Part shown: piece by piece, positions 1 to 32,000 of the stretch
Layout: every line of letters starts with the position of its first letter
Position numbering within the stretch: the stretch's first letter is position 1
NCBI RefSeq assembly: GCF_022701215.1
Contig: NZ_CP089976.1
Location: forward strand, 990,001-1,022,000
Direction of reading: 5' to 3'
DNA length: 32,000 nucleotides
Source of the DNA: Moraxella nasovis
GTDB lineage: Bacteria > Pseudomonadota > Gammaproteobacteria > Pseudomonadales > Moraxellaceae
Notes under the pieces: model-generated
The model's database searches: none
Told to the model about the DNA's origin: nothing
What the model saw: only the letters and a program-made list of their open reading frames with translations
Translations under genes and position numbers: made by a program

Positions 1-1164
1 AAGATTGACAGCTTTAGCGATAAAATTGATATTGGTGAATTTCGCTCACAAATCGCAGGGCTTGTCAAAGATTTTGACGCTCGTGAATTTTTAAATCCCA
101 AAGAGATTCGCCGTTTTGATGAATTTATGCACTACGCCCAAGTAGTAGCCGCCCAAGCCTTATATCATGCAGGGCTGATAGACGACATCAAAGGCGACAG
201 CCTACCCATCAATGTGGACGGCAAGCGTTTTGGGGTGGTGATGGGGTCTGGTATTGGTGGTATCGGAACGATTGAAAACAGCCGAGATACCCTCAAGGCG
301 TTTGGGGCAAAAAAAGTCTCGCCTTTTATCATACCAGGGGCAATCGTCAATATGCCAGCAGGGCTTATCGCCATTCGCCATGCTCTAAAAGGGGCAAACC
401 TTGCCACCTCCACTGCCTGCACCACCTCTACGCACGCCATCGGATTGGGGGCAAGATTGATTGCTTATGGCGACCTTGATGCGGTATTGGTCGGTGGTAG
501 CGAAAAAGCCTCCACACCGCTTGGCTTGGCAGGCTTTGGGGCAATGCACGCCCTATCAACACGCAATGACGAACCCACCAAAGCAAGTCGCCCCTTTGAT
601 AAAGACCGTGATGGCTTTGTGTTGGGTGATGGGGCAGGGGCATTGGTATTAGAAAGCCTAGCTTTCGCCAAAGCTCGTGGGGCGACCATCTTAGCGGAGC
701 TTGTGGGCTTTGGCATGAGCGATGACGCAAGCCACATCACCGCACCGCCTGACAATGGCGAAGGGGCAAAACGTGCCATGCAAAACGCCCTAAATGACGC
801 AGGACTAAATGCCGATATGATAGGCTATGTCAATGCACACGGCACCAGTACGCCAGCAGGCGATGTCGCTGAAAGCCGCGCCATTCAAGCTTTGTTTGGC
901 GATGATATTTTGGTCAGCTCAACCAAATCCATGACAGGACACCTACTTGGGGCAGCAGGGGCGGTGGAAGCCATCTTCACTATCCTTGCTCTACAACACC
1001 AACACCTACCCCCCACCATCAACTTAGATAATCCTGATGAGCGTTGCACCTTAGACTACATTGCCCATACCGCCCGCAGTGTCAATAATGTCAATTATGC
1101 CATCTCAAATAGCTTTGGGTTTGGGGGTACAAACGGCAGTTTGGTATTTGGTCGCTTTGCATAG
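1..1164 (+). CDS. fabF: beta-ketoacyl-ACP synthase II (KAS II); 5' end lies outside the window
   Basis: Frame 1 is open from nt 1 (KIDSFSDKIDIGEFRSQIAGLVKDFDAREFLNPKEIRRFDEFMHYA...), so the listed ATG at 127 is internal. KAS motifs are present: active-site Cys context ATSTACTTSTH, NAHGTSTPAGD, SMTGHLLGAAG, NSFGFGGTNGSL. Confidence 0.9.
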   Translation, partial: KIDSFSDKIDIGEFRSQIAGLVKDFDAREFLNPKEIRRFDEFMHYAQVVAAQALYHAGLIDDIKGDSLPINVDGKRFGVVMGSGIGGIGTIENSRDTLKAFGAKKVSPFIIPGAIVNMPAGLIAIRHALKGANLATSTACTTSTHAIGLGARLIAYGDLDAVLVGGSEKASTPLGLAGFGAMHALSTRNDEPTKASRPFDKDRDGFVLGDGAGALVLESLAFAKARGATILAELVGFGMSDDASHITAPPDNGEGAKRAMQNALNDAGLNADMIGYVNAHGTSTPAGDVAESRAIQALFGDDILVSSTKSMTGHLLGAAGAVEAIFTILALQHQHLPPTINLDNPDERCTLDYIAHTARSVNNVNYAISNSFGFGGTNGSLVFGRFA

Positions 1165-1323
1165 CACACGCTTAACCAAACCGCCTTTGGCTAGGTTGGT
1201 AAATCCAGCTTATCCAAAGGCAGGTTAGCTACTAACCTTAGGTTGGGTCAAGCTTGTAAGACCTAACCTTTATATGTGTTGAGATTGGCGTAGTATTTTT
1301 TGCTCATATTTAAGCCATGTTTT

Positions 1324-1362
1324 AAGCCCAAGCTTTACTATATAAAAGCTTGGGCTTTTTTT
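1324..1362 (+). terminator. Rho-independent terminator-like hairpin downstream of fabF
   Basis: A perfect 12-bp stem, AAGCCCAAGCTT (1324-1335) with AAGCTTGGGCTT (1346-1357), is followed by a T-run to 1362. Confidence 0.6.
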
Positions 1363-1532
1363 ATTTAGCAAGTCTTTAAAAATAAGCCCAACATCACTAC
1401 ACAAGCGCCCCAAAAGATTGGGGCGGATTTTGGGTATTAAATAGACAGTATATATAATATATAGAGTATGGACCCCAAATTTTGGGTATCAGCTGTGGTG
1501 CTAAATTGAGCCACTGATGTCATCGGCATATG

Positions 1533-1546
1533 GTTTCACATGGAAC
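1533..1546. repeat. degenerate copy of the 14-bp palindrome (GTTTCACATGGAAC, 2 mismatches)
   Basis: Sits just 3' of the hisH stop. Compare with the consensus GTTTCACGTGAAAC found elsewhere in the window. Confidence 0.4.
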
Positions 1547-1547
1547 A

Positions 1548-2195
1548 TCATATTTGCCAATTGACGAAATTTGACAGCAATTTTAGACCAGCGTGATGGC
1601 TTTTTTCTGGGTGAAATTGCGTGATGAATAGATTGTCTTTGATGACACTGGCACAAAATTTTACCCCATAATCACACGTCGCCACAATAGCCCCAGCGTT
1701 GCGAGCATCTGCCATATCAGGGGTGCAATAATAACTGTGCGTAAAATAAAAATGCTCACCGCCACAGCCGTCCCACAGCACATGGTCGGTGTCGGTATTG
1801 ACCGCATTCCAGCCGACATGGGGGATTTTGATTGGTTGGTCGCAGTCTGTCCATGTGTCGTCAAATTTTTGGACATTACCTGCCAAAATACCAAGACAAT
1901 CTACTCGTCCGCCTTCGGTAGAATAATCAAACATCGCCTGCATACCCACACAAATCGCCATGACAGGCTTGGTCAATAAAGCGTCCTTGACTGCCACGTC
2001 CACCCCTGCATTTTTCATGTGCATCATGGCATCGCCAATCGCCCCCACACCCGGTAGCATGACCTTGTCCGCCTGTTTGATGTCGGCAGGTCTATTGGTT
2101 AAGATGACCTTTGCACCTGATTTGGTGAGTGCATTTGCCACAGAATATAAATTCCCCACGCCATAGTCAAGCAAAGCAATTTTTGAAAAATTCAT
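1548..2195 (-). CDS. hisH: imidazole glycerol phosphate synthase, glutamine amidotransferase subunit
   Basis: 215 aa with class-I GATase features: LLDYGVGNLYSV, PGVGAIGDAM, the nucleophile-Cys context MAICVGMQ, and FHPEKS. A Shine-Dalgarno (SD) AAGGG lies upstream, and the gene follows hisB. Confidence 0.9.
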   Translation of the reverse strand: MNFSKIALLDYGVGNLYSVANALTKSGAKVILTNRPADIKQADKVMLPGVGAIGDAMMHMKNAGVDVAVKDALLTKPVMAICVGMQAMFDYSTEGGRVDCLGILAGNVQKFDDTWTDCDQPIKIPHVGWNAVNTDTDHVLWDGCGGEHFYFTHSYYCTPDMADARNAGAIVATCDYGVKFCASVIKDNLFITQFHPEKSHHAGLKLLSNFVNWQI

Positions 2196-2241
2196 GATAA
2201 ACCCTTAGCCGATATCATTTAGTTGATACAATTAACCTAAT

Positions 2242-2279
2242 ACAATATTAAGTCAATAAAACAATATTAAGTCAATAAA
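2242..2279. repeat. perfect 19-nt tandem duplication (ACAATATTAAGTCAATAAA x2) in the hisB-hisH spacer
   Basis: Read directly: 2242-2260 equals 2261-2279. The pair is flanked by TAGCCGATA (about 2208) and AAGCCGATA (about 2283). Confidence 0.85.
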
Positions 2280-2309
2280 ATTAAGCCGATACAGCCAAAC
2301 ACATTGTTA

Positions 2310-2906
2310 TTACAGCACATTCTTGGTAGATGGCAATGCCCCATTGGCACGCTCATCAATCTCACACGCCATACGCAAGGCACGGGCGAGTGCTTTGAAC
2401 ACGCTTTCTATTTGATGATGGCTGTTCTTGCCTTTTAGGTTGTCAATGTGCAGTGTGATGGCGGCATTGTTGACAAGACCATAAAAAAACTCGCTGAACA
2501 AATCCACGTCCAATCTGCCCACATAAGCACGAGTAAATGGCACGTCCATATGCAGGCTTGGGCGACCTGAAATATCCACCACCACACGGCTTAGGCTCTC
2601 ATCAAGCGGTGCATAAAAATGCCCATAACGGCGAATGCCTTTTTTGTCGCCCAAGGCAATTTTTAGGGCTTGACCAAGTGCGATGCCAATGTCTTCTACG
2701 CTGTGATGGTCATCAATGTGCGTATCGCCTGTGCATTTGATTTCAAGGTCAAACAAACCATGGCGAGTGATTTGCTCTAACATATGATCCAAAAATGGTA
2801 CGCCTGTATCTAGCTGACTTTTGCCTGTGCCGTCAATGTTGATGGCAACAAAAATCTGCGTCTCGGCGGTGTTTCGGCTAATTTGTGCGGTGCGTGGGGC
2901 GTTCAT
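2310..2906 (-). CDS. hisB: imidazoleglycerol-phosphate dehydratase
   Basis: IGPD motifs are present: [41 protein letters not shown] moved the start to the internal ATG at 2906 ([16 protein letters not shown]), which has a GGAG SD. The upstream 20 codons of the listed ORF look non-native. Confidence 0.88.
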
Positions 2907-3026
2907 GACATCTCCTGTCTTGGCATTTGCTTGACAAAAACACCATTTTACACAAAATTTACTCATTTTGGGGGAAATTTTTATGAAAAATCAGCCCCAA
3001 GATGTCATAAACTTATGCCATAAACT

Positions 3027-3055
3027 TTGCCAATCAAAGTGCTTTGGATTATAAT
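3027..3055 (+). promoter_or_regulatory. putative sigma70 promoter for def
   Basis: TTGCCA (3027-3032), a 17-nt spacer, then TATAAT (3050-3055), about 30 nt upstream of the def ATG. Confidence 0.5.
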
Positions 3056-3085
3056 GAGATAACTCAACCTTTAATCGAGATAACT

Positions 3086-3598
3086 ATGGCACTTTTACCG
3101 ATTTTACATTATCCAGACCCACGCCTGCGGACGGTCGCCAAAGATGTTTTGGTGATTGATGATGACATCAAAACACTCATCAAAGATATGTTTGAGACCA
3201 TGTATAATGCCCAAGGCATAGGCTTGGCTGCCACCCAAGTAGACAGACACATTCGTGTGGTGGTGATGGATTTGGCAGGACAAGATGAAGATCCACAACC
3301 AAAAGTCTATATCAACCCCAAAGTAACTCCACTCACCGATGAGGTCGCCCCCTACAAAGAAGGCTGTCTGTCTATCCCAGAGGTGTATGATGAGGTGTCT
3401 CGCCCCACTCGTGTCCGCATAGAGGCATTAGATGAGCATGGCGATGAATTTAGCGTAGAAGCAGACGGACTGCTTGCGGTGTGTATTCAGCACGAGCTTG
3501 ACCATCTTAATGGCGTGGTATTCGTAGATTATTTGTCTCGCCTAAAACAAGACCGTGCCAGAGATAAAGTACGCAAAGTTACCGCCAAAAACACCTAA
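3086..3598 (+). CDS. def: peptide deformylase
   Basis: The three PDF motifs are present: [14 protein letters not shown] and QHELDHLNG. The start is set at ATG 3086 ([15 protein letters not shown]), the typical Def N-terminus. Confidence 0.92.
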
Positions 3599-3630
3599 TC
3601 AAAACATCTAATCAAATCAAAACACCCAAT

Positions 3631-3658
3631 AAAAACCCAAGATAAACTCTTGGGTTTT
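3631..3658. terminator. bidirectional terminator hairpin between def and the convergent thioesterase gene
   Basis: An 8-bp stem, ACCCAAGA with TCTTGGGT, and loop TAAAC. It is flanked by an A-run on the left and a T-run on the right. Confidence 0.55.
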
Positions 3659-3690
3659 GGGTATCAAAAATCCAACTCAATAAAGGTTAG

Positions 3691-4230
3691 TTAAGGAAAA
3701 GGACGCAGTTTATCGGCATCAATCCACGCCTGCACCCATTCATCAGGTGGCAGACTGACATCATGATAACCAAGCTGATTGAGCACATCTTGACTATCAA
3801 TGCTCTTGCCTGTTTTGATGTTGGTAACGGCGGTGCGTAGCAAGGCATGACAAGCACATACCCCTTTGACCCACAAGGTTTGTTCCATATAAAACCAACG
3901 CCCATCAATGGCTACGACACGAGTTTTCATGGTAACTTTGTCAAAGGCACGGATACGCTTTTTGTATTGAATGGTACTACCTGCTACCACAAACCCCCAA
4001 CGGTTTTCAAGCAGTTTTTTGCCAAGTCCTGCCCTAATGGCAAAATCCGTCCGCCCCAAATCAAATAGCGTAAAAATCCGTCCGTTATTCATCTCCAAAA
4101 AATTATCAATGTCATTTAATTGCACCGTAAATTGGTATGTGGCGGTGTCGGTCAAGCGAAGTTTGTCGCCTTGTTTAAAGTCTAATGAGCTTTTGGCTAG
4201 GGTTTTGGCTAAACGTAAAAATGGGTACAT
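3691..4230 (-). CDS. hotdog-fold acyl-CoA thioesterase family protein
   Basis: 179 aa. The pattern NDIDNFLEMNNGRIFTLFDLGRTDF...GFVVAGSTIQYKKRIRAFDKV resembles thioesterase-superfamily proteins. An SD GAAGG lies upstream. The family assignment comes from memory of the fold signature and is not verified. Confidence 0.6.
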   Translation of the reverse strand: MYPFLRLAKTLAKSSLDFKQGDKLRLTDTATYQFTVQLNDIDNFLEMNNGRIFTLFDLGRTDFAIRAGLGKKLLENRWGFVVAGSTIQYKKRIRAFDKVTMKTRVVAIDGRWFYMEQTLWVKGVCACHALLRTAVTNIKTGKSIDSQDVLNQLGYHDVSLPPDEWVQAWIDADKLRPFP

Positions 4231-4305
4231 AATCTACCTTCTTTGGTTTGATGAGTATGGTTGTGCATCAACAGCAAATATTTAAAACATTGAAAAAACA
4301 AGTCG

Positions 4306-6153
4306 TCAGCCGTCCATCTCTCCTAAAAATCCGCCACTTTGTCTTGCCCAAAGCCCTGCATAAATACCGCCACGAGCGATAAGTTCATCATGACTGCCCA
4401 TCTCCACAATCTCCCCTTTATCCATGACAACCAGCTTATCTAGGCTTGCAATCGTGGAGAGACGATGGGCGATGGCGATGACGGTTTTGCCGGTCATCAT
4501 GTCGTCTAGGCTTTGAGTGATGGCGTGTTCTACTTCACTATCTAGGGCGGATGTGGCTTCATCAAGCAGTAAAATCGGTGCGTTTTTGAGCATGACACGA
4601 GCGATGGCGATACGCTGACGCTGACCACCAGACAGCTTAACCCCCCGCTCGCCGACTTGTACATCAAGCCCTGTATTGCCATATTTGTCGTGTAGGCTTT
4701 GGATAAACTCCCACGCATGGGCTTTTTTGGCAGCCATGATAATCTCATCATCAGTCGCATCAGGTCTGCCATAGGCGATGTTTTCTCGCACGGTGCGGTG
4801 AAGTAGGGACGTGTCTTGGGTTACCATGCCGATTTGATGGCGAAGTGAGTTTTGGGTAACTTGGCTGATGTCTTGACCATCAATACAAATTCGCCCACCG
4901 TCCACATCATAAAATCTTAGCAACAGATTGACAAGGCTAGATTTACCCGCCCCACTTCGCCCCACCAGACCGACTTTCTCGCCTGCTTTGATGCTAAGAT
5001 TAAATTGATTAAATAGCCCAAGTTGATCATCACCACGCCCATAATTAAACACCATCTCATCAAAAACAATATCCCCTGCCGTCACCACCAAATCCTTGGC
5101 ACCATCTTTGTCTGTGATGGCGTGTGGCATGGTCAGTGTTCCCATACCATCTTGCACCGTACCGATATGCTCAAACAAAGTTGCCGTCTGCCACATGATC
5201 CACTGAATCATGCCTTTTAATCTAAGGGCAATACCACTTGCCACCGCAATCGCCCCCACCGTAACCTGCCCTTGTGTCCACAGATAGACACCGATGGCAG
5301 TAGAGCCGACAATCATCATCAAAGACAACAGTTCAGTGGTCGTACCTAGCAAAGACACCCACCGCATTTGGGCGTGGACAGTACTCATAAAGTCCGTCAT
5401 GGCGGATTTGGAATAATCTAGCTCACGGTGTGAATGGCTAAATAATTTGACCGCACTGATGTTGGCATAAGCGTCCGTGATACGCCCTGTCATCAAGGCT
5501 CGTGCGTCCGCCTGCATACTTGCGGTTCGTTTTAGACGTGGCAAAAAAATTTTCATAATCACGCCTGCACAAACAAGCCACGCCACAAATGGCAAGAACA
5601 GCCACACATCAAGCCCAAACAAAATCACACCGCTCGTTACAAGATAAGCGATAACAAATGACATCATCTCCGCCATCGTCATAATCGTATCACGCACGGC
5701 AAGAGCGGTTTGCATCACCTTGGCAGACACACGCCCTGAAAATTCATCTTGATAAAACTGCATGGATTGCCCAAGCATGTGCTTATGAAACCACCATCTA
5801 AGTCGCATGGGAAACACGCCTTGCAAGGTCTGAAAGTGGATCAAATTCCCCAAAAACTCGCCAATGATAGACAAGACACACAAGCCCAAAATCAGCATGA
5901 TGGTCGCCCCTTTTTCTTGCCAAAGGGTCTGTGGGCTATAAGTGGTCAGCCAATCTACCACATCACCTGCCCAAGCAAATAACAGCGAACCAAATATTCC
6001 CAAAAGCATGGATAATAGCATACGCATCAGTATCCAGCCACGAGCACCCGCCGTACACGCCCACAAAAAGGCAAATAATCCGTCTTTGGCGGTGGGCATG
6101 GGGGTGTCAGGATAAGTGTCTAGGCGGTTTTCAAAGTAGGAAAATAGGGACAT
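4306..6153 (-). CDS. ABC transporter, fused permease/ATP-binding exporter (MsbA/multidrug-like)
   Basis: 615 aa. The N-terminal half is hydrophobic with about 6 TM segments. The C-terminal NBD has Walker A GRSGAGKSS, signature LSGGQRQR, Walker B ILLLDEATSALD and the H-loop AIAHRL. Confidence 0.88.
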   Translation of the reverse strand: MSLFSYFENRLDTYPDTPMPTAKDGLFAFLWACTAGARGWILMRMLLSMLLGIFGSLLFAWAGDVVDWLTTYSPQTLWQEKGATIMLILGLCVLSIIGEFLGNLIHFQTLQGVFPMRLRWWFHKHMLGQSMQFYQDEFSGRVSAKVMQTALAVRDTIMTMAEMMSFVIAYLVTSGVILFGLDVWLFLPFVAWLVCAGVIMKIFLPRLKRTASMQADARALMTGRITDAYANISAVKLFSHSHRELDYSKSAMTDFMSTVHAQMRWVSLLGTTTELLSLMMIVGSTAIGVYLWTQGQVTVGAIAVASGIALRLKGMIQWIMWQTATLFEHIGTVQDGMGTLTMPHAITDKDGAKDLVVTAGDIVFDEMVFNYGRGDDQLGLFNQFNLSIKAGEKVGLVGRSGAGKSSLVNLLLRFYDVDGGRICIDGQDISQVTQNSLRHQIGMVTQDTSLLHRTVRENIAYGRPDATDDEIIMAAKKAHAWEFIQSLHDKYGNTGLDVQVGERGVKLSGGQRQRIAIARVMLKNAPILLLDEATSALDSEVEHAITQSLDDMMTGKTVIAIAHRLSTIASLDKLVVMDKGEIVEMGSHDELIARGGIYAGLWARQSGGFLGEMDG

Positions 6154-6205
6154 GAGTTTTTTTTTATAAATGATACGATTAAAACTTACTATTATAACAG
6201 TTTAT

Positions 6206-6233
6206 CATCACATAAACAAAAAACCGCCCAAAG
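6206..6233 (-). terminator. Rho-independent terminator ending the thiC transcript
   Basis: The minus strand reads AGCCGTCC-TTT-GGGCGGTT followed by TTTTTT. It sits about 190 nt downstream of the thiC stop. Confidence 0.5.
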
Positions 6234-6423
6234 GACGGCTTTTGTGGTGGTTTTATTTTCGGCTATGGCTTGAAAAGTATGCTGACAAGAAAACCGTTTG
6301 TGGTGAGCTATGCCTGCCCATGACGGTTTTCCCGCCCTTCGATAGTTCGGCAAGCTCACTACTCAGGGCGAACAAAAAACCAAACTAACACACTTTTTGA
6401 ACCACCCCCTTATTTTCTTATGG

Positions 6424-8298
<1,875 letters not shown>

Positions 8299-8369
8299 TT
8301 AACAAATCAAGCCAATAAAGAAATTTTGCCCGTATGGTTGCCAATGGCGGAAAAATGACTTTGATTAAC

Positions 8370-8462
8370 TTGATTCCTACGGCAGTATTAACTGCATCAG
8401 GTTCAACGGATTTTGTGTTAAAAGACACAATCTCGGCAATCTAAAATTGCACTCCGTCAAGT
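8370..8462 (-). promoter_or_regulatory. TPP (THI-box) riboswitch in the thiC leader
   Basis: The minus strand reads GACGGAGUGCAAUUUUAGAUUGCCGAGAUUGUGUCUUUUAACACAAAAUCCGUUGAACCUGAUGCAGUUAAUACUGCCGUAGGAAUC. It contains the conserved GAACCUGAU...UAAUAC...CGUAGGAA core. A GCCGAGA element stands in for the usual GCUGAGA. Confidence 0.85.
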
Positions 8463-8638
8463 TAATTACATTGTAACACAACAAATCCCCAAAAAACCAA
8501 ACCATATTTTTTGATAAACATAAAATATTTTTATCTTTTAGGGAAAGTCTCTTGTTATTCATCAGTGTGCTTGTTATCATATGGGGTTGTTATCATTTGG
8601 TTGTCATTTTGTTATTCAAGGATTGTATAAGGATTGCT

Positions 8639-9892
8639 ATGAAAGTGATTGTGCTAGGCGGTGGTGTGATTGGTGTTACATCTGCTTATTATCTTGCCAA
8701 ACAAGGTGTTGATGTAACCGTCATTGAACGCCAAGCAAATGTTGCCGAAGAGACAAGTTTTGCCAATGCAGGGCAAATCTCCCCCGGTTATTCCACCCCT
8801 TGGGCAGCCCCCGGCATCCCTGCCAAGGCTACCAAATGGCTATTTCAAAAACACGCCCCCTTTGCCATCGTACCTGACGGCACACTTTGGCAGACCCAAT
8901 GGGCAAAGCAAATGTTCGCCAACTGTACCGCCGAACGCTACGCCATCAACAAAGAACGCATGATGCGTGTCGCTGAATATAGCCGAGACTGCCTGCAAGC
9001 ACTCCGCCAAGACACAGGCATCAATTATGAACATCGCACCAAAGGCACACTACAATTATTTAGAAAACAAGCCCAACTAGACGTGGTGGGTCGTGATATT
9101 GAAGTGTTAAAAGAATGCGGTGTCGCTTATGAGCTATTAGGTCGTGATGAATTATCTCGTGCCGAGCCTGCTTTGGCACACGCCAAAGATAAGCTTGTGG
9201 GCGGACTAAGACTGCCCAATGATGAGACAGGCGATTGCAATTTATTCACCAAAGGCTTGGCAAAAATCGCCGAAACTTTGGGGGTAAAATTCTTATTCAA
9301 TCAGACCGTACAAGAAATACAGCACAACGGACAGACCATCACAGGCGTATTAGTTGATGGCAAAATCCTTAAAGCAGATGCTTATGTATTAGCATTTGGT
9401 AGCTATTCTCGTGCCATCGCCAAACACTTAGGATTAAGCCTGCCTGTCTATCCTGTCAAGGGGTATTCTTTGACCATACCTATTATTGATGAAAGCCTTG
9501 CCCCTGTCTCAACCGTGCTTGATGAGACTTATAAGATTGCCATCACTCGCTTTGATAATCGCATTCGTGTCGGTGGTATGGCAGAATTATCAGGATTTAA
9601 TTTAAAACTAAACCCACAGCGTCGTGCCACCCTTGAAATGGTAACCCGTGACCTATTCCCCGCAGGCGACCTATCGCAGGCGAGCTTTTGGACAGGTCTT
9701 CGCCCCATGACACCAGATGGCACGCCCATCATCGGCGAAACTTCTTTTGATAACTTGTTCATCAATACAGGGCATGGCACACTTGGCTGGACGATGGCGT
9801 GCGGTTCAGGCAAGCTTGTCGCTGACATCATCACCAAACAAACCCCAGACATCAGCCTAGATGGTCTGTCTTTGGCACGCTATCAACGATAA
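8639..9892 (+). CDS. dadA: D-amino acid dehydrogenase, FAD-dependent
   Basis: [23 protein letters not shown] is the Rossmann GxGxxG start. Close block similarity to E. coli DadA as I remember it: [33 protein letters not shown]. The start is moved to ATG 8639, because the listed upstream 29 codons are hydrophobic junk. Confidence 0.9.
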
Positions 9893-9934
9893 CAACCAAC
9901 TACCAACAACCCATTTAATCAACAAGGATAATTC

Positions 9935-10285
9935 ATGAGCAACATCACCAAACTTGACAGCAACGACAGCCTAAGCGAAATCGCCATTCATCAAGGCGTG
10001 GTCTATTTGGCAGGGCAAGTACCCAATGACGACAGCCTAGATATTAAAGGACAATCTCGTGAAGTATTCGCCAATATAGACGAAGCCCTTGCCAAGGCAG
10101 GTACAGATAAATCAAAACTGCTATCTGCTCAGGTGTTCATTACCGATTTGGCGAATTTTGACGCATTTAATGCCGAGTGGAATGCGTGGGTGCAAGGCAT
10201 CACACCCCCTGCTCGTGCGACCATTGAAGCAAAATTAGTCAATCCAAAATGGCTGATTGAGATTATGGTCATCGCAGCCATTTAA
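9935..10285 (+). CDS. RidA/YjgF family reactive-intermediate deaminase
   Basis: 116 aa with a YjgF-like pattern: VYLAGQVP, VFITDLANFDAFNAEW, PARATIEA. Its position downstream of dadA is functionally coherent, since RidA proteins quench imine intermediates. Confidence 0.8.
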   Translation: MSNITKLDSNDSLSEIAIHQGVVYLAGQVPNDDSLDIKGQSREVFANIDEALAKAGTDKSKLLSAQVFITDLANFDAFNAEWNAWVQGITPPARATIEAKLVNPKWLIEIMVIAAI

Positions 10286-10321
10286 TCAATAAGGATTTAA
10301 TATCAATAAGCTCATCACACC

Positions 10322-10366
10322 AAAGCACCAAGCCTAGATATTTGTAGGGTTTGGTGCTTTTTTTTG
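10322..10366 (+). terminator. Rho-independent terminator after the dadA/RidA-family unit
   Basis: AAAGCACCAAGCC pairs with GGGTTTGGTGCTTT to form the stem, followed by TTTTTTT. Confidence 0.65.
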
Positions 10367-10461
10367 GGTTGTGATAAAGTTAGATTATGGTTGTGGTTGA
10401 TTGGGATAAAGTTGAAATTTTGATGGGCTAAGCATCTTAAGTACATCAAACATTTAAGTAA

Positions 10462-12969
10462 TCAAACATCTATTTTATCAAATTCATCTCGCCCCACCAC
10501 CGTATTATAAAGCCCCACCTTGTCTTTGTGTCTGTCTAGCCCTGTGTATTCTAGACTACTGTCTTCATAGCGTTTAAATTTATATACCGCATCATTCATC
10601 AGACTGCCATTAAAGACATTTAGGCGGTTTAGCAGAGCAAAATCTGATTGCGTAAGACCTGTTACACGGCGAAATAAATCAGGTTCAAGCTGGGTAATCA
10701 CATCTTCTAGACAATGCTCACGATAATCGGTCAGATACATAAATATGGGTATGCGTGTGGCGAATTTGATGAGTTTTTCTTGGATTTGTTTGCGAAGCGA
10801 TTTGTATTCTTTTTCTTCATCGCTAAGTTCTTTTTTCTCTTTGGGTGTCAGCTCATCGCCTTTTTCTTTTTTTGTTTTTGCCACGTTTTCAGATTTATTG
10901 ATGATTGTCTCAATGTCTTGGTTTAGACTTCTAAATCCTTCAATACCCATTAAAGCTTTCATCGCTTTATCATCATTCATCAGCCGTGTCAATGTGTCGT
11001 TATCCACATTAACAAGTAAAGCACTCTCCCACCGCCGTGCCAAAAGTGTGGCAGTCGTGCCACTCATCGCCATGTCTAGAACGCCGCCTGCATCTATCTG
11101 CTTCATCGTGCTACCATCATAGGCAAGCACAGGCAAAAAGCGGATAAACTCACCCACCTTTTGTTCAGGATTGGTGTTCGTGTTGTCCAACCGACAGCTG
11201 TATTCAGCGATTTGGCGTAAGGCTCTATTGGGAGCAAAATCAAAGACATAGCACTGCTCTTTTAAGATGGTCTCGCCATGTGGGTCGGTGGGGTCATAGT
11301 TTTTAAGCACCCAAGGGGTCTGCACCCGAAATGCCGCCTGAAAATAAGTCTCTGGGCTTGTGGTATTACGGAGCATAAAAATCCCCGTCCACGGAGCGAC
11401 CGATACGCCTGTGGTGAGCTTACCGCAGGAGAGCGTGATGGTCTTGGTGGTCAAAGGATTGCTGCCCATCGCCTGCTGTACAGGGGGCAAGGCTTCTACA
11501 CCAATACCTGCCTGCGTGCCTGCACAGACGATAATTTTATACTCATGAAAAAACTGATTTTGTTTTTGGGCCAATAAATTATTCATCGCAAAACAGCTCG
11601 CCACAGATGGCAAAAACCAAAAAGTATGCAGTAGCCCATTTTTTAGATGCACATCACTAAATGGCATGGGCGGTTTTTTTGCCCCCATTTTTAGGGTGTC
11701 TACGGTCATCTCAGGCAGTTTGTTTTGGATAAATTCTAGCCAGCGTTGCACTTCGTTCTCATGGATAAACCGTGCCGTATCGCCATCACCTGTCGCACGA
11801 AAAAACTCATTTAAATCAAATTCATTAAACTCGCCTTTCTTTGCCACATCACGAATGCTATCAGGGAGCTGATAGGTCATCATCACCATCTTGGGTAGTG
11901 ATAAATACGGATTTTTGCCGTATGTGTCGTCCCACTCGGCTTTGGCTTTTTGTTCGTCTGAATACGTCCAGTTAAAAATCTGCTCTTCAATAAATTCGCC
12001 TGACGACATCGCCCGAAATGGCGTGCCTGACAAATACAAATAGTGGTCTGTGGTAATCGGCAAAAGCTCTTGGTCAAAGTCTTTTAAAAATGAGCTTTCG
12101 GCAAATTCTTGCTCTTTTTTGTCGGTTTCGCCATCAAATAAATCACGAGCATTCTCACGCCACGCCCCATAATGATATTCATCAAAAATCACGCAGTCCC
12201 AATTTAGGGCGTGTACCCATTCATTTTTGGCTTTGATACCGCCTGATCTGGTTTTGCCCAAAAAGTCTTGAAATGACCCAAAGCAGACAATCGGGCGATT
12301 TTTATCCGCCGTGTCAATCGTCAAATCGCTGTTTTTGCTGATGAACTGCCAACCTACAAAATCCACATGGCTTTTTAGGTCATTTTCCCAAGCATCTTGC
12401 ACCGCAGGCTTGAACGTCAAAATCAGTATACGCTCCCAACCCATCGCACGGGCAAGCTGATAACTGGCAAAAGTCTTGCCAAATCGCATTTTGGCATTCC
12501 ACAAAAATCTGGGCGATTTGCCATGATTGGCAGGCTCTGCCGAAAAACTCTCAAAATACGCCTTGGTGCGTGCCACCGCCTGTGCCTGCTCAGGACGTAG
12601 CCCAAAATCTGCCGTGCGCCTGTCCGCCATCGCCTTGCCTGTCTTAACAGTCAAAAATGCCGAATGGACATCGTCTAGTGTGCAAGCGAACCACTCGCCA
12701 TTTGGTCTGTCAAAACCCATCTTAATCAGGGCTTGATGAATGGCATGGTCGCTAAATGTCGTGCCGTCATCACGAACCGCCAGCTCATCAAAGACAATCC
12801 GCCAGCTCTGGCGTGGTGTGGCAATCGGATACTGTGCCTGCACACGTTCCAAGGCGGTCTTGGTGGTGTAGCCGACCTTGATACAGCCGTCAAACCGCTC
12901 ATCGGTATAGGCATAAATGCGGGGTGGGTTTAGGGTGTCGGTGAGATTGACGGGGGTTTGTGGGTTCAT
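10462..12969 (-). CDS. T5orf172/GIY-YIG-like N-terminal domain fused to an SF2 (ResIII/DEAD-like) helicase; candidate effector of the island operon
   Basis: 835 aa. Residues ~17-100, RIYAYTDERFDGCIKVGYTTKTALERVQ...GEWF, match the T5orf172 (MUG113, GIY-YIG superfamily) pattern. The helicase has motif I AKMRFGKTF (~158-167), motif II VIFDEYH (~260-266) and motif III LSGTPFRA (~313-320). The C-terminal region has a charged coiled-coil-like stretch, KEKGDELTPKEKKELSDEEKEYKSLRKQIQEK. The ATG overlaps the upstream stop (ATGA). Confidence 0.8.
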   Translation of the reverse strand: MNPQTPVNLTDTLNPPRIYAYTDERFDGCIKVGYTTKTALERVQAQYPIATPRQSWRIVFDELAVRDDGTTFSDHAIHQALIKMGFDRPNGEWFACTLDDVHSAFLTVKTGKAMADRRTADFGLRPEQAQAVARTKAYFESFSAEPANHGKSPRFLWNAKMRFGKTFASYQLARAMGWERILILTFKPAVQDAWENDLKSHVDFVGWQFISKNSDLTIDTADKNRPIVCFGSFQDFLGKTRSGGIKAKNEWVHALNWDCVIFDEYHYGAWRENARDLFDGETDKKEQEFAESSFLKDFDQELLPITTDHYLYLSGTPFRAMSSGEFIEEQIFNWTYSDEQKAKAEWDDTYGKNPYLSLPKMVMMTYQLPDSIRDVAKKGEFNEFDLNEFFRATGDGDTARFIHENEVQRWLEFIQNKLPEMTVDTLKMGAKKPPMPFSDVHLKNGLLHTFWFLPSVASCFAMNNLLAQKQNQFFHEYKIIVCAGTQAGIGVEALPPVQQAMGSNPLTTKTITLSCGKLTTGVSVAPWTGIFMLRNTTSPETYFQAAFRVQTPWVLKNYDPTDPHGETILKEQCYVFDFAPNRALRQIAEYSCRLDNTNTNPEQKVGEFIRFLPVLAYDGSTMKQIDAGGVLDMAMSGTTATLLARRWESALLVNVDNDTLTRLMNDDKAMKALMGIEGFRSLNQDIETIINKSENVAKTKKEKGDELTPKEKKELSDEEKEYKSLRKQIQEKLIKFATRIPIFMYLTDYREHCLEDVITQLEPDLFRRVTGLTQSDFALLNRLNVFNGSLMNDAVYKFKRYEDSSLEYTGLDRHKDKVGLYNTVVGRDEFDKIDV

Positions 12970-13647
12970 TGGGTTTTTCTCGCTTTTAAGAAAAATTCAA
13001 TTTCATCATTTTGAACTTTTTGATGATAAAAATTTAAAAAATCTTGTTCAAGATATTTATGACCATCTAATAAAAAAGGAATATGATTTCCCAAATCATT
13101 TGGCGAGATAATTAAATCTAATTTATCCGTCAATTCATTTTTATCCAAAAATTCTTGAACAATTTGTGTCGTTGTGGGATTACTATATAAATCAAATTCT
13201 TGATAATTTAATCCATCAATTGACGCCAGTTCTTTTCGTTTTTCGTATTTAAAGTCTTGAATAACATCTTGACAAAATTCCTTAAAATTTTCAAAATCTG
13301 TTGGCTTTTTAATCGCTTTTGTTGATAAAATAGAAACCTGTCGGAATTTGCTTTTATCTGACAAATCTCTAATATAAAAACATTTTTTTGCTATTTCTAT
13401 TACGAATTTCTTTTGGTGGATAATCCACATAAAATTCACAATTATCCAAATCAAAATGCTGTTTTAACTCATCTCTACCGCTATAAAAACAGCTTAAAAA
13501 ATCTTTTAAATCCAAAATATCATCAGCATTAGTAACAATACCGCCCAAATTTTGCTCGGCATTATCCCTAATAGATTGAAAATGTTTAACTAGATTAGTT
13601 TGATTAAAAGATACATTGCGTGTTTTTAACGTATAATTTTTACTCAT
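12966..13647 (-). pseudogene. unknown-function gene (~226 aa if intact) split by a frameshift at an A7 tract
   Basis: The N-terminal part (ATG 13647, MSKNYTLKTRNVSF...EIRNRNSKKMFLY*) stops at 13369. The C-terminal part continues in the +1 frame to 12966 (...KKCFYIRDLSDKSKF...KARKTQ*). With A6 instead of A7 at 13383-13389 the two parts join as ...NSKKCFYIRDL.... I recognise no domain. Confidence 0.6.
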
Positions 13648-15175
13648 TTTCAAGCTCCATCGGTCTAACCATCTTTTCAATAAAAGCAATCTCATCATCA
13701 GATAAACCATATTTTTGATACAATTCATCATCTGTCCACGATTTTGAAAAGTCTTGCATAGGTACGAATTGATAAACTTTTTGAGTTCCATCTTGTGTAT
13801 TCTTTTTAAGTAGAACCAAAAAGCGGAAAAATCTTGTACTAATATAAGACATTACATTTTTGCAAATTTGTTCATTTTCAAATGTTCCAATAACTAAATA
13901 AGTTTCTGTACAAGCTGTATTTGGTTTACCCAAAAATGGTTTTCCTAATACCCAAAAATTAGATGAAATTCTTTCCCCATAAGCTCTTGCAATATAAACT
14001 TTATACTGATTAACCCAATTTCTATTCCTATCTATATCATTTAAACTTATATAATTTATACCATCGCTTGTATACAATTCAACACTGTTACTATTTGATT
14101 TTGATTGTCCACGATATGATGTAGAAAAACCGAATGGCTTTCTTGAACTAACCAAATTTGAAAAACTTTTTTCTTTAAAATTTTTAATCTTTCTTAATAT
14201 AGAAATTGCCTGATTAAAACGAATAAAAGTTTCAGTGCCATCTTCTTTTAAATATCTATTCATTCTTGAAACAATACTATTTCCTTCAATGGTTTCCACC
14301 AAGCAAGTTCCAGAGTGGCTCTTATCCCACAAAAAATAAGAAACCCCGCCTGAAATATCCACGCCTGGAAAGCAATCATTTGAATCAATATAATCAACCA
14401 AAACTTTTAGACGTCTATCATTTAGCATTTCATCACGAAATTCATCAAGCCCTTTTCCACCTGCAAACCAACGACTAGGCGTAATCATAATCAGATAATG
14501 CGGATTTAATTTTTTGGCTTGCTGGATAAATTTATGATAAATAGGCGTGGCACTTGCAGAAGCACCACCATCCGATAATTGATACGGCGGATTACCAATA
14601 ATTACATCAAATTTCATTTTACTAATTTCCAATTCATAAAAAGATGGGTGGATAAATGCATACGCATGGGTCTCAAATTCATGCTCACGGCTGATACTGC
14701 CGTTACTTTTGTCATAGACATCTTGACTTGCTCCACAGGCTGTGCATTTGCCGTTTTGCCATGTATGCTCGCTTTGGGGGAAAAAGATATTGCCATCATT
14801 ATCATCAAATGCTGTACAAATGCTGTATTCTCCCCCTGCTCGCTTGGCACAATAGACGCTCCGCCGTGATAATAGAGCGGTCAGATGTGTGATGGCGATA
14901 CCGTAGAGTTGCTGGCTAAATATATGATTGAGCCGTTCTTGTAGGTCTGGGATTTGGTGTTCTAAGCCTTTGATGAGACGTTTGGTGATTTCTCGTAGGA
15001 ATACACCTGATTTGCAGACAGGATCCAAAAATGTCGTGTTTGGATTTTCAAATAATGCCTGGGGCAGTCTGTCCAATATTTCATTGACGAGCTTTGGCGG
15101 GGTAAAAACTTCATCATTGGATAAATTGGCAAGGCATTCCAAAACGTCTGGGTTGTAATTGATTAAATCACTCAT
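13640..15175 (-). CDS. N6-adenine DNA methyltransferase, gamma-class Eco57I-like, with a large C-terminal putative target-recognition region
   Basis: 511 aa. It has N-terminal DEVFTPPKLVNEILD, motif I variant FLDPVCKSGVFL, and motif IV FDVIIGNPPYQL (NPPY at residues 195-198, nt ~14582-14593). About 310 aa follow motif IV. Confidence 0.85.
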   Translation of the reverse strand: MSDLINYNPDVLECLANLSNDEVFTPPKLVNEILDRLPQALFENPNTTFLDPVCKSGVFLREITKRLIKGLEHQIPDLQERLNHIFSQQLYGIAITHLTALLSRRSVYCAKRAGGEYSICTAFDDNDGNIFFPQSEHTWQNGKCTACGASQDVYDKSNGSISREHEFETHAYAFIHPSFYELEISKMKFDVIIGNPPYQLSDGGASASATPIYHKFIQQAKKLNPHYLIMITPSRWFAGGKGLDEFRDEMLNDRRLKVLVDYIDSNDCFPGVDISGGVSYFLWDKSHSGTCLVETIEGNSIVSRMNRYLKEDGTETFIRFNQAISILRKIKNFKEKSFSNLVSSRKPFGFSTSYRGQSKSNSNSVELYTSDGINYISLNDIDRNRNWVNQYKVYIARAYGERISSNFWVLGKPFLGKPNTACTETYLVIGTFENEQICKNVMSYISTRFFRFLVLLKKNTQDGTQKVYQFVPMQDFSKSWTDDELYQKYGLSDDEIAFIEKMVRPMELENE

Positions 15176-15861
15176 TTTTTATACTCCTTGTCGCTTAAAT
15201 CAATATCCAAAAAATACACAGGCGGGTATTCTTTTATCGGCTCAGGGATATAAGCGTCATCGCCCAAATCCGAAAATAACGGCAATTCACGCTCGCTGGA
15301 TTTATTGATTAAATCAGGATAGACATATTCACGGCGTATCATATCCGTGCCAAGCATTGACCATTCACTAAACACAATGGGCGTGCCGTCTTTCTGCTTT
15401 AATGATAAAGCATCTCCACATAAGATATTTTTTGATAATAAAAAACGTGCCACGTCTATACAGCGTGGGTTAATGTTTTTAAAATGAGATGAGTAATGAT
15501 TTTGAAAAATCGCTAATAACCGCTCACGACATTCAGCGACATTGTCAGCCAACAGCTCAATACCATAAATGGAGCTAATGGCGGTAATGGCGTTTAATTC
15601 GTAGTTGTATTGAATTTTTTTGTGTTTTTGGTAAATGGCGGTAAGTTTTCGCTGTAATATCACCGCAAGAAAATTCCCCGTACCACAGGCAGGCTCTAAA
15701 AAGGTGGCTTCGGGGTCGGTGCATTGGTGAGCGACCAAATCAAGCATGGCATTGACTTCACGCTCATTTGTATAAACTTCGCCATGGTCTTTGATACGCT
15801 CACGAGACTTGGTCTGAGATGGGGACTGGGGGTGTGTTTGAGTGGCTGATTTAACTTGCAT
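15172..15861 (-). CDS. methyltransferase-like SAM-binding protein lacking the catalytic (D/N/S)PP(Y/F/W) motif
   Basis: 229 aa. It has GEVYTNEREVNAMLDLV (like the GEVFTP helix), canonical motif I FLEPACGTGNFL, motif II/III-like YGIELLADNV, and ILCGDALS. I could find no NPPY-type tetrad in the sequence. Its stop overlaps the next ATG (ATGA). Confidence 0.7.
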   Translation of the reverse strand: MQVKSATQTHPQSPSQTKSRERIKDHGEVYTNEREVNAMLDLVAHQCTDPEATFLEPACGTGNFLAVILQRKLTAIYQKHKKIQYNYELNAITAISSIYGIELLADNVAECRERLLAIFQNHYSSHFKNINPRCIDVARFLLSKNILCGDALSLKQKDGTPIVFSEWSMLGTDMIRREYVYPDLINKSSERELPLFSDLGDDAYIPEPIKEYPPVYFLDIDLSDKEYKK

Positions 15862-15952
15862 GGGATTGCCCCGTGCAGGTCAGATGGTTTGCTAAATGAG
15901 ATAAGAATGGGGTATGATGGGATACTAAGAGATTTTGGGTATGGCTTAGACT

Positions 15953-16106
15953 AGGTACGCAGGTACGCAGGTACGCAGGTACGCAGGTACGCAGGTACGC
16001 AGGTACGCAGGTACGCAGGTACGCAGGTACGCAGGTACGCAGGTACGCAGGTACGCAGGTACGCAGGTACGCAGGTACGCAGGTACGCAGGTACGCAGGT
16101 ACGCAG
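15953..16106. repeat. perfect tandem octanucleotide repeat (AGGTACGC)x19 plus a partial unit; the minus-strand unit is GCGTACCT
   Basis: Counted directly: units start at 15953 + 8k for k = 0 to 18, with no substitutions. It lies 92 nt upstream of the first ATG of the island operon (15861). Confidence 0.97.
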
Positions 16107-16178
16107 AGCATTATAGCGGGCAAATACAGCCTGTCAAGACAATACATGACAATTTCCAATAAAAAGTGAGAAAACTTG

Positions 16179-16207
16179 ATTCTATCATAAATAATAATAC
16201 CAACCAA
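16179..16207 (-). promoter_or_regulatory. putative sigma70 promoter upstream of the repeat, which would place the repeat in a ~310-nt leader
   Basis: The minus strand reads TTGGTT (16207-16202), a 17-nt spacer, then TAGAAT (16184-16179). This rests on sequence pattern only, and other promoters cannot be excluded. Confidence 0.3.
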
Positions 16208-16323
16208 GATGATTAGGGTGGTTTTGTTAATAAATACAGGTGTATTGATAAAGTAGAGATTCTTTGTATATCATACCGGTGAGATAATAGATAACACCAC
16301 AATTCATGCAAGCCCATTTGTAT

Positions 16324-16337
16324 GTTTCACATGAAAC
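16324..16337. repeat. 14-bp palindrome copy, central variant (GTTTCACATGAAAC)
   Basis: Intergenic, between the island and the guaA terminator. The extended context is TATGTTTCACATGAAACATA. Confidence 0.7.
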
Positions 16338-16371
16338 ATATATTTTGAATTCATCTTATCATCACACCCAA

Positions 16372-16399
16372 AAAAACCAAGCACATAGACTTGGTTTTT
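16372..16399 (-). terminator. Rho-independent terminator after guaA
   Basis: The minus strand reads AACCAAG-TCTATGTG-CTTGGTT followed by TTTTTT, immediately 3' of the guaA stop. Confidence 0.65.
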
Positions 16400-16405
16400 A
16401 TGTAT

Positions 16406-17968
16406 TTACTCCCACTCAATGGTCGCAGGTGGCTTGCTACTGACATCATATACCACACGAGACACATCACGGATTTCATTCATGATACGAGTTGAGATTT
16501 TATCCACCAAATCATAAGGCAAATGGGCAAAGCGTGCCGTCATAAAGTCCACCGTCTCAACCGCACGAAGTGCAATCACCCACGCATAACGTCTGCCATC
16601 ACCGACCACCCCTACCGACTTGACAGGCTGAAATACCGCAAATGCCTGTGCCGTCTTATCATACCAACCAGACGCACGAAGCTCCTGCATAAAGATGTCG
16701 TCCGCCATACGCAAAATATCGGCGTATTCTTTTTTGACTTCGCCCAAAATCCGCACGCCAAGACCCGGACCTGGGAATGGGTGGCGATAAATCATGTGAT
16801 GGGGAATGCCAAGTGCCACACCCAATTTGCGTACTTCATCTTTGAATAAATCACGCAGCGGCTCAACCAGTTCAAACGCCAAATCATCAGGCAAACCACC
16901 AACATTATGGTGCGATTTAATGACATGAGCCTTGCCTTGCTTGCTTGCCGCCGATTCAATCACATCAGGATAAATCGTCCCTTGCGCCAAGAATTTCACG
17001 CCATCTAGCTTACGTGCTTCTTCTGAAAACACTTCAATAAATTCTCGTCCGATGATTTTGCGTTTCGCTTCTGGGTCTGTTACGCCTGCCAATGCCATCA
17101 AAAAACGAGACTCAGCGTCAGCACGAATCACACGAATGCCCATATTCTGGGCGAACATTTGCATAACCTCATCGCCTTCATTTAGGCGTAATAAGCCATT
17201 ATCCACAAAAACGCAGGTTAATTGGTCGCCAATCGCCTTATGCAAAAGTGCCGCCACCACCGAACTATCCACACCGCCAGATAAGCCAAGCAATACCTTT
17301 TGGTCGCCGATTTGCTCTTTTAGTTGGGCGATGCGTAGCTCAATGATGTTCTCAGAATTCCACGCATGACCACAGCCACAAATACCATGTACAAAATTAG
17401 AAATCAGCACCACCCCTTTGTCGGTATGCGTAACTTCTGGGTGAAACTGCACCCCATAAAAGCCACGATGCTCATCGCTGGCAGATGCATACGGACAGCT
17501 AGGCGTGCTTGATGTGCTAACAAATCCTTCTGGCAATAAAGATACTTTATCCCCATGGCTCATCCACACTTGGACTTGGTTTTTGTCGTTGGCGATGTTA
17601 CTGAGCAAACGGTCTTGGTGTAATACGTCAATCTCAGCATAACCAAATTCATGCACCAAGCCAGCTTCTACCTTGCCACCAAACTGCTCTGCCATCGTCT
17701 GAAAGCCATAGCAAATACCAAGCACAGGTACGCCAAGCTCAAACACCGCTTTGGGGGCACGTGGACTGCCTGCCTCATGGACGCTCTCAGGACCGCCAGA
17801 TAAAATGATGCCTTTTGGATTAAAGGCTTTGATGTCATCATCAGACATATCAAACGCATACATCTCAGAATACACGCCAGCTTCACGAACACGGCGAGCG
17901 ATAAGCTGGCTGTATTGTGAGCCAAAATCTAGGATTAAAATGCGGTCAGTGGTGATGGTCTGCGTCAT
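16406..17968 (-). CDS. guaA: GMP synthase (glutamine-hydrolysing)
   Basis: 520 aa with the N-terminal GATase ([27 protein letters not shown]), the ATP-PPase P-loop SGGVDSSV, and the C-terminal PPATIEWE. Confidence 0.96.
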
Positions 17969-18073
17969 GTGTTTTGCCTTTTGTTTGGTATTAAATAAAG
18001 TAATTGGTTAATCAGATATTGCCAAACGACGGTATCGCTTGGCAGGGTTATTTATGTTTTAAACATCTTAACT

Positions 18074-20536
<2,463 letters not shown>

Positions 20537-20599
20537 TTAAAAATCAAAGTCTTAGCAAGCTGATCGATTTTGATTTTATTGTAATAATAAATACCCATT

Positions 20600-20628
20600 A
20601 TTATAGCATTTTTTTTGTAAAAAGTCAT
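20600..20628 (-). promoter_or_regulatory. putative sigma70 promoter for gyrB
   Basis: The minus strand reads ATGACT (20628-20623), a 17-nt spacer, then TATAAT (20605-20600). Confidence 0.35.
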
Positions 20629-20665
20629 AGGTTTGGCAAGGCTTTAGCGATGATGTAGGATTGCT

Positions 20666-21853
20666 TTAGGTATTATTTAGGTCGGTTGAATCATCTTGTG
20701 ATGATTTAGGATAAATTTCACCATGTTTCACGTGAAACATCTGATAAGTTTTTAACGATGCATCTTTATGCTGCGTCCTAAGCTTTTGGGTGATAATATC
20801 ATTCATCTGTATATTTAGACTACTGATTATGATTTGACATGGTAGTTTTAACACCACATCAAGCAATGTATGCACAGCCTTATTATCAAGCTCAGCATCA
20901 ATATCGTCAATTAAAACCATAGGCATGGCTTTTGCATTCTCATGCTCACAAATCATATAAAGCTGCGACAGCCGAAGTGCTACGATGAGCAACTTTTTCT
21001 CGCCACGAGATAAGATATTTGCCGCCTGCTCACGCAATTTTTCGCCATGACTGACTTTTTTTAGCACCACTGATACATCTGCACGGTGTGCACCCACTCT
21101 GGTGTAGCCCAACTCAATATCACCACTAAGTCGTGACTTAAGCACCTCAAATAGCCCTTGTGTCGCATCAAAACCTGCCAAATAGTTTAATTCAATCTGG
21201 CCTTGATACTGTGGTAAAAGTCGCTCTAGCATGGATTGAAATATCATTTGCCAACGCTCAAACACAGCTTGGCGATGGGTGTGTAAATGATGAGCGTGAT
21301 ATGACAGCTGTCTATCCCATGCTACTAGCTCTTCTTGGCGACCAAGCACAGCTGGCGATTTTAATAAAGCATTTCGCTGCTTTAAAAGTCTTTGATAAGC
21401 AAGCCATTCAGGATAAAATTGCGATTCAAGATGAAAACAAAGCCAGTCTAATAACTGCCTGCGACTACCACTTCCCTCCTCTAAAATCGCCATTCCTGAC
21501 GGATCAATTAGCAGCGTCGGCAAGCGAAAGCTTAGCGTGCTTTGAGATGAGACATGAATATTATTAACTTTAAGCGTGGTTGTGGCAAGATGTGTTGCAT
21601 CCAGCGTCTTTTGCAAAGCAAATGTCGCACCATCGGCAGTGGCTGCCCATACCGTGCAAGTTTTGGTGTGATGCGTGATATAGCGTTTTGGCTCATGATG
21701 GCGGAACGTTTTTCCACGAGAAAGCAAAAACACCGCCTCAAGAAGCGATGTTTTGCCACTGCCATTTAACCCCACCATTAGGTTGCACGATGCCAGATTA
21801 AGACTGACATGTTTGATATTACGCAGCTGATGTACATTAATCTTGGTGATCAC
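20666..21853 (-). CDS. recF: DNA replication and repair protein RecF
   Basis: Walker A GLNGSGKTSLLEA and the SMC-like signature SRGEKKLL. I prefer the GTG start at 21853, 1 nt after the dnaN stop, because it places LRNI at the position of E. coli FRNI. The listed ATG at 21880 would overlap dnaN by 26 nt and add 9 residues. Confidence 0.85.
   Translation of the reverse strand: MITKINVHQLRNIKHVSLNLASCNLMVGLNGSGKTSLLEAVFLLSRGKTFRHHEPKRYITHHTKTCTVWAATADGATFALQKTLDATHLATTTLKVNNIHVSSQSTLSFRLPTLLIDPSGMAILEEGSGSRRQLLDWLCFHLESQFYPEWLAYQRLLKQRNALLKSPAVLGRQEELVAWDRQLSYHAHHLHTHRQAVFERWQMIFQSMLERLLPQYQGQIELNYLAGFDATQGLFEVLKSRLSGDIELGYTRVGAHRADVSVVLKKVSHGEKLREQAANILSRGEKKLLIVALRLSQLYMICEHENAKAMPMVLIDDIDAELDNKAVHTLLDVVLKLPCQIIISSLNIQMNDIITQKLRTQHKDASLKTYQMFHVKHGEIYPKSSQDDSTDLNNT
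20725..20738. repeat. 14-bp palindrome copy, perfect (GTTTCACGTGAAAC; the extended 18-bp ATGTTTCACGTGAAACAT spans 20723-20740)
   Basis: Lies inside recF, where it is translated as MFHVKH. Confidence 0.9.
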
Positions 21854-21854
21854 A

Positions 21855-23009
21855 TCACACTCGCATTGGCATAACGACATACAGATGATTCATTTCATCA
21901 TTCACCTGATGAATAAGCACAGGATTAACATCGCCTGTCATACCTAAATAAACTTGCCCCTCCAATGTTCTTAAAACAGCTCGTAAATACGCTTCGTTAA
22001 ATGATACCTCAAGTGGCTCACCTTGGTAATTCACGGGCAAAAATTCTTCTGCCTCTTCTTGATAACTATTTCGCACACTCACCTTTACCCTATCCAACTC
22101 TTTAAAGTCAAATAAAATACCAGGAGAGTCTTTGCTATTTAACACCGACAAGCGACGCATGACATTTACAAGCTCTTCTTTATTAAAGACGGCAGATCGA
22201 TTGGCATTTACTGCAATAACACGGCGATAGTCAGGGAATCGCCCCTCAATTAAGCGTGCGGTGAGCGTCGTACTAATACCACCAAGCTCGCCTTCATCGC
22301 TAAAGTTTAAGGAAACTTGTAAAAAGTCGTTATCAATGCCTAACACCACATCGCCTTCTTTACTTTCTTTGATTAAATCAGCAAGCAGCCTTTCAAGTTC
22401 AACGATTGCCTTACCTGGAACTATCACAGCCCATGAATCATAACTTTTAGATAACGCACGGTGAGCCACCGCCAGGCGATGCCCATCTGTTGCTACAGCA
22501 GTCAGCTTATCTTCATTAATCTCAAGCAGCATACCTGTTAAGTAATGACGAACATCTTGAGTTGCCATCGCAAATCGTGTATGTCCTAGCATCTCAAACA
22601 AATCAGTACGGTCAATACTTAGCGGCACAGTATTATTTGGCACACCAATACTTGGAAAATCCTGAGCAGGTCTGCTTTTTAGGTTATATTTACCCTTATC
22701 ACTACCAATAATACAACGTCCATCTTCAGCATCTATGGTTGCTATATCTCCTGCTAATGCTCGGCAAATACCAAAAAATTTCTCTGCTGGCAAAGTTGTA
22801 CTTCCTGCTTTGATACAAGCATTATCTGGCAGTCGCACTGTTGCTGTTAGCTCTACTTCTAGGTCGGATGCTGTTAACGTTAAGATATTAGGTTCTAAAA
22901 CAAGCTTAATATTTTCTAAGATAGCCACACGCTGATTGTGCTTATCAGCAATCTTTACCACCATGTTAATAGCATTAATAAGCAGGTCTTTTTGGATTGA
23001 TAATTTCAT
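21855..23009 (-). CDS. dnaN: DNA polymerase III beta sliding clamp
   Basis: 384 aa in the conserved position between dnaA and recF. The ends are typical: MKLSIQKDLL... and ...VVMPMRV. Confidence 0.95.
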   Translation of the reverse strand: MKLSIQKDLLINAINMVVKIADKHNQRVAILENIKLVLEPNILTLTASDLEVELTATVRLPDNACIKAGSTTLPAEKFFGICRALAGDIATIDAEDGRCIIGSDKGKYNLKSRPAQDFPSIGVPNNTVPLSIDRTDLFEMLGHTRFAMATQDVRHYLTGMLLEINEDKLTAVATDGHRLAVAHRALSKSYDSWAVIVPGKAIVELERLLADLIKESKEGDVVLGIDNDFLQVSLNFSDEGELGGISTTLTARLIEGRFPDYRRVIAVNANRSAVFNKEELVNVMRRLSVLNSKDSPGILFDFKELDRVKVSVRNSYQEEAEEFLPVNYQGEPLEVSFNEAYLRAVLRTLEGQVYLGMTGDVNPVLIHQVNDEMNHLYVVMPMRV

Positions 23010-23084
23010 AATATTGTCTCGATTTTAATCAAATAATGGTATATTTTAGCACGCCTTACAGTCACTTAACACACCCAGCATCGC

Positions 23085-24506
23085 TTAAGCAAACTCTAAA
23101 GTTGCCTTTAAAGATGAGTAGTCCTTAAGAACTTTGGGATCTTCATCACACAGCTCTTTAATTTTTTCGCATGCATGCATGACTGTTGAGTGGTCTCGTC
23201 CGCCAAATGCTTGACCAATTTCAGGAAAGCTATCTTTGGTTAGATCCCGAATTAACGCCATTGCCATTTGGCGTGGTCGTGCAATATTTCTAGCACGCTT
23301 TTTACCCATTAAATCTTTCACCGAAACGCCATAATACTCAGCCACCACTTCACGAATATTTTCAGCGTTGACCGCTCGGGCGCGAGCCTCGATATGATCT
23401 TTAATGGCATGCTTTACAAGTGGTAATGTAATAGCTTCTTTTGAATAAATCACGCTAGCACGCACTTGATTTAATGCCCCTTCAAGGCGACGAACGTCTG
23501 GCGGTACGTTTTGAGCAATAAACAGTGCACATTCTTTTGGCAAATCAACCTGCCAAAGACTGGCTTTTTTTTCCAAAATCTGAACTCGCATCTCAATATC
23601 TGGCGGCTCAATCGCTACTGTCACACCACTTGAAAACCGTGATACGAAACGATCCTCAAATCCTTCCATCTGAGAAGGCTGACGATCTGACGCCAAAATC
23701 AGTCTTTTTTTGCCGTTTGTAAATTCAGTAAACAGTGTTAATAAAAGCTGTGACACTTTCGGGGCTTTTTTATTATTAATTAAATGCACATCATCAACAA
23801 TTAACAAGTCTGCTTTACAAATGCGTTTAATCAAGGCATCTGTCTTACCCTCACCACCACGCAACGCCTCCACCGTTTCTTCAAAAAAACGATCTTTAGT
23901 GAAGTAACAGTAACTTAGCCCTGCTTTTTGGTAACGGTGAGCCACTGCGTGCATTAAATGCGTCTTACCCAATCCTGATGATCCATAGATAAAATACAGC
24001 GTGTAGTCGCTTTGTCCCATTTTTTTAGATAAATCATGACAAACATTATAAGCAGTCGCATTAGATTTACCCTTTACGAACGCATCAAAAGTAAATCTTT
24101 CTTCAATTTGCATACCTTCTGCAATCTGCGTAACCGTCTTACCTCGTTTAGCAGGCACACTCTTTTGATTTGACTGGGTGTCTTGAAATACTGCAATTTG
24201 CACATCAGAGAACATACCTTGGGCGTGCTTTGACACCAAGCGATGCAGCTCTTTTAGATAATGCGTCTTAATATGCTTCACAAAAAACGAGTTGATTGTC
24301 TGCAATATGAGTACATCGCCGACTATCTTTGGGTTTAGTGATGCAAGCCATGTGGAGTATTCTGAATTACCCACACTTTCTTGAATCTCAGCTGTACACG
24401 CTTGCCAAAATGCCATTGACCCAGCTGGCTTGACCGCCTTATCAAGCTTCTCAAGTTTTTTAACTTTCGGTTCATCAAGCTCTGTATCATCAAAAAGCGA
24501 CATCAT
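23085..24506 (-). CDS. dnaA: chromosomal replication initiator DnaA
   Basis: AAA+ Walker A GSSGLGKTHL, Walker B LLIVDDVH, and the DNA-binding helix GGRDHSTVMHA. The start is set at ATG 24506 (MMSLFDD), which has a GGAG SD about 9 nt upstream. The listed ATG at 24584 adds 26 odd residues, and 24503 is also possible. Confidence 0.93.
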   Translation of the reverse strand: MMSLFDDTELDEPKVKKLEKLDKAVKPAGSMAFWQACTAEIQESVGNSEYSTWLASLNPKIVGDVLILQTINSFFVKHIKTHYLKELHRLVSKHAQGMFSDVQIAVFQDTQSNQKSVPAKRGKTVTQIAEGMQIEERFTFDAFVKGKSNATAYNVCHDLSKKMGQSDYTLYFIYGSSGLGKTHLMHAVAHRYQKAGLSYCYFTKDRFFEETVEALRGGEGKTDALIKRICKADLLIVDDVHLINNKKAPKVSQLLLTLFTEFTNGKKRLILASDRQPSQMEGFEDRFVSRFSSGVTVAIEPPDIEMRVQILEKKASLWQVDLPKECALFIAQNVPPDVRRLEGALNQVRASVIYSKEAITLPLVKHAIKDHIEARARAVNAENIREVVAEYYGVSVKDLMGKKRARNIARPRQMAMALIRDLTKDSFPEIGQAFGGRDHSTVMHACEKIKELCDEDPKVLKDYSSLKATLEFA

Positions 24507-24646
24507 GCCACAATACTCCAAAAAAAACACCCTTAACGGTTCAGCTAAGACTAAGTCACTCAATTTACATGAGTTCATACACAAATATCATTAAGTGCAT
24601 ATAGTAACACAGCTTAAATCAATAGCCAAGAATTTTTGATTAAAAT

Positions 24647-24853
24647 TGTGGATAACTTTATGGAAAACTCTGTTTATAACTTTATCAACAGAGTTTTCCA
24701 CAGTTTATTGACAAAGTTTAAACAAATTTTTCCACAATATAAGTTAATGTTTTTAAATAAATTAATTAACTTTTCCACAATTTTAGTATCTCTTTATTAT
24801 TATTATATTCTCTATTTATTTTAAGAATAAGAAAATTAAAAATCTGTGGATAA
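24647..24853. other. candidate oriC: DnaA boxes plus an AT-rich unwinding region in the dnaA-rpmH spacer
   Basis: Perfect TTATCCACA boxes in reverse orientation at 24647-24655 and 24845-24853. One-mismatch TTTTCCACA boxes at 24694-24702, 24728-24736 and 24771-24779. 24781-24840 is about 12% GC by hand count, with repeated CTCT(T/A)TTTATT-like elements. Gene orientation diverges here. Confidence 0.7.
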
Positions 24854-24974
24854 CATTTTAAATTTTGTAATTTTTGCTAAAAAATAAAGGCATAAAATCT
24901 GTTCTTAGGACATCTATATAACACCATATTAGTACCACCAATAAGATGCGATTATCACTAAAAACAAAAAAATA

Positions 24975-25003
24975 TTTGACCTTAAAAATCATTTTTAGTA
25001 TAA
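24975..25003 (+). promoter_or_regulatory. strong sigma70 promoter for rpmH-rnpA
   Basis: TTGACC (24975-24980), a 17-nt spacer, then TATAAT (24998-25003). Confidence 0.65.
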
Positions 25004-25067
25004 TGAGTAAGATTTTTGCTAATCTTAGGCAAAAAGAATTTAAATTTGTCATTCATTAGTGACTTAA

Positions 25068-25262
<195 letters not shown>

Positions 25263-25277
25263 ACGATCGATGAATAA

Positions 25278-25306
25278 AAAGCACCACATTGATGGTGCTT
25301 TTTTTA
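25278..25306 (+). terminator. hairpin plus T-run between rpmH and rnpA (attenuator or partial terminator)
   Basis: GCACCA-CATTGA-TGGTGC followed by TTTTTTT. Confidence 0.55.
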
Positions 25307-25329
25307 ATGATGTTTAGTGGTCCTAAAAC

Positions 25330-25686
25330 ATGAAGAAAAATTCTTTTAGTAAGTCGCAACGAATTTTAACGCCAGATGAATATAAATTGGTTTTTAATAA
25401 GCCGATTAAGAAAATCCACAGCGATCATCTACTTTTATTTGTCCAAAAAAACAATACCAAGAAGCCACGACTTGGGCTTGCCATTACCAAAAAAAAACTA
25501 AAGCACGCAGTGATGAGAAACTGGACCAAAAGGCTGGCTCGAGAGTATTTTCGCCATGTAGCCTTAGAGATTGGGTCAGTTGATGTGGTATTGATTGTCA
25601 AAAAAAGCTTTACCAAAGAGTGTGATATTCATGGTGAATTAAATCATTTATTTGGCAAACTACGTACTTATCACCCAGCATCATGA
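25330..25686 (+). CDS. rnpA: ribonuclease P protein component
   Basis: 118 aa, basic, in the conserved position after rpmH. The RNR-like region is [22 protein letters not shown]. Confidence 0.9.
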
Positions 25687-26030
25687 CTATCTTTGGGCGT
25701 ATTATACTAAGGTGTATTTGGTTTTATCAAAAGGCGATTAGTCCTATGATACCTGCCAGATGTCGCTATTATCCAACTTGCTCGCATTATGCAAAGACTG
25801 CCATTTTGTGGCATGGTTTTGGACGTGGCGGAAAGCTTGCCATAAGACGCATCTTACGGTGCCACCCTTGGGGTGGTCATGGTATAGATTTTGTGCCACT
25901 GCCATTTTACCATTATCAATTTTTAAAGGCGAATGCTCAAATCATCGCCTGTTATCAAACCTATGTTTTTAAAGATGCTTTTAGCTATGCGTCTCGGTTG
26001 TCGCATATTTATACAGCTACCAAGCCTTAA
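25683..26030 (+). CDS. yidD: membrane protein insertion efficiency factor YidD, with a C-terminal extension
   Basis: [27 protein letters not shown]...[17 protein letters not shown] is the YidD signature. The start overlaps the rnpA stop (ATGA). At 115 aa it is longer than the ~70-85 aa I recall as typical. Confidence 0.85.
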
Positions 26031-26168
26031 AATTTATGTGATTAAAATAATTTCTAGGATTTTACCCCAAACTTTAGTAGAATGGGCGGTTTATTTAGAA
26101 TTTTGATTGGTAAAAGTGCGTTTCGTGTGCTTTGGCGTGCGTATTTTAACTAAGCTTAGGACAATGTT

Positions 26169-27824
26169 ATGCAAAAAATTCTTCGAATTTTGATCATTAT
26201 TGCCATGTTAATTACAGCGTACTTGCTGATTTTGGCTTGGCGTGACGATCAAGTGAATCAACCTGTGGTTAATCATCAAATAGCAACGGTGCAAGGCAGT
26301 GATATTCCTGCGACGGCAGTAAATGGCGATGTGCCTGTTACATCAGGTGCTAAACCAAGTGTTTTGGCGTCCAGCCATCAGATGATTCATGTCTCTACAG
26401 ATTATTATGATATACAGATCGATCCTGTTGGGGGTGATGTTGTTCATGCGGCCCTTAAAAAGCATGCTGCTACATTAAATAGCGATCAGCCATTTGTATT
26501 GCTTGAAAATAACAGTACACGTACTTATGTTGCACAGTCTGGTCTTGTTGGTAGAGATGGGATTGATACTGCAGATGGACGTGCTGTTTATACCACGCCC
26601 CAATCAAGCTATGCCATGGCAACAGATGCAGATACGCTACAGGTGCCTTTAACCTATCAAAAAGATGGCGTAACCATTACCAAAACTTATACTTTTACTA
26701 AGGGTCAGTACCCTATTAATGTAAGTTATAACATTAATAATGTGTCAAATCAAGCGTGGCAAGGGCAGATGTATGCTCAGCTAAAGCGTGACGAAAGCTC
26801 AGATCCTGGTATGGAGAATAAGGGCTTTATGAGTATGGCGACCTATCTTGGTGGGGCGTGGGGCGTACCTGAAGAACCTTATAATAAGCTAAAATTTAAA
26901 AGCTTTGATGATGGCAAGCTAAATGCGGTCAGTAAAGATGGCTGGGTTGGTATCGTCCAGCATTACTTTGTGTCAGCTTGGACGCCGGGCGATTTTGATG
27001 GGCAGTTTTTTAGCCGTGTTAATGGTGGTAATCACTTTATTGGCTTTAATAGCCCAGTACTGAACGTCGCACCTGGTAAGCAAATCACTTTAGATGCTAC
27101 GCTGTATGCAGGACCAAAAGAACAAGACAAGCTGGCTACGGTTGCAACAGGTCTTGAGCAGACGGTTGATTATGGCATACTGTGGCCAATTTCTAAGGTG
27201 TTATTTGCTGTGCTTGAAGCCTTGCATAAAGTGCTAGGCAACTGGGGCTGGGCAATTATTGGCTTAACACTGCTTATTAAAATCGCATTATTTTGGCTAT
27301 CTAATAAGAGCTATGTTTCGATGGCAAAAATGCGTGCCATCGCCCCAAAAATGCAATCTCTTAAAGAAAAGCATGGTGATGATCGCATGGCGATGAGCCA
27401 AGAAATGATGCAGCTTTATCGTGACGAGAAAGTCAATCCGATGGCAGGATGTTTACCAATATTTATGCAGATGCCTATTTTTCTAGCTTTATATTGGTGC
27501 TTGGTAGAGAGCGTTGAGTTGCGCCATGCCCCTTGGATTTTATGGATTAAAGATTTATCAGCAATGGACCCATGGTTTATCTTACCAATCTTTATGATGG
27601 CAACCATGTTTGTTCAGCAGATGCTAAATCCACAACCAACTGATCCGATGCAAGCTAAAATGATGAAAATCATGCCACTGATTTTTGGTGCGTTTATGCT
27701 GTTTTTCCCTGCAGGTCTTGTGCTGTACTGGACGGTGAATAACTTATTTAGCATGACACATCAGCATTTAGTAAATAAGCGTGTTGAGCGTGAAATGAGA
27801 GCAAAAAATATGGCGCAATCATAA
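26169..27824 (+). CDS. yidC: membrane protein insertase YidC
   Basis: 551 aa with an N-terminal TM, a large periplasmic domain and the conserved C-terminal core: GWAIIGLTLLIKIALFWLS, MQLYRDEKVNPMAGCLP, PAGLVLYW. Confidence 0.95.
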   Translation: MQKILRILIIIAMLITAYLLILAWRDDQVNQPVVNHQIATVQGSDIPATAVNGDVPVTSGAKPSVLASSHQMIHVSTDYYDIQIDPVGGDVVHAALKKHAATLNSDQPFVLLENNSTRTYVAQSGLVGRDGIDTADGRAVYTTPQSSYAMATDADTLQVPLTYQKDGVTITKTYTFTKGQYPINVSYNINNVSNQAWQGQMYAQLKRDESSDPGMENKGFMSMATYLGGAWGVPEEPYNKLKFKSFDDGKLNAVSKDGWVGIVQHYFVSAWTPGDFDGQFFSRVNGGNHFIGFNSPVLNVAPGKQITLDATLYAGPKEQDKLATVATGLEQTVDYGILWPISKVLFAVLEALHKVLGNWGWAIIGLTLLIKIALFWLSNKSYVSMAKMRAIAPKMQSLKEKHGDDRMAMSQEMMQLYRDEKVNPMAGCLPIFMQMPIFLALYWCLVESVELRHAPWILWIKDLSAMDPWFILPIFMMATMFVQQMLNPQPTDPMQAKMMKIMPLIFGAFMLFFPAGLVLYWTVNNLFSMTHQHLVNKRVEREMRAKNMAQS

Positions 27825-27842
27825 AGTTAAATGATTGCCATA

Positions 27843-27877
27843 AAATCTGCCGATCTTATTGGTCGGCAGATTTTTTA
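27843..27877 (+). terminator. Rho-independent terminator after yidC
   Basis: AAATCTGCCGA-TCTTATTGG-TCGGCAGATTT followed by a T-run. Confidence 0.75.
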
Positions 27878-27951
27878 TTTTTAGATGAAAATTTCACAAT
27901 AAAACCAAAAAGATGATAAAATGAAAGGTTAACTTTATTTATGGTAATACA

Positions 27952-29391
27952 ATGACTCAGCTTCCTACTATCTCAGCCATTGCCACGCCCACAGGTCAAG
28001 GGGGTGTTGGTATTATTCGATTATCTGGCGGTAAGGCGTATGATATTGGGCTTGCTATAACAGGCAAGAATTCATTAAAGCCACGTCATGCTCACTTTGT
28101 GAAGTTTTATGGCGAAGGTAGTACTGTCATTGATGAGGGTGTGGTGATTTATTTTAATGCACCGCATTCATTTACAGGCGAAGATGTCGTAGAGCTACAA
28201 GGCCATGGCGGTATGGTACTACAAAACCTACTGCTTGCTAGAACCTTTGAGCTTGGTGCAAGACAGGCTGCAGCTGGCGAATTTTCAATGCGTGCCTTTG
28301 ATAATGACAAGCTTGATTTGGTGCAGGCTGAGGCAATTAGTGATGCAATCAGTGCCACTACTGCAGCTGAAGCGATGAGTGCCATACGCTCATTGTCGGG
28401 CGAGTTTTCAGCATTAATTAATGATTTGCAAGATGATATTATTAATTTACGACTGTATGTGGAGGCAAGCATTGATTTTAGTGATGAAGAAGATGTGGAT
28501 TTTTTGTCAGATGGGGTAATTTTAAAGCGGCTAAACGACATTTTACAGGTGATGGATGCTATTTTGGCAACTGCCAAACAAGGTCAGATTTTAAAAGATG
28601 GTGTTCATGTGGTGTTGGCAGGCAAGCCAAACGCAGGCAAGTCAAGTCTGTTAAATCGATTAGCAAAAACAGATCGTGCCATCGTCACTGATATTGCAGG
28701 GACAACTCGAGATACACTAGAAGAAACATTGGTGCTAAATGGATTGAAAATTCATCTAACTGATACAGCAGGCTTAAGAGATACGAAAGATAAGGTAGAA
28801 AAAATCGGCATTGATAGGGCAAAGGCTGCTATTAATCAAGCTGATATTTTAATCTTGGTTTATGATGTTTGTACAGATGAAGATCCTATTAGGCTTGCCG
28901 TTGAGTTATTTGCCAATCATGATGTGCTGTATTTTCAAGAAAATATCGCTCATAGACTTATGTTGGTGGCAAATAAGTGCGATTTATTAGATGTTTCACG
29001 TGAAACAAAACAAAAAGACTTAACGGGGTTATTAAATGCCAACCTAGAATGGTCTAATGAGTTAAATATTGTGGATTTGACTGATGATATTGTCTATGTT
29101 TCATGTGAAACAGGTGAGGGGATAGATGGGCTAAGTCAGTCTTTATGCCAGAAAGTGGGCTTTTACCCATCTGAGAATAGTTTGATTGCACGCACACGTC
29201 ATTTAGATGCCATTAGTCGTGCCAAGTTTTATGCTGATGAAGCTAAAACGCAGCTGACCGTTTTTCATGCAGGCGAGTTGGTTGCAGAAAGTCTAAGACT
29301 GTCTGCTCAATCACTTGGTGAGATTACAGGTCAGGTAAGTAGTGATGAGCTTTTAGGTAAGATTTTTTCAAGCTTTTGTATAGGAAAATAG
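27952..29391 (+). CDS. mnmE: tRNA modification GTPase MnmE (TrmE)
   Basis: 479 aa with N-terminal IATPTGQGGVGIIRLSG, G-domain motifs GKPNAGKSSLLN and DTAGLR, NKCD, and the C-terminal FCIGK. Confidence 0.95.
   Translation: MTQLPTISAIATPTGQGGVGIIRLSGGKAYDIGLAITGKNSLKPRHAHFVKFYGEGSTVIDEGVVIYFNAPHSFTGEDVVELQGHGGMVLQNLLLARTFELGARQAAAGEFSMRAFDNDKLDLVQAEAISDAISATTAAEAMSAIRSLSGEFSALINDLQDDIINLRLYVEASIDFSDEEDVDFLSDGVILKRLNDILQVMDAILATAKQGQILKDGVHVVLAGKPNAGKSSLLNRLAKTDRAIVTDIAGTTRDTLEETLVLNGLKIHLTDTAGLRDTKDKVEKIGIDRAKAAINQADILILVYDVCTDEDPIRLAVELFANHDVLYFQENIAHRLMLVANKCDLLDVSRETKQKDLTGLLNANLEWSNELNIVDLTDDIVYVSCETGEGIDGLSQSLCQKVGFYPSENSLIARTRHLDAISRAKFYADEAKTQLTVFHAGELVAESLRLSAQSLGEITGQVSSDELLGKIFSSFCIGK
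28993..29006. repeat. 14-bp palindrome copy, perfect (GTTTCACGTGAAAC)
   Basis: Lies inside mnmE, where it is translated as VSRET. Confidence 0.9.
29098..29111. repeat. 14-bp palindrome copy, central variant (GTTTCATGTGAAAC)
   Basis: Lies inside mnmE, about 100 nt from the previous copy, and is translated as VSCET. Confidence 0.8.
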
Positions 29392-29393
29392 TC

Positions 29394-29861
29394 GTGCATT
29401 GTCCTTTTTGTAGTGCTTGTGAGACCAAAGTAATTGATTCTAGACTGTGTGCAGATGGATTTCAAGTCCGCCGACGCCGACATTGTTTAGAGTGCTGCGA
29501 AAGATTTACCACCTTTGAGGTGATGGAGGTGGTTATGCCTAGAATTGTCAAGGCTAGTACTAAGATTGAGCCTTATGATGCCGCCAAATTACGACGATCC
29601 ATCTCTTTACCTCTGCAAAAACGCCCTATAAGCATTGATGAGATTGAGGCGATGATTAGCCGTATTGAAAAAACGCTGCGACAGACAGGCGAGCGTGAGA
29701 TTAGCTCAAAACAGCTTGGCGAGATTGTGATGAATGAGTTAAAAGCCATCGATGACGTGGCGTATGTGCGATTTGCCAGTGTGTATCGGGATTTTCAAGA
29801 TTTAGAAGCTTTTAAAGCTGAGCTTGCTAATATCAAACCTAAAGGCGATAGCCATGACTGA
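29394..29861 (+). CDS. nrdR: transcriptional repressor NrdR
   Basis: A GTG start at 29394 gives (M)HCPFCSACETKVIDSRL, the NrdR zinc ribbon (CPFC...CLEC), followed by an ATP-cone. An AGGA SD lies 8 nt upstream. The start is 2 nt after the mnmE stop. Confidence 0.9.
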   Translation: MHCPFCSACETKVIDSRLCADGFQVRRRRHCLECCERFTTFEVMEVVMPRIVKASTKIEPYDAAKLRRSISLPLQKRPISIDEIEAMISRIEKTLRQTGEREISSKQLGEIVMNELKAIDDVAYVRFASVYRDFQDLEAFKAELANIKPKGDSHD

Positions 29862-30900
29862 TAGTAGTGATTATACATTTATGCAAGCTGCCTTAGGTCT
29901 TGCCAAAAAAGGACTGTATACCACTCGCCCTAACCCTTGTGTTGGTTGTGTTATTGTTAAGGATAACTTAATAATCGGACAAGGTTTTCACCCTAAAGCA
30001 GGACTGCCACATGCCGAAATTTACGCCTTAAATGACGCTAAAGCACATGGGTATGATATAAAAGGAGCGACTGCGTATGTAACGCTTGAGCCGTGTAGTC
30101 ATTATGGGCAAACCCCACCTTGTAGTAAAGCACTGATAGAAAGTGGTATCAATAAGGTGATTATCGCTACTTTTGATCCTAATCCGCAAGTGGCAGGTCG
30201 TGGCATATCTATGCTACAAAATGCAGGTATTGACACGCAAATAGGCGTGTGTGAGCGTGAAGCACGCAAGCTTAATGCAGGGTTTTTAAAGGCGATGGCA
30301 ACAGGTTTGCCATATGTACGCGTCAAAATTGCCACAAGCCTAGATGGCCGCACAGCGATGGCAAGCGGTGAGTCAAAATGGATTACAGGTGAGATGGCAC
30401 GAATAGATGTGCAAAAGCTTCGTGCTAGAAGTGGGGCTATTATTACAGGTTCAAGGACGGTTTTGGCGGACAATCCTGCATTAACGGTTCGTCTTGACAC
30501 GCTTGATTTGGTAAATATTTCGCCACCTAAAATTGTGGTGATGGACAGAACGGGTAAATTAAAAAATACCGATAATTATCAGGTATTTAACAATAAAAAC
30601 ACCCTACTTTGGCAAGATGATATTAAGAGTTTGCTGCAAACATTAGTAAGTGAGTATCAATGCTATGACGTGCTTGTAGAGGCAGGCAGTACACTTGCCA
30701 CGAGTTTTTTGATAGCAGGATTTGTTGATGAGCTGATTGTGTATCAAGCCCCTTGTTTGCTTGGTAAAACAGCAAGGGCGATGTTTGATGGTAAATTTGA
30801 TCAGTTAGCCGACAGATTAAGCTTTAATTTAGAGAGCTGTGAGCGATTAGGTGATGATTTAAAAATGACATTTGGGCAAAAACCACAGTGTCGTAAATGA
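29854..30900 (+). CDS. ribD: bifunctional riboflavin biosynthesis protein RibD (deaminase/reductase)
   Basis: Deaminase zinc motifs HAEIYAL and LEPCSHYGQTPPC, then the reductase domain. The start at ATG 29854 (MTDSSDYTFMQAAL) overlaps the nrdR stop (ATGACTGA). Confidence 0.92.
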   Translation: MTDSSDYTFMQAALGLAKKGLYTTRPNPCVGCVIVKDNLIIGQGFHPKAGLPHAEIYALNDAKAHGYDIKGATAYVTLEPCSHYGQTPPCSKALIESGINKVIIATFDPNPQVAGRGISMLQNAGIDTQIGVCEREARKLNAGFLKAMATGLPYVRVKIATSLDGRTAMASGESKWITGEMARIDVQKLRARSGAIITGSRTVLADNPALTVRLDTLDLVNISPPKIVVMDRTGKLKNTDNYQVFNNKNTLLWQDDIKSLLQTLVSEYQCYDVLVEAGSTLATSFLIAGFVDELIVYQAPCLLGKTARAMFDGKFDQLADRLSFNLESCERLGDDLKMTFGQKPQCRK

Positions 30901-30901
30901 G

Positions 30902-31153
30902 TTATCCACAGATTTGTATTGCATAATCAAACACGCCAAAACCGCCATAAAAACATGAATAACATCTGTGGATAACTTAAATTTTAGAACGCATGTTAGA
31001 CGGCTGATGATGATATTAGGTTGCTAAGCCTTTTATTATCAAAGGCTTAGAATAAACTAAGAATATTTTTAGTTTCACGTGAAACAAATTTTGATTGTGG
31101 ATAAGTTTTAAACATTATTGATGGTTACCGTGTGTATAATTAAGTTATCCACA
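30902..31153. promoter_or_regulatory. cluster of four perfect DnaA boxes in the ribD-ribE spacer
   Basis: TTATCCACA at 30902-30910 (forward), 30967-30975 (reverse), 31096-31104 (reverse) and 31145-31153 (forward). An AT-rich tract at 31261-31330, about 11% GC by hand count, follows. Confidence 0.8.
31072..31085. repeat. 14-bp palindrome copy, perfect (GTTTCACGTGAAAC)
   Basis: Intergenic, inside the ribD-ribE DnaA-box cluster. Confidence 0.9.
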
Positions 31154-31344
31154 GCATAACTTTTTAATTATCCTGATTGGTGGCTTGATGTGTATGTGAG
31201 AGTGTTAATGGTTGTGAAGACTGTTTGTTTTGACTATCATAAAATATCAATTAACCGAATGATTGATTTTTTAAATTAATAATAATCTTTAATAACAGCA
31301 TTAGTATGTATTAATAATTTAAAAAATTAAACAATGGGTAAATT

Positions 31345-32000
31345 ATGTTTACAGGCATCATAGAAACCACAGGCACGCTCACCGCCATCATCCCCACAGG
31401 TGGAGATGTGCGATTGGTCATATCTGCCCCCAAGCTTGATTTTACTGATGTGAAATTGGGTGATTCTATTGCGTCCAACGGCATCTGCTTGACGGTGGTT
31501 GCCATAGATGGGACAAGTTATGCAGTAGATGTTTCATGTGAAACTTTATCTACCACCGCTTTGGGGGTGTGGCGAGTGGGCGATACGCTCAATCTAGAAA
31601 AGGCAATGCTTCCTACCACTCGTTTTGGCGGTCATATTGTCGCAGGTCATGTGGACGGCGTGGGTAAAATCGCCAAAATCGCCAAGGACGCACGTTCGGT
31701 ATATATAGAAGTGGTGTTGCCGCCAGAGATTATGAAATACACCGCTGACAAAGGCTCTATCACTGTGGACGGCATTTCTCTTACGACCAACCGCATTAAG
31801 CACAACCAAAACATCGTCTGCCTAAATATCATACCGCATACCGCCGATATGACCAACATCGCCAAGCATTGGGCGGTGGGTCGTGCGGTCAATATAGAGG
31901 TGGATTTGGTGGCACGCTATTTGGAGCGACTTGTTTTTGGGAGAAAAGAGTGTGAAGCAAAGACAAGTAACATCACCGAAGAGTTGTTGATAAAAAGCGG
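31345..32000 (+). CDS. ribE: riboflavin synthase (alpha chain); 3' end at or beyond the window edge
   Basis: My own translation from ATG 31345: MFTGIIETTGTLTAI...LGDSIASNGICLTV...GHIVAGHVDGVGKI...GSITVDGISLTTN. It shows the two lumazine-binding repeats. No stop occurs before nt 32000, so it is absent from the ORF track. Confidence 0.9.
   Translation, partial: MFTGIIETTGTLTAIIPTGGDVRLVISAPKLDFTDVKLGDSIASNGICLTVVAIDGTSYAVDVSCETLSTTALGVWRVGDTLNLEKAMLPTTRFGGHIVAGHVDGVGKIAKIAKDARSVYIEVVLPPEIMKYTADKGSITVDGISLTTNRIKHNQNIVCLNIIPHTADMTNIAKHWAVGRAVNIEVDLVARYLERLVFGRKECEAKTSNITEELLIKS
31531..31544. repeat. 14-bp palindrome copy, central variant (GTTTCATGTGAAAC)
   Basis: Lies inside ribE, where it is translated as VSCET. 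Confidence 0.8.

What the first reader, a model, noticed from the sequence alone, without database searches (positions are those of the whole stretch)
1533..31544. A 14-bp palindrome, GTTTCACGTGAAAC, occurs far too often for chance, in both genes and spacers
I found three perfect copies: 20725-20738 in recF, 28993-29006 in mnmE, and 31072-31085 intergenic. Three more differ only at the central CG (CACATG or CATGTG): 16324-16337 intergenic, 29098-29111 in mnmE, and 31531-31544 in ribE. One 2-mismatch copy sits at 1533-1546, after hisH. Most copies carry AT on the 5' side, and the extended 18-mer ATGTTTCACGTGAAACAT is perfect at 20723-20740. A given 14-mer is expected about 1e-4 times in 32 kb. 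The copies sit in unrelated housekeeping genes in at least two reading frames (MFHVKH versus VSRET/VSCET), so protein-level conservation does not explain them. All three CACGTG hexamers I could find in the window lie inside this motif. Frequent, frame-independent occurrence in core genes is what DNA uptake sequences look like (USS in Pasteurellaceae, DUS in Neisseriaceae), and I know of no uptake sequence described for Moraxellaceae. Alternatively it could be a site for a dimeric global regulator or a methylation target. The CG to TG/CA variants would fit deamination of a methylated cytosine, but that is speculative.
Basis: partly seen in the sequence, partly recalled or inferred. Interest (0 to 1): 0.7.

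Follow-up and report, generated by a model that had tools for sequence, protein, structure and literature searches.

The report
Centromere-like parS sites flanking oriC
The repeated 14-base palindrome is the core of parS, the near-universal bacterial "centromere" bound by the ParB chromosome-segregation protein; it clusters where expected, around the replication origin of Moraxella nasovis, so it is a well-known element and not a DNA uptake signal.

Summary
Seven copies of GTTTCACGTGAAAC (three perfect, three with one mismatch, one with two) sit at the stated coordinates, against about 0.14 expected by chance.

The interpretation as a DNA uptake sequence does not hold. With one more base on each side the motif is TGTTTCACGTGAAACA, the canonical chromosomal parS consensus (TGTTNCACGTGAAACA). 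The window is the oriC region of Moraxella nasovis, and the sites lie -23, -8.5, -4, +4, +4, +6 and +7 kb from oriC.

All 22 other Moraxella species fetched carry 1-12 such sites within about 10 kb of yidC, at the same gene positions (recF tail, MnmE loop, ribE codon 62, ribD-ribE spacer). The DNA motif is kept even where the surrounding peptide varies.

Loci 57-200 kb from oriC carry 0-1 site per 21 kb. Origin-centred loci in the same species carry 6-12. True Neisseria uptake sequences run evenly at 1.1-1.4 per kb.

I could not locate the Moraxella parB gene with these tools, so ParB binding is inferred.

Side observations:
- Several Moraxella lineages have almost no ACGT genome-wide, and their parS cores are mostly CAYRTG.
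- A conserved second DnaA-box cluster in the ribD-ribE spacer encloses a parS.
- A restriction-modification island carries an 8-bp tandem repeat.

Verdict: already known, low interest.

The parts
1532..1547 (.). Weak or degenerate parS (GGTTTCACATGGAACA) in the fabF-hisH spacer, about 23 kb left of oriC
   Evidence: It has 3 mismatches to the strict 16-mer and 1 to TGTTYCAYRTGRAACA. CP011377 and CP011158 carry TGTTTCACGTGGAACA at the same position.
16323..16338 (.). parS with a CACATG core (TGTTTCACATGAAACA) in the spacer downstream of guaA, about 8.5 kb left of oriC
   Evidence: CP011377 and CP011158 carry a perfect TGTTTCACGTGAAACA downstream of guaA.
20724..20739 (.). Perfect parS (TGTTTCACGTGAAACA) inside the recF C-terminal region, encoding MFHVKH, about 4 kb left of oriC
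   Evidence: One search shows 16 of 17 Moraxella loci that include recF carry a site in or just after recF. In M. lacunata and M. nonliquefaciens a second copy overlaps the recF stop codon.
24585..25127 (.). Context: the dnaA-rpmH spacer, the presumed oriC. It has a DnaA-box cluster at 24647-24853 followed by an AT-rich stretch.
   Evidence: DnaA boxes. The cumulative GC-skew minimum and the switch in gene orientation fall here. Sequence. The equivalent cluster is present in the Moraxella loci that include this spacer.
28992..29007 (.). Perfect parS in mnmE, inside a hypervariable loop between the NKxD and VSCxTG motifs, encoding DVSRET, about 4 kb right of oriC
   Evidence: One search shows the loop varies in length and sequence among 23 species yet always keeps 1-3 parS copies.
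29097..29112 (.). parS with a CATGTG core (TGTTTCATGTGAAACA) in mnmE, encoding YVSCET
   Evidence: Many of the Moraxella species carry a site at this position.
31071..31086 (.). parS (AGTTTCACGTGAAACA) in the ribD-ribE spacer, flanked by four perfect DnaA boxes (30902, 30967, 31096, 31145)
   Evidence: Many of the Moraxella loci that include this spacer have 1-3 parS copies in it, and nearly all have one or more (mostly 2-5) perfect DnaA boxes there.
31530..31545 (.). parS with a CATGTG core (TGTTTCATGTGAAACT) in ribE codons 62-67, encoding DVSCET
   Evidence: One search shows the same position codes for the conserved DVSRETL peptide. A majority of the 22 aligned sequences use exactly the parS codons GTT TCA CGT GAA AC, while four have drifted synonymously and lost the site.

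Best explanation
The palindromes are origin-proximal parS sites, the cis-acting 'centromere' of the chromosomal ParABS segregation system of Moraxella nasovis.

Shown here:
- The 16-bp unit equals the canonical parS consensus.
- The sites flank oriC within about 1% of a 2.03-Mb chromosome.
- They are conserved across the genus at the same gene positions, under selection on the DNA itself.
- They thin out 25-30-fold by 60-200 kb from oriC.

Inferred from the well-studied ParB/parS family:
- A ParB dimer recognises each palindrome through its helix-turn-helix domain.
- parS-stimulated CTP binding closes ParB into a clamp that slides onto neighbouring DNA, so the 6-7 sites within about 30 kb nucleate one large partition complex over the origin.
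- That complex is pulled apart by ParA after replication and/or loads an SMC-type condensin that aligns the chromosome arms.
- Perfect CACGTG-core sites (20724, 28992, and 31071, whose only mismatch is at position 1) are probably the strong nucleation sites. The CAYRTG-core sites (16323, 29097, 31530) and the degenerate 1532 site are probably weaker.
For: - Sequence identity. Four of the seven sites match TGTTYCAYRTGRAACA exactly and three with one mismatch, against 0.15 expected. A review table gives TGTTNCACGTGAAACA for B. subtilis, C. glutamicum and B. cenocepacia chromosome 1, TGTTTCACGTGAAACA for H. neptunium and GTTTCACGTGAAAC for M. smegmatis. The literature search for the 14-mer returns almost only ParB/parS papers.
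- Location. The window is fabF-hisHB ... guaA-gyrB-recF-dnaN-dnaA | rpmH-rnpA-yidD-yidC-mnmE-nrdR-ribD-ribE. A DnaA-box cluster and the GC-skew minimum lie at about 24.6-25.1 kb.
- Organism. The window's FabF is 100% identical to that of Moraxella nasovis.
- Conservation. All 22 other Moraxella species have 1-12 sites within about 10 kb of yidC, at orthologous positions.
- DNA-level selection. In MnmE the motif persists in a loop whose peptide and length vary. In ribE the synonymous positions are fixed at the parS bases in most species. The sites use three reading frames, including one that overlaps the recF stop codon.
- Distribution. Origin-centred loci hold 34 sites in 86.5 kb. Seven loci that are 57-200 kb away or in unrelated contexts hold 2 sites in 149.6 kb (Poisson P about 5e-23).
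- Precedent. P. aeruginosa has a four-site cluster next to oriC, 9 of its 10 sites are intragenic, and sites with 1-2 mismatches are still bound.
Against: - No parB or parA gene was found in the window or in any of the 33 Moraxella loci fetched (tblastn). The tools gave no way to target a Moraxella ParB, so the trans-acting partner is inferred.
- The complete M. nasovis genome could not be scanned. Its proteins are not in the gene-position index, so the distal controls come from other Moraxella species.
- Three or four of the seven window sites lack the CACGTG core, and the P. aeruginosa work suggests an intact core matters for ParB affinity.
- There are no binding or ChIP data for any Moraxella species in the held literature.
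Confidence: 0.93

Rival explanations
1. DNA uptake sequence: a short motif recognised by the competence machinery and spread through the genome by biased uptake and recombination.
For: Moraxella is naturally competent, and no uptake sequence has been reported for M. catarrhalis. The motif occurs inside core genes in several reading frames.
Against: Density falls from 0.39 per kb at oriC to 0.013 per kb at distal loci. Real uptake sequences in the orthologous Neisseria region sit evenly at 1.1-1.4 per kb. The motif is not lineage-specific: it is identical to parS in Firmicutes, Actinobacteria and Proteobacteria. It is a perfect palindrome, unlike the asymmetric DUS and USS. gyrB and guaA carry no copy in any species.
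Confidence: 0.02
2. Operator for a dimeric transcription factor that controls a regulon.
For: The site is a 16-bp perfect palindrome, and some copies lie in spacers (16323, 31071).
Against: Most copies are deep inside coding regions or at the 3' ends of genes, not at promoters. The host genes (recF, mnmE, ribE, fmt, rsmB) share no pathway. The distribution follows distance from oriC rather than gene function. The sequence exactly equals parS.
Confidence: 0.03
3. Target of a restriction-modification or methylation system, or a HIP1-like highly iterated palindrome kept up by repair or methylation.
For: The core CACGTG is a typical type II recognition site. Moraxella genomes show strong palindrome avoidance, and the centre of the motif mutates only by CG to TG/CA.
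Against: Restriction targets are avoided, not enriched. CACGTG itself is not over-represented in the window (4 observed, 5.5 expected); only the full 16-mer is. The motif is not genome-wide. Conservation extends over all 16 positions, beyond any 4-6-bp recognition site.
Confidence: 0.01
4. By-product of coding constraints or of a small mobile element (MITE- or REP-like).
For: DVSRETL in RibE and MFHVxQG in RecF are conserved peptides that happen to be able to encode the motif.
Against: Copies occur in spacers and in three reading frames. In MnmE the surrounding peptide is not conserved but the DNA is. Synonymous positions are fixed. The flanks share no similarity (29% mean identity).
Confidence: 0.01

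Closest known systems
Chromosomal parS/ParB (Spo0J) centromere, as defined in Bacillus subtilis and found across most bacterial phyla (consensus TGTTNCACGTGAAACA)
   Same: The 16-bp palindrome is identical. There are several copies with 0-2 mismatches, they concentrate around oriC, and they occur in both genes and spacers.
   Different: In this window the array is compact: seven sites within 30 kb, six of them within 8.5 kb of oriC. In B. subtilis the review table lists 10 sites, 8 of them in the ori domain. Many copies have a CAYRTG core. ParB itself has not been demonstrated for Moraxella here.
Pseudomonas aeruginosa parS1-parS4 cluster next to oriC
   Same: It is a gammaproteobacterial array of several sites next to oriC. 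Nine of the 10 sites are intragenic, there is a hierarchy of perfect and mismatched sites, and one site (parS5) has a central TACATG.
   Different: Pseudomonas uses TGTTCCACGTGGAACA (C at position 5, G at position 12), whereas Moraxella mostly uses T and A. In PAO1 parAB lies about 7 kb from oriC; in Moraxella it is not within about 10 kb of yidC.
DNA uptake sequences (DUS of Neisseriaceae, USS of Pasteurellaceae)
   Same: They are short over-represented motifs found inside core genes in any reading frame, in naturally competent mucosal bacteria.
   Different: DUS and USS are asymmetric and family-specific. DUS occurs about once per kb and evenly spread (measured in Neisseria loci). The Moraxella motif is palindromic, pan-bacterial and confined to the origin region.
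Noc-binding sites (NBS, TATTTCCCGGGAAATA) of Firmicutes
   Same: NBS is a related 16-bp palindrome bound by a ParB paralogue.
   Different: NBS differs at positions 2, 7, 10 and 15 (comparison of the two consensus sequences, from my own knowledge). It is dispersed over the chromosome but largely absent near the terminus. The Moraxella sites have the parS bases at those positions.

Membership tests
Chromosomal parS (ParABS centromere) | 16-bp palindrome matching TGTTNCACGTGAAACA with at most 1-2 mismatches | tested here: met
   Two sites are perfect, three have 1 mismatch, one has 2 and one has 3. All seven are within 1 mismatch of TGTTYCAYRTGRAACA. Consensus taken from the review table.
Chromosomal parS (ParABS centromere) | Sites concentrated in the origin-proximal part of the chromosome | tested here: met
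   oriC was located by the DnaA boxes, the GC skew and the dnaA/rpmH gene layout. The sites lie -23 to +7 kb from it. Related species have 6-12 sites per 21.6 kb at oriC and 0-1 per 21.4 kb at 57-200 kb. The whole M. nasovis chromosome was not scanned.
Chromosomal parS (ParABS centromere) | Conservation of the DNA motif among related genomes, independent of coding constraints | tested here: met
   22 of 22 other Moraxella species carry sites at orthologous positions. See the MnmE loop and ribE codon analyses and the recF stop-codon overlap.
Chromosomal parS (ParABS centromere) | Cognate ParB (and usually ParA) encoded in the same genome | tested here: inconclusive
   tblastn with three ParB sequences found nothing in the window or in 33 Moraxella loci, about 700 kb in total. 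The same queries did find parB in two non-Moraxella loci (L023, L052). The rest of the genome could not be reached.
Chromosomal parS (ParABS centromere) | ParB binds and spreads from the sites (ChIP-seq, EMSA, CTP-dependent clamping) | not testable with these tools
   No experimental data on Moraxella ParB or parS in the held literature.
DNA uptake sequence (DUS/USS) | High, roughly uniform genome-wide density (about 1 per kb) | tested here: not met
   0.39 per kb at oriC against 0.013 per kb at distal loci. The Neisseria positive control has 1.1-1.4 per kb, evenly spaced.
DNA uptake sequence (DUS/USS) | Motif specific to one family of competent bacteria | tested here: not met
   The same sequence serves as parS in Firmicutes, Actinobacteria and Alpha-, Beta- and Gammaproteobacteria. 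It is also seen near yidC in Jeongeupia and in unclassified Gammaproteobacteria loci.
DNA uptake sequence (DUS/USS) | Motif-dependent DNA binding or uptake by the competence pilus | not testable with these tools
   This needs uptake or transformation competition assays. The literature reports no such system in M. catarrhalis.
Highly iterated palindrome (HIP1-like) or restriction-modification target | Genome-wide over-representation of the palindrome | tested here: not met
   The motif is absent or single in six distal 21-kb loci. The CACGTG core alone is not enriched.

The most novel reading that the evidence does not exclude
The Moraxella centromere array may have been shaped by a conflict with genome-wide purging of the tetranucleotide ACGT, caused either by restriction avoidance or by deamination of methylated cytosine.

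In M. catarrhalis, M. cuniculi, M. oculi, M. porci and strains ZJ142 and Pampa, 21-kb loci hold only 1-4 ACGT, against 32-51 expected by a Markov model in the five of these that were tested that way. M. canis, ATCC 23246 and M. pluranimalium are also strongly depleted (3-12 against about 50-83 from base composition). In these lineages about three quarters of parS cores have become CAYRTG, and about one in six of the surviving ACGTs sit inside parS.

ParB in these lineages may have adapted to a CAYRTG core. Separately, the conserved DnaA-box cluster that encloses a parS in the ribD-ribE spacer may link ParB to control of replication initiation.
Probability: 0.3. Interest if true: 0.45.

Novelty: already known. 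Interest (0 to 1): 0.15.

Why it matters
As an element it is textbook, and its main value is for annotation. It marks the centromere of M. nasovis and, together with the DnaA boxes and GC skew, marks the origin. It also removes a tempting false lead about an uptake sequence in Moraxellaceae.

The comparative by-products are modestly interesting to people who study chromosome segregation. They show how a DNA-binding site can be lodged in tolerant protein loops (MnmE) or on pre-adapted peptides (RibE DVSRET, RecF MFHVKQG). They also show how selection for a centromere core can collide with lineage-specific purging of ACGT.

Tried and rejected
- Exact-protein look-ups for window proteins (RibD, HisH, DnaN) and for the M. 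nasovis FabF hit found nothing. The M. nasovis genome is not in the gene-position index, so the window could not be extended in its own genome.
It turned out to be Acinetobacter baumannii OmpA/Omp38 (96-97% identity). That search was wasted for its purpose, though it showed that hit names carry organism names.
- ParB could not be targeted. The list of the best 120 hits would be filled by other genera for any ParB query I could supply. Paper searches for Moraxella with ParB or parS gave nothing relevant.
- The survey by Livny et al. 2007 (PMC2168934) is not held.
- I looked for IS transposases in the insertions of L011, L012 and L019, hoping to sample many dispersed genomic sites through a multi-copy protein. 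None was present.
- Rfam found only a TPP riboswitch, so there is no RNA family at the motif.
- I considered and rejected, from memory of their consensus sequences, Cra/FruR, PurR, NrdR, Fur and FNR boxes; none matches GTTTCAC|GTGAAAC. I also rejected a MITE/REP element, because the flanks are unrelated.
- A paper on M. catarrhalis restriction-modification systems does not mention ACGT, so the cause of the ACGT depletion remains unknown.


Full report
**Observation.** There are three perfect copies of GTTTCACGTGAAAC (20725, 28993, 31072), three with one mismatch at the central CG (16324, 29098, 31531) and one with two mismatches (1533). Dinucleotide-preserving shuffles give 0.14 matches on average, and none of 100 reached 7.

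The flanks show that the real unit is 16 bp, TGTTTCACGTGAAACA. With the degenerate form TGTTYCAYRTGRAACA, four sites match exactly and three with one mismatch, against 0.15 expected. The 30-nt flanks are unrelated (mean 29% identity), so only the palindrome is repeated.

One detail in the finding is wrong. The window has four CACGTG hexamers, and the one at 17758 in guaA lies outside the motif.

**What it is.** A full-text search for the 14-mer returned 28 papers, and the 20 listed deal almost entirely with ParB/parS chromosome segregation or with finding replication origins. A review table gives the chromosomal parS consensus as:
- TGTTNCACGTGAAACA in B. subtilis, C. glutamicum and B. cenocepacia chromosome 1
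- TGTTTCACGTGAAACA in H. neptunium
- GTTTCACGTGAAAC in M. smegmatis

The motif is therefore the canonical bacterial centromere sequence.

**Where it is.** Family searches name the genes in this order:
- fabF', hisH, hisB, def, a thioesterase, an ABC exporter, thiC (with a TPP riboswitch), dadA and rid
- a 5.7-kb restriction-modification-like island
- guaA, gyrB, recF, dnaN and dnaA on the minus strand
- rpmH, rnpA, yidD, yidC, mnmE, nrdR, ribD and ribE on the plus strand

The dnaA-rpmH spacer holds a DnaA-box cluster (24647-24853) followed by AT-rich DNA. The cumulative GC skew reaches its minimum there and gene orientation flips there. The window is therefore the oriC region. Its FabF is 100% identical to that of Moraxella nasovis, on a 2.03-Mb contig. 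The seven sites lie about -23.3, -8.5, -4.1, +4.1, +4.2, +6.2 and +6.7 kb from oriC, which is within about 1% of the chromosome.

**Conservation.** A scan of one genome per species with YidC returned 22 other Moraxella species with about 10 kb on each side. Every one has 1-12 sites within 2 mismatches of the 16-mer. The 58 non-Moraxella loci have 0-2.

The sites fall at the same gene positions across species:
- inside mnmE in 22 of 22 species
- at ribE codon 62 in 15 of the 21 loci that include ribE
- in or just after recF in 16 of 17
- in the ribD-ribE spacer
- in fmt and rsmB and after dprA, further to the right

The two outlying window sites also have orthologues. The complete genomes CP011377 and CP011158 carry TGTTTCACGTGGAACA in the fabF-hisH spacer and a perfect site downstream of guaA.

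**Selection acts on the DNA.**
- In MnmE the sites lie in a loop between the NKxD and VSCxTG GTPase motifs. The loop varies from about 20 to 60 residues and has an otherwise unconserved sequence, yet it always holds 1-3 copies of the motif, read as (D/N)V(S/P)RET.
- In RibE the conserved peptide DVSRETL is written with exactly GTT TCA CGT GAA AC in most species, while four species have drifted synonymously and lost the site.
- In RecF the motif encodes the conserved C-terminal MFHV(K/E)QG in another frame. In M. lacunata and M. nonliquefaciens a second copy overlaps the stop codon, TGT TCC ACG TGA|AACA.

Sites inside genes are normal for parS: 9 of the 10 P. aeruginosa sites are in coding sequence.

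**parS or uptake sequence?** The two ideas predict different distributions, so I fetched Moraxella DNA away from oriC through FabF and phosphomannomutase homologues.

| Genome | Origin-centred locus | Distal loci |
|---|---|---|
| M. lacunata NCTC10359 | 12 sites | 0 at 57-78 kb; 1 at 86-107 kb |
| Strain ZJ142 | 6 sites | 0 at 73-95 kb |
| CP011158 | not fetched | 2 at 7.5-29 kb (the orthologues above); 0 strict at 107-129 kb on the other side |
| M. bovis CP087817 | not fetched | 0, about 175-196 kb from the end of the record |

Pooled, four origin-centred loci hold 34 sites in 86.5 kb (0.39 per kb). Seven distal or unrelated loci hold 2 sites in 149.6 kb (0.013 per kb; Poisson P about 5e-23).

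As a positive control, the orthologous regions of six named Neisseria species carry 1.1-1.4 copies of GCCGTCTGAA per kb, evenly spaced. A dense origin cluster with rare isolated sites further out is the known parS pattern. It is not the pattern of an uptake sequence. In addition, uptake sequences are lineage-specific and asymmetric, whereas this motif is pan-bacterial and palindromic.

**Mechanism (inferred from the family).** ParB dimers bind each palindrome. parS-triggered CTP binding turns ParB into a sliding clamp that spreads over neighbouring DNA. The clustered sites build one partition complex over the origin, and ParA and/or SMC loading then use that complex for segregation (abstracts). 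In P. aeruginosa, perfect sites bind best, sites with 1-2 mismatches bind more weakly, and the CACGTG core appears to matter. I therefore expect 20724 and 28992 (perfect) and 31071 (intact core, one mismatch at position 1) to be the main nucleation sites, and the CAYRTG sites to be weaker.

**What is missing.** I could not find parB. It is not in the window or in the 33 Moraxella loci held. The remaining tools could not target it, and the held literature has nothing on the chromosomal ParABS system of Moraxella. The M. nasovis genome itself could not be scanned. These gaps keep my confidence at about 0.93 rather than higher.

**The CG to TG/CA variants.** Across 144 Moraxella sites the consensus is TGTTYCAYRTGRAACA. 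The central CG varies only by transitions: 84 CG, 34 CA, 26 TG and no transversions.

The variants are lineage-dependent. Two groups of species are ACGT-poor:
- M. catarrhalis, M. cuniculi, M. oculi, M. porci and strains ZJ142 and Pampa have only 1-4 ACGT per 21 kb. For the five of these tested, a Markov model expects 32-51. In ZJ142 the depletion also holds at the distal locus (1 observed, 51 expected), so it is genome-wide there.
- M. canis, ATCC 23246 and M. pluranimalium are also strongly depleted, with 3-12 ACGT against about 50-83 expected from base composition.

In these ACGT-poor lineages only 14 of 55 parS sites keep a CG core, against 70 of 89 in the other lineages (Fisher P = 3e-10, not corrected for phylogeny). 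About one in six of the surviving ACGTs lie inside parS; in M. cuniculi it is the only ACGT in 21.6 kb, and in M. catarrhalis two of three.

In M. nasovis itself ACGT is only mildly depleted (64 observed, 109 expected).

**Verdict.** The uptake-sequence interpretation is rejected. The element is a canonical origin-proximal parS array, which is already known and of low interest, with a few comparative curiosities recorded separately.

Noticed in passing
window 30902-31153 (ribD-ribE spacer); the same spacer in L001-L022: A second cluster of DnaA boxes lies 6 kb from the dnaA-rpmH cluster and encloses the parS at 31071. It has four perfect TTATCCACA boxes and one with one mismatch, and AT-rich DNA follows. 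Nearly all Moraxella loci that include the spacer have one or more (mostly 2-5) perfect boxes there, and many also have 1-3 parS copies. It could be a DnaA-titrating or reactivating locus (like datA, DARS or the B. subtilis DnaA-box clusters), or part of the origin.
   Followed up: partly
L002, L003, L006-L010, L013, L014, L021, L085 (Moraxella sp. Pampa, ZJ142, M. oculi, M. cuniculi, M. porci, M. canis, ATCC 23246, M. pluranimalium, M. catarrhalis): The tetranucleotide ACGT is strongly depleted. The most extreme loci hold 1-4 copies per 21 kb against 32-51 expected by a Markov model. L009, L010 and L013 hold 11-12 against about 83 expected from base composition. In ZJ142 the depletion also holds at a locus 73-95 kb from oriC. 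The same lineages mostly have CAYRTG cores in their parS sites, and about one in six surviving ACGTs are inside parS. The cause (restriction avoidance or 5mC deamination) is unknown, and a paper on M. catarrhalis restriction-modification systems does not mention it.
   Followed up: partly
window, whole 32 kb: Several 4-bp palindromes are strongly avoided in M. nasovis (observed / Markov-expected): CGCG 3/66, GCGC 8/103, GGCC 11/130, CCGG 9/41, GATC 39/157, TCGA 23/80. This would fit a species rich in restriction-modification systems.
   Followed up: no
window 15953-16106: A perfect tandem repeat of the 8-bp unit AGGTACGC, 19.2 copies at 100% identity, lies inside the 118-aa ORF 15851-16207 (-), directly upstream of the methyltransferase ORFs. 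The unit length is not a multiple of 3, and the upstream ORF and the methyltransferase ORF are in different frames. This looks like a slipped-strand phase-variation switch.
   Followed up: partly
window 10462-16207: A low-GC (0.32-0.40) island lies between rid and guaA. It has an 835-aa T5orf172 + ResIII protein that matches the type IIG restriction enzyme-methyltransferase model in PADLOC, a 162-aa ORF with no family hit, and an Eco57I/MmeI-type N6-adenine methyltransferase split into 229-aa and 511-aa ORFs. M. bovoculi has an aminotransferase gene at this position instead.
   Followed up: partly
window 28950-29120; mnmE in L001-L022: The MnmE GTPase has a hypervariable insertion loop between its G4 (NKxD) and G5 (VSCxTG) motifs. 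It runs from about 20 to 60 residues, and its only recurring content is the parS-encoded peptide (D/N)V(S/P)RET, present in 1-3 copies.
   Followed up: yes
L005 ~3765, L019 ~3830, L022 ~4199 (M. lacunata group and M. nonliquefaciens): A parS copy overlaps the recF stop codon (TGT TCC ACG TGA|AACA). It lies next to the in-frame copy that encodes FHVKQG.
   Followed up: yes
L086 19382, L083 20764, L084 20779: An isolated parS (TGTTCCACGTGAAACA) lies inside the yigZ (Impact_N) gene, 86-107 kb from oriC in M. lacunata. It is conserved in M. nonliquefaciens. A second isolated site (TGTTCCACGTGGAACT) lies between the Band_7 and NfeD genes in the M. bovoculi Logan contigs and in CP011158, 107-129 kb from oriC in the latter.
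   Followed up: partly
window 8357-8466 (-): A TPP riboswitch lies upstream of thiC (Rfam RF00059, 83.9 bits).
   Followed up: no
L085, L086 compared with L081 and the window: The fabF-hisHB-def block lies 18-23 kb from oriC in M. nasovis, CP011377 and CP011158, but 73-107 kb away and in a different gene context in ZJ142, M. lacunata and M. nonliquefaciens. The origin-flanking region has therefore been rearranged within the genus.
   Followed up: no

Follow-up and report, generated by a model that had tools for sequence, protein, structure and literature searches.

A probable chromosomal DrdVI-family restriction–modification operon with a cargo gene and a promoter-proximal repeat tract in Moraxella nasovis

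We analysed a window of 32,000 nucleotides of the Moraxella nasovis chromosome (NZ_CP089976.1:990001-1022000). The four-gene insert that it carries between dadA/ridA on one side and guaA/gyrB on the other very probably encodes an ATP-dependent restriction–modification (R-M) system of the DrdVI family, with a core of three proteins (M1, M2 and R, from genes 1, 2 and 4), a cargo gene (gene 3) and a repeat tract that would switch or tune its expression. We assign the locus to this family because M1, M2 and R are homologous to the three proteins of pDrdVI from Deinococcus wulumuqiensis 479, are encoded in the same order and show the same overlap between M2 and R. DrdVI belongs to what REBASE treats as a ‘split methylase’ Type IIG family (PMC4996451, PMC6430315, PMC10113651), and R.DrdVI has been described as ‘a fused translocase and REase’ with a GIY-YIG domain (PMC4996451). 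M1–M2.MaeIV from Methanococcus aeolicus has been assigned to the same family (PMC10113651). When M1 and M2 are co-expressed in Escherichia coli they methylate one adenine in an asymmetric site of a few bases, GCAGCC for DrdVI and GCACY for MaeIV (PMC6430315, PMC10113651). The first-pass annotation of the window had proposed an undescribed defence system; this proposal falls, since REBASE already names the family, genes 1, 2 and 4 are full-length DrdVI homologues and PADLOC sees genes 2 and 4 as RM Type IIG.

Organization of the locus

All four ORFs lie on the minus strand, at the positions first assigned to them (Table 1). Every junction between them was read in the sequence as an overlap: ATGA between genes 1 and 2 (15172-15175), ATGAGTAA between genes 2 and 3 (13640-13647) and ATGA between genes 3 and 4 (12966-12969). 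These three overlaps bear out the initial description of a single co-oriented, translationally overlapped helicase–nuclease/methyltransferase operon. The sequence also confirmed the claim that the insert is bounded by two terminators, namely the hairpin and T-run that form the ridA terminator on the plus strand and the guaA hairpin; no integrase or transposase ORF is present among the ORFs of the locus and no tRNA was found there. The GC content is 28-30% over positions 13000-14500, compared with about 44% in the flanks.

Table 1. Features of the insert and of its boundaries (positions in the window)
Feature	Positions	Strand	Basis
Downstream boundary of the insert: hairpin and T-run, ridA / gene 4 end	~10324-10366		Read from sequence
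Gene 4, R subunit, 835 aa	10462-12969	-	R.DrdVI homology, Pfam, invariant residues
Gene 3, accessory cargo (probable), 226 aa if repaired	12966-13647	-	Frame comparison with homologues
Gene 2, M2 subunit, 511 aa	13640-15175	-	M2.DrdVI homology, Pfam, motifs
Gene 1, M1 subunit, 229 aa	15172-15861	-	M1.DrdVI homology, conservation, AF2
Candidate leader ORF, 98 aa (ATG 16147; second in-frame ATG 16111)	15851-16147	-	Frame analysis
Simple sequence repeat GCGTACCT, 19.2 copies, 100% perfect	15953-16106	-	Tandem Repeats Finder
Sigma-70 promoter-like site: TTGACA, 16-nt spacer, TATAAT	16110-16137	-	12/12 consensus matches
Upstream boundary of the insert: guaA terminator hairpin, 10-bp stem	16372-16399		Terminator scan and sequence

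The three core proteins

Gene 1 is 40% identical to M1.DrdVI over 199 amino acids (E 3e-46; pDrdVI 2175-2813) and corresponds to the N-terminal half of a gamma-class methylase, with motifs X, I, II and III present. Its only Pfam match is to the N-terminal part of MmeI_Mtase/N6_Mtase, and the M1 profile matches HsdM and MmeI at motifs X/I. The protein had been described as methylase-like but devoid of the catalytic motif, and this extends to its relatives: NPPY is absent from gene 1 and from all 61 homologues, and a conserved F-S-E-W-S is found instead. A Foldseek search with the AF2 model of gene 1 (pLDDT 87) gave the methylase domains of LlaGI, BrxX, LlaBIII, BsaXI and DrdV, all with E > 0.1, so that the resemblance of the model to these enzymes is suggestive only.

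Gene 2 aligns over its full length with M2.DrdVI (48% identity) and matches the Pfam Eco57I family (E 7.5e-37). Motif I (FLDPVCKSGVFL, residues 49-60) precedes motif IV (GNPPYQ, with NPPY at residues 195-198); both align to the BREX-type methylase structure 8c45, and the conservation profile shows motif I and NPPY to be invariant among homologues. The protein also has a conserved Cys/His cluster, and its C-terminus holds a variable target-recognition region. By its sequence, gene 2 is predicted to be a complete Eco57I/gamma-class N6-adenine methyltransferase. The idea that the enzyme is truly split, with gene 1 as its SAM-binding half, arose because a fused plasmid protein (see below) aligns to gene 2 from NPPY onward only. 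We rejected it, as gene 2 has its own motifs X and I; motif X and the K-[ST]-G variant of motif I occur both in gene 2 and in the fused protein (in the latter as read from the alignment text). A conserved NPPY-less M1 beside a motif-complete M2 goes beyond prior reports in the literature that we searched.

Gene 4 aligns with R.DrdVI along its full length (56% identity, 838 columns). Pfam detects T5orf172 (residues 18-105) and ResIII, the SF2 ATPase/translocase motifs GKT, DEYH, SGTP and QAAFRVQT are present, and the C-terminus forms a helical or coiled-coil ‘coupler’. Residues Y19, R42, E92, K165, D263 and E264 are invariant, the nuclease and ATPase residues of R are invariant across 15 homologues, and the overall conservation of R is unusually high (62-77% identity across phyla). 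NCBIfam has no model for gene 4. Its AF2 model, made from 15 close homologues, is poor (pLDDT 58), and the Foldseek matches of this model are generic SF2 ATPases (TM ~0.14), which gives no structural support beyond the generic SF2 fold and no basis for placing gene 4 nearer to HsdR, Res or LlaGI. With the catalytic residues of R and the NPPY and motif I of M2 all invariant, M1–M2–R is likely to be enzymatically active.

In the 58 informative loci, which span many phyla, M1 and M2 are without exception encoded upstream of R. The family has at least 594 matches in species-representative genomes and more than 8000 protein clusters, and it ranges over Deinococcus, Bacteroidota, Chloroflexi, spirochaetes and one archaeal bin. 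PADLOC caught genes 2 and 4 as RM Type IIG, and its model PDLC03626 matches both. Hma, DISARM, BREX and Zorya were not matched by the gene set in PADLOC, and MADS showed weak methylase similarity only; identity with any of these five systems was therefore rejected. Genes 1, 2 and 4, the fused plasmid protein and the family profiles gave no useful match against all PDB chains, and thus no solved relative. Being very widespread, with an unusually conserved R and no solved structure, the DrdVI family merits attention.

The conserved M1–M2–R order, the existence of a fused R–M2 form and the shared PADLOC model argue that the three core proteins act together. We propose that M1, which keeps the SAM-binding motifs without the catalytic NPPY, would partner M2, and that M2 would methylate adenine using its own target-recognition region, while the helical tail of R would dock R to M2. 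To judge by the domains, the M1–M2–R complex would burn ATP on unmethylated sites to move along the DNA, which the N-terminal nuclease of R would cut, in an action functionally resembling that of Type ISP and Type III enzymes. The literature that we searched documents no restriction activity for any member of the family and holds no published cleavage mechanism; an account of what the NPPY-less M1 does, and of the way in which a translocase drives a GIY-YIG-type nuclease, would close a real gap that separates Type ISP, Type III and MmeI-like enzymes.

Comparison with known systems

The locus shares with DrdVI and MaeIV an M1 without NPPY and an R made of a GIY-YIG-type nuclease and a translocase. 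It differs from DrdVI in being chromosomal (pDrdVI is a plasmid), in the extra cargo gene between M2 and R, in the 19-copy 8-bp repeat after the promoter and in the divergent and very AT-rich recognition region of M2. A fused two-gene form is found on plasmids of Enterococcus, Lactococcus and Lactobacillus, in which a small ‘N-6 DNA methylase’ gene (35% identity to gene 1) accompanies a 1456-aa ‘Eco57I methylase domain-containing protein’. [quoted passage not shown] R and M2 are thus joined in one polypeptide in this Firmicute form, still preceded by an M1-like gene, whereas they are separate ORFs in the window; some fused members carry DUF4145 at the N-terminus instead of T5orf172.

None of the textbook R-M types fits, as had been argued from the outset: HsdS is missing, M2 is of the gamma class, T5orf172 is N-terminal and the ORFs are separate. 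The Type ISP enzymes LlaGI and LlaBIII comprise the same kinds of parts (a nuclease, an SF2 translocase, a coupler, a gamma-class adenine methylase and a recognition domain), and asymmetric sites would be expected as for them. These enzymes, however, are single polypeptides that have an Mrr/PD-(D/E)xK nuclease and lack an M1 partner, compared with three polypeptides and T5orf172 here. The LlaGI and LlaBIII structure chains show no sequence-level match to the window proteins; their methylase domains are the best PDB matches of the gene 1 model, albeit not significant ones. As in Type III systems (EcoP15I Mod/Res), the gene for the methylase precedes that for the helicase–nuclease, ATP-dependent restriction at asymmetric sites would be expected, and phase variation driven by repeats is known from the same bacterial families. 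Yet Mod is of the beta class (motif IV before motif I) and Res has a C-terminal PD-(D/E)xK nuclease, while the locus combines a gamma-class methylase with an N-terminal T5orf172 and a second methylase-like subunit. Strict Type IIG enzymes hold restriction and methylation in one polypeptide, whereas R and M2 are separate ORFs, and no ORF gave an HsdS-like match, as expected for Type I, in Pfam, PADLOC or NCBIfam. Finally, the DnmA(YeeA)–YeeB–YeeC clusters bring together an MmeI-like methylase, a DEAD helicase and T5orf172/GIY-YIG, which are always encoded together (PMC2731913, PMC9973331). They have the same three activities as the locus by domain content only, and gene 1 matches the MmeI Pfam model. 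They differ in having one large MmeI-like methylase and a separate helicase and T5orf172, instead of a pair of 229 and 511 residues and a helicase/T5orf172 fusion.

A repeat tract between the promoter and M1

The TTGACA/TATAAT site is the sole perfect consensus in positions 10200-16500 and ends 3 nt before the 8-bp repeat tract, which lies between this site and the M1 start codon. A candidate leader ORF spans the repeat and ends with a TAA stop 8 nt inside gene 1, so that its translation may be coupled to that of M1; the current repeat number puts the ORF in the ‘ON’ frame, reaching the M1 start. The proximal ATG of this ORF shares nucleotides with the consensus -10 box, and a repeat switch could therefore act via transcription or translation. 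We had also considered that the repeat might belong to an N-terminal extension of gene 1; this was rejected for M. nasovis and seven other loci (in-frame stops) and holds true only in Necropsobacter, where the repeat is in frame inside M1.

Long perfect repeats are present at M1 in all nine loci of the host-adapted Moraxellaceae, Neisseriaceae and Pasteurellaceae, just upstream of the gene except in Necropsobacter, compared with just one of about 55 environmental loci. The repeat units of M. nasovis and the eight other host-adapted loci are unrelated to one another, and only their position is shared. In 8/8 loci, one reading frame continues without interruption past the repeat until a stop that overlaps the M1 ATG; the other two stop 2-26 nt past the repeat in 7/8. 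A shuffle test for some frame being open between repeat and ATG gave a p of only about 0.03 overall, and for this reason we keep the leader-ORF switch as a working hypothesis. The repeat tract itself is likely to be a phase-variation or expression switch, which agrees with the early suggestion that the system is plausibly phase-variable. Slippage of its 19 copies would switch or tune operon expression; as the leader ORF ends on the M1 start in one of three frames, translation of M1–M2–R would be tied to the repeat number.

A doubtful but serious alternative is that the repeat serves only as a 5′ leader of variable length, setting the level of transcription or mRNA stability by degrees, with no ON/OFF translational switch. 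Similar -35/-10 boxes adjoin the repeats in H. paracuniculus, Rodentibacter and Gallibacterium. In several species 1-6 nt separate the end of the boxes from the repeats, so that transcription should start inside the tract and no upstream ATG would be left in the mRNA; M1, moreover, is preceded by its own Shine–Dalgarno sequence. The conserved frame pattern, with one frame open as far as the M1 ATG and the other two closed soon after the repeat, speaks against such a leader, as does the in-frame repeat of Necropsobacter.

Rather unlikely is a system that is chiefly an epigenetic switch (a phasevarion), whose repeat-controlled M1–M2 would chiefly vary methylation across the genome and gene expression while restriction is secondary or lost. 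The enrichment of repeats in host-adapted loci favours it, and the pattern is that of the Type III and Type I mod genes for which repeat-driven phase variation is known in the same genera (PMC5909438, PMC7383803). M. nasovis and most relatives, however, have an intact and highly conserved R, and restriction need not be lost: because R is in the same operon, switching would turn off restriction together with methylation. A phasevarion is compatible with the DrdVI-family assignment that we prefer.

Surveys of repeat-switched R-M systems have so far concerned Type I and Type III. The conserved repeats at M1 in host-adapted DrdVI-family copies go beyond prior reports in the literature that we searched, and a methylase of this family under repeat control could account for epigenetic phase variation that has been overlooked in veterinary and human commensals and pathogens. 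We put forward tentatively, as somewhat short of an even chance, a combined reading in which host-adapted DrdVI loci form an unrecognized class of repeat-switched R-M systems, possibly phasevarions, with a leader-ORF switch, a cargo slot between M2 and R in which gene 3 represents a new and rare cargo family, and an M1 that is a catalytically dead paralogue partnering a complete M2, not a split half.

Gene 3 and the slot between M2 and R

Gene 3 is split into two ORFs, 13369-13791 and 12966-13454, and its real start is the ATG at 13647. The frameshift is due to an A7 run (13383-13389) that is one A too long: with A6 instead, a 226-aa ORF is restored that is colinear with its homologues (M. caviae, Gallibacterium). 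A difference of one base in a homopolymer could also stem from the assembly. Gene 3 has no significant match in Pfam, PHROG or PADLOC, and Pfam and PHROG searches with four homologues gave inconsistent sub-threshold matches to DUF3223, DUF4313 and ThiS.

The frameshift raises the question of whether the whole operon is a decaying relic that has no current function. Such cassettes can be relics, since the group D copies of Bibersteinia trehalosi are fragmented, decayed and inactive (PMC4996451) and the domain-analogous Bacillus subtilis DnmA–YeeB–YeeC cluster gave no phage protection (PMC9973331); M2 also seems truncated in Neisseriaceae bacterium B1. We nevertheless consider this very improbable for M. 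nasovis: M1, M2 and R retain their full length and all their catalytic motifs, the leader ORF reaches the M1 start in frame, and the sole lesion lies in a dispensable gene and may be artefactual.

Gene 3 has homologues at the corresponding place in M. caviae, Gallibacterium melopsittaci and Neisseriaceae bacterium B1. These relatives come from just three of the approximately 65 other loci examined, the rest having unrelated genes or nothing there, and pDrdVI lacks the gene; the gene 3 family is rare (35 clusters among 1.84 billion representatives). An undescribed four-gene system, acting as one complex of fixed stoichiometry outside the known R-M families, can be dismissed as barely credible: the overlap at every junction, the misfit with all textbook types and the positional homologues of gene 3 are in its favour, but its core claim is refuted by the three full-length DrdVI homologues, gene 3 is missing from pDrdVI and most other loci, and it is frameshifted while the other three genes are intact. 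Of the four-gene unit with fixed stoichiometry, the overlaps hold and the unit does not, as just three of the four are conserved as a set; likewise, database tools place these three in a known system and leave gene 3 without a match.

Across loci, the M2–R junction is either tight or filled with variable cargo, in other genomes small genes of the defence type, and unrelated inserts are found in 30 of 72 loci (a count that includes two duplicate M. caviae records). Given this variable slot and the few loci with relatives, gene 3 is read from its distribution as cargo, outside the core R-M machine. The contents of the junction in the loci include DUF1016, RhuM, Bro-N, a Schlafen ATPase, AAA ATPases, Ppl, FRG and a Tn5-type transposase.

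The operon is a DrdVI-family system with an embedded gene

An NCBI protein of Moraxella nasovis is 100% identical to gene 4, which places the window in this species. The four genes lie on the minus strand between ridA and guaA, and their consecutive overlaps can be read from the sequence: ATGA at 15172-15175, ATGAGTAA at 13640-13647 and ATGA at 12966-12969. In Pfam, gene 1 matches the front part of MmeI_Mtase/N6_Mtase and nothing else, gene 2 matches Eco57I (E 7.5e-37), gene 4 matches T5orf172 (amino acids 18-105) and ResIII, and gene 3 has no match. No tRNA was found in the tRNA check at this locus and no mobility gene was found among the ORFs called there. ORF calls, sequence and Pfam thus bear out the operon as the first-pass annotation had described it. 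The GC content drops to 28-30% across 13000-14500; a second trough, at 24000-25500 in the window, has 31-32% between surroundings of about 41-44%.

Features of the operon and its flanks in the window
Feature	Position	Strand	Remark
ridA	9935-10285	+	One flank of the operon
Gene 4 (R)	10462-12969	-	835 aa
Gene 3 (cargo gene)	Start 13647	-	Frameshifted, continues in ORF ending 12966
Gene 2 (M2)	13640-15175	-	511 aa
Gene 1 (M1)	15172-15861	-	229 aa
Repeat GCGTACCT x19.2	15953-16106		Upstream of M1
Promoter	16137-16110		12-of-12 consensus
guaA	16406-17968	-	Other flank of the operon

The identification came by way of a methylome paper on Bibersteinia trehalosi (PMC4996451) and of a plasmid search that returned pDrdVI of Deinococcus wulumuqiensis (NZ_CP031164.1), which carries DrdVI, a 'split methylase' Type IIG restriction-modification system in REBASE. 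Three consecutive genes of this plasmid (2175-2813, 2822-4441 and 4434-6989) match genes 1, 2 and 4, with 40% identity to M1.DrdVI (E 3e-46), 48% to M2.DrdVI over its full length and 56% to R.DrdVI, also over its full length; the window therefore carries a DrdVI-family system. The earlier proposal of an undescribed four-gene defence system thus falls for three of the four genes, namely those with DrdVI homologues, and the locus belongs to the DrdVI family, with a frameshifted accessory gene set into it. The interest that remains lies in the unstudied mechanism of the family, in the role of M1 and in the consistent presence of repeat tracts in host-adapted bacteria.

A widespread three-gene core

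The protein collection search gave more than 8000 relatives each for gene 4 and gene 1, and a scan of species-representative genomes gave at least 594 confirmed loci. The best 80 of these, with 62-77% identity in gene 4, span Flavobacteriia, Chloroflexi, Planctomycetota, Actinobacteria, spirochaetes, Clostridia, Patescibacteria and a Heimdallarchaeota bin. At every locus, the called ORFs were matched against the proteins of genes 1 to 4 of the window. Homologues of gene 1 (about 207-245 aa) and gene 2 (about 500-520 aa) lie upstream of gene 4 on the same strand in all 58 loci with enough upstream sequence, and among the compared loci homologues of gene 3 occur in M. caviae, Gallibacterium melopsittaci and Neisseriaceae bacterium B1 only. 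The DrdVI-type core is thus made of three genes and is very widespread.

On plasmid pCRULAC2 of Corynebacterium crudilactis, an R homologue (4950-7508, 57% identical) directly follows aph(3'')-Ib/aph(6)-Id, and the plasmid gene table lists no M1 or M2 upstream of it. It may be an orphan severed by the resistance transposon, or the table may have a gap.

M1, M2 and R

Motif I (FLDPxxKSGVFL) and motif IV (GNPPYQL) of gene 2 are invariant or nearly so in its homologues and align with those of a solved BREX-type methylase, which identifies M2, as judged from its sequence, as a complete gamma-class enzyme. Between motifs II/III and NPPY, all M2 homologues conserve a Cys/His cluster (C109, H137, C144 and C147; amino acids 108-149) that resembles a small zinc-binding module inserted into the methylase fold. 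Gene 1, for which the AF2 model is confident (pLDDT 87), retains motifs X, I, II and III (GEVFT..., FLEPACGxGNFL, YGI(D/E) and GDAL), and the NPPY position reads F-S-E-W-S in every homologue. M1 therefore appears to be a paralogous half-domain, catalytically dead, that accompanies the complete M2, which makes the name 'split methylase' somewhat misleading. Its candidate roles are those of an obligate partner, of a sensor of SAM or methylation state, and of an adaptor to R. In DrdVI and MaeIV, an adenine in a short asymmetric site is methylated by M1 and M2 together (PMC6430315, PMC10113651).

In R, a putative GIY-YIG-type site (Y19, R42 and E92, the latter in GEWF) is invariant in 15 homologues, as are the SF2 motor motifs GKT (164-166), DEYH (263-266), SGTP (314-317) and QAAFRVQT (544-551). 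Firmicute plasmids carry a two-gene version of the system: first a small 'N-6 DNA methylase' that shares 35% identity with gene 1, then a 1456-aa protein. In the latter, the first two-thirds align with gene 4 (35%, E 3e-109), with the T5orf172 region and part of the C-terminal helical tail inside the aligned stretch, and the last third aligns with gene 2 from NPPY through the C-terminus. This fusion explains why the PADLOC model PDLC03626 'REase_MTase_IIG' matches genes 2 and 4 alike, and it gives good evidence for joint action of R and M2 in one complex. Domains, fusions and conservation together suggest a mechanism in which the helical tail of R would dock on M2; on meeting an unmodified site, R would hydrolyse ATP and translocate DNA, and its N-terminal nuclease would make the cut. 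Such an action would be like that of Type ISP and Type III enzymes, although their nuclease folds differ. The literature searched yielded no report of cleavage by the DrdVI family, of its position or of a two-site need; papers on MmeI and Type ISP enzymes have drawn attention to relatives, not yet characterised, that possess helicase subunits and GIY-YIG nucleases (PMC2731913, PMC3553950).

Cargo at the M2-R junction

Among 72 loci, two of which are duplicate M. caviae records, gene 2 adjoins or overlaps gene 4 in 42, and the junction holds an insert of 0.4-4.3 kb in the other 30. The inserts belong to mutually unrelated families: DUF1016/YhcG nuclease (PADLOC PDC-S02), RhuM (PDC-S05), Bro-N (PDC-S13), Schlafen-AlbA2 ATPase, AAA_15/21 ATPase (HEC-01), Ppl, Tn5-type transposase and ORFans, with FRG-domain proteins and a HigBA pair in closer relatives. 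They resemble the genes embedded in Type I operons, such as PrrC (PMC12707154) and the DUF1016 or RhuM genes located between hsd genes (PMC9881135). In the paper on Bibersteinia, the guess was that the short ORFs separating the halves of its locus are pieces of the original gene (PMC4996451); the comparative data suggest, on the contrary, that the M2-R junction is a cargo slot. In M. marmotae, Rodentibacter haemolyticus and H. paracuniculus, all host-adapted, this slot holds an FRG-domain protein (PF08867, 286-355 aa) whose gene start overlaps the M2 stop.

Gene 3 is such a cargo. Its family has few members, with 35 clusters in a set of 1.84 billion representatives and two matches in a word-indexed search, and domain scans gave no significant match. 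The M. nasovis copy is broken at an A7 run (13383-13389); an A6 version would read ...NRNSKKCFYIRD..., colinear with ...GTKCLFIVD... of M. caviae. The frameshift may stem from genuine decay, from phase variation or from an assembly error in the homopolymer.

Repeat tracts upstream of M1

The GCGTACCT repeat starts 3 nt past the promoter and stops 91 nt short of the M1 ATG. Unrelated repeat units occupy the same position in eight other host-adapted species: CTGCGTGC x10.8 in M. caviae, CCTG x21 in N. zoodegmatis, AATCTGC x8.4 in Gallibacterium melopsittaci, CTGT x32 in M. marmotae, CGTTG x17 in Neisseriaceae bacterium B1, CACG x30 in Rodentibacter haemolyticus, ACGC x17 in H. paracuniculus and a long AACGC tract in Necropsobacter rosorum, the last in frame within an N-terminally extended M1, MPN(ATQRN)n...GIQVKSKQRV. 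A comparable tract was found in only one of about 55 environmental loci, a Methyloglobulus bin from an environmental methanotroph with CCAG x12 upstream of M1 (about 4110 in that locus). N. zoodegmatis and Neisseriaceae bacterium B1 share the chromosomal site of the cassette (ETF alpha gene / beta-eliminating lyase gene), yet differ in repeat unit (CCTG versus CGTTG) and in cargo (in one a gap of about 700 bp without a same-strand gene, in the other a gene 3 homologue and HigBA); cargo and repeat thus turn over faster than the core.

Expression of the M1 operon is likely to be phase-variable or tunable. In the eight loci with a repeat upstream of M1 whose frames were analysed, the M1 frame is closed from the repeat to the ATG, and one other frame is open as far as a stop 7-8 nt within M1. 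In seven of these loci both remaining frames run into a stop, often as CTAGCCTAA, 2-26 nt past the repeat. Seven of the eight have an upstream ATG from which reading continues through the repeat; its frame is the long one in M. nasovis and Gallibacterium, and lies one repeat unit off the long one in four of the others worked through. This pattern suggests a leader ORF running through the repeat and translationally coupled to M1. However, its nearest ATG is overlapped by the consensus -10 box, M1 has its own Shine-Dalgarno sequence, and when the idea in its simplest form was put to a shuffle test, p was only about 0.03.

Two further repeats were seen at cassette edges. In M. caviae, a 22-bp unit, AAAACCGTTCGTGGTGA(A/G)CACA, in about 2.7 copies, stands on both sides of the DrdVI-type cassette (4669-4727 and 10586-10649 in that locus) and may either show where the cassette was inserted or be an intergenic repeat particular to the species. 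In the window, a tandem duplication of 16-17 bp (TTAAGTACATCAAACAT x2, + strand) at 10433-10472 lies across the stop codon of gene 4, repeating its last 8 nt and 8 nt downstream, and could be a scar of recombination or insertion.

Follow-up and report, generated by a model that had tools for sequence, protein, structure and literature searches.

A T5orf172/GIY-YIG-type SF2 helicase of Moraxella nasovis as the probable restriction subunit of a three-gene, Type ISP-like system

Introduction

The experimentally characterised ATP-dependent restriction enzymes, of Types I, ISP and III, all cut DNA with PD-(D/E)XK nucleases (PMC2790908). Among them, the Type ISP enzymes LlaGI and LlaBIII, which are plasmid-borne in lactic acid bacteria, join in a single polypeptide a nuclease head, an SF2 motor, a linker, a gamma-class N6-adenine methyltransferase and a TRD. 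Relatives using ‘different endonuclease families (e.g. GIY-YIG)’ were anticipated by the authors of the Type ISP work (PMC3553950), and relatives of restriction–modification (R-M) enzymes that combine a helicase with GIY-YIG were already mentioned in 2009 and 2012 (PMC2731913, PMC3553950). The DnmA(YeeA)-YeeB-YeeC cluster of Bacillus subtilis and Vibrio crassostreae consists of a nuclease-free methyltransferase, an SF2 helicase and a T5orf172/GIY-YIG protein; a study of 2009 predicted that it forms an ATP-dependent R-M system that modifies a single strand (PMC2731913). A cluster of this type was later reported to protect V. crassostreae against some phages, while that of B. subtilis protected against neither phage nor transformation (PMC9973331). 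The T5orf172 domain itself occurs in a real nuclease, ICP1 Odn, which cuts DNA in vitro and is inactivated by the substitution E180A (PMC8263062).

Here we describe a locus of Moraxella nasovis, contained in a window of 32,000 nucleotides (the whole stretch of DNA that was analysed), in which three genes encode a methyltransferase-like protein (A), a methyltransferase (M) and an SF2 helicase with an N-terminal T5orf172/GIY-YIG-type domain (H). The order of parts in the Type ISP enzymes recurs in this system and is literal in relatives in which H and M are fused; these fused relatives, too, are found on plasmids of lactic acid bacteria. The head of H is, however, of the T5orf172/GIY-YIG type and not Mrr/PD-(D/E)XK, A, M and H are three genes in the window rather than one polypeptide, the A-type half-methyltransferase subunit is an addition, and searches of PDB chains, for H also with a profile, detected no sequence similarity of H or M to LlaGI or LlaBIII. 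The PDB includes the LlaBIII structure. The components of the DnmA-YeeB-YeeC cluster likewise have counterparts here, but its helicase and its C-terminal T5orf172 protein are separate, whereas in H the domain precedes the helicase within one polypeptide; moreover, its methyltransferase is MmeI-like and no A-type subunit has been described for it, whereas M belongs to the Eco57I family. This comparison is with the published description of the cluster.

Other systems are alike in single features. The Mod subunit of Type III enzymes is a beta-class methyltransferase, whereas M is a gamma-class enzyme of the Eco57I family. As in EcoP15I Res/Mod, a TRD-bearing methyltransferase subunit is paired with a protein carrying both a helicase motor and a nuclease, and the Pfam family ResIII matches H; yet the nuclease of Res is a C-terminal PD-(D/E)XK domain (PMC2790908), while that of H is N-terminal and of GIY-YIG type. 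Type I operons share with A-M-H a modification–restriction junction that is a hotspot for DUF1016/YhcG, RhuM, Fic/DOC and Schlafen-like genes (PMC9881135), but A-M-H has neither HsdS nor an HsdR-type RecB-family nuclease and uses another methyltransferase family. The phage T5orf172 nucleases, such as Odn and related homing endonucleases, carry the same Pfam domain as H and depend for cleavage on a conserved Arg and Glu (E180 in Odn; PMC8263062), and the structural matches of the H domain are to viral T5orf172 proteins; the phage proteins are, however, small and are targeted by sequence-specific DNA-binding domains rather than by a helicase motor and methyltransferase.

Results

Gene H and its helicase core

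Gene H occupies positions 10462..12969 of the minus strand, stop codon included, and is an intact ORF of 835 aa whose ATG start shares bases with the stop codon of the gene before it (ATGA). Its SF2 helicase/translocase core, delimited by Pfam and by motif alignment, extends over residues ~120–600 (11170..12612, minus strand); ResIII matches residues 123–277 with 26.8 bits, against a cut-off of 22.5 bits. Motifs I (MRFGKT, residues 161–166), II (DEYH, 263–266) and III (SGTP, 314–317), all named in an original prediction made on the letters of this DNA, were present and conserved in an alignment of 47 family sequences reaching down to 30% identity, and the same alignment also identified Q128 as the Q motif, G521 as motif V and Q544 with R548 as motif VI. 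Little or no variation was seen at Q128, G164-K165-T166, D263-E264-x-H266, S314-G315-T316, G521 and Q544/R548, which lie in SF2 order. At the level of sequence, a complete SF2 helicase core in H is strongly supported.

The full-length AlphaFold model of H was poor (pLDDT 62). Its best Foldseek matches, to Swi2/Snf2 ATPases, XPB, SauUSI and RadD, had low TM-scores, and coming from a low-confidence model they indicate no more than a generic SF2 or Swi2/Snf2-like fold. No PDB chain matched H in a single-sequence search with E up to 1, a 47-sequence profile searched against the PDB with E up to 10 gave only short motif-II matches to RapA and XPB, and NCBIfam contained no model for H.

Conservation and predicted secondary structure define a helical C-terminal region at residues 601–835 (10465..11169, minus strand). 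Within it, the lysine- and glutamate-rich stretch that had been noticed earlier is real, lies at ~682–746 and forms a long hairpin of helices in the model. The last ~250 residues had been left without an assignment; they proved to be the best-conserved part of H, with a mean identity of 76–83% as compared with 46% for the nuclease domain, and in fused relatives this region is kept immediately before the methyltransferase part. On both grounds the C-terminal region is likely to be a coupler or docking module for M.

The T5orf172/GIY-YIG-type domain

Pfam, alignments and an AlphaFold model place the N-terminal domain at residues 17–112 of H (12634..12921, minus strand). T5orf172 (PF10544) matches residues 18–105 with an E-value of 4.9e-8 and 33.8 bits against a 20-bit cut-off; with ResIII also above its cut-off, the predicted union of a T5orf172/GIY-YIG-type domain with an SF2 helicase is borne out. 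The domain contains RIYAY at residues 17–21, IKVGYT at 30–35 and GEWF at 91–94, positions that are likewise conserved in the alignment of 47 sequences. When diverse N-terminal domains of the H family were searched, all 24 matched T5orf172 and 22 of the 24 matched MUG113.

The structural comparison that had been proposed for this region was made with an AlphaFold (AF2) model of residues 1–120 (pLDDT 83.5), in which the elements follow the GIY-YIG order, beta-beta-alpha-beta-alpha-alpha. Foldseek searches of BFVD matched it to predicted viral T5orf172 and GIY-YIG proteins with TM-scores of 0.5–0.6 and E-values of 2e-4 to 3e-3. Against solved structures in the PDB there was no significant match, and the best TM-score, 0.43–0.45 to the GIY-YIG nuclease Slx1 with E above 1, is no more than suggestive; a profile of the domain found nothing useful among PDB sequences.

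Across H relatives that are only about 20–43% identical in this domain, Y19, K31, G33, D74 and E92 do not vary at all, and conservation of R42 and H78 is at least 90%. K31 stands in place of the second tyrosine, as is usual for T5orf172. By analogy, Y19, R42 and E92 correspond to the catalytic Tyr, Arg and Glu of GIY-YIG enzymes, for which a check had been recommended, and Y19, K31, R42, D74, H78 and E92 together are candidate active-site residues; the mapping relies on analogy because no solved structure matched significantly. The complete or near-complete conservation of these residues, in a domain that otherwise drifts, favours an active nuclease in H.

Operon partners of H

Gene M (13640..15175, minus strand) encodes a 511-aa gamma-class N6-adenine methyltransferase of the Eco57I family. 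It matches Pfam Eco57I with an E-value of 7.5e-37, reaches only 19.8 bits with MmeI_Mtase (cut-off 27 bits) and is matched by the PADLOC models MTase_II and REase_MTase_IIG; no PDB sequence matched it. NPPY lies at residues 195–198, after motifs X and I, which is the gamma-class order. The TRD, at about residues 286–440 (13856–14320), is hypervariable, with a mean pairwise identity of 36% as against ~70% elsewhere in M. Motif I has the variant form DPVCKSG (residues 51–57) and the protein contains a four-cysteine insertion (C109, C120, C144, C147); both are conserved. We considered whether the odd motif I might mean that M is inactive and that A supplies SAM binding, but did not adopt this reading, the variant being conserved family-wide. 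A similarly non-canonical loop is present in M.TaqI.

Gene A (15172..15861, minus strand) encodes a 229-aa methyltransferase-like protein, recognised by family conservation and by Pfam MmeI_Mtase, which covers positions 20–122 only. HGEVYT represents motif X and EPACGTG (residues 56–62) a canonical, SAM-binding motif I, but the protein lacks the catalytic NPPY; a search of PDB sequences yielded nothing useful. The protein is 40–63% identical among relatives, its gene lies upstream of M in 59 of 62 loci, and in lactic acid bacteria it also adjoins the plasmid-borne H-M fusions. It is strongly supported that A is a conserved partner subunit, a half-methyltransferase without the catalytic motif.

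The genes of the operon overlap by 4–8 nt, and co-transcription of H with M, with overlapping start and stop codons, is strongly supported. The restriction-like context that had been proposed for H holds, because a methyltransferase gene is next to it. Between M and H lies a cargo gene (12969..13647, minus strand) whose product would be ~226 aa if repaired and has no known domain and no Pfam match. Its frame is broken at a run of seven A (13383–13389); deletion of one A from this run makes the ORF collinear with homologues from Moraxella caviae (220 aa) and Gallibacterium (223 aa), the only two sources in which the family was seen, and in a tblastn search the M. caviae protein was split over two frames in the window. 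In 42 of 73 related loci the slot between M and H is empty, with a gap of at most 135 nt and often exactly 35 nt, and in the remainder it is filled by unrelated genes. The cargo families at this junction are DUF1016/YhcG, RhuM, Fic/DOC, Schlafen-AlbA_2 and AAA_15/21, and the same families occur inside Type I R-M operons (PMC9881135). Judged by these comparisons, the cargo gene is accessory and lineage-specific and stands outside the core machine. Its frameshift may reduce translation of H in this window.

Upstream of the operon we found a predicted sigma-70 consensus promoter (TTGACA, 16 nt, TATAAT; 16110..16137, minus strand), with 12 of 12 matches in its hexamers and no other perfect site within 10200–16450. 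A perfect tandem repeat, (GCGTACCT) x19, occupies 15953..16106 on the minus strand; its copies are 100% identical and none would be expected by chance. Because it begins 3–5 nt past the −10 hexamer, depending on the register, the tract is placed at the operon's predicted transcription start or in its 5′ leader, and about 92 nt separate its end from the start codon of gene A. The leader repeat may be able to switch the operon off in this window. The same layout, with other repeat units, was observed in seven related host-adapted loci.

Distribution and fused relatives

More than 8000 homologues of H were found at E below 1e-5, in ~1050 clusters at 50% identity and in more than 15 phyla, and for this reason the domain observation is far beyond chance. 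H is 77–82% identical to its nearest relatives; of the three proteins it is the one conserved best across phyla, with 64–77% identity between Moraxella and Cyanobacteria, Patescibacteria and archaea. Of 62 related loci, which span more than 15 phyla and include archaeal ones, 59 keep the order A-M-H; the triad also occurs in Legionella, at only 29% identity, and on a Rhizobium plasmid, and the module is found on Enterococcus and Lactococcus plasmids as well. The distribution of H is patchy, with transfer across phyla and locations on plasmids, in islands and at differing chromosomal sites, and its neighbours include defence-type cargo genes and toxin–antitoxin or Abi genes. Fused relatives of 1184–1464 aa join T5orf172, helicase and Eco57I methyltransferase in a chain collinear with H and then M; a Lactococcus fused relative has no T5orf172 at its N-terminus, where a weak match to DUF4145 was found instead.

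A single PADLOC R-M model, PDLC03626, covers both proteins, with residues 112–764 of H matching model positions 146–803 (E 1.6e-36) and residues 187–479 of M matching positions 1010–1322 (E 8.8e-51). The model evidently represents the fused, helicase-containing form; its ‘IIG’ label refers to the fusion of R and M and does not describe the mechanism, in which an ATPase motor takes part. RefSeq names relatives of H ‘GIY-YIG nuclease family protein’ or ‘restriction endonuclease’. The original prediction had called an N-terminal GIY-YIG module on a translocase unusual, set against the PD-(D/E)xK or PLD nucleases that it took as normal. PD-(D/E)XK nucleases are indeed what the experimentally characterised ATP-dependent restriction enzymes use (PMC2790908), and among these the module is unusual, but not in general, given its thousands of homologues, their RefSeq names and their coverage by PADLOC. 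The architecture of H is abundant and already annotated, and the gene in the window is an ordinary member of a large family. A literature search for a member of the A-M-H family characterised by biochemistry, structure or phage challenge returned passing mentions only.

Discussion

The data point to H as the probable restriction (translocase–nuclease) subunit of a three-component, ATP-dependent R-M-like system, A-M-H, resembling Type ISP. This interpretation is supported by the hypervariable TRD of M, which is typical of R-M specificity turnover; by the match of H and M to separate parts of one PADLOC model; by the Rosetta-stone fusions, the preserved A-M-H order and the gene overlaps; and by the cargo families that the M-H junction shares with Type I R-M operons. 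In such a system M, probably together with A, would read a short asymmetric site and methylate one adenine as the mark of self. At unmethylated sites H, docked to M by its C-terminal module, would hydrolyse ATP and translocate on double-stranded DNA, and the T5orf172 domain would then cut the DNA by means of Y19, R42, E92 and a divalent metal. By analogy with Type ISP, in which enzymes that translocate towards each other from head-to-head sites cleave on collision, cutting would most plausibly occur away from the site, upon collision or stalling of translocating complexes. Transfer of this mechanism from Types ISP, I and III is based on architecture and not on homology, since the profile search of the PDB found no such enzyme.

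Where the cut is made has been seen differently. The original prediction allowed that the T5orf172 domain might be non-catalytic, a DNA-binding or sensing module, in which case restriction would come about, for instance, by a translocase that blocks replication, as has been suggested for BREX, or through a recruited nuclease. UniProt names T5orf172 a ‘DNA-binding domain’, and domesticated T5orf172 DNA binders exist, for example a non-cutting protein of the PLE satellite (PMC8096241). Nor does a match to a solved structure confirm the active-site geometry of H, Slx1 having an E-value above 1. The Lactococcus fused relative that lacks T5orf172 suggests that the N-terminal module is exchangeable, but a nuclease head that can be swapped, like Mrr in Type ISP enzymes, would be expected to show the same exchange. 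Against a non-catalytic role, Y19, R42 and E92, together with K31, D74 and H78, are (nearly) invariant in a domain otherwise ~20–43% identical, the pattern typical of an enzyme active site, and the locus contains no further conserved nuclease gene; we hold this role to be rather improbable and do not favour it. Far less credible still is the proposal that the small protein encoded just upstream of H (12969..13647) is the true nuclease and that H only translocates. The tight fit of its gene between M and H, where start and stop codons overlap, and the lack of a recognisable domain, which makes a novel nuclease conceivable from sequence, speak for it, but the comparative data already contradict it: the frame is broken in the window, homologues are confined to M. 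caviae and Gallibacterium, the slot is empty in 42 of the 73 loci and holds unrelated genes in the others, and the fused H-M enzymes have no equivalent segment.

A second question is whether the operon restricts DNA at all. In this genome it could act mainly as a switchable epigenetic regulator (phasevarion) or be an R-M relic, with M methylating the chromosome and H adding little or nothing to defence. For B. subtilis, the DnmA cluster was judged to be an R-M relic that no longer functions as such, its methyltransferase acting in gene regulation (PMC9973331). In the present operon, hypermutable-looking repeats lie at the predicted transcription start, as in the seven related host-adapted loci, and translational coupling is lost through the frameshift in the gene that directly precedes H. 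H itself, however, is full length with every motif intact and 77–82% identical to its nearest relatives, and its standing as the best-conserved triad protein across phyla (64–77%) is unexpected for a decaying gene. In known Type I and Type III systems, moreover, phase-variable expression and active restriction are compatible. We judge a mainly regulatory or relic operon unlikely, at about the same level as a non-catalytic domain. That H might be a general helicase–nuclease of DNA repair or recombination, unrelated to defence, is suggested by the work of both GIY-YIG nucleases (UvrC, Slx1) and SF2 helicases in repair and by a weak structural resemblance of the H models to Slx1, XPB and RadD. 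Strict linkage to a methyltransferase with a variable TRD, the patchy cross-phylum distribution on plasmids and islands at different chromosomal sites, and the company of defence-type cargo, toxin–antitoxin or Abi genes leave a repair function very improbable.

If H is, as we favour, the restriction subunit of A-M-H, it is a possible but more tentative step to regard the system as a distinct class of ATP-dependent restriction, marked by a GIY-YIG nuclease, an obligatory pseudo-methyltransferase A and, in Moraxellaceae and Pasteurellaceae, repeat-tuned expression. As part of such a class, A might sense SAM or serve as an additional reader of DNA, comparable to inactive partners such as METTL14, and hypermutable repeats exactly at the transcription start may switch or tune the system in host-adapted members of these two families. 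The system would then provide the first GIY-YIG-type nuclease among motor-driven restriction enzymes. A-M-H is among the more widely transferred R-M-like modules, and characterisation of one member would tell whether collision-type cleavage extends beyond PD-(D/E)XK heads, would give a function to thousands of ‘GIY-YIG nuclease family protein’ annotations and could reveal a new control of R-M expression through leader repeats. For this window itself, the outcome is largely one of clarification.

A 118-aa ORF at 15851..16207, with CVPAYLRT repeats, was rejected as a coding repeat, since the consensus promoter lies inside it, an ATG is lacking beyond the −10 hexamer and its frame differs from that of gene A. 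Perfect short tandem repeats at the predicted transcription start of the operon were observed in Moraxella and in Pasteurellaceae.

A T5orf172–helicase protein with a conserved C-terminal region

Gene H (10462..12969) is present as originally predicted, although on the minus strand. It has 835 residues, and its proposed combination of an N-terminal T5orf172 domain with a helicase was borne out by Pfam, which assigned residues 18–105 to T5orf172 (E 4.9e-8, exceeding the gathering score) and residues 123–277 to the ResIII helicase N-terminal domain. In an alignment of 47 representatives with identity down to 30%, helicase motifs Q (Q128), I (G164-K165-T166), II (D263-E264-x-H266), III (S314-G315-T316), V (G521) and VI (Q544, R548) were invariant or near-invariant. 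Alignments of the N-terminal domain revealed invariant Y19, K31, G33, D74 and E92, and R42 and H78 conserved at 90% or more; outside conserved residues, identity in this domain was only ∼20–43%. Across the H family, all 24 diverse N-terminal domains tested matched T5orf172 and 22 of the 24 matched MUG113.

The AlphaFold model of residues 1–120 (pLDDT 83.5) has the order beta-beta-alpha-beta-alpha-alpha and resembles predicted viral T5orf172 and GIY-YIG proteins (E about 2e-4, TM 0.5–0.6). Comparison with solved structures gave no significant match, the top TM-scores (0.43–0.45) being those to the GIY-YIG nuclease Slx1, and no sequence relative of H or of its methyltransferase-like neighbours, M and A, was found among solved structures. 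The full-length model of H was poor (pLDDT 62), with Swi2/Snf2 ATPases, XPB, SauUSI and RadD as best matches.

The best-conserved part of H is residues 601–810, with 76–83% mean identity to 80 relatives, as compared with 67% for the helicase core and 46% for the T5orf172 domain. The lysine- and glutamate-rich stretch of the C-terminus forms a long helical hairpin in the predicted structure. Relatives fused to a methyltransferase keep the C-terminal region ∼50 residues ahead of it; on the analogy of the Type ISP coupler, this region is thus likely to serve for coupling or docking.

H is the last gene of a mosaic methyltransferase operon

H is the last gene of a minus-strand operon in which genes overlap by 4–8 nt. 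A perfect sigma-70 consensus promoter (16137..16110) precedes gene A (15861..15172; 229 aa), which is followed by gene M (15175..13640; 511 aa), a small cargo gene (13647..12969) and H, all on the minus strand. Housekeeping genes lie on both sides: guaA, gyrB, recF, dnaN and dnaA at one end, and dadA, thiC and a RidA-like gene at the other. GuaA groups with proteins of Moraxella species, which identifies the host as a Moraxella.

A looks like the N-terminal half of a gamma-class methyltransferase: motif X is present and motif I (EPACGTG) is canonical, but there is no NPPY. Its SAM-binding motif I (EPACGTGNFL) is invariant, and in many phyla A is found alongside the system whether this is split or fused. 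An invariant SAM-binding loop together with a missing catalytic loop suggests that A is a pseudo-enzyme partner subunit.

M belongs to the Eco57I family of N6-adenine methyltransferases (E 7.5e-37), with a non-canonical motif I, DPVCKSG, that is conserved family-wide. Residues 286–440 show 36% mean pairwise identity versus about 70% in the remainder of M, and this far greater variability marks them as a swappable target-recognition domain (TRD). Between the SAM-binding motifs and NPPY sits a conserved insertion (residues 101–150) with four cysteines (C109, C120, C144, C147) and H137, which looks like a zinc-binding module within the methyltransferase fold. G+C falls to 29% in the C-terminal (TRD) half of M and 26.5% in the cargo gene, a sharp drop over 12969–14320, against 41–46% over the remaining operon and flanks. 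This makes the locus a mosaic produced by recombination, and it indicates that the segment 12969–14320 recombined recently and carries both a new specificity domain and the cargo gene.

The A-M-H triad is widespread and occurs in fused form

More than 582 H relatives emerged from a scan of species-representative genomes. The best 80 span over 15 phyla, among them Cyanobacteria, Planctomycetota, Patescibacteria, Thermoplasmata and Woesearchaeota, at 64–77% identity to H. An exhaustive search of representatives recovered 3883 clusters at E <1e-3 and 1051 at E <1e-30. Upstream sequence was sufficient in 62 loci, and in 59 of these the A, M and H homologues followed one another in that order on one strand; the triad was still present in Legionella at 29% identity. 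The family is very large, widely transferred and already annotated, and H is an ordinary member of it. Its conservation between Moraxella and Cyanobacteria, Planctomycetota, Patescibacteria or archaeal MAGs (64–77% amino acid identity; loci L003–L082) is unusually high for a defence gene; such identity across phyla implies a slowly evolving protein with frequent, recent inter-phylum transfer.

Some H clusters contain fused polypeptides of 1184–1464 aa, collinear with H then M, in the order T5orf172, helicase, C-terminal region, Eco57I methyltransferase, TRD. These fusions are located on plasmids of Enterococcus, Lactiplantibacillus, Pediococcus and Lactococcus, and in the examined Enterococcus and Lactococcus plasmids an A-like ‘N-6 DNA methylase’ (35% identity to A, E 8e-36) lies ahead of the fusion. 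H and M also match separate segments of one PADLOC restriction-modification (R-M) model. Taken together, the fusions indicate that H and M operate as one machine. A 1461-aa helicase–methyltransferase fusion on Lactococcus cremoris plasmid pUC047G (L085:2664–7049) has no T5orf172 head; it begins with a different region of ∼230 aa, whose only match, a weak one, was to DUF4145. It therefore appears that the H family can exchange its nuclease head as a module.

Proposed assignment of the nuclease

The defence-related reading of H proved broadly right, as judged from the triad with a methyltransferase, the fusions and the variable TRD, and H is very probably the restriction subunit of an R-M-like module. 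The original prediction considered that the true nuclease might be the small open reading frame upstream of H. This frame is a homologue, split over two frames, of a 220-aa gene that is intact in the M. caviae operon, where it also lies between M and H; deletion of a single A within the A7 run (13383–13389) restores a 226-aa frame collinear with the M. caviae and Gallibacterium homologues. The family had no Pfam match and, among related loci, occurs besides the window only in those two taxa. The gap between M and H is at most 135 nt, often exactly 35 nt, in 42 of 73 related loci and 0.27–2.9 kb in the other 31, where the inserts are unrelated proteins: YhcG/DUF1016 PD-(D/E)XK, Bro-N, FRG, Schlafen-AlbA_2, RhuM, AAA_15/21 ATPases, Fic/DOC, and HATPase_c_4 with Schlafen-AlbA_2. 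Since most loci have no gene there and others have unrelated inserts, we reject the frameshifted, lineage-limited frame as the nuclease of the system and regard it as lineage-specific cargo.

We favour, with some reserve, the T5orf172 domain as the nuclease within an ATP-driven mechanism; Odn, inactivated by E180A, is an example of an active T5orf172 nuclease (PMC8263062). Domain content, operon, conserved triad, fusions and variable TRD are established for the system. M, probably with A, would read an asymmetric site and methylate one strand; H would dock via its C-terminus, move along double-stranded DNA using ATP and cleave through its T5orf172 domain. As with Type ISP enzymes, the cut would plausibly fall far from the site, set off when translocation ends in a collision or a stall, although collision-type cleavage specifically, an argument by analogy, is a doubtful proposal.

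Related arrangements have been described. Morgan et al. (2009; PMC2731913) described MmeI homologues that lack a nuclease and have a helicase (YeeB) and a GIY-YIG protein (YeeC) as flanking genes, as well as ‘large single polypeptides’ that combine nuclease, helicase and methyltransferase; the R-M function of both was their speculation. Type ISP authors mention relatives using GIY-YIG (PMC3553950). The nucleases of characterised Type I and Type III enzymes all belong to the PD-(D/E)XK group (PMC2790908). B. subtilis DnmA-YeeB-YeeC gave no protection, and homologues in Vibrio crassostreae had a reported effect on phage sensitivity (PMC9973331). Our literature search found no experimental work on the H family, which as a whole represents an experimentally unexplored ATP-dependent R-M variant in which the head is of the GIY-YIG type and one subunit is a pseudo-methyltransferase.

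Junction cargo and leader repeats

Across loci L004–L082, the junction between M and H is a hotspot for inserted genes. Its accessory repertoire is the same as that inside Type I R-M operons, where YhcG/DUF1016, RhuM, Fic/DOC and Schlafen-type families also lie between core genes (PMC9881135). The A7 frameshift in the window may have truly inactivated the cargo gene, may act as a switch prone to slippage, or may be a sequencing error in the homopolymer. As the stop codon of this gene overlaps the H start (ATGA), the frameshift may lower translation of H.

The operon leader contains 19 perfect copies of GCGTACCT (16106..15953), starting 3–5 nt past the −10 hexamer, depending on repeat register, and ending 92 nt before the ATG of A. 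Seven related loci have a matching layout with other repeat units: (CTGCGTGC) x10 in M. caviae, (ACGC) x8 in a Pasteurellaceae MAG, (GCAAC) x15 in Rodentibacter heidelbergensis, (ACGCACA) x3 in R. trehalosifermentans, (CACG) x about 30 in R. haemolyticus, (AATCTGC) x8 in Gallibacterium and (TGGCG) x23 in a Burkholderiales MAG. These tracts lie at L001:4982–5067, L005:3309–3340, L007:4818–4892, L004 about 4660–4690, L088:2411–2530, L054:4891–4946 and L012:1–115. Units of 4–8 nt, different in each species and in 3 to about 30 copies, start within a few nucleotides of the −10 hexamer of a strong operon promoter. The pattern occurs in Moraxella and Pasteurellaceae, and such repeats were not found upstream of A in other related loci carrying this gene. 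The same position occupied by unrelated units points to selected, hypermutable repeats that may switch or tune the operon, and this looks like convergence on phase-variable or graded expression of an R-M-like operon.

Follow-up and report, generated by a model that had tools for sequence, protein, structure and literature searches.

A homopolymer frameshift splits a gene of a small, uncharacterised family in a predicted restriction-modification operon of Moraxella nasovis

A predicted restriction-modification operon on the minus strand of the Moraxella nasovis genome carries, between a methyltransferase gene and a helicase gene, two reading frames that meet at a run of seven A residues (A7). 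The operon lies in a stretch of 32,000 nucleotides (contig NZ_CP089976.1, positions 990,001 to 1,022,000), referred to here as the window; all positions are those of the window. An earlier note on this DNA took the two frames for a single gene split by a frameshift and offered three options for the break: a phase-variable OFF state, decay, or a sequencing artefact. Do the two frames belong to one gene, and, if so, which of these options best accounts for the break?

The operon and its interrupted gene

An Eco57I/MmeI methyltransferase, an SF2 helicase and a T5orf172 domain are encoded together at this locus (Table 1), the PADLOC Type IIG profile covers both helicase and methyltransferase, and the cassette is syntenic in at least eight species. 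On the strength of these sequence matches, the locus is predicted to be an ATP-dependent restriction-modification cassette of the MmeI/Eco57I-methyltransferase, SF2 helicase and T5orf172 type, similar to DnmA-YeeB-YeeC. The three genes other than the middle one are full length by alignment, and the earlier statement that both methyltransferase genes are intact thus holds: the 835-aa helicase protein covers positions 146-803 of the Type IIG profile and is 62-78% identical to its homologues from end to end, the 511-aa methyltransferase is complete when aligned with its relatives, and the 229-aa product of the first gene is conserved, at 213-229 aa in relatives. Arrays of 7- or 8-nt units equivalent to the one in the leader of this operon are present upstream of five homologous operons, and hsdM of a related Haemophilus system carries CGAGA repeats. 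The 8-nt leader array is therefore predicted to be the dedicated hypermutable repeat of this operon family, and the sigma-70 consensus next to it is likely the operon promoter.

Table 1. Features of the operon in the window (minus strand throughout).
Feature	Position	Strand	Remarks
835-aa T5orf172 (GIY-YIG-like) and SF2 helicase protein, presumed motor/nuclease subunit	10462..12969	-	Pfam T5orf172 and ResIII
ATGA overlap of middle-gene stop and helicase start	12966..12969	-	Helicase ATG 12969-12967; putative translational coupling
Middle gene, 3' fragment, +1 frame	12966..13382	-	138 codons (residues 89-226) and TGA 12968-12966
Middle gene, 5' fragment	13369..13647	-	ATG 13647; 92 codons (88 native and 4 out-of-frame); TAG 13371-13369
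A7 run carrying the +1 frameshift (T7 on the plus strand)	13383..13389	-	Intact reading requires A6: AAA AAA TGT = K K C
511-aa Eco57I/MmeI-family N6-adenine DNA methyltransferase	13640..15175	-	Pfam Eco57I 7.5e-37; PADLOC MTase_II
229-aa methyltransferase-like first gene, N-terminal MTase region only	15172..15861	-	Pfam MmeI_Mtase positions 20-122 of 259
19 perfect copies of an 8-nt unit (AGGTACGC on the plus strand), operon leader	15953..16106	-	TRF
Sigma-70 consensus TTGACA-16-TATAAT	16110..16137	-	12/12 matches; 5 nt upstream of the repeat

The boundaries of both frames and of the A7 run, as claimed in the earlier note, were all reproduced from the sequence, as was the ATGA overlap of the middle-gene stop with the helicase start. 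The start of the middle gene (ATG 13647-13645) in turn overlaps the end of the 511-aa methylase gene (stop TAA 13642-13640). Upstream, the second (+1) frame stays open no further than 13454, and the 3' fragment is without any ATG. Skipping one base in the A7 run yields a continuous ORF of 226 aa, in agreement with the claim that removal of one A would give an unbroken frame of about this length.

The middle protein, its homologues and the site of the shift

Residues 7-226 of the fused protein align end to end with a 220-aa protein of Moraxella caviae (E = 5e-44), and the homologues from other species, 16 including that of M. caviae, are each a single ORF of 218-220 aa. Residues 1-88, encoded by the 5' fragment, match the N-terminal part of all of them. 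As single-ORF homologues match the fused protein from end to end, the two frames do not meet by chance, and as every homologue is a single ORF, they represent one gene rather than two; the split at A7 proposed earlier is thus borne out, and the case considered against it, homologues consisting of two genuinely separate genes, was seen in none of the 16. The homologue alignment supports frame 1 as far as "...RNRNSKK" ("RNNHK" in the homologue) and frame 2 from the invariant Cys89 on. Because the Cys89 codon comes straight after the A run, the shift that interrupts this frame, compared with its intact full-length orthologues, is placed inside the run. The six homologues whose DNA was read at the junction have AAA TGT, AAG TGT, GAA TGC, CCT TGT or TAT TGT at this site, and no tract.

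This break is the only one in the middle gene. All 19 invariant residues are kept in the window copy, which is the sole deviant at six near-invariant columns, compared with five for the equally isolated, intact copy of M. cuniculi. With a single lesion and no surplus loss of conserved residues, an old, fixed pseudogene is rejected; the "plain pseudogene" with further disabling mutations, also raised in the earlier note, finds no second lesion in this copy.

The AlphaFold2 (AF2) model of the fused protein (pLDDT 89.8, pTM 0.76) is one compact domain, in which strands 70-75 and 89-94 flank the junction, and in this model the break falls inside a beta-hairpin of a single-domain fold. The protein has no match in Pfam, NCBIfam or PADLOC, and no significant match was obtained in a sequence profile search of the PDB or with Foldseek against the PDB and BFVD; the best viral match of the fold (E = 0.014, TM 0.34) is not significant. 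Only 47 representatives of the family were found among 1.84 billion proteins. The genes of the homologues occupy the same place in the cassette in Moraxella, Acinetobacter and Cardiobacteriaceae; in Haemophilus they are found between hsdS and hsdR. The middle gene therefore encodes one protein of about 226 aa, belonging to a small uncharacterised family, directly upstream of the gene for the motor/nuclease subunit. Restriction-linked ORFs are found inserted in Type I loci, examples being the rlo genes of Campylobacter and prrC, which in the prr locus of E. coli separates hsdS from hsdR. The likeness is that an extra, non-canonical gene of an ATP-dependent restriction-modification operon parts the specificity/methylase genes from the motor/nuclease gene, which is also the layout around the Haemophilus homologues. 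However, the database searches above gave the middle protein neither an ATPase nor an anticodon-nuclease domain.

With respect to other strains, a protein search with the fused product matched only the window's own fragment and the M. caviae protein, a profile search for the middle protein returned only distant full-length relatives and no second strain of the species, and a metagenome pattern scan for the locus, with A6-A9 allowed, gave no matches. On a 1-kb Logan contig, another family member is likewise split, within the same loop, into fragments P0032 and P0040. Since its DNA has no homopolymer at the break, the idea of a recurrent hot spot at the Lys-Lys run was dropped.

Homopolymer frameshifts and mismatch repair in the genus

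At least 10 homopolymer frameshifts in this genome are supported by Pfam, the middle-gene break among them. They affect cas2-3 (two), an AAA ATPase gene (two), two MFS genes, an S51 peptidase gene, an N6_N4 methylase gene and a redundant argS paralogue, and a TpsB gene is probably also frameshifted at a homopolymer (Pfam). The breaks sit at A/T runs of 7-9. Among the 25 of 48 candidate junctions at runs of at least 7 that were sent to Pfam, the supported breaks lie only in dispensable or redundant genes and none in an essential single-copy gene, a count that could miss a broken essential gene among the rest (about 20), which looked antisense or low-complexity. Two genes were hit twice; when 12 random hits were placed among the 816 coding A/T runs of at least 7, the probability of at least two same-gene pairs was 0.0013. 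The argS gene, split at an A8 run, might have indicated an error-prone assembly in which an essential gene is broken, but this reading was rejected as a complete second ArgS of 611 aa is present, and some members of the genus carry only the 611-aa type.

Searches for MutS_V, MutS_III, DNA_mis_repair, MutL_C and NucS found none of them in this complete genome, and neither MutS_V nor DNA_mis_repair turned up in a further 30 genomes of the genus, whereas 54 of 56 genomes from other genera of the family contain MutS_V. From these searches the genus appears to have lost MutS/MutL, a loss of which no description was found in the literature searched. Such a loss would explain the many homopolymer frameshifts. 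Helicobacter and Campylobacter are likewise bacteria without MutS/MutL that contain homopolymer frameshift pseudogenes, and the likeness is that uncorrected slippage in mononucleotide runs yields many frameshifted accessory genes; their variable tracts, however, are mostly poly-G/C of 8 or more, as opposed to the A/T runs seen here. Without mismatch repair, the indel rate climbs exponentially with run length (PMC8510543).

Recent slip, switch, miscall or recoding

Most probably, the break is a genuine and recent loss-of-function slip that arose by ordinary replication slippage. One extra A within the Lys-Lys codon pair would have turned A6 into A7 and shifted the frame, so that translation would stop after 92 codons, within the hairpin. 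As no MutS/MutL mismatch repair was found in the genus, homopolymer indels would go uncorrected and pile up in dispensable genes, and the present lesion, recent and without a second one, would be one of them. The middle protein would be lost, and the gene overlap suggests that fewer ribosomes would be delivered to the helicase-nuclease start, leaving both methyltransferase genes unharmed and giving an R-minus M-plus state. A polar effect on the helicase is plausible because of this stop/start overlap; judged from ORF coordinates, the stop and start of the two genes likewise overlap, or are separated by about 1 nt, in the cassettes of M. caviae, Moraxella sp. Pampa and an Acinetobacter MAG. The A7 run could slip back at a low rate without being an evolved switch, and the switch of the operon would be the 8-nt repeat in its leader. 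Of the three options offered earlier, decay in the form of a recent mutation is thus the one that fits best, and the phase-variable OFF state does not, the tract being short and absent in the homologues.

That the A7 tract was selected as a contingency switch, turning restriction off (A7) or on (A6) with methylation continuing, is quite unlikely. It is true that the frameshift sits in a slippage-prone run within a phase-variable operon, that a single lesion is cleanly reversible, that slippage at short runs would be faster in a genus without mismatch repair, and that an R-minus M-plus state would be a safe OFF state; moreover, G7 tracts can phase-vary in Neisseria, as cited in PMC7383803. However, none of the six homologues read at the site has a tract, about 905 A/T runs of exactly 7 occur in the genome, and a switch made of 7- or 8-nt repeats is already conserved at the 5' end of the operon family. 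The earlier remark that 7 nt is at the short end for slippage tracts also proved correct, as A7 is below the published cut-offs for phase variation, at least 10 for poly-A/T (PMC6321876) and at least 9 for mononucleotide tracts (PMC7383803). Phasevarions, such as H. influenzae hsdM with its CGAGA repeats and Type III mod (PMC7383803, PMC5909438), are among the nearest known systems. A slipped-strand frameshift in a repeat tract of a restriction-modification operon, a host-adapted airway bacterium and repeats at the 5' end of the operon family are common to both, and the middle gene's relatives in Haemophilus belong to the very hsdM system that carries CGAGA repeats; but the tract here is only A7, fails the length criteria for calling phase-variable genes and is unconserved, and the gene that holds it is an accessory one, not mod, hsdM or hsdS.

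An assembly or consensus error, in which the gene is intact in the strain, with a true A6, and the seventh A was miscalled in the homopolymer, is unlikely but deserves more weight than a switch. A single base in a homopolymer, in a gene otherwise perfectly preserved and flanked by intact neighbours, is what an artefact would look like, and the genome, one 2.03-Mb contig, is compatible with a long-read assembly. Random miscalls would be expected to strike essential single-copy genes as well, but the Pfam-supported breaks are found in accessory or redundant genes, including an argS with an intact second copy, and cluster two per gene, which points to a real pattern of decay. Inside the rRNA genes, no homopolymer differs by a single base between the four rRNA operons (a test of low power), completeness is 100% with 0.03% contamination, and the absence of MutS/MutL supplies a biological cause.

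It is very unlikely that the locus works in its present form, be it through programmed recoding (by +1 ribosomal frameshifting, or by slippage of the RNA polymerase at the A run) or as two separate genes. On A7, tRNA-Lys can pair again without mismatch one base further downstream, A runs are also sites where RNA polymerase slips, and one more family copy is split in the same loop. Nevertheless, neither the two-frame layout nor a slippery run is conserved, the 16 homologues being single ORFs; the A site offers no slow or stop codon (ATG follows), and the Logan copy is not broken at a homopolymer. Further points against are the 3' part, which has no ATG of its own, and the predicted structure, in which the break cuts a hairpin inside one domain.

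A more elaborate proposal, which taken jointly we consider unlikely, is that A/T runs of 7-9 nt form a second, slow tier of reversible switches in a genus that appears to lack MutS/MutL, that A7 uncouples restriction from modification on top of the fast 8-nt leader repeat, and that the middle protein is a fold-novel accessory subunit common to Type I and T5orf172-helicase systems. If this were true, A7 would separate the middle protein and the coupled helicase-nuclease, hence restriction, from modification.

Under the favoured explanation, a recent slip, the frameshift is in itself unremarkable, a further slippage null allele of a restriction operon, and the two ORFs are best annotated together as a single disrupted gene. 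From its sequence, the strain is predicted to be methylation-proficient and probably restriction-impaired for this system. The DnmA(YeeA)-YeeB-YeeC cluster of Bacillus subtilis and Vibrio crassostreae has a similar domain make-up, a nuclease-less MmeI/Eco57I N6-adenine methyltransferase with SF2 helicase and T5orf172/GIY-YIG domains, and its Bacillus version also persists as a methylase with inactive restriction partners (PMC9973331). It differs from the present operon, in which helicase and T5orf172 are fused in one protein, and which has two extra genes (the methyltransferase-like first gene and the middle gene) and a hypermutable leader repeat.

The surroundings of the gene are more useful than the frameshift. 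The middle protein represents a rare family whose fold is predicted with confidence but for which no structural match is known, and which always adjoins the motor subunit in two different ATP-dependent restriction-modification architectures. That MutS/MutL were found in none of the 31 genomes of the genus would account for the frameshifts peppering this genome, and homopolymer breaks in Moraxella assemblies should not be written off automatically as sequencing errors.

One gene split at an A7 run

The middle gene, the third of four in a conserved restriction-modification (R-M) cassette, is broken into two reading frames whose change occurs at an A7 run. Its ATG overlaps the 3' end of the 511-aa methylase gene, and skipping one base at the run yields an uninterrupted 226-aa product, P0005. 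Residues 7-226 of P0005 align, at 39% identity (E = 5e-44), with a hypothetical protein from Moraxella caviae that is 220 aa long. In six further species of the family, six-frame searches showed the gene as one ORF of 218-220 aa, and all ten loci recovered in a scan of 185,579 species genomes are single ORFs (an Acinetobacter MAG, a Cardiobacteriaceae MAG, Moraxella sp. Pampa, M. caviae, M. boevrei, M. oculi, M. oblonga, M. cuniculi, Haemophilus sp. oral taxon 851 and an H. haemolyticus MAG). The alignment supports the first frame as far as '...RNRNSKK' (the Moraxella sp. Pampa equivalent is 'RNNHK') and the second frame from the invariant Cys89, directly after the run; therefore, the frame change lies within the run itself. 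The two ORFs are one gene, not two. The earlier note had proposed exactly this, a single frameshifted gene; its description of the split frames matched ours in all coordinates, and a comparison with homologues from other species returned single ORFs. We consider recoding, or two separate genes, very improbable.

An AlphaFold2 model of the fused protein, based on an 11-sequence alignment, forms one compact fold (mean pLDDT 89.8, pTM 0.76). Beta strands 70-75 and 89-94 flank the junction in this model, placing the break inside a domain. Another relative, on a Logan contig (SRR19906119), is split into overlapping 86-aa and 141-aa ORFs. That split sits in the same surface loop, immediately before the invariant Cys, at a site without a homopolymer; it comes from one 1-kb contig, whose quality is uncertain.

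Features of the R-M operon, homologous loci (L-numbers) and the M. nasovis genome (G000:C1, genome contig); unprefixed coordinates are window positions
Feature	Coordinates	Strand	Details
Middle gene	12966-13647	minus	
5' frame	ATG 13647-13645 to TAG 13371-13369	minus	92 codons
Second frame	open 13454 to TGA 12968-12966	minus	+1-shifted
T7 run	13383-13389	plus	A7 on minus strand
Methylase stop	TAA 13642-13640	minus	
Divergent methylase C-terminal block	13640-14420		residues ~251-450
Leader repeat	15953-16106		8 nt, 19 perfect copies
Sigma-70 consensus	16137-16110	minus	perfect TTGACA-16-TATAAT
Acinetobacter MAG array	L014 54-146		7 nt x 13
Moraxella sp. Pampa array	L016 2435-2553		7 nt x 17
M. 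boevrei array	L018 2419-2547		8 nt x 16
M. cuniculi array	L021 2642-2741		8 nt x 12.5
M. caviae NCTC array	L002 7641-7726		8 nt x 10.8
Haemophilus hsdM tract	L022 1977-2014; L023 1920-1942		CGAGA x 4.6-7.6
Haemophilus middle-gene homologue	L022 4962-5615; L023 4962-5615		
Split relative, Logan contig	L024 172-796		
Split argS paralogue	G000:C1:1581150-1581157		A8
Complete second ArgS	G000:C1:1446763-1448598		611 aa
Other homopolymer frameshifts, most Pfam-supported	G000:C1:1834339-1834637; 1588383-1588722; 416959-416967; 1442884-1442890; 2010059-2010066; 1486114-1486120; 1325501-1325507		

The cassette, its protein family and the 5' repeat

The cassette encodes, in order, a methyltransferase-like protein (213-229 aa), an Eco57I/MmeI-family N6-adenine methyltransferase (~511 aa), the middle-gene protein (~220 aa) and a protein of ~835 aa with an N-terminal T5orf172 (GIY-YIG-like) domain and an SF2 helicase. 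A single PADLOC 'Type IIG' profile spans the helicase (positions 146-803) and the methylase (positions 1010-1322), and on this basis the cassette resembles a long helicase-methylase restriction enzyme divided into separate proteins. Both Haemophilus genomes place the homologue inside a canonical Type I R-M operon, with hsdS on one side and hsdR on the other. The middle gene is immediately upstream of the motor/nuclease gene in both arrangements, so its family is associated with the motor subunit in two distinct R-M architectures. This family is tiny and unannotated: a search of 1.84 billion proteins gave 47 representatives at E <= 1e-3, models from Pfam, NCBIfam and PADLOC did not match, a sequence search of the PDB returned no relative, and fold searches of the PDB and BFVD returned no match.

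The remaining three cassette genes of the window can be aligned with their homologues over the full length, and both methyltransferase genes are intact, as the earlier note had stated. Of the four, the middle gene consistently evolves fastest (36-43% identity vs 62-78% for the helicase). When the 511-aa methylase is compared with that of M. caviae, its C-terminal (target-recognition) part is 34-52% identical and its N-terminal part 76-88%; the middle gene, the most divergent of the cassette, adjoins this divergent C-terminal block.

Upstream of the first gene is an 8-nt repeat. As the candidate promoter ends 5 nt before it, the repeat would be at the extreme 5' end of the transcript, and transcription would begin downstream of the ATG and TTG from which the 'leader ORF' starts, given this promoter; this layout matters for the way in which the repeat switches the operon. 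The long leader frame terminates 8 nt beyond the first gene's ATG when 19 copies are present, and with one copy more or fewer it terminates 87-92 nt upstream. Nearly all homologous operons carry a 7- or 8-nt tandem array (10.8-17 copies) just 5' of the first gene, with a unit that differs between species. For M. caviae, 2.5 + 2.5 copies are present in the short-read type-strain assembly (L017) vs 10.8 in NCTC. The Haemophilus hsdM CGAGA tract is known to be phase-variable (PMC7383803).

Origin of the frameshift

The middle gene carries one lesion only, and the window copy keeps 19 of 19 invariant residues of the family; it is the sole deviant at six near-invariant columns, vs five for the equally isolated, intact M. 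cuniculi copy. The single lesion and the retained residues indicate that the break is either recent or an artefact. An old pseudogene was rejected, there being no second lesion and no excess loss of conserved residues relative to M. cuniculi; the fixed pseudogene with further disabling mutations that the earlier note had considered was therefore not what we found. Nor was its phase-variation interpretation supported. None of the six homologues whose DNA was read at the site has a run there (AAA TGT, AAG TGT, GAA TGC, CCT TGT or TAT TGT), and the A7 is shorter than the cut-offs for phase-variable genes, which are at least 10 for poly-A/T in PhasomeIt (PMC6321876) and at least 9 for mononucleotides elsewhere (PMC7383803). 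Moreover, runs of exactly seven A or T are common in the genome (448 + 457), and the operon family already owns a hypermutable repeat at its 5' end. It is doubtful indeed, therefore, that the tract is a designed contingency device.

The extra A might instead be a miscall; the protein, genome and metagenome collections searched contained no other strain of the species. The genome was scanned for runs of at least 7 at which two frames, each of 60 codons or more, become one through a single-base change. Setting aside 8 that had a stop at the run left 48 candidates, of which 25 were checked against Pfam. A Pfam domain spans or continues across the junction in cas2-3 (two breaks, T7/A8 and T7, with the C-terminal piece confirmed separately), an AAA/ABC-type ATPase (two breaks, T8 and A7), an S51 peptidase (T8), two MFS transporters (T7 and T9), an N6_N4 methylase (A7), an argS paralogue (A8) and, probably, a TpsB gene (A7). 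Most of these frameshifts are repaired by deleting one base from an A/T run of 7-9. The split argS is 81% identical to argS of three genus members. It was rejected as proof of assembly error, as a complete second ArgS with Arg_tRNA_synt_N, tRNA-synt_1d and DALR_1 domains is present, making the broken copy redundant. This second type, 35% identical to the split one, is apparently the sole ArgS in some genus members. Among the 25 candidates checked, the Pfam-supported breaks are confined to dispensable or redundant genes, two of which were hit twice (P = 0.0013 for at least two same-gene pairs, simulating 12 random hits among 816 coding A/T runs of at least 7 in 601 ORFs). Real decay under relaxed selection, rather than random miscalling, leaves such a pattern. 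We regard an assembly artefact as unlikely. A low-power comparison of the four rRNA operons showed no single-base homopolymer differences inside the rRNA genes. Most likely, the A7 break is a real mutation, an ordinary slippage frameshift.

Mismatch repair and consequences for the operon

Neither MutS domains (PF00488, PF05192), MutL domains (PF01119, PF08676) nor NucS (PF01939) were found in the complete M. nasovis genome; the MutS and MutL searches each matched 11 of 14 control genomes, E. coli included, and the NucS search matched 6. MutS_V and MutL DNA_mis_repair were found in 0 of 30 other genomes of the genus; in the family's other genera, 54 of 56 genomes have MutS_V. From these domain searches, the genus appears to lack MutS/MutL mismatch repair; a literature search found no publication describing such a loss in this genus. 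In repair-defective bacteria, the indel rate climbs exponentially with homopolymer length (PMC8510543). Missing mismatch repair would account for the many A/T-run frameshifts and would let the A7 revert at some low rate, though it is not shaped as a switch.

Translation from the middle-gene ATG would stop ~400 nt short of the helicase start. Past the run, no ATG occurs in the 3' frame, whose upstream ATG and TTG are inside the 5' ORF. The helicase start overlaps the normal middle-gene stop (ATGA); in M. caviae, Moraxella sp. Pampa and the Acinetobacter MAG, stop and start likewise overlap or come close to touching. Neither a strong Shine-Dalgarno motif nor an above-chance internal promoter was seen. 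Loss of this stop-start coupling should reduce helicase-nuclease production and, with both methyltransferase genes intact, would leave an R-minus M-plus operon, the usual viable route of restriction-system decay. The DnmA-YeeB-YeeC relic of B. subtilis may be a parallel to such a state (PMC9973331). Worth more than the frameshift itself are two by-products of this analysis: an uncharacterised protein family linked to R-M systems, and a loss of mismatch repair that appears to extend across the genus.

Follow-up and report, generated by a model that had tools for sequence, protein, structure and literature searches.

How might a perfect tandem repeat, lying outside of any annotated gene, govern the expression of the operon that follows it? 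This question is raised by a locus of Moraxella nasovis at which nineteen copies of an octanucleotide precede a predicted methylase/helicase defence operon. The phase variation of restriction-modification (R-M) systems is already well known, and such switching is usually recognized by a repeat within the coding sequence of the methylase. In M. nasovis the annotation leaves the repeat "intergenic", yet its effect appears to be exerted by way of the reading frame. What would be new at this locus is a repeat in a leader ORF that is coupled to the methylase start. A first-pass annotation of the window (the whole stretch of 32,000 nucleotides that was analyzed) had proposed the array as a candidate phase or expression switch, and this proposal is now strongly backed by a comparison with relatives, in which a leader repeat is present in all the host-associated lineages examined (12/12) and the copy number is hypervariable in one lineage with an identical M1 protein. 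It had further held that any effect must be exerted on transcription, on leader RNA structure or on the number of binding sites; this is probably wrong, because a leader ORF reads through the array. We consider it reasonably likely that the array lies in a translated leader ORF and acts, by way of the reading frame, as a stochastic on/off switch of the methylase/helicase operon. What the sequences show directly is the array itself, a frame architecture that is conserved, a hairpin predicted at the start site, leaders that are C-rich or terminator-like, and a hypervariable copy number in a sister lineage.

The Repeat Array and Its Operon

The array, (AGGTACGC)x19.25, occupies positions 15953-16106. 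Tandem Repeats Finder reports it with a period of 8, 19.2 copies, 100% matches, no indels and a score of 308, and both direct reading and a regular expression reproduce the same coordinates, which bears out the perfect 19-copy repeat of an 8-nt unit that had been claimed. No other substantial simple-sequence repeat exists within the 32-kb window. Since the downstream genes sit on the minus strand, the unit is to be read on the operon strand as GCGTACCT or CTGCGTAC, and the array as (CTGCGTAC)19 followed by CT, with all three sense frames open. A unit that is not a multiple of three, perfect tandem copies and a position relevant to expression are the marks of a simple-sequence contingency locus, and the array has all of these. 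Upstream of it lie guaA (GMP synthase, 17968-16406) and the guaA terminator (16372-16399); downstream, a unique leader of 91 nt (15862-15952) separates it from the ATG of the first operon gene (15861-15859). The earlier placement of the repeat within a long leader is right. The features of the leader and of the operon whose coordinates are given here are all on the minus strand.

The array is followed by a four-gene operon consisting of M1, M2, gene X and a T5orf172-helicase gene, in which adjacent genes share a few bases, the arrangement seen in translationally coupled operons. M1 (15172-15861) encodes a short, MmeI-type methyltransferase-like protein of 229 aa that retains the SAM-binding motif I, FLEPACGTGNF; an alignment revealed no N/DPP[YFW] (NPPY-type) motif either in M1 or in its homologues of ~210-230 aa, and M1 may be a non-catalytic partner. 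The family to which it belongs is widespread, with at least 8000 matches at E <= 1e-10. The homology search returned a M. nasovis protein 100% identical to M1; look-ups of M1, M2 and GuaA as exact proteins gave no match. M2 (13640-15175), the start of which overlaps the M1 stop (ATGA), is a protein of 511 aa predicted from its domain to be an Eco57I-type N6-adenine methyltransferase. The last gene (10462-12969) specifies a protein of 835 aa that joins a T5orf172 (GIY-YIG-like) domain to an SF2 helicase and is presumed to be the restriction or effector component. In searches with Pfam and PADLOC, the operon gave MmeI_Mtase, Eco57I and T5orf172 + ResIII domains, and its best PADLOC model was REase_MTase_IIG, a fused Type IIG helicase-methylase that is here split. 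The same searches found no Mod/Res subunit families of Type III systems and no HsdM/S/R families of Type I systems in the operon, and no NCBIfam family reached its cut-off for any of the operon proteins.

Gene X (12966-13791) is present in the window as two ORFs (13791-13369 and 13454-12966), and its homologues are single genes of ~220 aa. These match the window through residues 7-81 in one frame (13635-13414) and through residues 80-220 in another (13397-12969); hence X is frameshifted in the window, close to a run of seven A at 13383-13389. The split may mean that X is a pseudogene, that slippage occurs at a second site here, or that the sequence contains an error. Gene X is reduced or absent in Canicola haemoglobinophilus and Neisseria zoodegmatis, and at two Neisseriaceae loci (L039 7875-8444; L043 8047-8616) X and the helicase gene are separated by an inserted HigB-like toxin/HTH antitoxin pair, encoded on the opposite strand.

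Repeats in Related Operons

Species-representative genomes were scanned for three units of the octamer, and the DNA around M1 homologues was fetched. The octamer scan revealed 12 copies in M. cuniculi, again downstream of guaA, and 6 copies in a Moraxella metagenome-assembled genome (MAG L003), both in the same layout, with M1 and M2 proteins just 51-66% identical to those of the window. The host-associated lineages examined, from Moraxella, the Neisseriaceae and the Pasteurellaceae, have a repeat between the promoter and M1 without exception, and among these 12 lineages eight distinct units occur: GCGTACCT, GCGTGCCT, GCACACCT, TTCAGCG, CTGT, ACGC, GTTGC and CCTG. The units are 8, 7, 5 or 4 nt long and none of these lengths is divisible by 3. 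Thus, M. caviae has about 11 copies of GCGTGCCT, M. haemolytica about 14 of GCACACCT, Moraxella sp. L037 about 15 of TTCAGCG and M. marmotae about 32 of CTGT; in the other families, Canicola haemoglobinophilus has 20 copies of ACGC, Neisseriaceae bacterium B1 about 18 of GTTGC, Neisseria zoodegmatis 21 of CCTG, and a sewage Neisseriaceae about 4 of CCTG, with a longer allele in L047. The operon is found at different chromosomal sites among these relatives, and the repeat always comes after a promoter-like element and before M1.

Ten assemblies of the P0098 lineage, which has a (GTTCAGC)n array, encode M1 proteins that are 100% identical among themselves and have near-identical flanks, and their arrays contain 7, 7, 8, 10, 11, 13, 14, 14, 15 and 16 copies. 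An orthologous locus is thereby directly shown to be hypervariable; M. nasovis is represented by one genome, and the copy-number variation is that of its sister lineage. Among the relatives from environmental metagenomes (44-54% identity) for which at least 150 nt of upstream sequence was available, the repeat was detected in 0 of 75, by a detector that had been validated on the positive loci and from short-read assemblies, which tend to break at repeats.

Reading Frames across the Leader

The TGA at 15882-15880, which had been described as an in-frame stop upstream of the M1 ATG, is real, and the conclusion that an upstream ORF cannot fuse to M1 is correct for the M. nasovis genome. However, a leader ORF crosses the array and one of its frames ends overlapping the M1 ATG, so that copy number can act via the frame without any fusion. 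At 19 copies this leader ORF (15851-16147) has 98 aa, with in-frame ATGs at 16147-16145 and 16111-16109 and a TAA stop at 15853-15851, 8 nt into M1. Since the unit is 8 nt long, each unit gained or lost shifts its frame. Past the array, the first of the two short frames meets a TAG at 15953-15951 and the second a TAA at 15948-15946 (the two together, at 15946-15953, form a conserved motif, TAG-NN-TAR), while the long frame continues for 100 nt to the TAA within M1. An ORF that begins at either of the ATGs enters the long frame at n = 19, and likewise at 16, 22 and 25, and a short frame otherwise.

This architecture recurs among the relatives. Both short frames close within 30 nt past the array in 12/12 lineages, seven of which display the motif TAG-NN-TAR or TAA-NN-TAA, and in all 12 the third frame carries on as far as M1, staying free of stops for 80-130 nt (35 nt in Canicola). 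In 11 of the 12 the stop of the long frame lies at +1, +5 or +8 relative to the M1 ATG, a stop that overlaps or abuts the downstream start being what is expected of a coupled uORF; in Canicola, the twelfth, the long frame is the M1 frame itself and the repeat lies in an N-terminal extension of M1, as in the classic in-ORF design. The distance from TAG to ATG in five Moraxella lineages is 92, 80, 104, 104 and 113 nt, always 2 modulo 3 in spite of the divergence of their leaders. When each leader was subjected to dinucleotide shuffling, the full frame architecture arose by chance with a probability of 0.06-0.20 per lineage; the joint chance is about 10^-4, counting just four lineage groups as independent, and such statistics are not fully independent because the lineages are related by descent. 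Two simpler tests were discarded. The mere existence of some stop-free frame is too weak a criterion (P = 0.16-0.8 per species), because the leaders are G-poor, and the full architecture test was used in its place; that the repeat units are stop-free is uninformative, because they are GC-rich.

We infer that the leader ORF of M. nasovis is translated, that it is coupled to M1, that transcription can terminate prematurely in the leader and that the locus actually switches. In either of the short frames, a ribosome would stop at the end of the array or at most 5 nt past it (TAG 15953, TAA 15948) and the operon would be off. In the long frame (n = 16, 19, 22 and so on), it would cross the 91-nt C-rich leader and terminate at the TAA at 15853-15851. 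Only this long-frame ribosome would melt the hairpin holding the M1 Shine-Dalgarno sequence and ATG, permitting a coupled initiation or reinitiation, and by keeping the leader covered it would also prevent premature transcription termination, which would probably be Rho-dependent in M. nasovis and would rely on intrinsic hairpin-plus-T-run terminators in several of the relatives. Because all of the operon genes overlap, the ON or OFF state would be propagated to M1, M2, X and the helicase-nuclease. Under this scheme the 19-copy allele of the window is predicted to be ON. Counting from the array-proximal ATG, Moraxella sp. L037, the sewage Neisseriaceae and 3 of 9 P0098 alleles are likewise predicted to be ON and the rest OFF, a share close to the one-third expected without selection.

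Some relatives have a recognizable start for such a leader ORF: a canonical Shine-Dalgarno sequence and start codon are spaced as AAGGA-N8-ATG in Canicola, as AGGAA-N3-ATG in M. caviae and as AGGA-N8-GTG in M. marmotae. Moreover, gene callers have independently annotated the leader ORF in L037 and in L040-L052, where the long frame happens to apply.

Structure of the Leader RNA

Folding predicts a hairpin at 15852-15882 (-12.6 kcal/mol, z = -2.5) that encloses the Shine-Dalgarno sequence of M1 (GGGG, 15874-15871) together with its ATG, and the 5' arm of this hairpin falls in the 3' end of the leader ORF, within the long frame. In the window its stability is just moderate, and M1 has a Shine-Dalgarno sequence of its own. 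A corresponding hairpin around the M1 Shine-Dalgarno and ATG was predicted in 11/11 of the lineages folded, with z from -1.8 to -6.1; its pairs were 76% paired, against 30-49% in slid controls, with modest covariation. RNAalifold, run on an ungapped alignment, recovered the inner stem only, because the register shifts between lineages. These predictions suggest that the ribosome-binding site of M1 is sequestered in a structure that a ribosome on the uORF would open.

The unique leader is rich in C and poor in G (31 C and 10 G among its 91 nt), is without a stop in the long frame and is a candidate region for Rho loading; similarly C-rich, G-poor leaders are found in MAG L003 and in Canicola. 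No intrinsic terminator was found in the window's leader. In five relatives (M. cuniculi, M. caviae, M. haemolytica, Moraxella sp. L037 and Neisseriaceae B1) the long frame does contain terminator-like hairpins with T-runs, and a similar one was recognized, by eye only, in the P0098 lineage. The leader gave no match in Rfam.

The RNA of the array itself pairs, according to folding, just with itself, as a long imperfect hairpin of about -0.39 kcal/mol per nt, and this self-folded RNA might be a substrate of RNase III. Folding detected no effect of copy number on the M1 start, the predicted accessibility of which was 0.38 for every n from 0 to 30. The idea that the array RNA masks the M1 start is consequently not supported: no pairing between array and start site appeared on folding, and M. 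haemolytica and L037 lack the complementarity.

Promoters and the Start of the Leader Transcript

It had been stated that TTGGTT-17-TAGAAT was the only reasonable sigma70 match in the region. This does not stand: a promoter, P2, with 12/12 matches to the sigma70 consensus lies at 16110-16137 (TTGACA at 16137-16132, a 16-nt spacer and TATAAT at 16115-16110). P2 is on the operon strand, its end being just 3 nt from the array, and its predicted transcription start, about 16104-16102, is inside the first repeat unit. A P2-like geometry (TTGnnn, 16-17 nt, nAnnnT, with unrelated spacers) can be read from the sequences of all 12 lineages and abuts the array in 11 of them; the exception is M. marmotae, where the P2-like element is ~85 nt upstream of the array. 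In 7/12 lineages the -10 hexamer overlaps an ATG (TATAATG, CATAATG, CAAAATG, GATAATG or CATCATG).

In the window, this arrangement is in conflict with the start of the leader ORF. Because the P2 -10 overlaps the proximal ATG (TATAATG) and transcription would start inside the array, P2 transcripts would lack both leader-ORF ATGs, which lie upstream of the predicted start and have a poor Shine-Dalgarno sequence or none. The sole upstream promoter candidate in the window is P1 (16179-16207), the TTGGTT (16207-16202) and TAGAAT (16184-16179) of the earlier claim, 17 nt apart and with a TG at 16187-16186 that makes an extended -10. P1 is weak, with 3/6 matches in its -35, and falls below the threshold of the promoter scanner; a transcript from it would carry the leader-ORF ATGs, and its string, ATGATAGAAT, is also conserved in MAG L003. 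Comparable upstream candidates exist in M. caviae (TTGACT-17-TACAAT, followed by AGGAA and ATG) and in Canicola (TATAAT, followed by AAGGA and ATG). In M. marmotae the array is further downstream and a Shine-Dalgarno sequence with GTG comes after the P2-like promoter, so that the conflict does not arise there.

The M. marmotae locus (L031 5759-5888) has no array directly after its P2-like promoter. Upstream of its new (CTGT)32 array lies a homologue of the window's post-array leader (ccaaaatctcttag), which carries the AGGA-N8-GTG; a repeat can therefore be lost and re-created elsewhere in the same leader ORF.

The position of P2 invites a different explanation, in which the repeat is part of an untranslated 5' UTR that begins in its first unit, and copy number tunes expression gradually and independently of frame, through the length, structure or stability of the RNA, RNase III or Rho loading. 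In its favour are the perfect promoter 3 nt from the array, the recurrence of this geometry in 12 lineages, abutting in 11, the self-folding of the array RNA as a possible RNase III substrate, and the precedent of hmw1A/hmw2A in Haemophilus influenzae. There, a transcribed (ATCTTTC)n repeat in the 5' UTR pairs with a G-rich partner to form a long hairpin, which is cut by RNase III and results in graded expression (PMC12721329). The two systems have in common a repeat of 7-8 nt between promoter and gene. No hmw-type pairing with a complementary downstream region was found here, however: a complementary G-rich arm is lacking, the leader having 10 G of 91, the array folds on itself, and the units GCACACCT, CTGT and TTCAGCG are by inspection not obviously self-complementary. 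Unlike hmw, the present locus has a conserved frame architecture, and a change in copy number is predicted to leave the M1 start unaffected, with an accessibility constant for n = 0 to 30 and no pairing of array to start site. An untranslated repeat also leaves unexplained why two stops come right after the array and a third frame reaches M1 in 12/12 lineages, why the leader indels are in multiples of three, why no unit is divisible by 3 and why Canicola has an in-frame fusion. We therefore judge a purely untranslated repeat to be unlikely, though by no means a negligible possibility.

If the array is instead a frame-dependent switch within a translated leader, two ways out of the promoter conflict are possible. 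The productive mRNA could come from an upstream promoter, with P2 making an attenuated leader RNA; or P2 could serve to keep the repeat transcribed. At hmw, transcription through the repeat is required for a change in copy number (PMC12721329), which by analogy would be one possible reason for a strong promoter to abut the array here. The strong promoter initiates within the repeat, the leader ORF ahead of it, and this opposition poses a testable puzzle as to how transcription, translation and repeat instability are linked.

An action at the DNA level, with the array setting how far the promoter is from a downstream operator or how many binding sites lie between them, or supplying methylase target sites that feed back on the promoter, seems to us very improbable. 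The array does begin at about +1 of a strong promoter, and it is general knowledge that R-M systems often autoregulate. But the operon has no conserved regulator gene, the frame architecture would remain unexplained, and the sequence and length of the unit differ wholly between lineages, so there is no common binding site.

Octamer Arrays at Other Loci

The octamer is not an element specific to this operon, an idea that was entertained and rejected: at 27 loci in other phyla, arrays of it flank unrelated genes and no operon homologues are present. These arrays have 5-14 copies and often lie 35-120 nt upstream of genes (for example L005 5915-5978, L024 1602-1641, L026 6685-6796 and L015 5163-5250). 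Those of a Saprospiraceae MAG are found ahead of the genes for a reprolysin-like peptidase and for a GH16 protein that has a T9SS sorting domain, Treponema has one such locus, and in Paraburkholderia the array is located between a sigma factor gene and clpP. They may be independent contingency loci unconnected to the methylase-helicase operon. Such loci demonstrate that arrays can arise anywhere, but a neutral microsatellite with no regulatory role is scarcely credible here, given the same operon position in 12 lineages with eight units, the absence from 75 environmental homologues and the conserved flanking architecture.

Comparison with Known Systems

A precedent for coupling may be lex2A/lex2B. 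For the AGAT repeat in the 5' UTR of M. catarrhalis uspA2, Attia and Hansen reportedly proposed, in 2006, a graded 5'-UTR mechanism. The uspA2 and modO loci of M. catarrhalis belong to the same genus as ours and have a repeat in the 5' UTR (uspA2) or upstream of the annotated methylase start (modO); they differ in their genes and units, and leader-ORF coupling is not described for them in the literature examined. The modO repeat is (CAACG)n, upstream of the annotated methylase ORF (PMC6241649).

The phase-variable R-M methyltransferases (phasevarions) include the Type III mod genes (modA, modM and others), the Type I hsdM/hsdS and the Type IIG cj0031 of Campylobacter jejuni (PMC5909438, PMC7383803, PMC4889913). 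They resemble the present locus, as we interpret it, in having a unit length indivisible by 3, a host-adapted mucosal bacterium, a DNA methyltransferase operon controlled by frameshifting and hypervariable copy numbers. They differ in that the phasevarion repeat is inside the methylase ORF, whereas here, Canicola excepted, it is in a separate leader ORF that overlaps the methylase start. They differ also in kind, the operon described here being neither Type I nor Type III but a split methylase with a T5orf172-helicase, of which the methylase activity is predicted.

Control by a uORF or leader peptide is exemplified by tnaC-tnaA, where translation of the leader decides the action of a terminator or of Rho and the opening of the downstream start (PMC12360218). 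In systems of that type the state is set by a metabolite or by ribosome stalling, whereas here, we propose, it is set by a heritable mutation in repeat length.

The nearest described gene cluster appears, from the accessible text, to be DnmA-YeeB-YeeC of Bacillus subtilis and Vibrio crassostreae (PMC9973331). By domain content, it and the PADLOC model PDLC03626 'REase_MTase_IIG' resemble our operon in placing a nuclease-less methylase of MmeI/Eco57I type beside an SF2 helicase and a T5orf172/GIY-YIG domain, as far as that text allows the comparison. On the same basis they are distinguished by the short M1 that precedes the methylase here and by the fusion of helicase and T5orf172 in a single protein of 835 aa; the accessible part of PMC9973331 says nothing of phase variation. 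In H. influenzae biogroup aegyptius F3031, a (CAAG)32 tract, for which no mechanism was given, precedes an 'adenine specific methylase homologue' by 58 bp (PMC2651432); this locus may belong with our operon to one family.

Our literature search found no paper that prints two units of the repeat, none in which phase-variable R-M is connected to leader peptides or to translational coupling, none that describes phase variation in this operon family, and none that describes the coupling of an R-M operon to a leader ORF with a repeat in it. Surveys confined to the interiors of annotated genes would miss loci of this sort. If the frame-dependent switch is true, a new class of methylase-helicase defence system enters the phase-variable repertoire of animal airway bacteria, with consequences for phage defence, for DNA uptake and possibly for epigenetic regulation. 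More speculatively, and as a conjecture that we would not press, the whole could be a portable "stochastic attenuator" cassette, in which a near-consensus promoter fires into a repeat, perhaps driving its instability, and the frame of the leader ORF decides both anti-termination and coupling; such a cassette would have endured in the Moraxellaceae, Neisseriaceae and Pasteurellaceae through at least eight turnovers of its repeat unit.

Sequence Relations of the Repeat Units

The unit ACCUGCGU is complementary to AUGCAGGU in relatives. The unit ACCTGCG resembles the 5' arm of the M1 hairpin (ACCTGCA; 15872-15878 in the window) and would pair, with one G.U, with AUGCAGGU at the M1 start of the relatives, and a CCTG core is common to 5/8 of the repeat units. 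The arrays may have arisen from the hairpin arm or be related to it. Some 30-40 nt before its array, the P0098 lineage (L133-L142) has a poly-A run that separates a candidate upstream -10 (TATAAT) from the upstream in-frame ATG; this run has 6, 7 or 8 A, depending on the assembly, and is possibly a second variable tract.

Follow-up and report, generated by a model that had tools for sequence, protein, structure and literature searches.

Clusters of DnaA boxes that lie outside the origin of replication are known as a kind. The Escherichia coli site datA is found about 470 kb from oriC and needs an IHF site between its boxes 2 and 3. The DARS core consists of three closely spaced DnaA boxes, to which DARS2 adds sites for IHF and Fis (PMC4585315). 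In Bacillus subtilis, the DnaA-box clusters (DBCs) studied by Okumura et al. (2012) lower initiation together with Spo0J/Soj; they are non-essential and sit beside ordinary genes, one of them next to thdF (mnmE) (PMC3245932). For Caulobacter crescentus, binding of DnaA to the centromere/parS region is reported by Mera et al. (2014), as reviewed in PMC6399470. In the bipartite origins of Helicobacter pylori (oriC1/oriC2) and B. subtilis (incAB/incC), two box clusters lie near dnaA, which alone separates them, and only one contains an unwinding element. How initiation is timed and linked to segregation without the controls specific to E. coli is understood in few model species.

Here we describe a cluster of this kind from Moraxella nasovis, located between ribD and ribE in a window (the whole stretch of DNA that was analyzed) of 32,000 nt, and follow it through Moraxella and Psychrobacter. 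With the B. subtilis DBCs it shares consensus DnaA boxes that are intergenic and lie outside oriC, yet near it. It differs from them in being gammaproteobacterial, in that its boxes number just four and follow a fixed (+ - ... - +) plan whose spacings change in helical-turn steps, and in carrying parS inside the cluster as well as a composite of parS and box. Like datA, it offers several high-affinity boxes in non-coding DNA outside oriC, and spacing matters (here in the form of two classes one turn apart). Unlike datA, it is only 6 kb away from oriC, and the IHF consensus WATCAANNNNTTR occurs in just 1 of 61 distinct intervals between the third and fourth box, a count based on the E. coli consensus. 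A datA-like site was among the readings offered by the original prediction from this DNA: an extra-origin DnaA site, datA- or DBC-like, does fit best, but the IHF site between the boxes is missing.

DARS1 and DARS2 resemble the cluster as non-coding groups that include oppositely oriented boxes. The DARS-like site that had also been proposed is nevertheless set aside, because three close boxes are not seen: neighboring core boxes stand 48-134 bp apart, with nothing else conserved. The Caulobacter region has in common with ours that boxes adjoin parS and that the origin is a few kb away; phylum and layout are different, the Moraxella boxes persist in spacers that lack parS, and a role in segregation would be putative in Moraxella. 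Two box clusters near dnaA with an unwinding element in one of them recall H. pylori and B. subtilis; in contrast to those bipartite origins, seven genes intervene here (one in a rearranged lineage), and the Moraxella oriC looks complete without the second cluster. No description of the element in Moraxellaceae was found in the literature searched (Moraxella/Psychrobacter oriC; DnaA box with ribD). Its four-box grammar with helical-turn spacing classes, its embedded parS and the composite of parS and box appear to be new.

Gene names in the window were checked by NCBIfam. The minus strand carries gyrB, recF, dnaN and dnaA, to position 24584, and the plus strand rpmH, rnpA, yidD, yidC, mnmE, nrdR, ribD (to 30900) and ribE (from 31345). 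The ribD-ribE spacer comprises the 444 bp at 30901-31344, between the ribD stop codon (30898-30900) and the ribE ATG at 31345. Perfect 9-mers of the form TTATCCACA number eight in the 32,000 nt against 0.28 expected, and none of 100 shuffles got to eight. Only two spacers contain any: the dnaA-rpmH spacer, with two perfect boxes and four with one mismatch, and the ribD-ribE spacer, with four and one, respectively. The latter is laid out as follows.

30902..30910, plus strand: Box1, a perfect DnaA box, 1 nt past the ribD stop codon; position and orientation are kept in relatives
30967..30975, minus strand: Box2, also a perfect DnaA box; it converges on Box1, and the two starts are 65 bp apart
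31024..31050: hairpin with a 9-10-bp stem, -13.8 kcal/mol, z = -2.9
31071..31086: candidate parS AGTTTCACGTGAAACA, with a perfect 14-bp core GTTTCACGTGAAAC at 31072-31085
31096..31104, minus strand: Box3, a perfect DnaA box
31131..31139, minus strand: one-mismatch DnaA box TTATACACA, overlapping a TATAAT hexamer
31145..31153, plus strand: Box4, again a perfect DnaA box; it diverges from Box3, whose start is 49 bp away from its own
31212..31240, plus strand: best sigma-70-like match 5' of ribE, TTGTGA-17-TATCAT, 3' of all four boxes; weak evidence
31261..31330: AT-rich tract before ribE, 11.4% GC

The coordinates of the four perfect boxes, two in each orientation, are those that the original prediction had given. 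Its further statements that three of them share the extended context GTTATCCACAG with the box at 24845, that the box at 31096 reads CTTATCCACAA, and that this spacer has more perfect boxes than the dnaA-rpmH spacer (four versus two) likewise hold. The hairpin and the AT-rich tract of about 70 bp, to which it had also pointed, are real but specific to the M. nasovis genome: the hairpin, which contains one match to the IHF consensus (TATCAAAGGCTTA), lies in a Box2-Box3 interval that is unconserved in relatives and is not shared by them, and the tract is absent from them. A promoter scan of the spacer returned five sigma-70-like matches against 3.6 expected.

Other contents of the spacer were considered and rejected. 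An RNA element was dropped, as Rfam gave nothing at its gathering threshold and, at E < 1, no matches better than chance. Against a small protein stand the wholly internal ORFs, all of at most 29 aa, and the unconserved sequence between the boxes; a 64-aa ORF at 31311-31505 overlaps the 3' end of the spacer. A mobile or plasmid origin was discarded as well, the spacer having no match in the plasmid collection.

The second spacer with perfect boxes is most likely oriC itself, judging from its box architecture and from the strand composition discussed below, and is located about 6 kb to the left of the ribD-ribE cluster.

24585..25127: candidate oriC, the dnaA-rpmH spacer
24647(-), 24682(+), 24694(+), 24728(+), 24771(+), 24845(-): oriC boxes
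Bracketed by 24771(+) and 24845(-): AT-rich element, 12% GC

The plan of the dnaA-rpmH spacer is kept in 43 distinct spacers. It consists of opposed arrays, with 5-10 boxes at 11-12-bp steps, which are followed by a last (+) box, 73-81 bp of 12-24% GC and a terminal (-) box; the AT-rich element contains (TAT)n/(AAT)n runs.

How widely the ribD-ribE cluster occurs was assessed in 97 loci of Moraxella/Psychrobacter type. These came from four species genomes, seven exact-protein look-ups of RibE homologues, 80 metagenome loci, five loci anchored on DnaA (M. catarrhalis and M. marmotae among them) and the window itself. In 78 of them ribD lies directly 5' of ribE, which yields 75 distinct spacers of 84-854 bp. 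An outgroup set of 76 ribE loci (1.2 Mb) served for comparison. Many loci are related, and all counts given here thus overstate the number of independent events. The closeness of the relatives varies: RibE of the window is 83-85% identical to RibE of M. nasibovis and M. bovis, and the order dnaA-rpmH-yidC-mnmE-nrdR-ribD-ribE is common to relatives at protein identities of only 45-85%.

Every one of the 75 distinct spacers has at least one perfect box, and all except one have at least three boxes with no more than one mismatch (74/75). Perfect boxes occur at a density of 6.2 per kb in these spacers versus 0.0074 per kb in the 1.2 Mb of outgroup ribE loci, and in all 76 outgroup loci the 600 bp 5' of ribE are free of boxes. 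The DNA between the boxes, in contrast, shows no conservation among the relatives' spacers, neither a conserved ORF nor an Rfam match. The cluster is thus conserved across Moraxella and Psychrobacter, which answers the check on related species that had been suggested. It also bears out the earlier idea that the spacer is maintained for a function of its own: the box plan is kept in 75 distinct spacers and the intervening DNA is not.

What is kept is an arrangement. In relatives it reads Box1(+), Box2(-), a variable middle, Box3(-) and Box4(+), and it is found in M. catarrhalis, M. marmotae and the three other DnaA-anchored loci, too. Box1 and Box2 are spaced 55-56 or 63-65 bp apart. Between Box2 and Box3, ten reference loci have 102, 112-113, 123 or 134 bp; the 129 bp of the window is the sole value out of phase with this series. 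The Box3-Box4 pair, of the pattern TGTGGATAA-N38-40/N48-51-TTATCCACA, is present in 72 of 92 loci, and in these 72 (61 distinct sequences) its spacing is only ever 47-49 or 57-59 bp, without intermediates; the M. canis/M. catarrhalis type has 60 bp. On the RibE tree the two classes interchange at least six times. Since spacings switch only between classes, insertions and deletions seem to be accepted only if they change the spacing by about one turn of the helix at a time. A search of 66 distinct sequences for a further recurrent box with up to two mismatches at a fixed offset of up to 60 bp from Box3 or Box4 found none. The distance from Box4 to the ribE ATG, in turn, ranges from 10 to 449 bp in relatives. 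The plan can outlast the boxes' strength: in M. catarrhalis (L168:3121-3402) and in L002, L096 and L099-L101 it is kept with spacings of 65, 102 and 60 bp, while the boxes of this M. catarrhalis/M. canis type are weakened to one perfect, two one-mismatch and one two-mismatch copy in a spacer without parS.

Rearranged genomes give a view of what the cluster is tied to. Wherever it is found, it lies within 7 kb of dnaA. In five loci (L103/L109/L121/L122/L126; for example, L109:2089-3600) the order is DUF294 gene, cluster of DnaA boxes and parS, ribE, oriC-type spacer, dnaA, dnaN, so that ribE points toward the origin and is the sole gene (about 1 kb) between the box clusters. As this gene order indicates, cluster and ribE have moved as a unit in the L103/L109/L121 lineage and are still beside oriC. 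Elsewhere ribE has left the vicinity of dnaA. One end of a 10-kb inversion in L087/L093/L094 falls into the ribD-ribE spacer; ribE is away from dnaA there, with no boxes at either junction; in L165, ribE is also away from dnaA and no cluster is present. That the cluster is missing where ribE is away from dnaA argues that it is dispensable, as regulatory sites are. A different arrangement is seen in L084 and L098, where the spacer is reduced to 84 bp and contains two perfect boxes in tandem at a distance of 12 bp. The nrdR-ribD spacer has an identical pair, and single perfect boxes precede yidC and mnmE.

8745-8775 in L084 (same in L098): tandem box pair
9925-9950 in L084 (same in L098): tandem box pair

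Judged by these loci the element is plastic, and every copy found lies close to the origin and 5' of ribE.

Within the cluster lies a second kind of site. The original prediction had noticed the 14-bp palindrome at 31072-31085 but had missed its identity: it is a canonical parS motif, that is, a predicted ParB-binding centromere site. A review table gives tGTTNCACGTGAAACa and close variants as parS for many phyla (PMC7022226), and positions 31071-31086 fit this 16-bp palindrome. The Ori-Finder paper, starting from the palindrome TGTTTCACGTGAAACA, proposed TGTTTCACG as a 'species-specific DnaA box' of Bradyrhizobiaceae (PMC2275245); that palindrome is the parS consensus. With up to two mismatches allowed, the window contains seven parS-like sites against 0.14 expected, on both sides of dnaA.

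1533, 16324 (intergenic): parS-like sites
20725: parS-like site in recF
28993 and 29098: parS-like sites in mnmE
31072: parS-like site in the ribD-ribE spacer
31531..31544: parS-like site in ribE, GTTTCATGTGAAAC, one mismatch, at codons 63-67 (VSCET; VSRET in relatives)

In their distribution the seven are the usual origin-proximal scatter of putative parS sites. The window itself does not contain parAB. Some relatives have an unusually high density of parS, with 9-10 perfect sites in 16-21 kb.

Two of these positions stand out in the comparison. Between one and four parS-like sites lie between the boxes in 63 of the 75 distinct spacers, and in many relatives such a site directly adjoins Box2. 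In 35 distinct loci parS and a DnaA box, usually a one-mismatch box, follow each other with zero gap (GTTTCACATGAAAC|TGTGTATAA and variants; consensus form GTTTCACRTGAAAC|TGTGGAWWA), an arrangement seen at none of the 228 other parS-like sites of the sampled loci. The parS of the window does not abut a box but is at a distance of 10 bp from Box3. The other position is the in-frame site in ribE (ATG+186, up to two mismatches), which is present in 78 of 85 distinct ribE genes of Moraxella/Psychrobacter type, perfect in 50 of them, and in 0 of 76 outgroup genes; this suggests selection for a putative centromere site within coding sequence. Boxes without any parS are seen in the remaining 12 of the 75 spacers, among them those of M. 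nasibovis, M. porci, M. caviae, M. canis and M. catarrhalis. As the boxes persist there, they appear to be the core of the element.

From these patterns, the ribD-ribE spacer is most likely a control site for replication or segregation beside the true origin, not an origin itself. In its more specific form, that of an extra-origin but origin-proximal DnaA-box cluster of DBC or datA type coupled to ParB sites, we give this reading about an even chance. DnaA, in its ATP or ADP form, would occupy the four consensus boxes (of R1/R4 type). The fixed orientations (+ - ... - +) and the spacing steps of about one helical turn suggest that the bound molecules act together, and they may cooperate, for example, by looping or bridging the DNA. 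Being so close to oriC, the site would be replicated seconds after initiation, which would double the local strong DnaA sites; these could then compete with oriC for DnaA, or bring about its inactivation, and so exert negative or timing control over initiation. The parS within the cluster, one copy often abutting a weak box, would link occupancy by DnaA to the loading of ParB at the origin domain. Several observations speak against this picture: four sites are few for pure titration, an IHF site of datA type and the geometry of DARS are both missing, the Box2-Box3 distance of the window (129 bp) does not fit the phase of its relatives, the boxes are weakened in M. catarrhalis and M. canis, and some lineages have no cluster. 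The constant place of the cluster directly 5' of ribE, even after rearrangement, also leaves some probability for a role in ribE expression.

A bolder version can be put forward tentatively, as we regard it as more doubtful than the above. Moraxella and Psychrobacter might carry a dedicated DnaA-ParB composite beside oriC, in which phased strong boxes bracket parS and a weak box is fused to it, and on which DnaA and ParB would compete or cooperate on the same DNA, so that initiation would be tied to the loading of ParB and to the segregation of the origin. If this were true, the composite would correspond, in a gammaproteobacterial group, to the centromere that DnaA binds in Caulobacter, and its sequence grammar would be defined and open to mutation.

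The emphasis could also be reversed. Segregation would then be the primary role, with DnaA at the boxes gating or assisting the loading or movement of ParB, and any effect on initiation would be secondary. The sites between the boxes in 63 of 75 spacers, the zero-gap composite that is confined to this cluster (35 distinct loci against 0 of 228 other parS sites), the in-frame ribE site (78/85 versus 0/76) and the seven parS-like sites that the window has on both sides of oriC all point this way, as does the precedent from Caulobacter (PMC6399470). We nevertheless consider it unlikely, given that 12 of the 75 spacers hold boxes without parS, that many parS sites of the region have no boxes, and that parS and Box3 of the window do not touch but are 10 bp apart.

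Transcriptional control by DnaA, which we hold to be quite unlikely, would make the boxes operators or roadblocks that respond to the level of DnaA, either for ribE and the downstream fmt-rsmB or as a block to read-through from nrdR-ribD. The cluster does always lie directly 5' of ribE and moved together with it in L103/L109/L121. Several species have no more than 19-30 bp between Box4 and the ATG, so that any ribE transcript must there start within the cluster or run through it. In addition, the window has no terminator after ribD, and the DBCs of B. subtilis regulate neighboring genes too (PMC3245932). The geometry, though, is tightly kept from box to box and not from Box4 to the ATG (10 to 449 bp), no promoter-like site occurs at a fixed offset from the boxes in the relatives' spacers, and the best promoter match of the window is 3' of all boxes. 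Furthermore, ribE does without boxes in two lineages and in the 76 outgroup loci, four phased boxes with parS exceed the needs of an operator, and a regulatory logic connecting riboflavin synthase with DnaA is not evident.

Could the cluster instead be the auxiliary half of a split origin, whose complex pairs with that at dnaA-rpmH by looping so that both are needed for normal initiation? Read in reverse complement, the cluster has the order (- + ... + -), which mirrors the skeleton of strong boxes in oriC. Divergent (-,+) pairs spaced 47-49 or 57-60 bp, the same classes, are found outside the spacer upstream of ribE only in the origin upstream of dnaA (1.29 Mb of loci). Besides, in one lineage ribE alone (about 1 kb) separates the two clusters, and bipartite origins with looping are known (PMC3479198). 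We still judge this decidedly improbable. The two are separated by seven genes and 6 kb in the window as in most relatives, oriC has arrays and an AT-rich element and is complete alone whereas the cluster has neither, the strand-composition switch is at dnaA-rpmH, some lineages have no cluster, and the two share no homology beyond the boxes. For the latter reason the cluster was also rejected as a recent duplicate of oriC. We take the shared pair geometry as a constraint that would stem from the geometry of DnaA complexes, not as a sign of a second origin.

The place of long-term initiation can be read from GC3 skew. On the plus strand, recF, dnaN and dnaA have values of -0.25 to -0.33 (dnaA -0.33), and rnpA, yidC, mnmE, nrdR and ribD values of +0.13 to +0.31. 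Plus-strand genes of the left arm, which would be on the lagging strand if the origin is near 25,000, have -0.17 to -0.36; because they are negative, the sign appears to be set by replication and not by transcription. The genes between the two clusters are skewed as the leading strand of a rightward fork, which places long-term initiation at or to the left of rpmH.

Of the features by which an origin is recognized, a box cluster is present in ribD-ribE (four perfect and one one-mismatch in 444 bp). Arrays of strong and weak boxes at 11-12-bp steps are found in dnaA-rpmH and not in ribD-ribE, and the inter-box DNA of the cluster has 17-43% GC versus 12-24% for the conserved oriC element. The tract at 31261-31330 is not a shared unwinding element, since it is unconserved and Box4 can be as close as 10-30 bp to the ATG. 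The switch in strand composition, too, is at dnaA-rpmH and not at ribD-ribE. The suggestion that the ribD-ribE spacer is the true origin is thus not supported: skew flips at dnaA-rpmH, and the cluster has neither arrays nor a conserved AT-rich element. Origin predictors that count boxes could still pick this spacer, as it contains more perfect boxes than the real origin here.

Returning to an extra-origin cluster coupled to parS as the preferred reading, the locus is a compact target that is conserved in a group including the pathogens M. catarrhalis and M. bovis. Its strict four-box geometry together with parS is suited to point and spacing mutations that test titration or inactivation of DnaA, crosstalk between DnaA and ParB, and looping to oriC.

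Some other features of the window may be mentioned. A perfect DnaA box at 11000 lies inside a helicase-like ORF, and the guaA coding sequence has one perfect and three one-mismatch boxes within 370 bp (17199-17568). Between a gene of the RidA family and guaA extends an island of low GC (about 10462-16207; 28-37% GC at 13-15 kb), which contains an 835-aa helicase-like ORF (T5orf172 and ResIII) along with a number of short, overlapping ORFs that have methylase domains of Eco57I/MmeI type; the island probably represents a restriction or defense locus that was acquired and is now fragmented in part. Finally, a TPP riboswitch (8357-8466, minus strand, 83.9 bits) is located 5' of thiC (6424-8277, minus strand).
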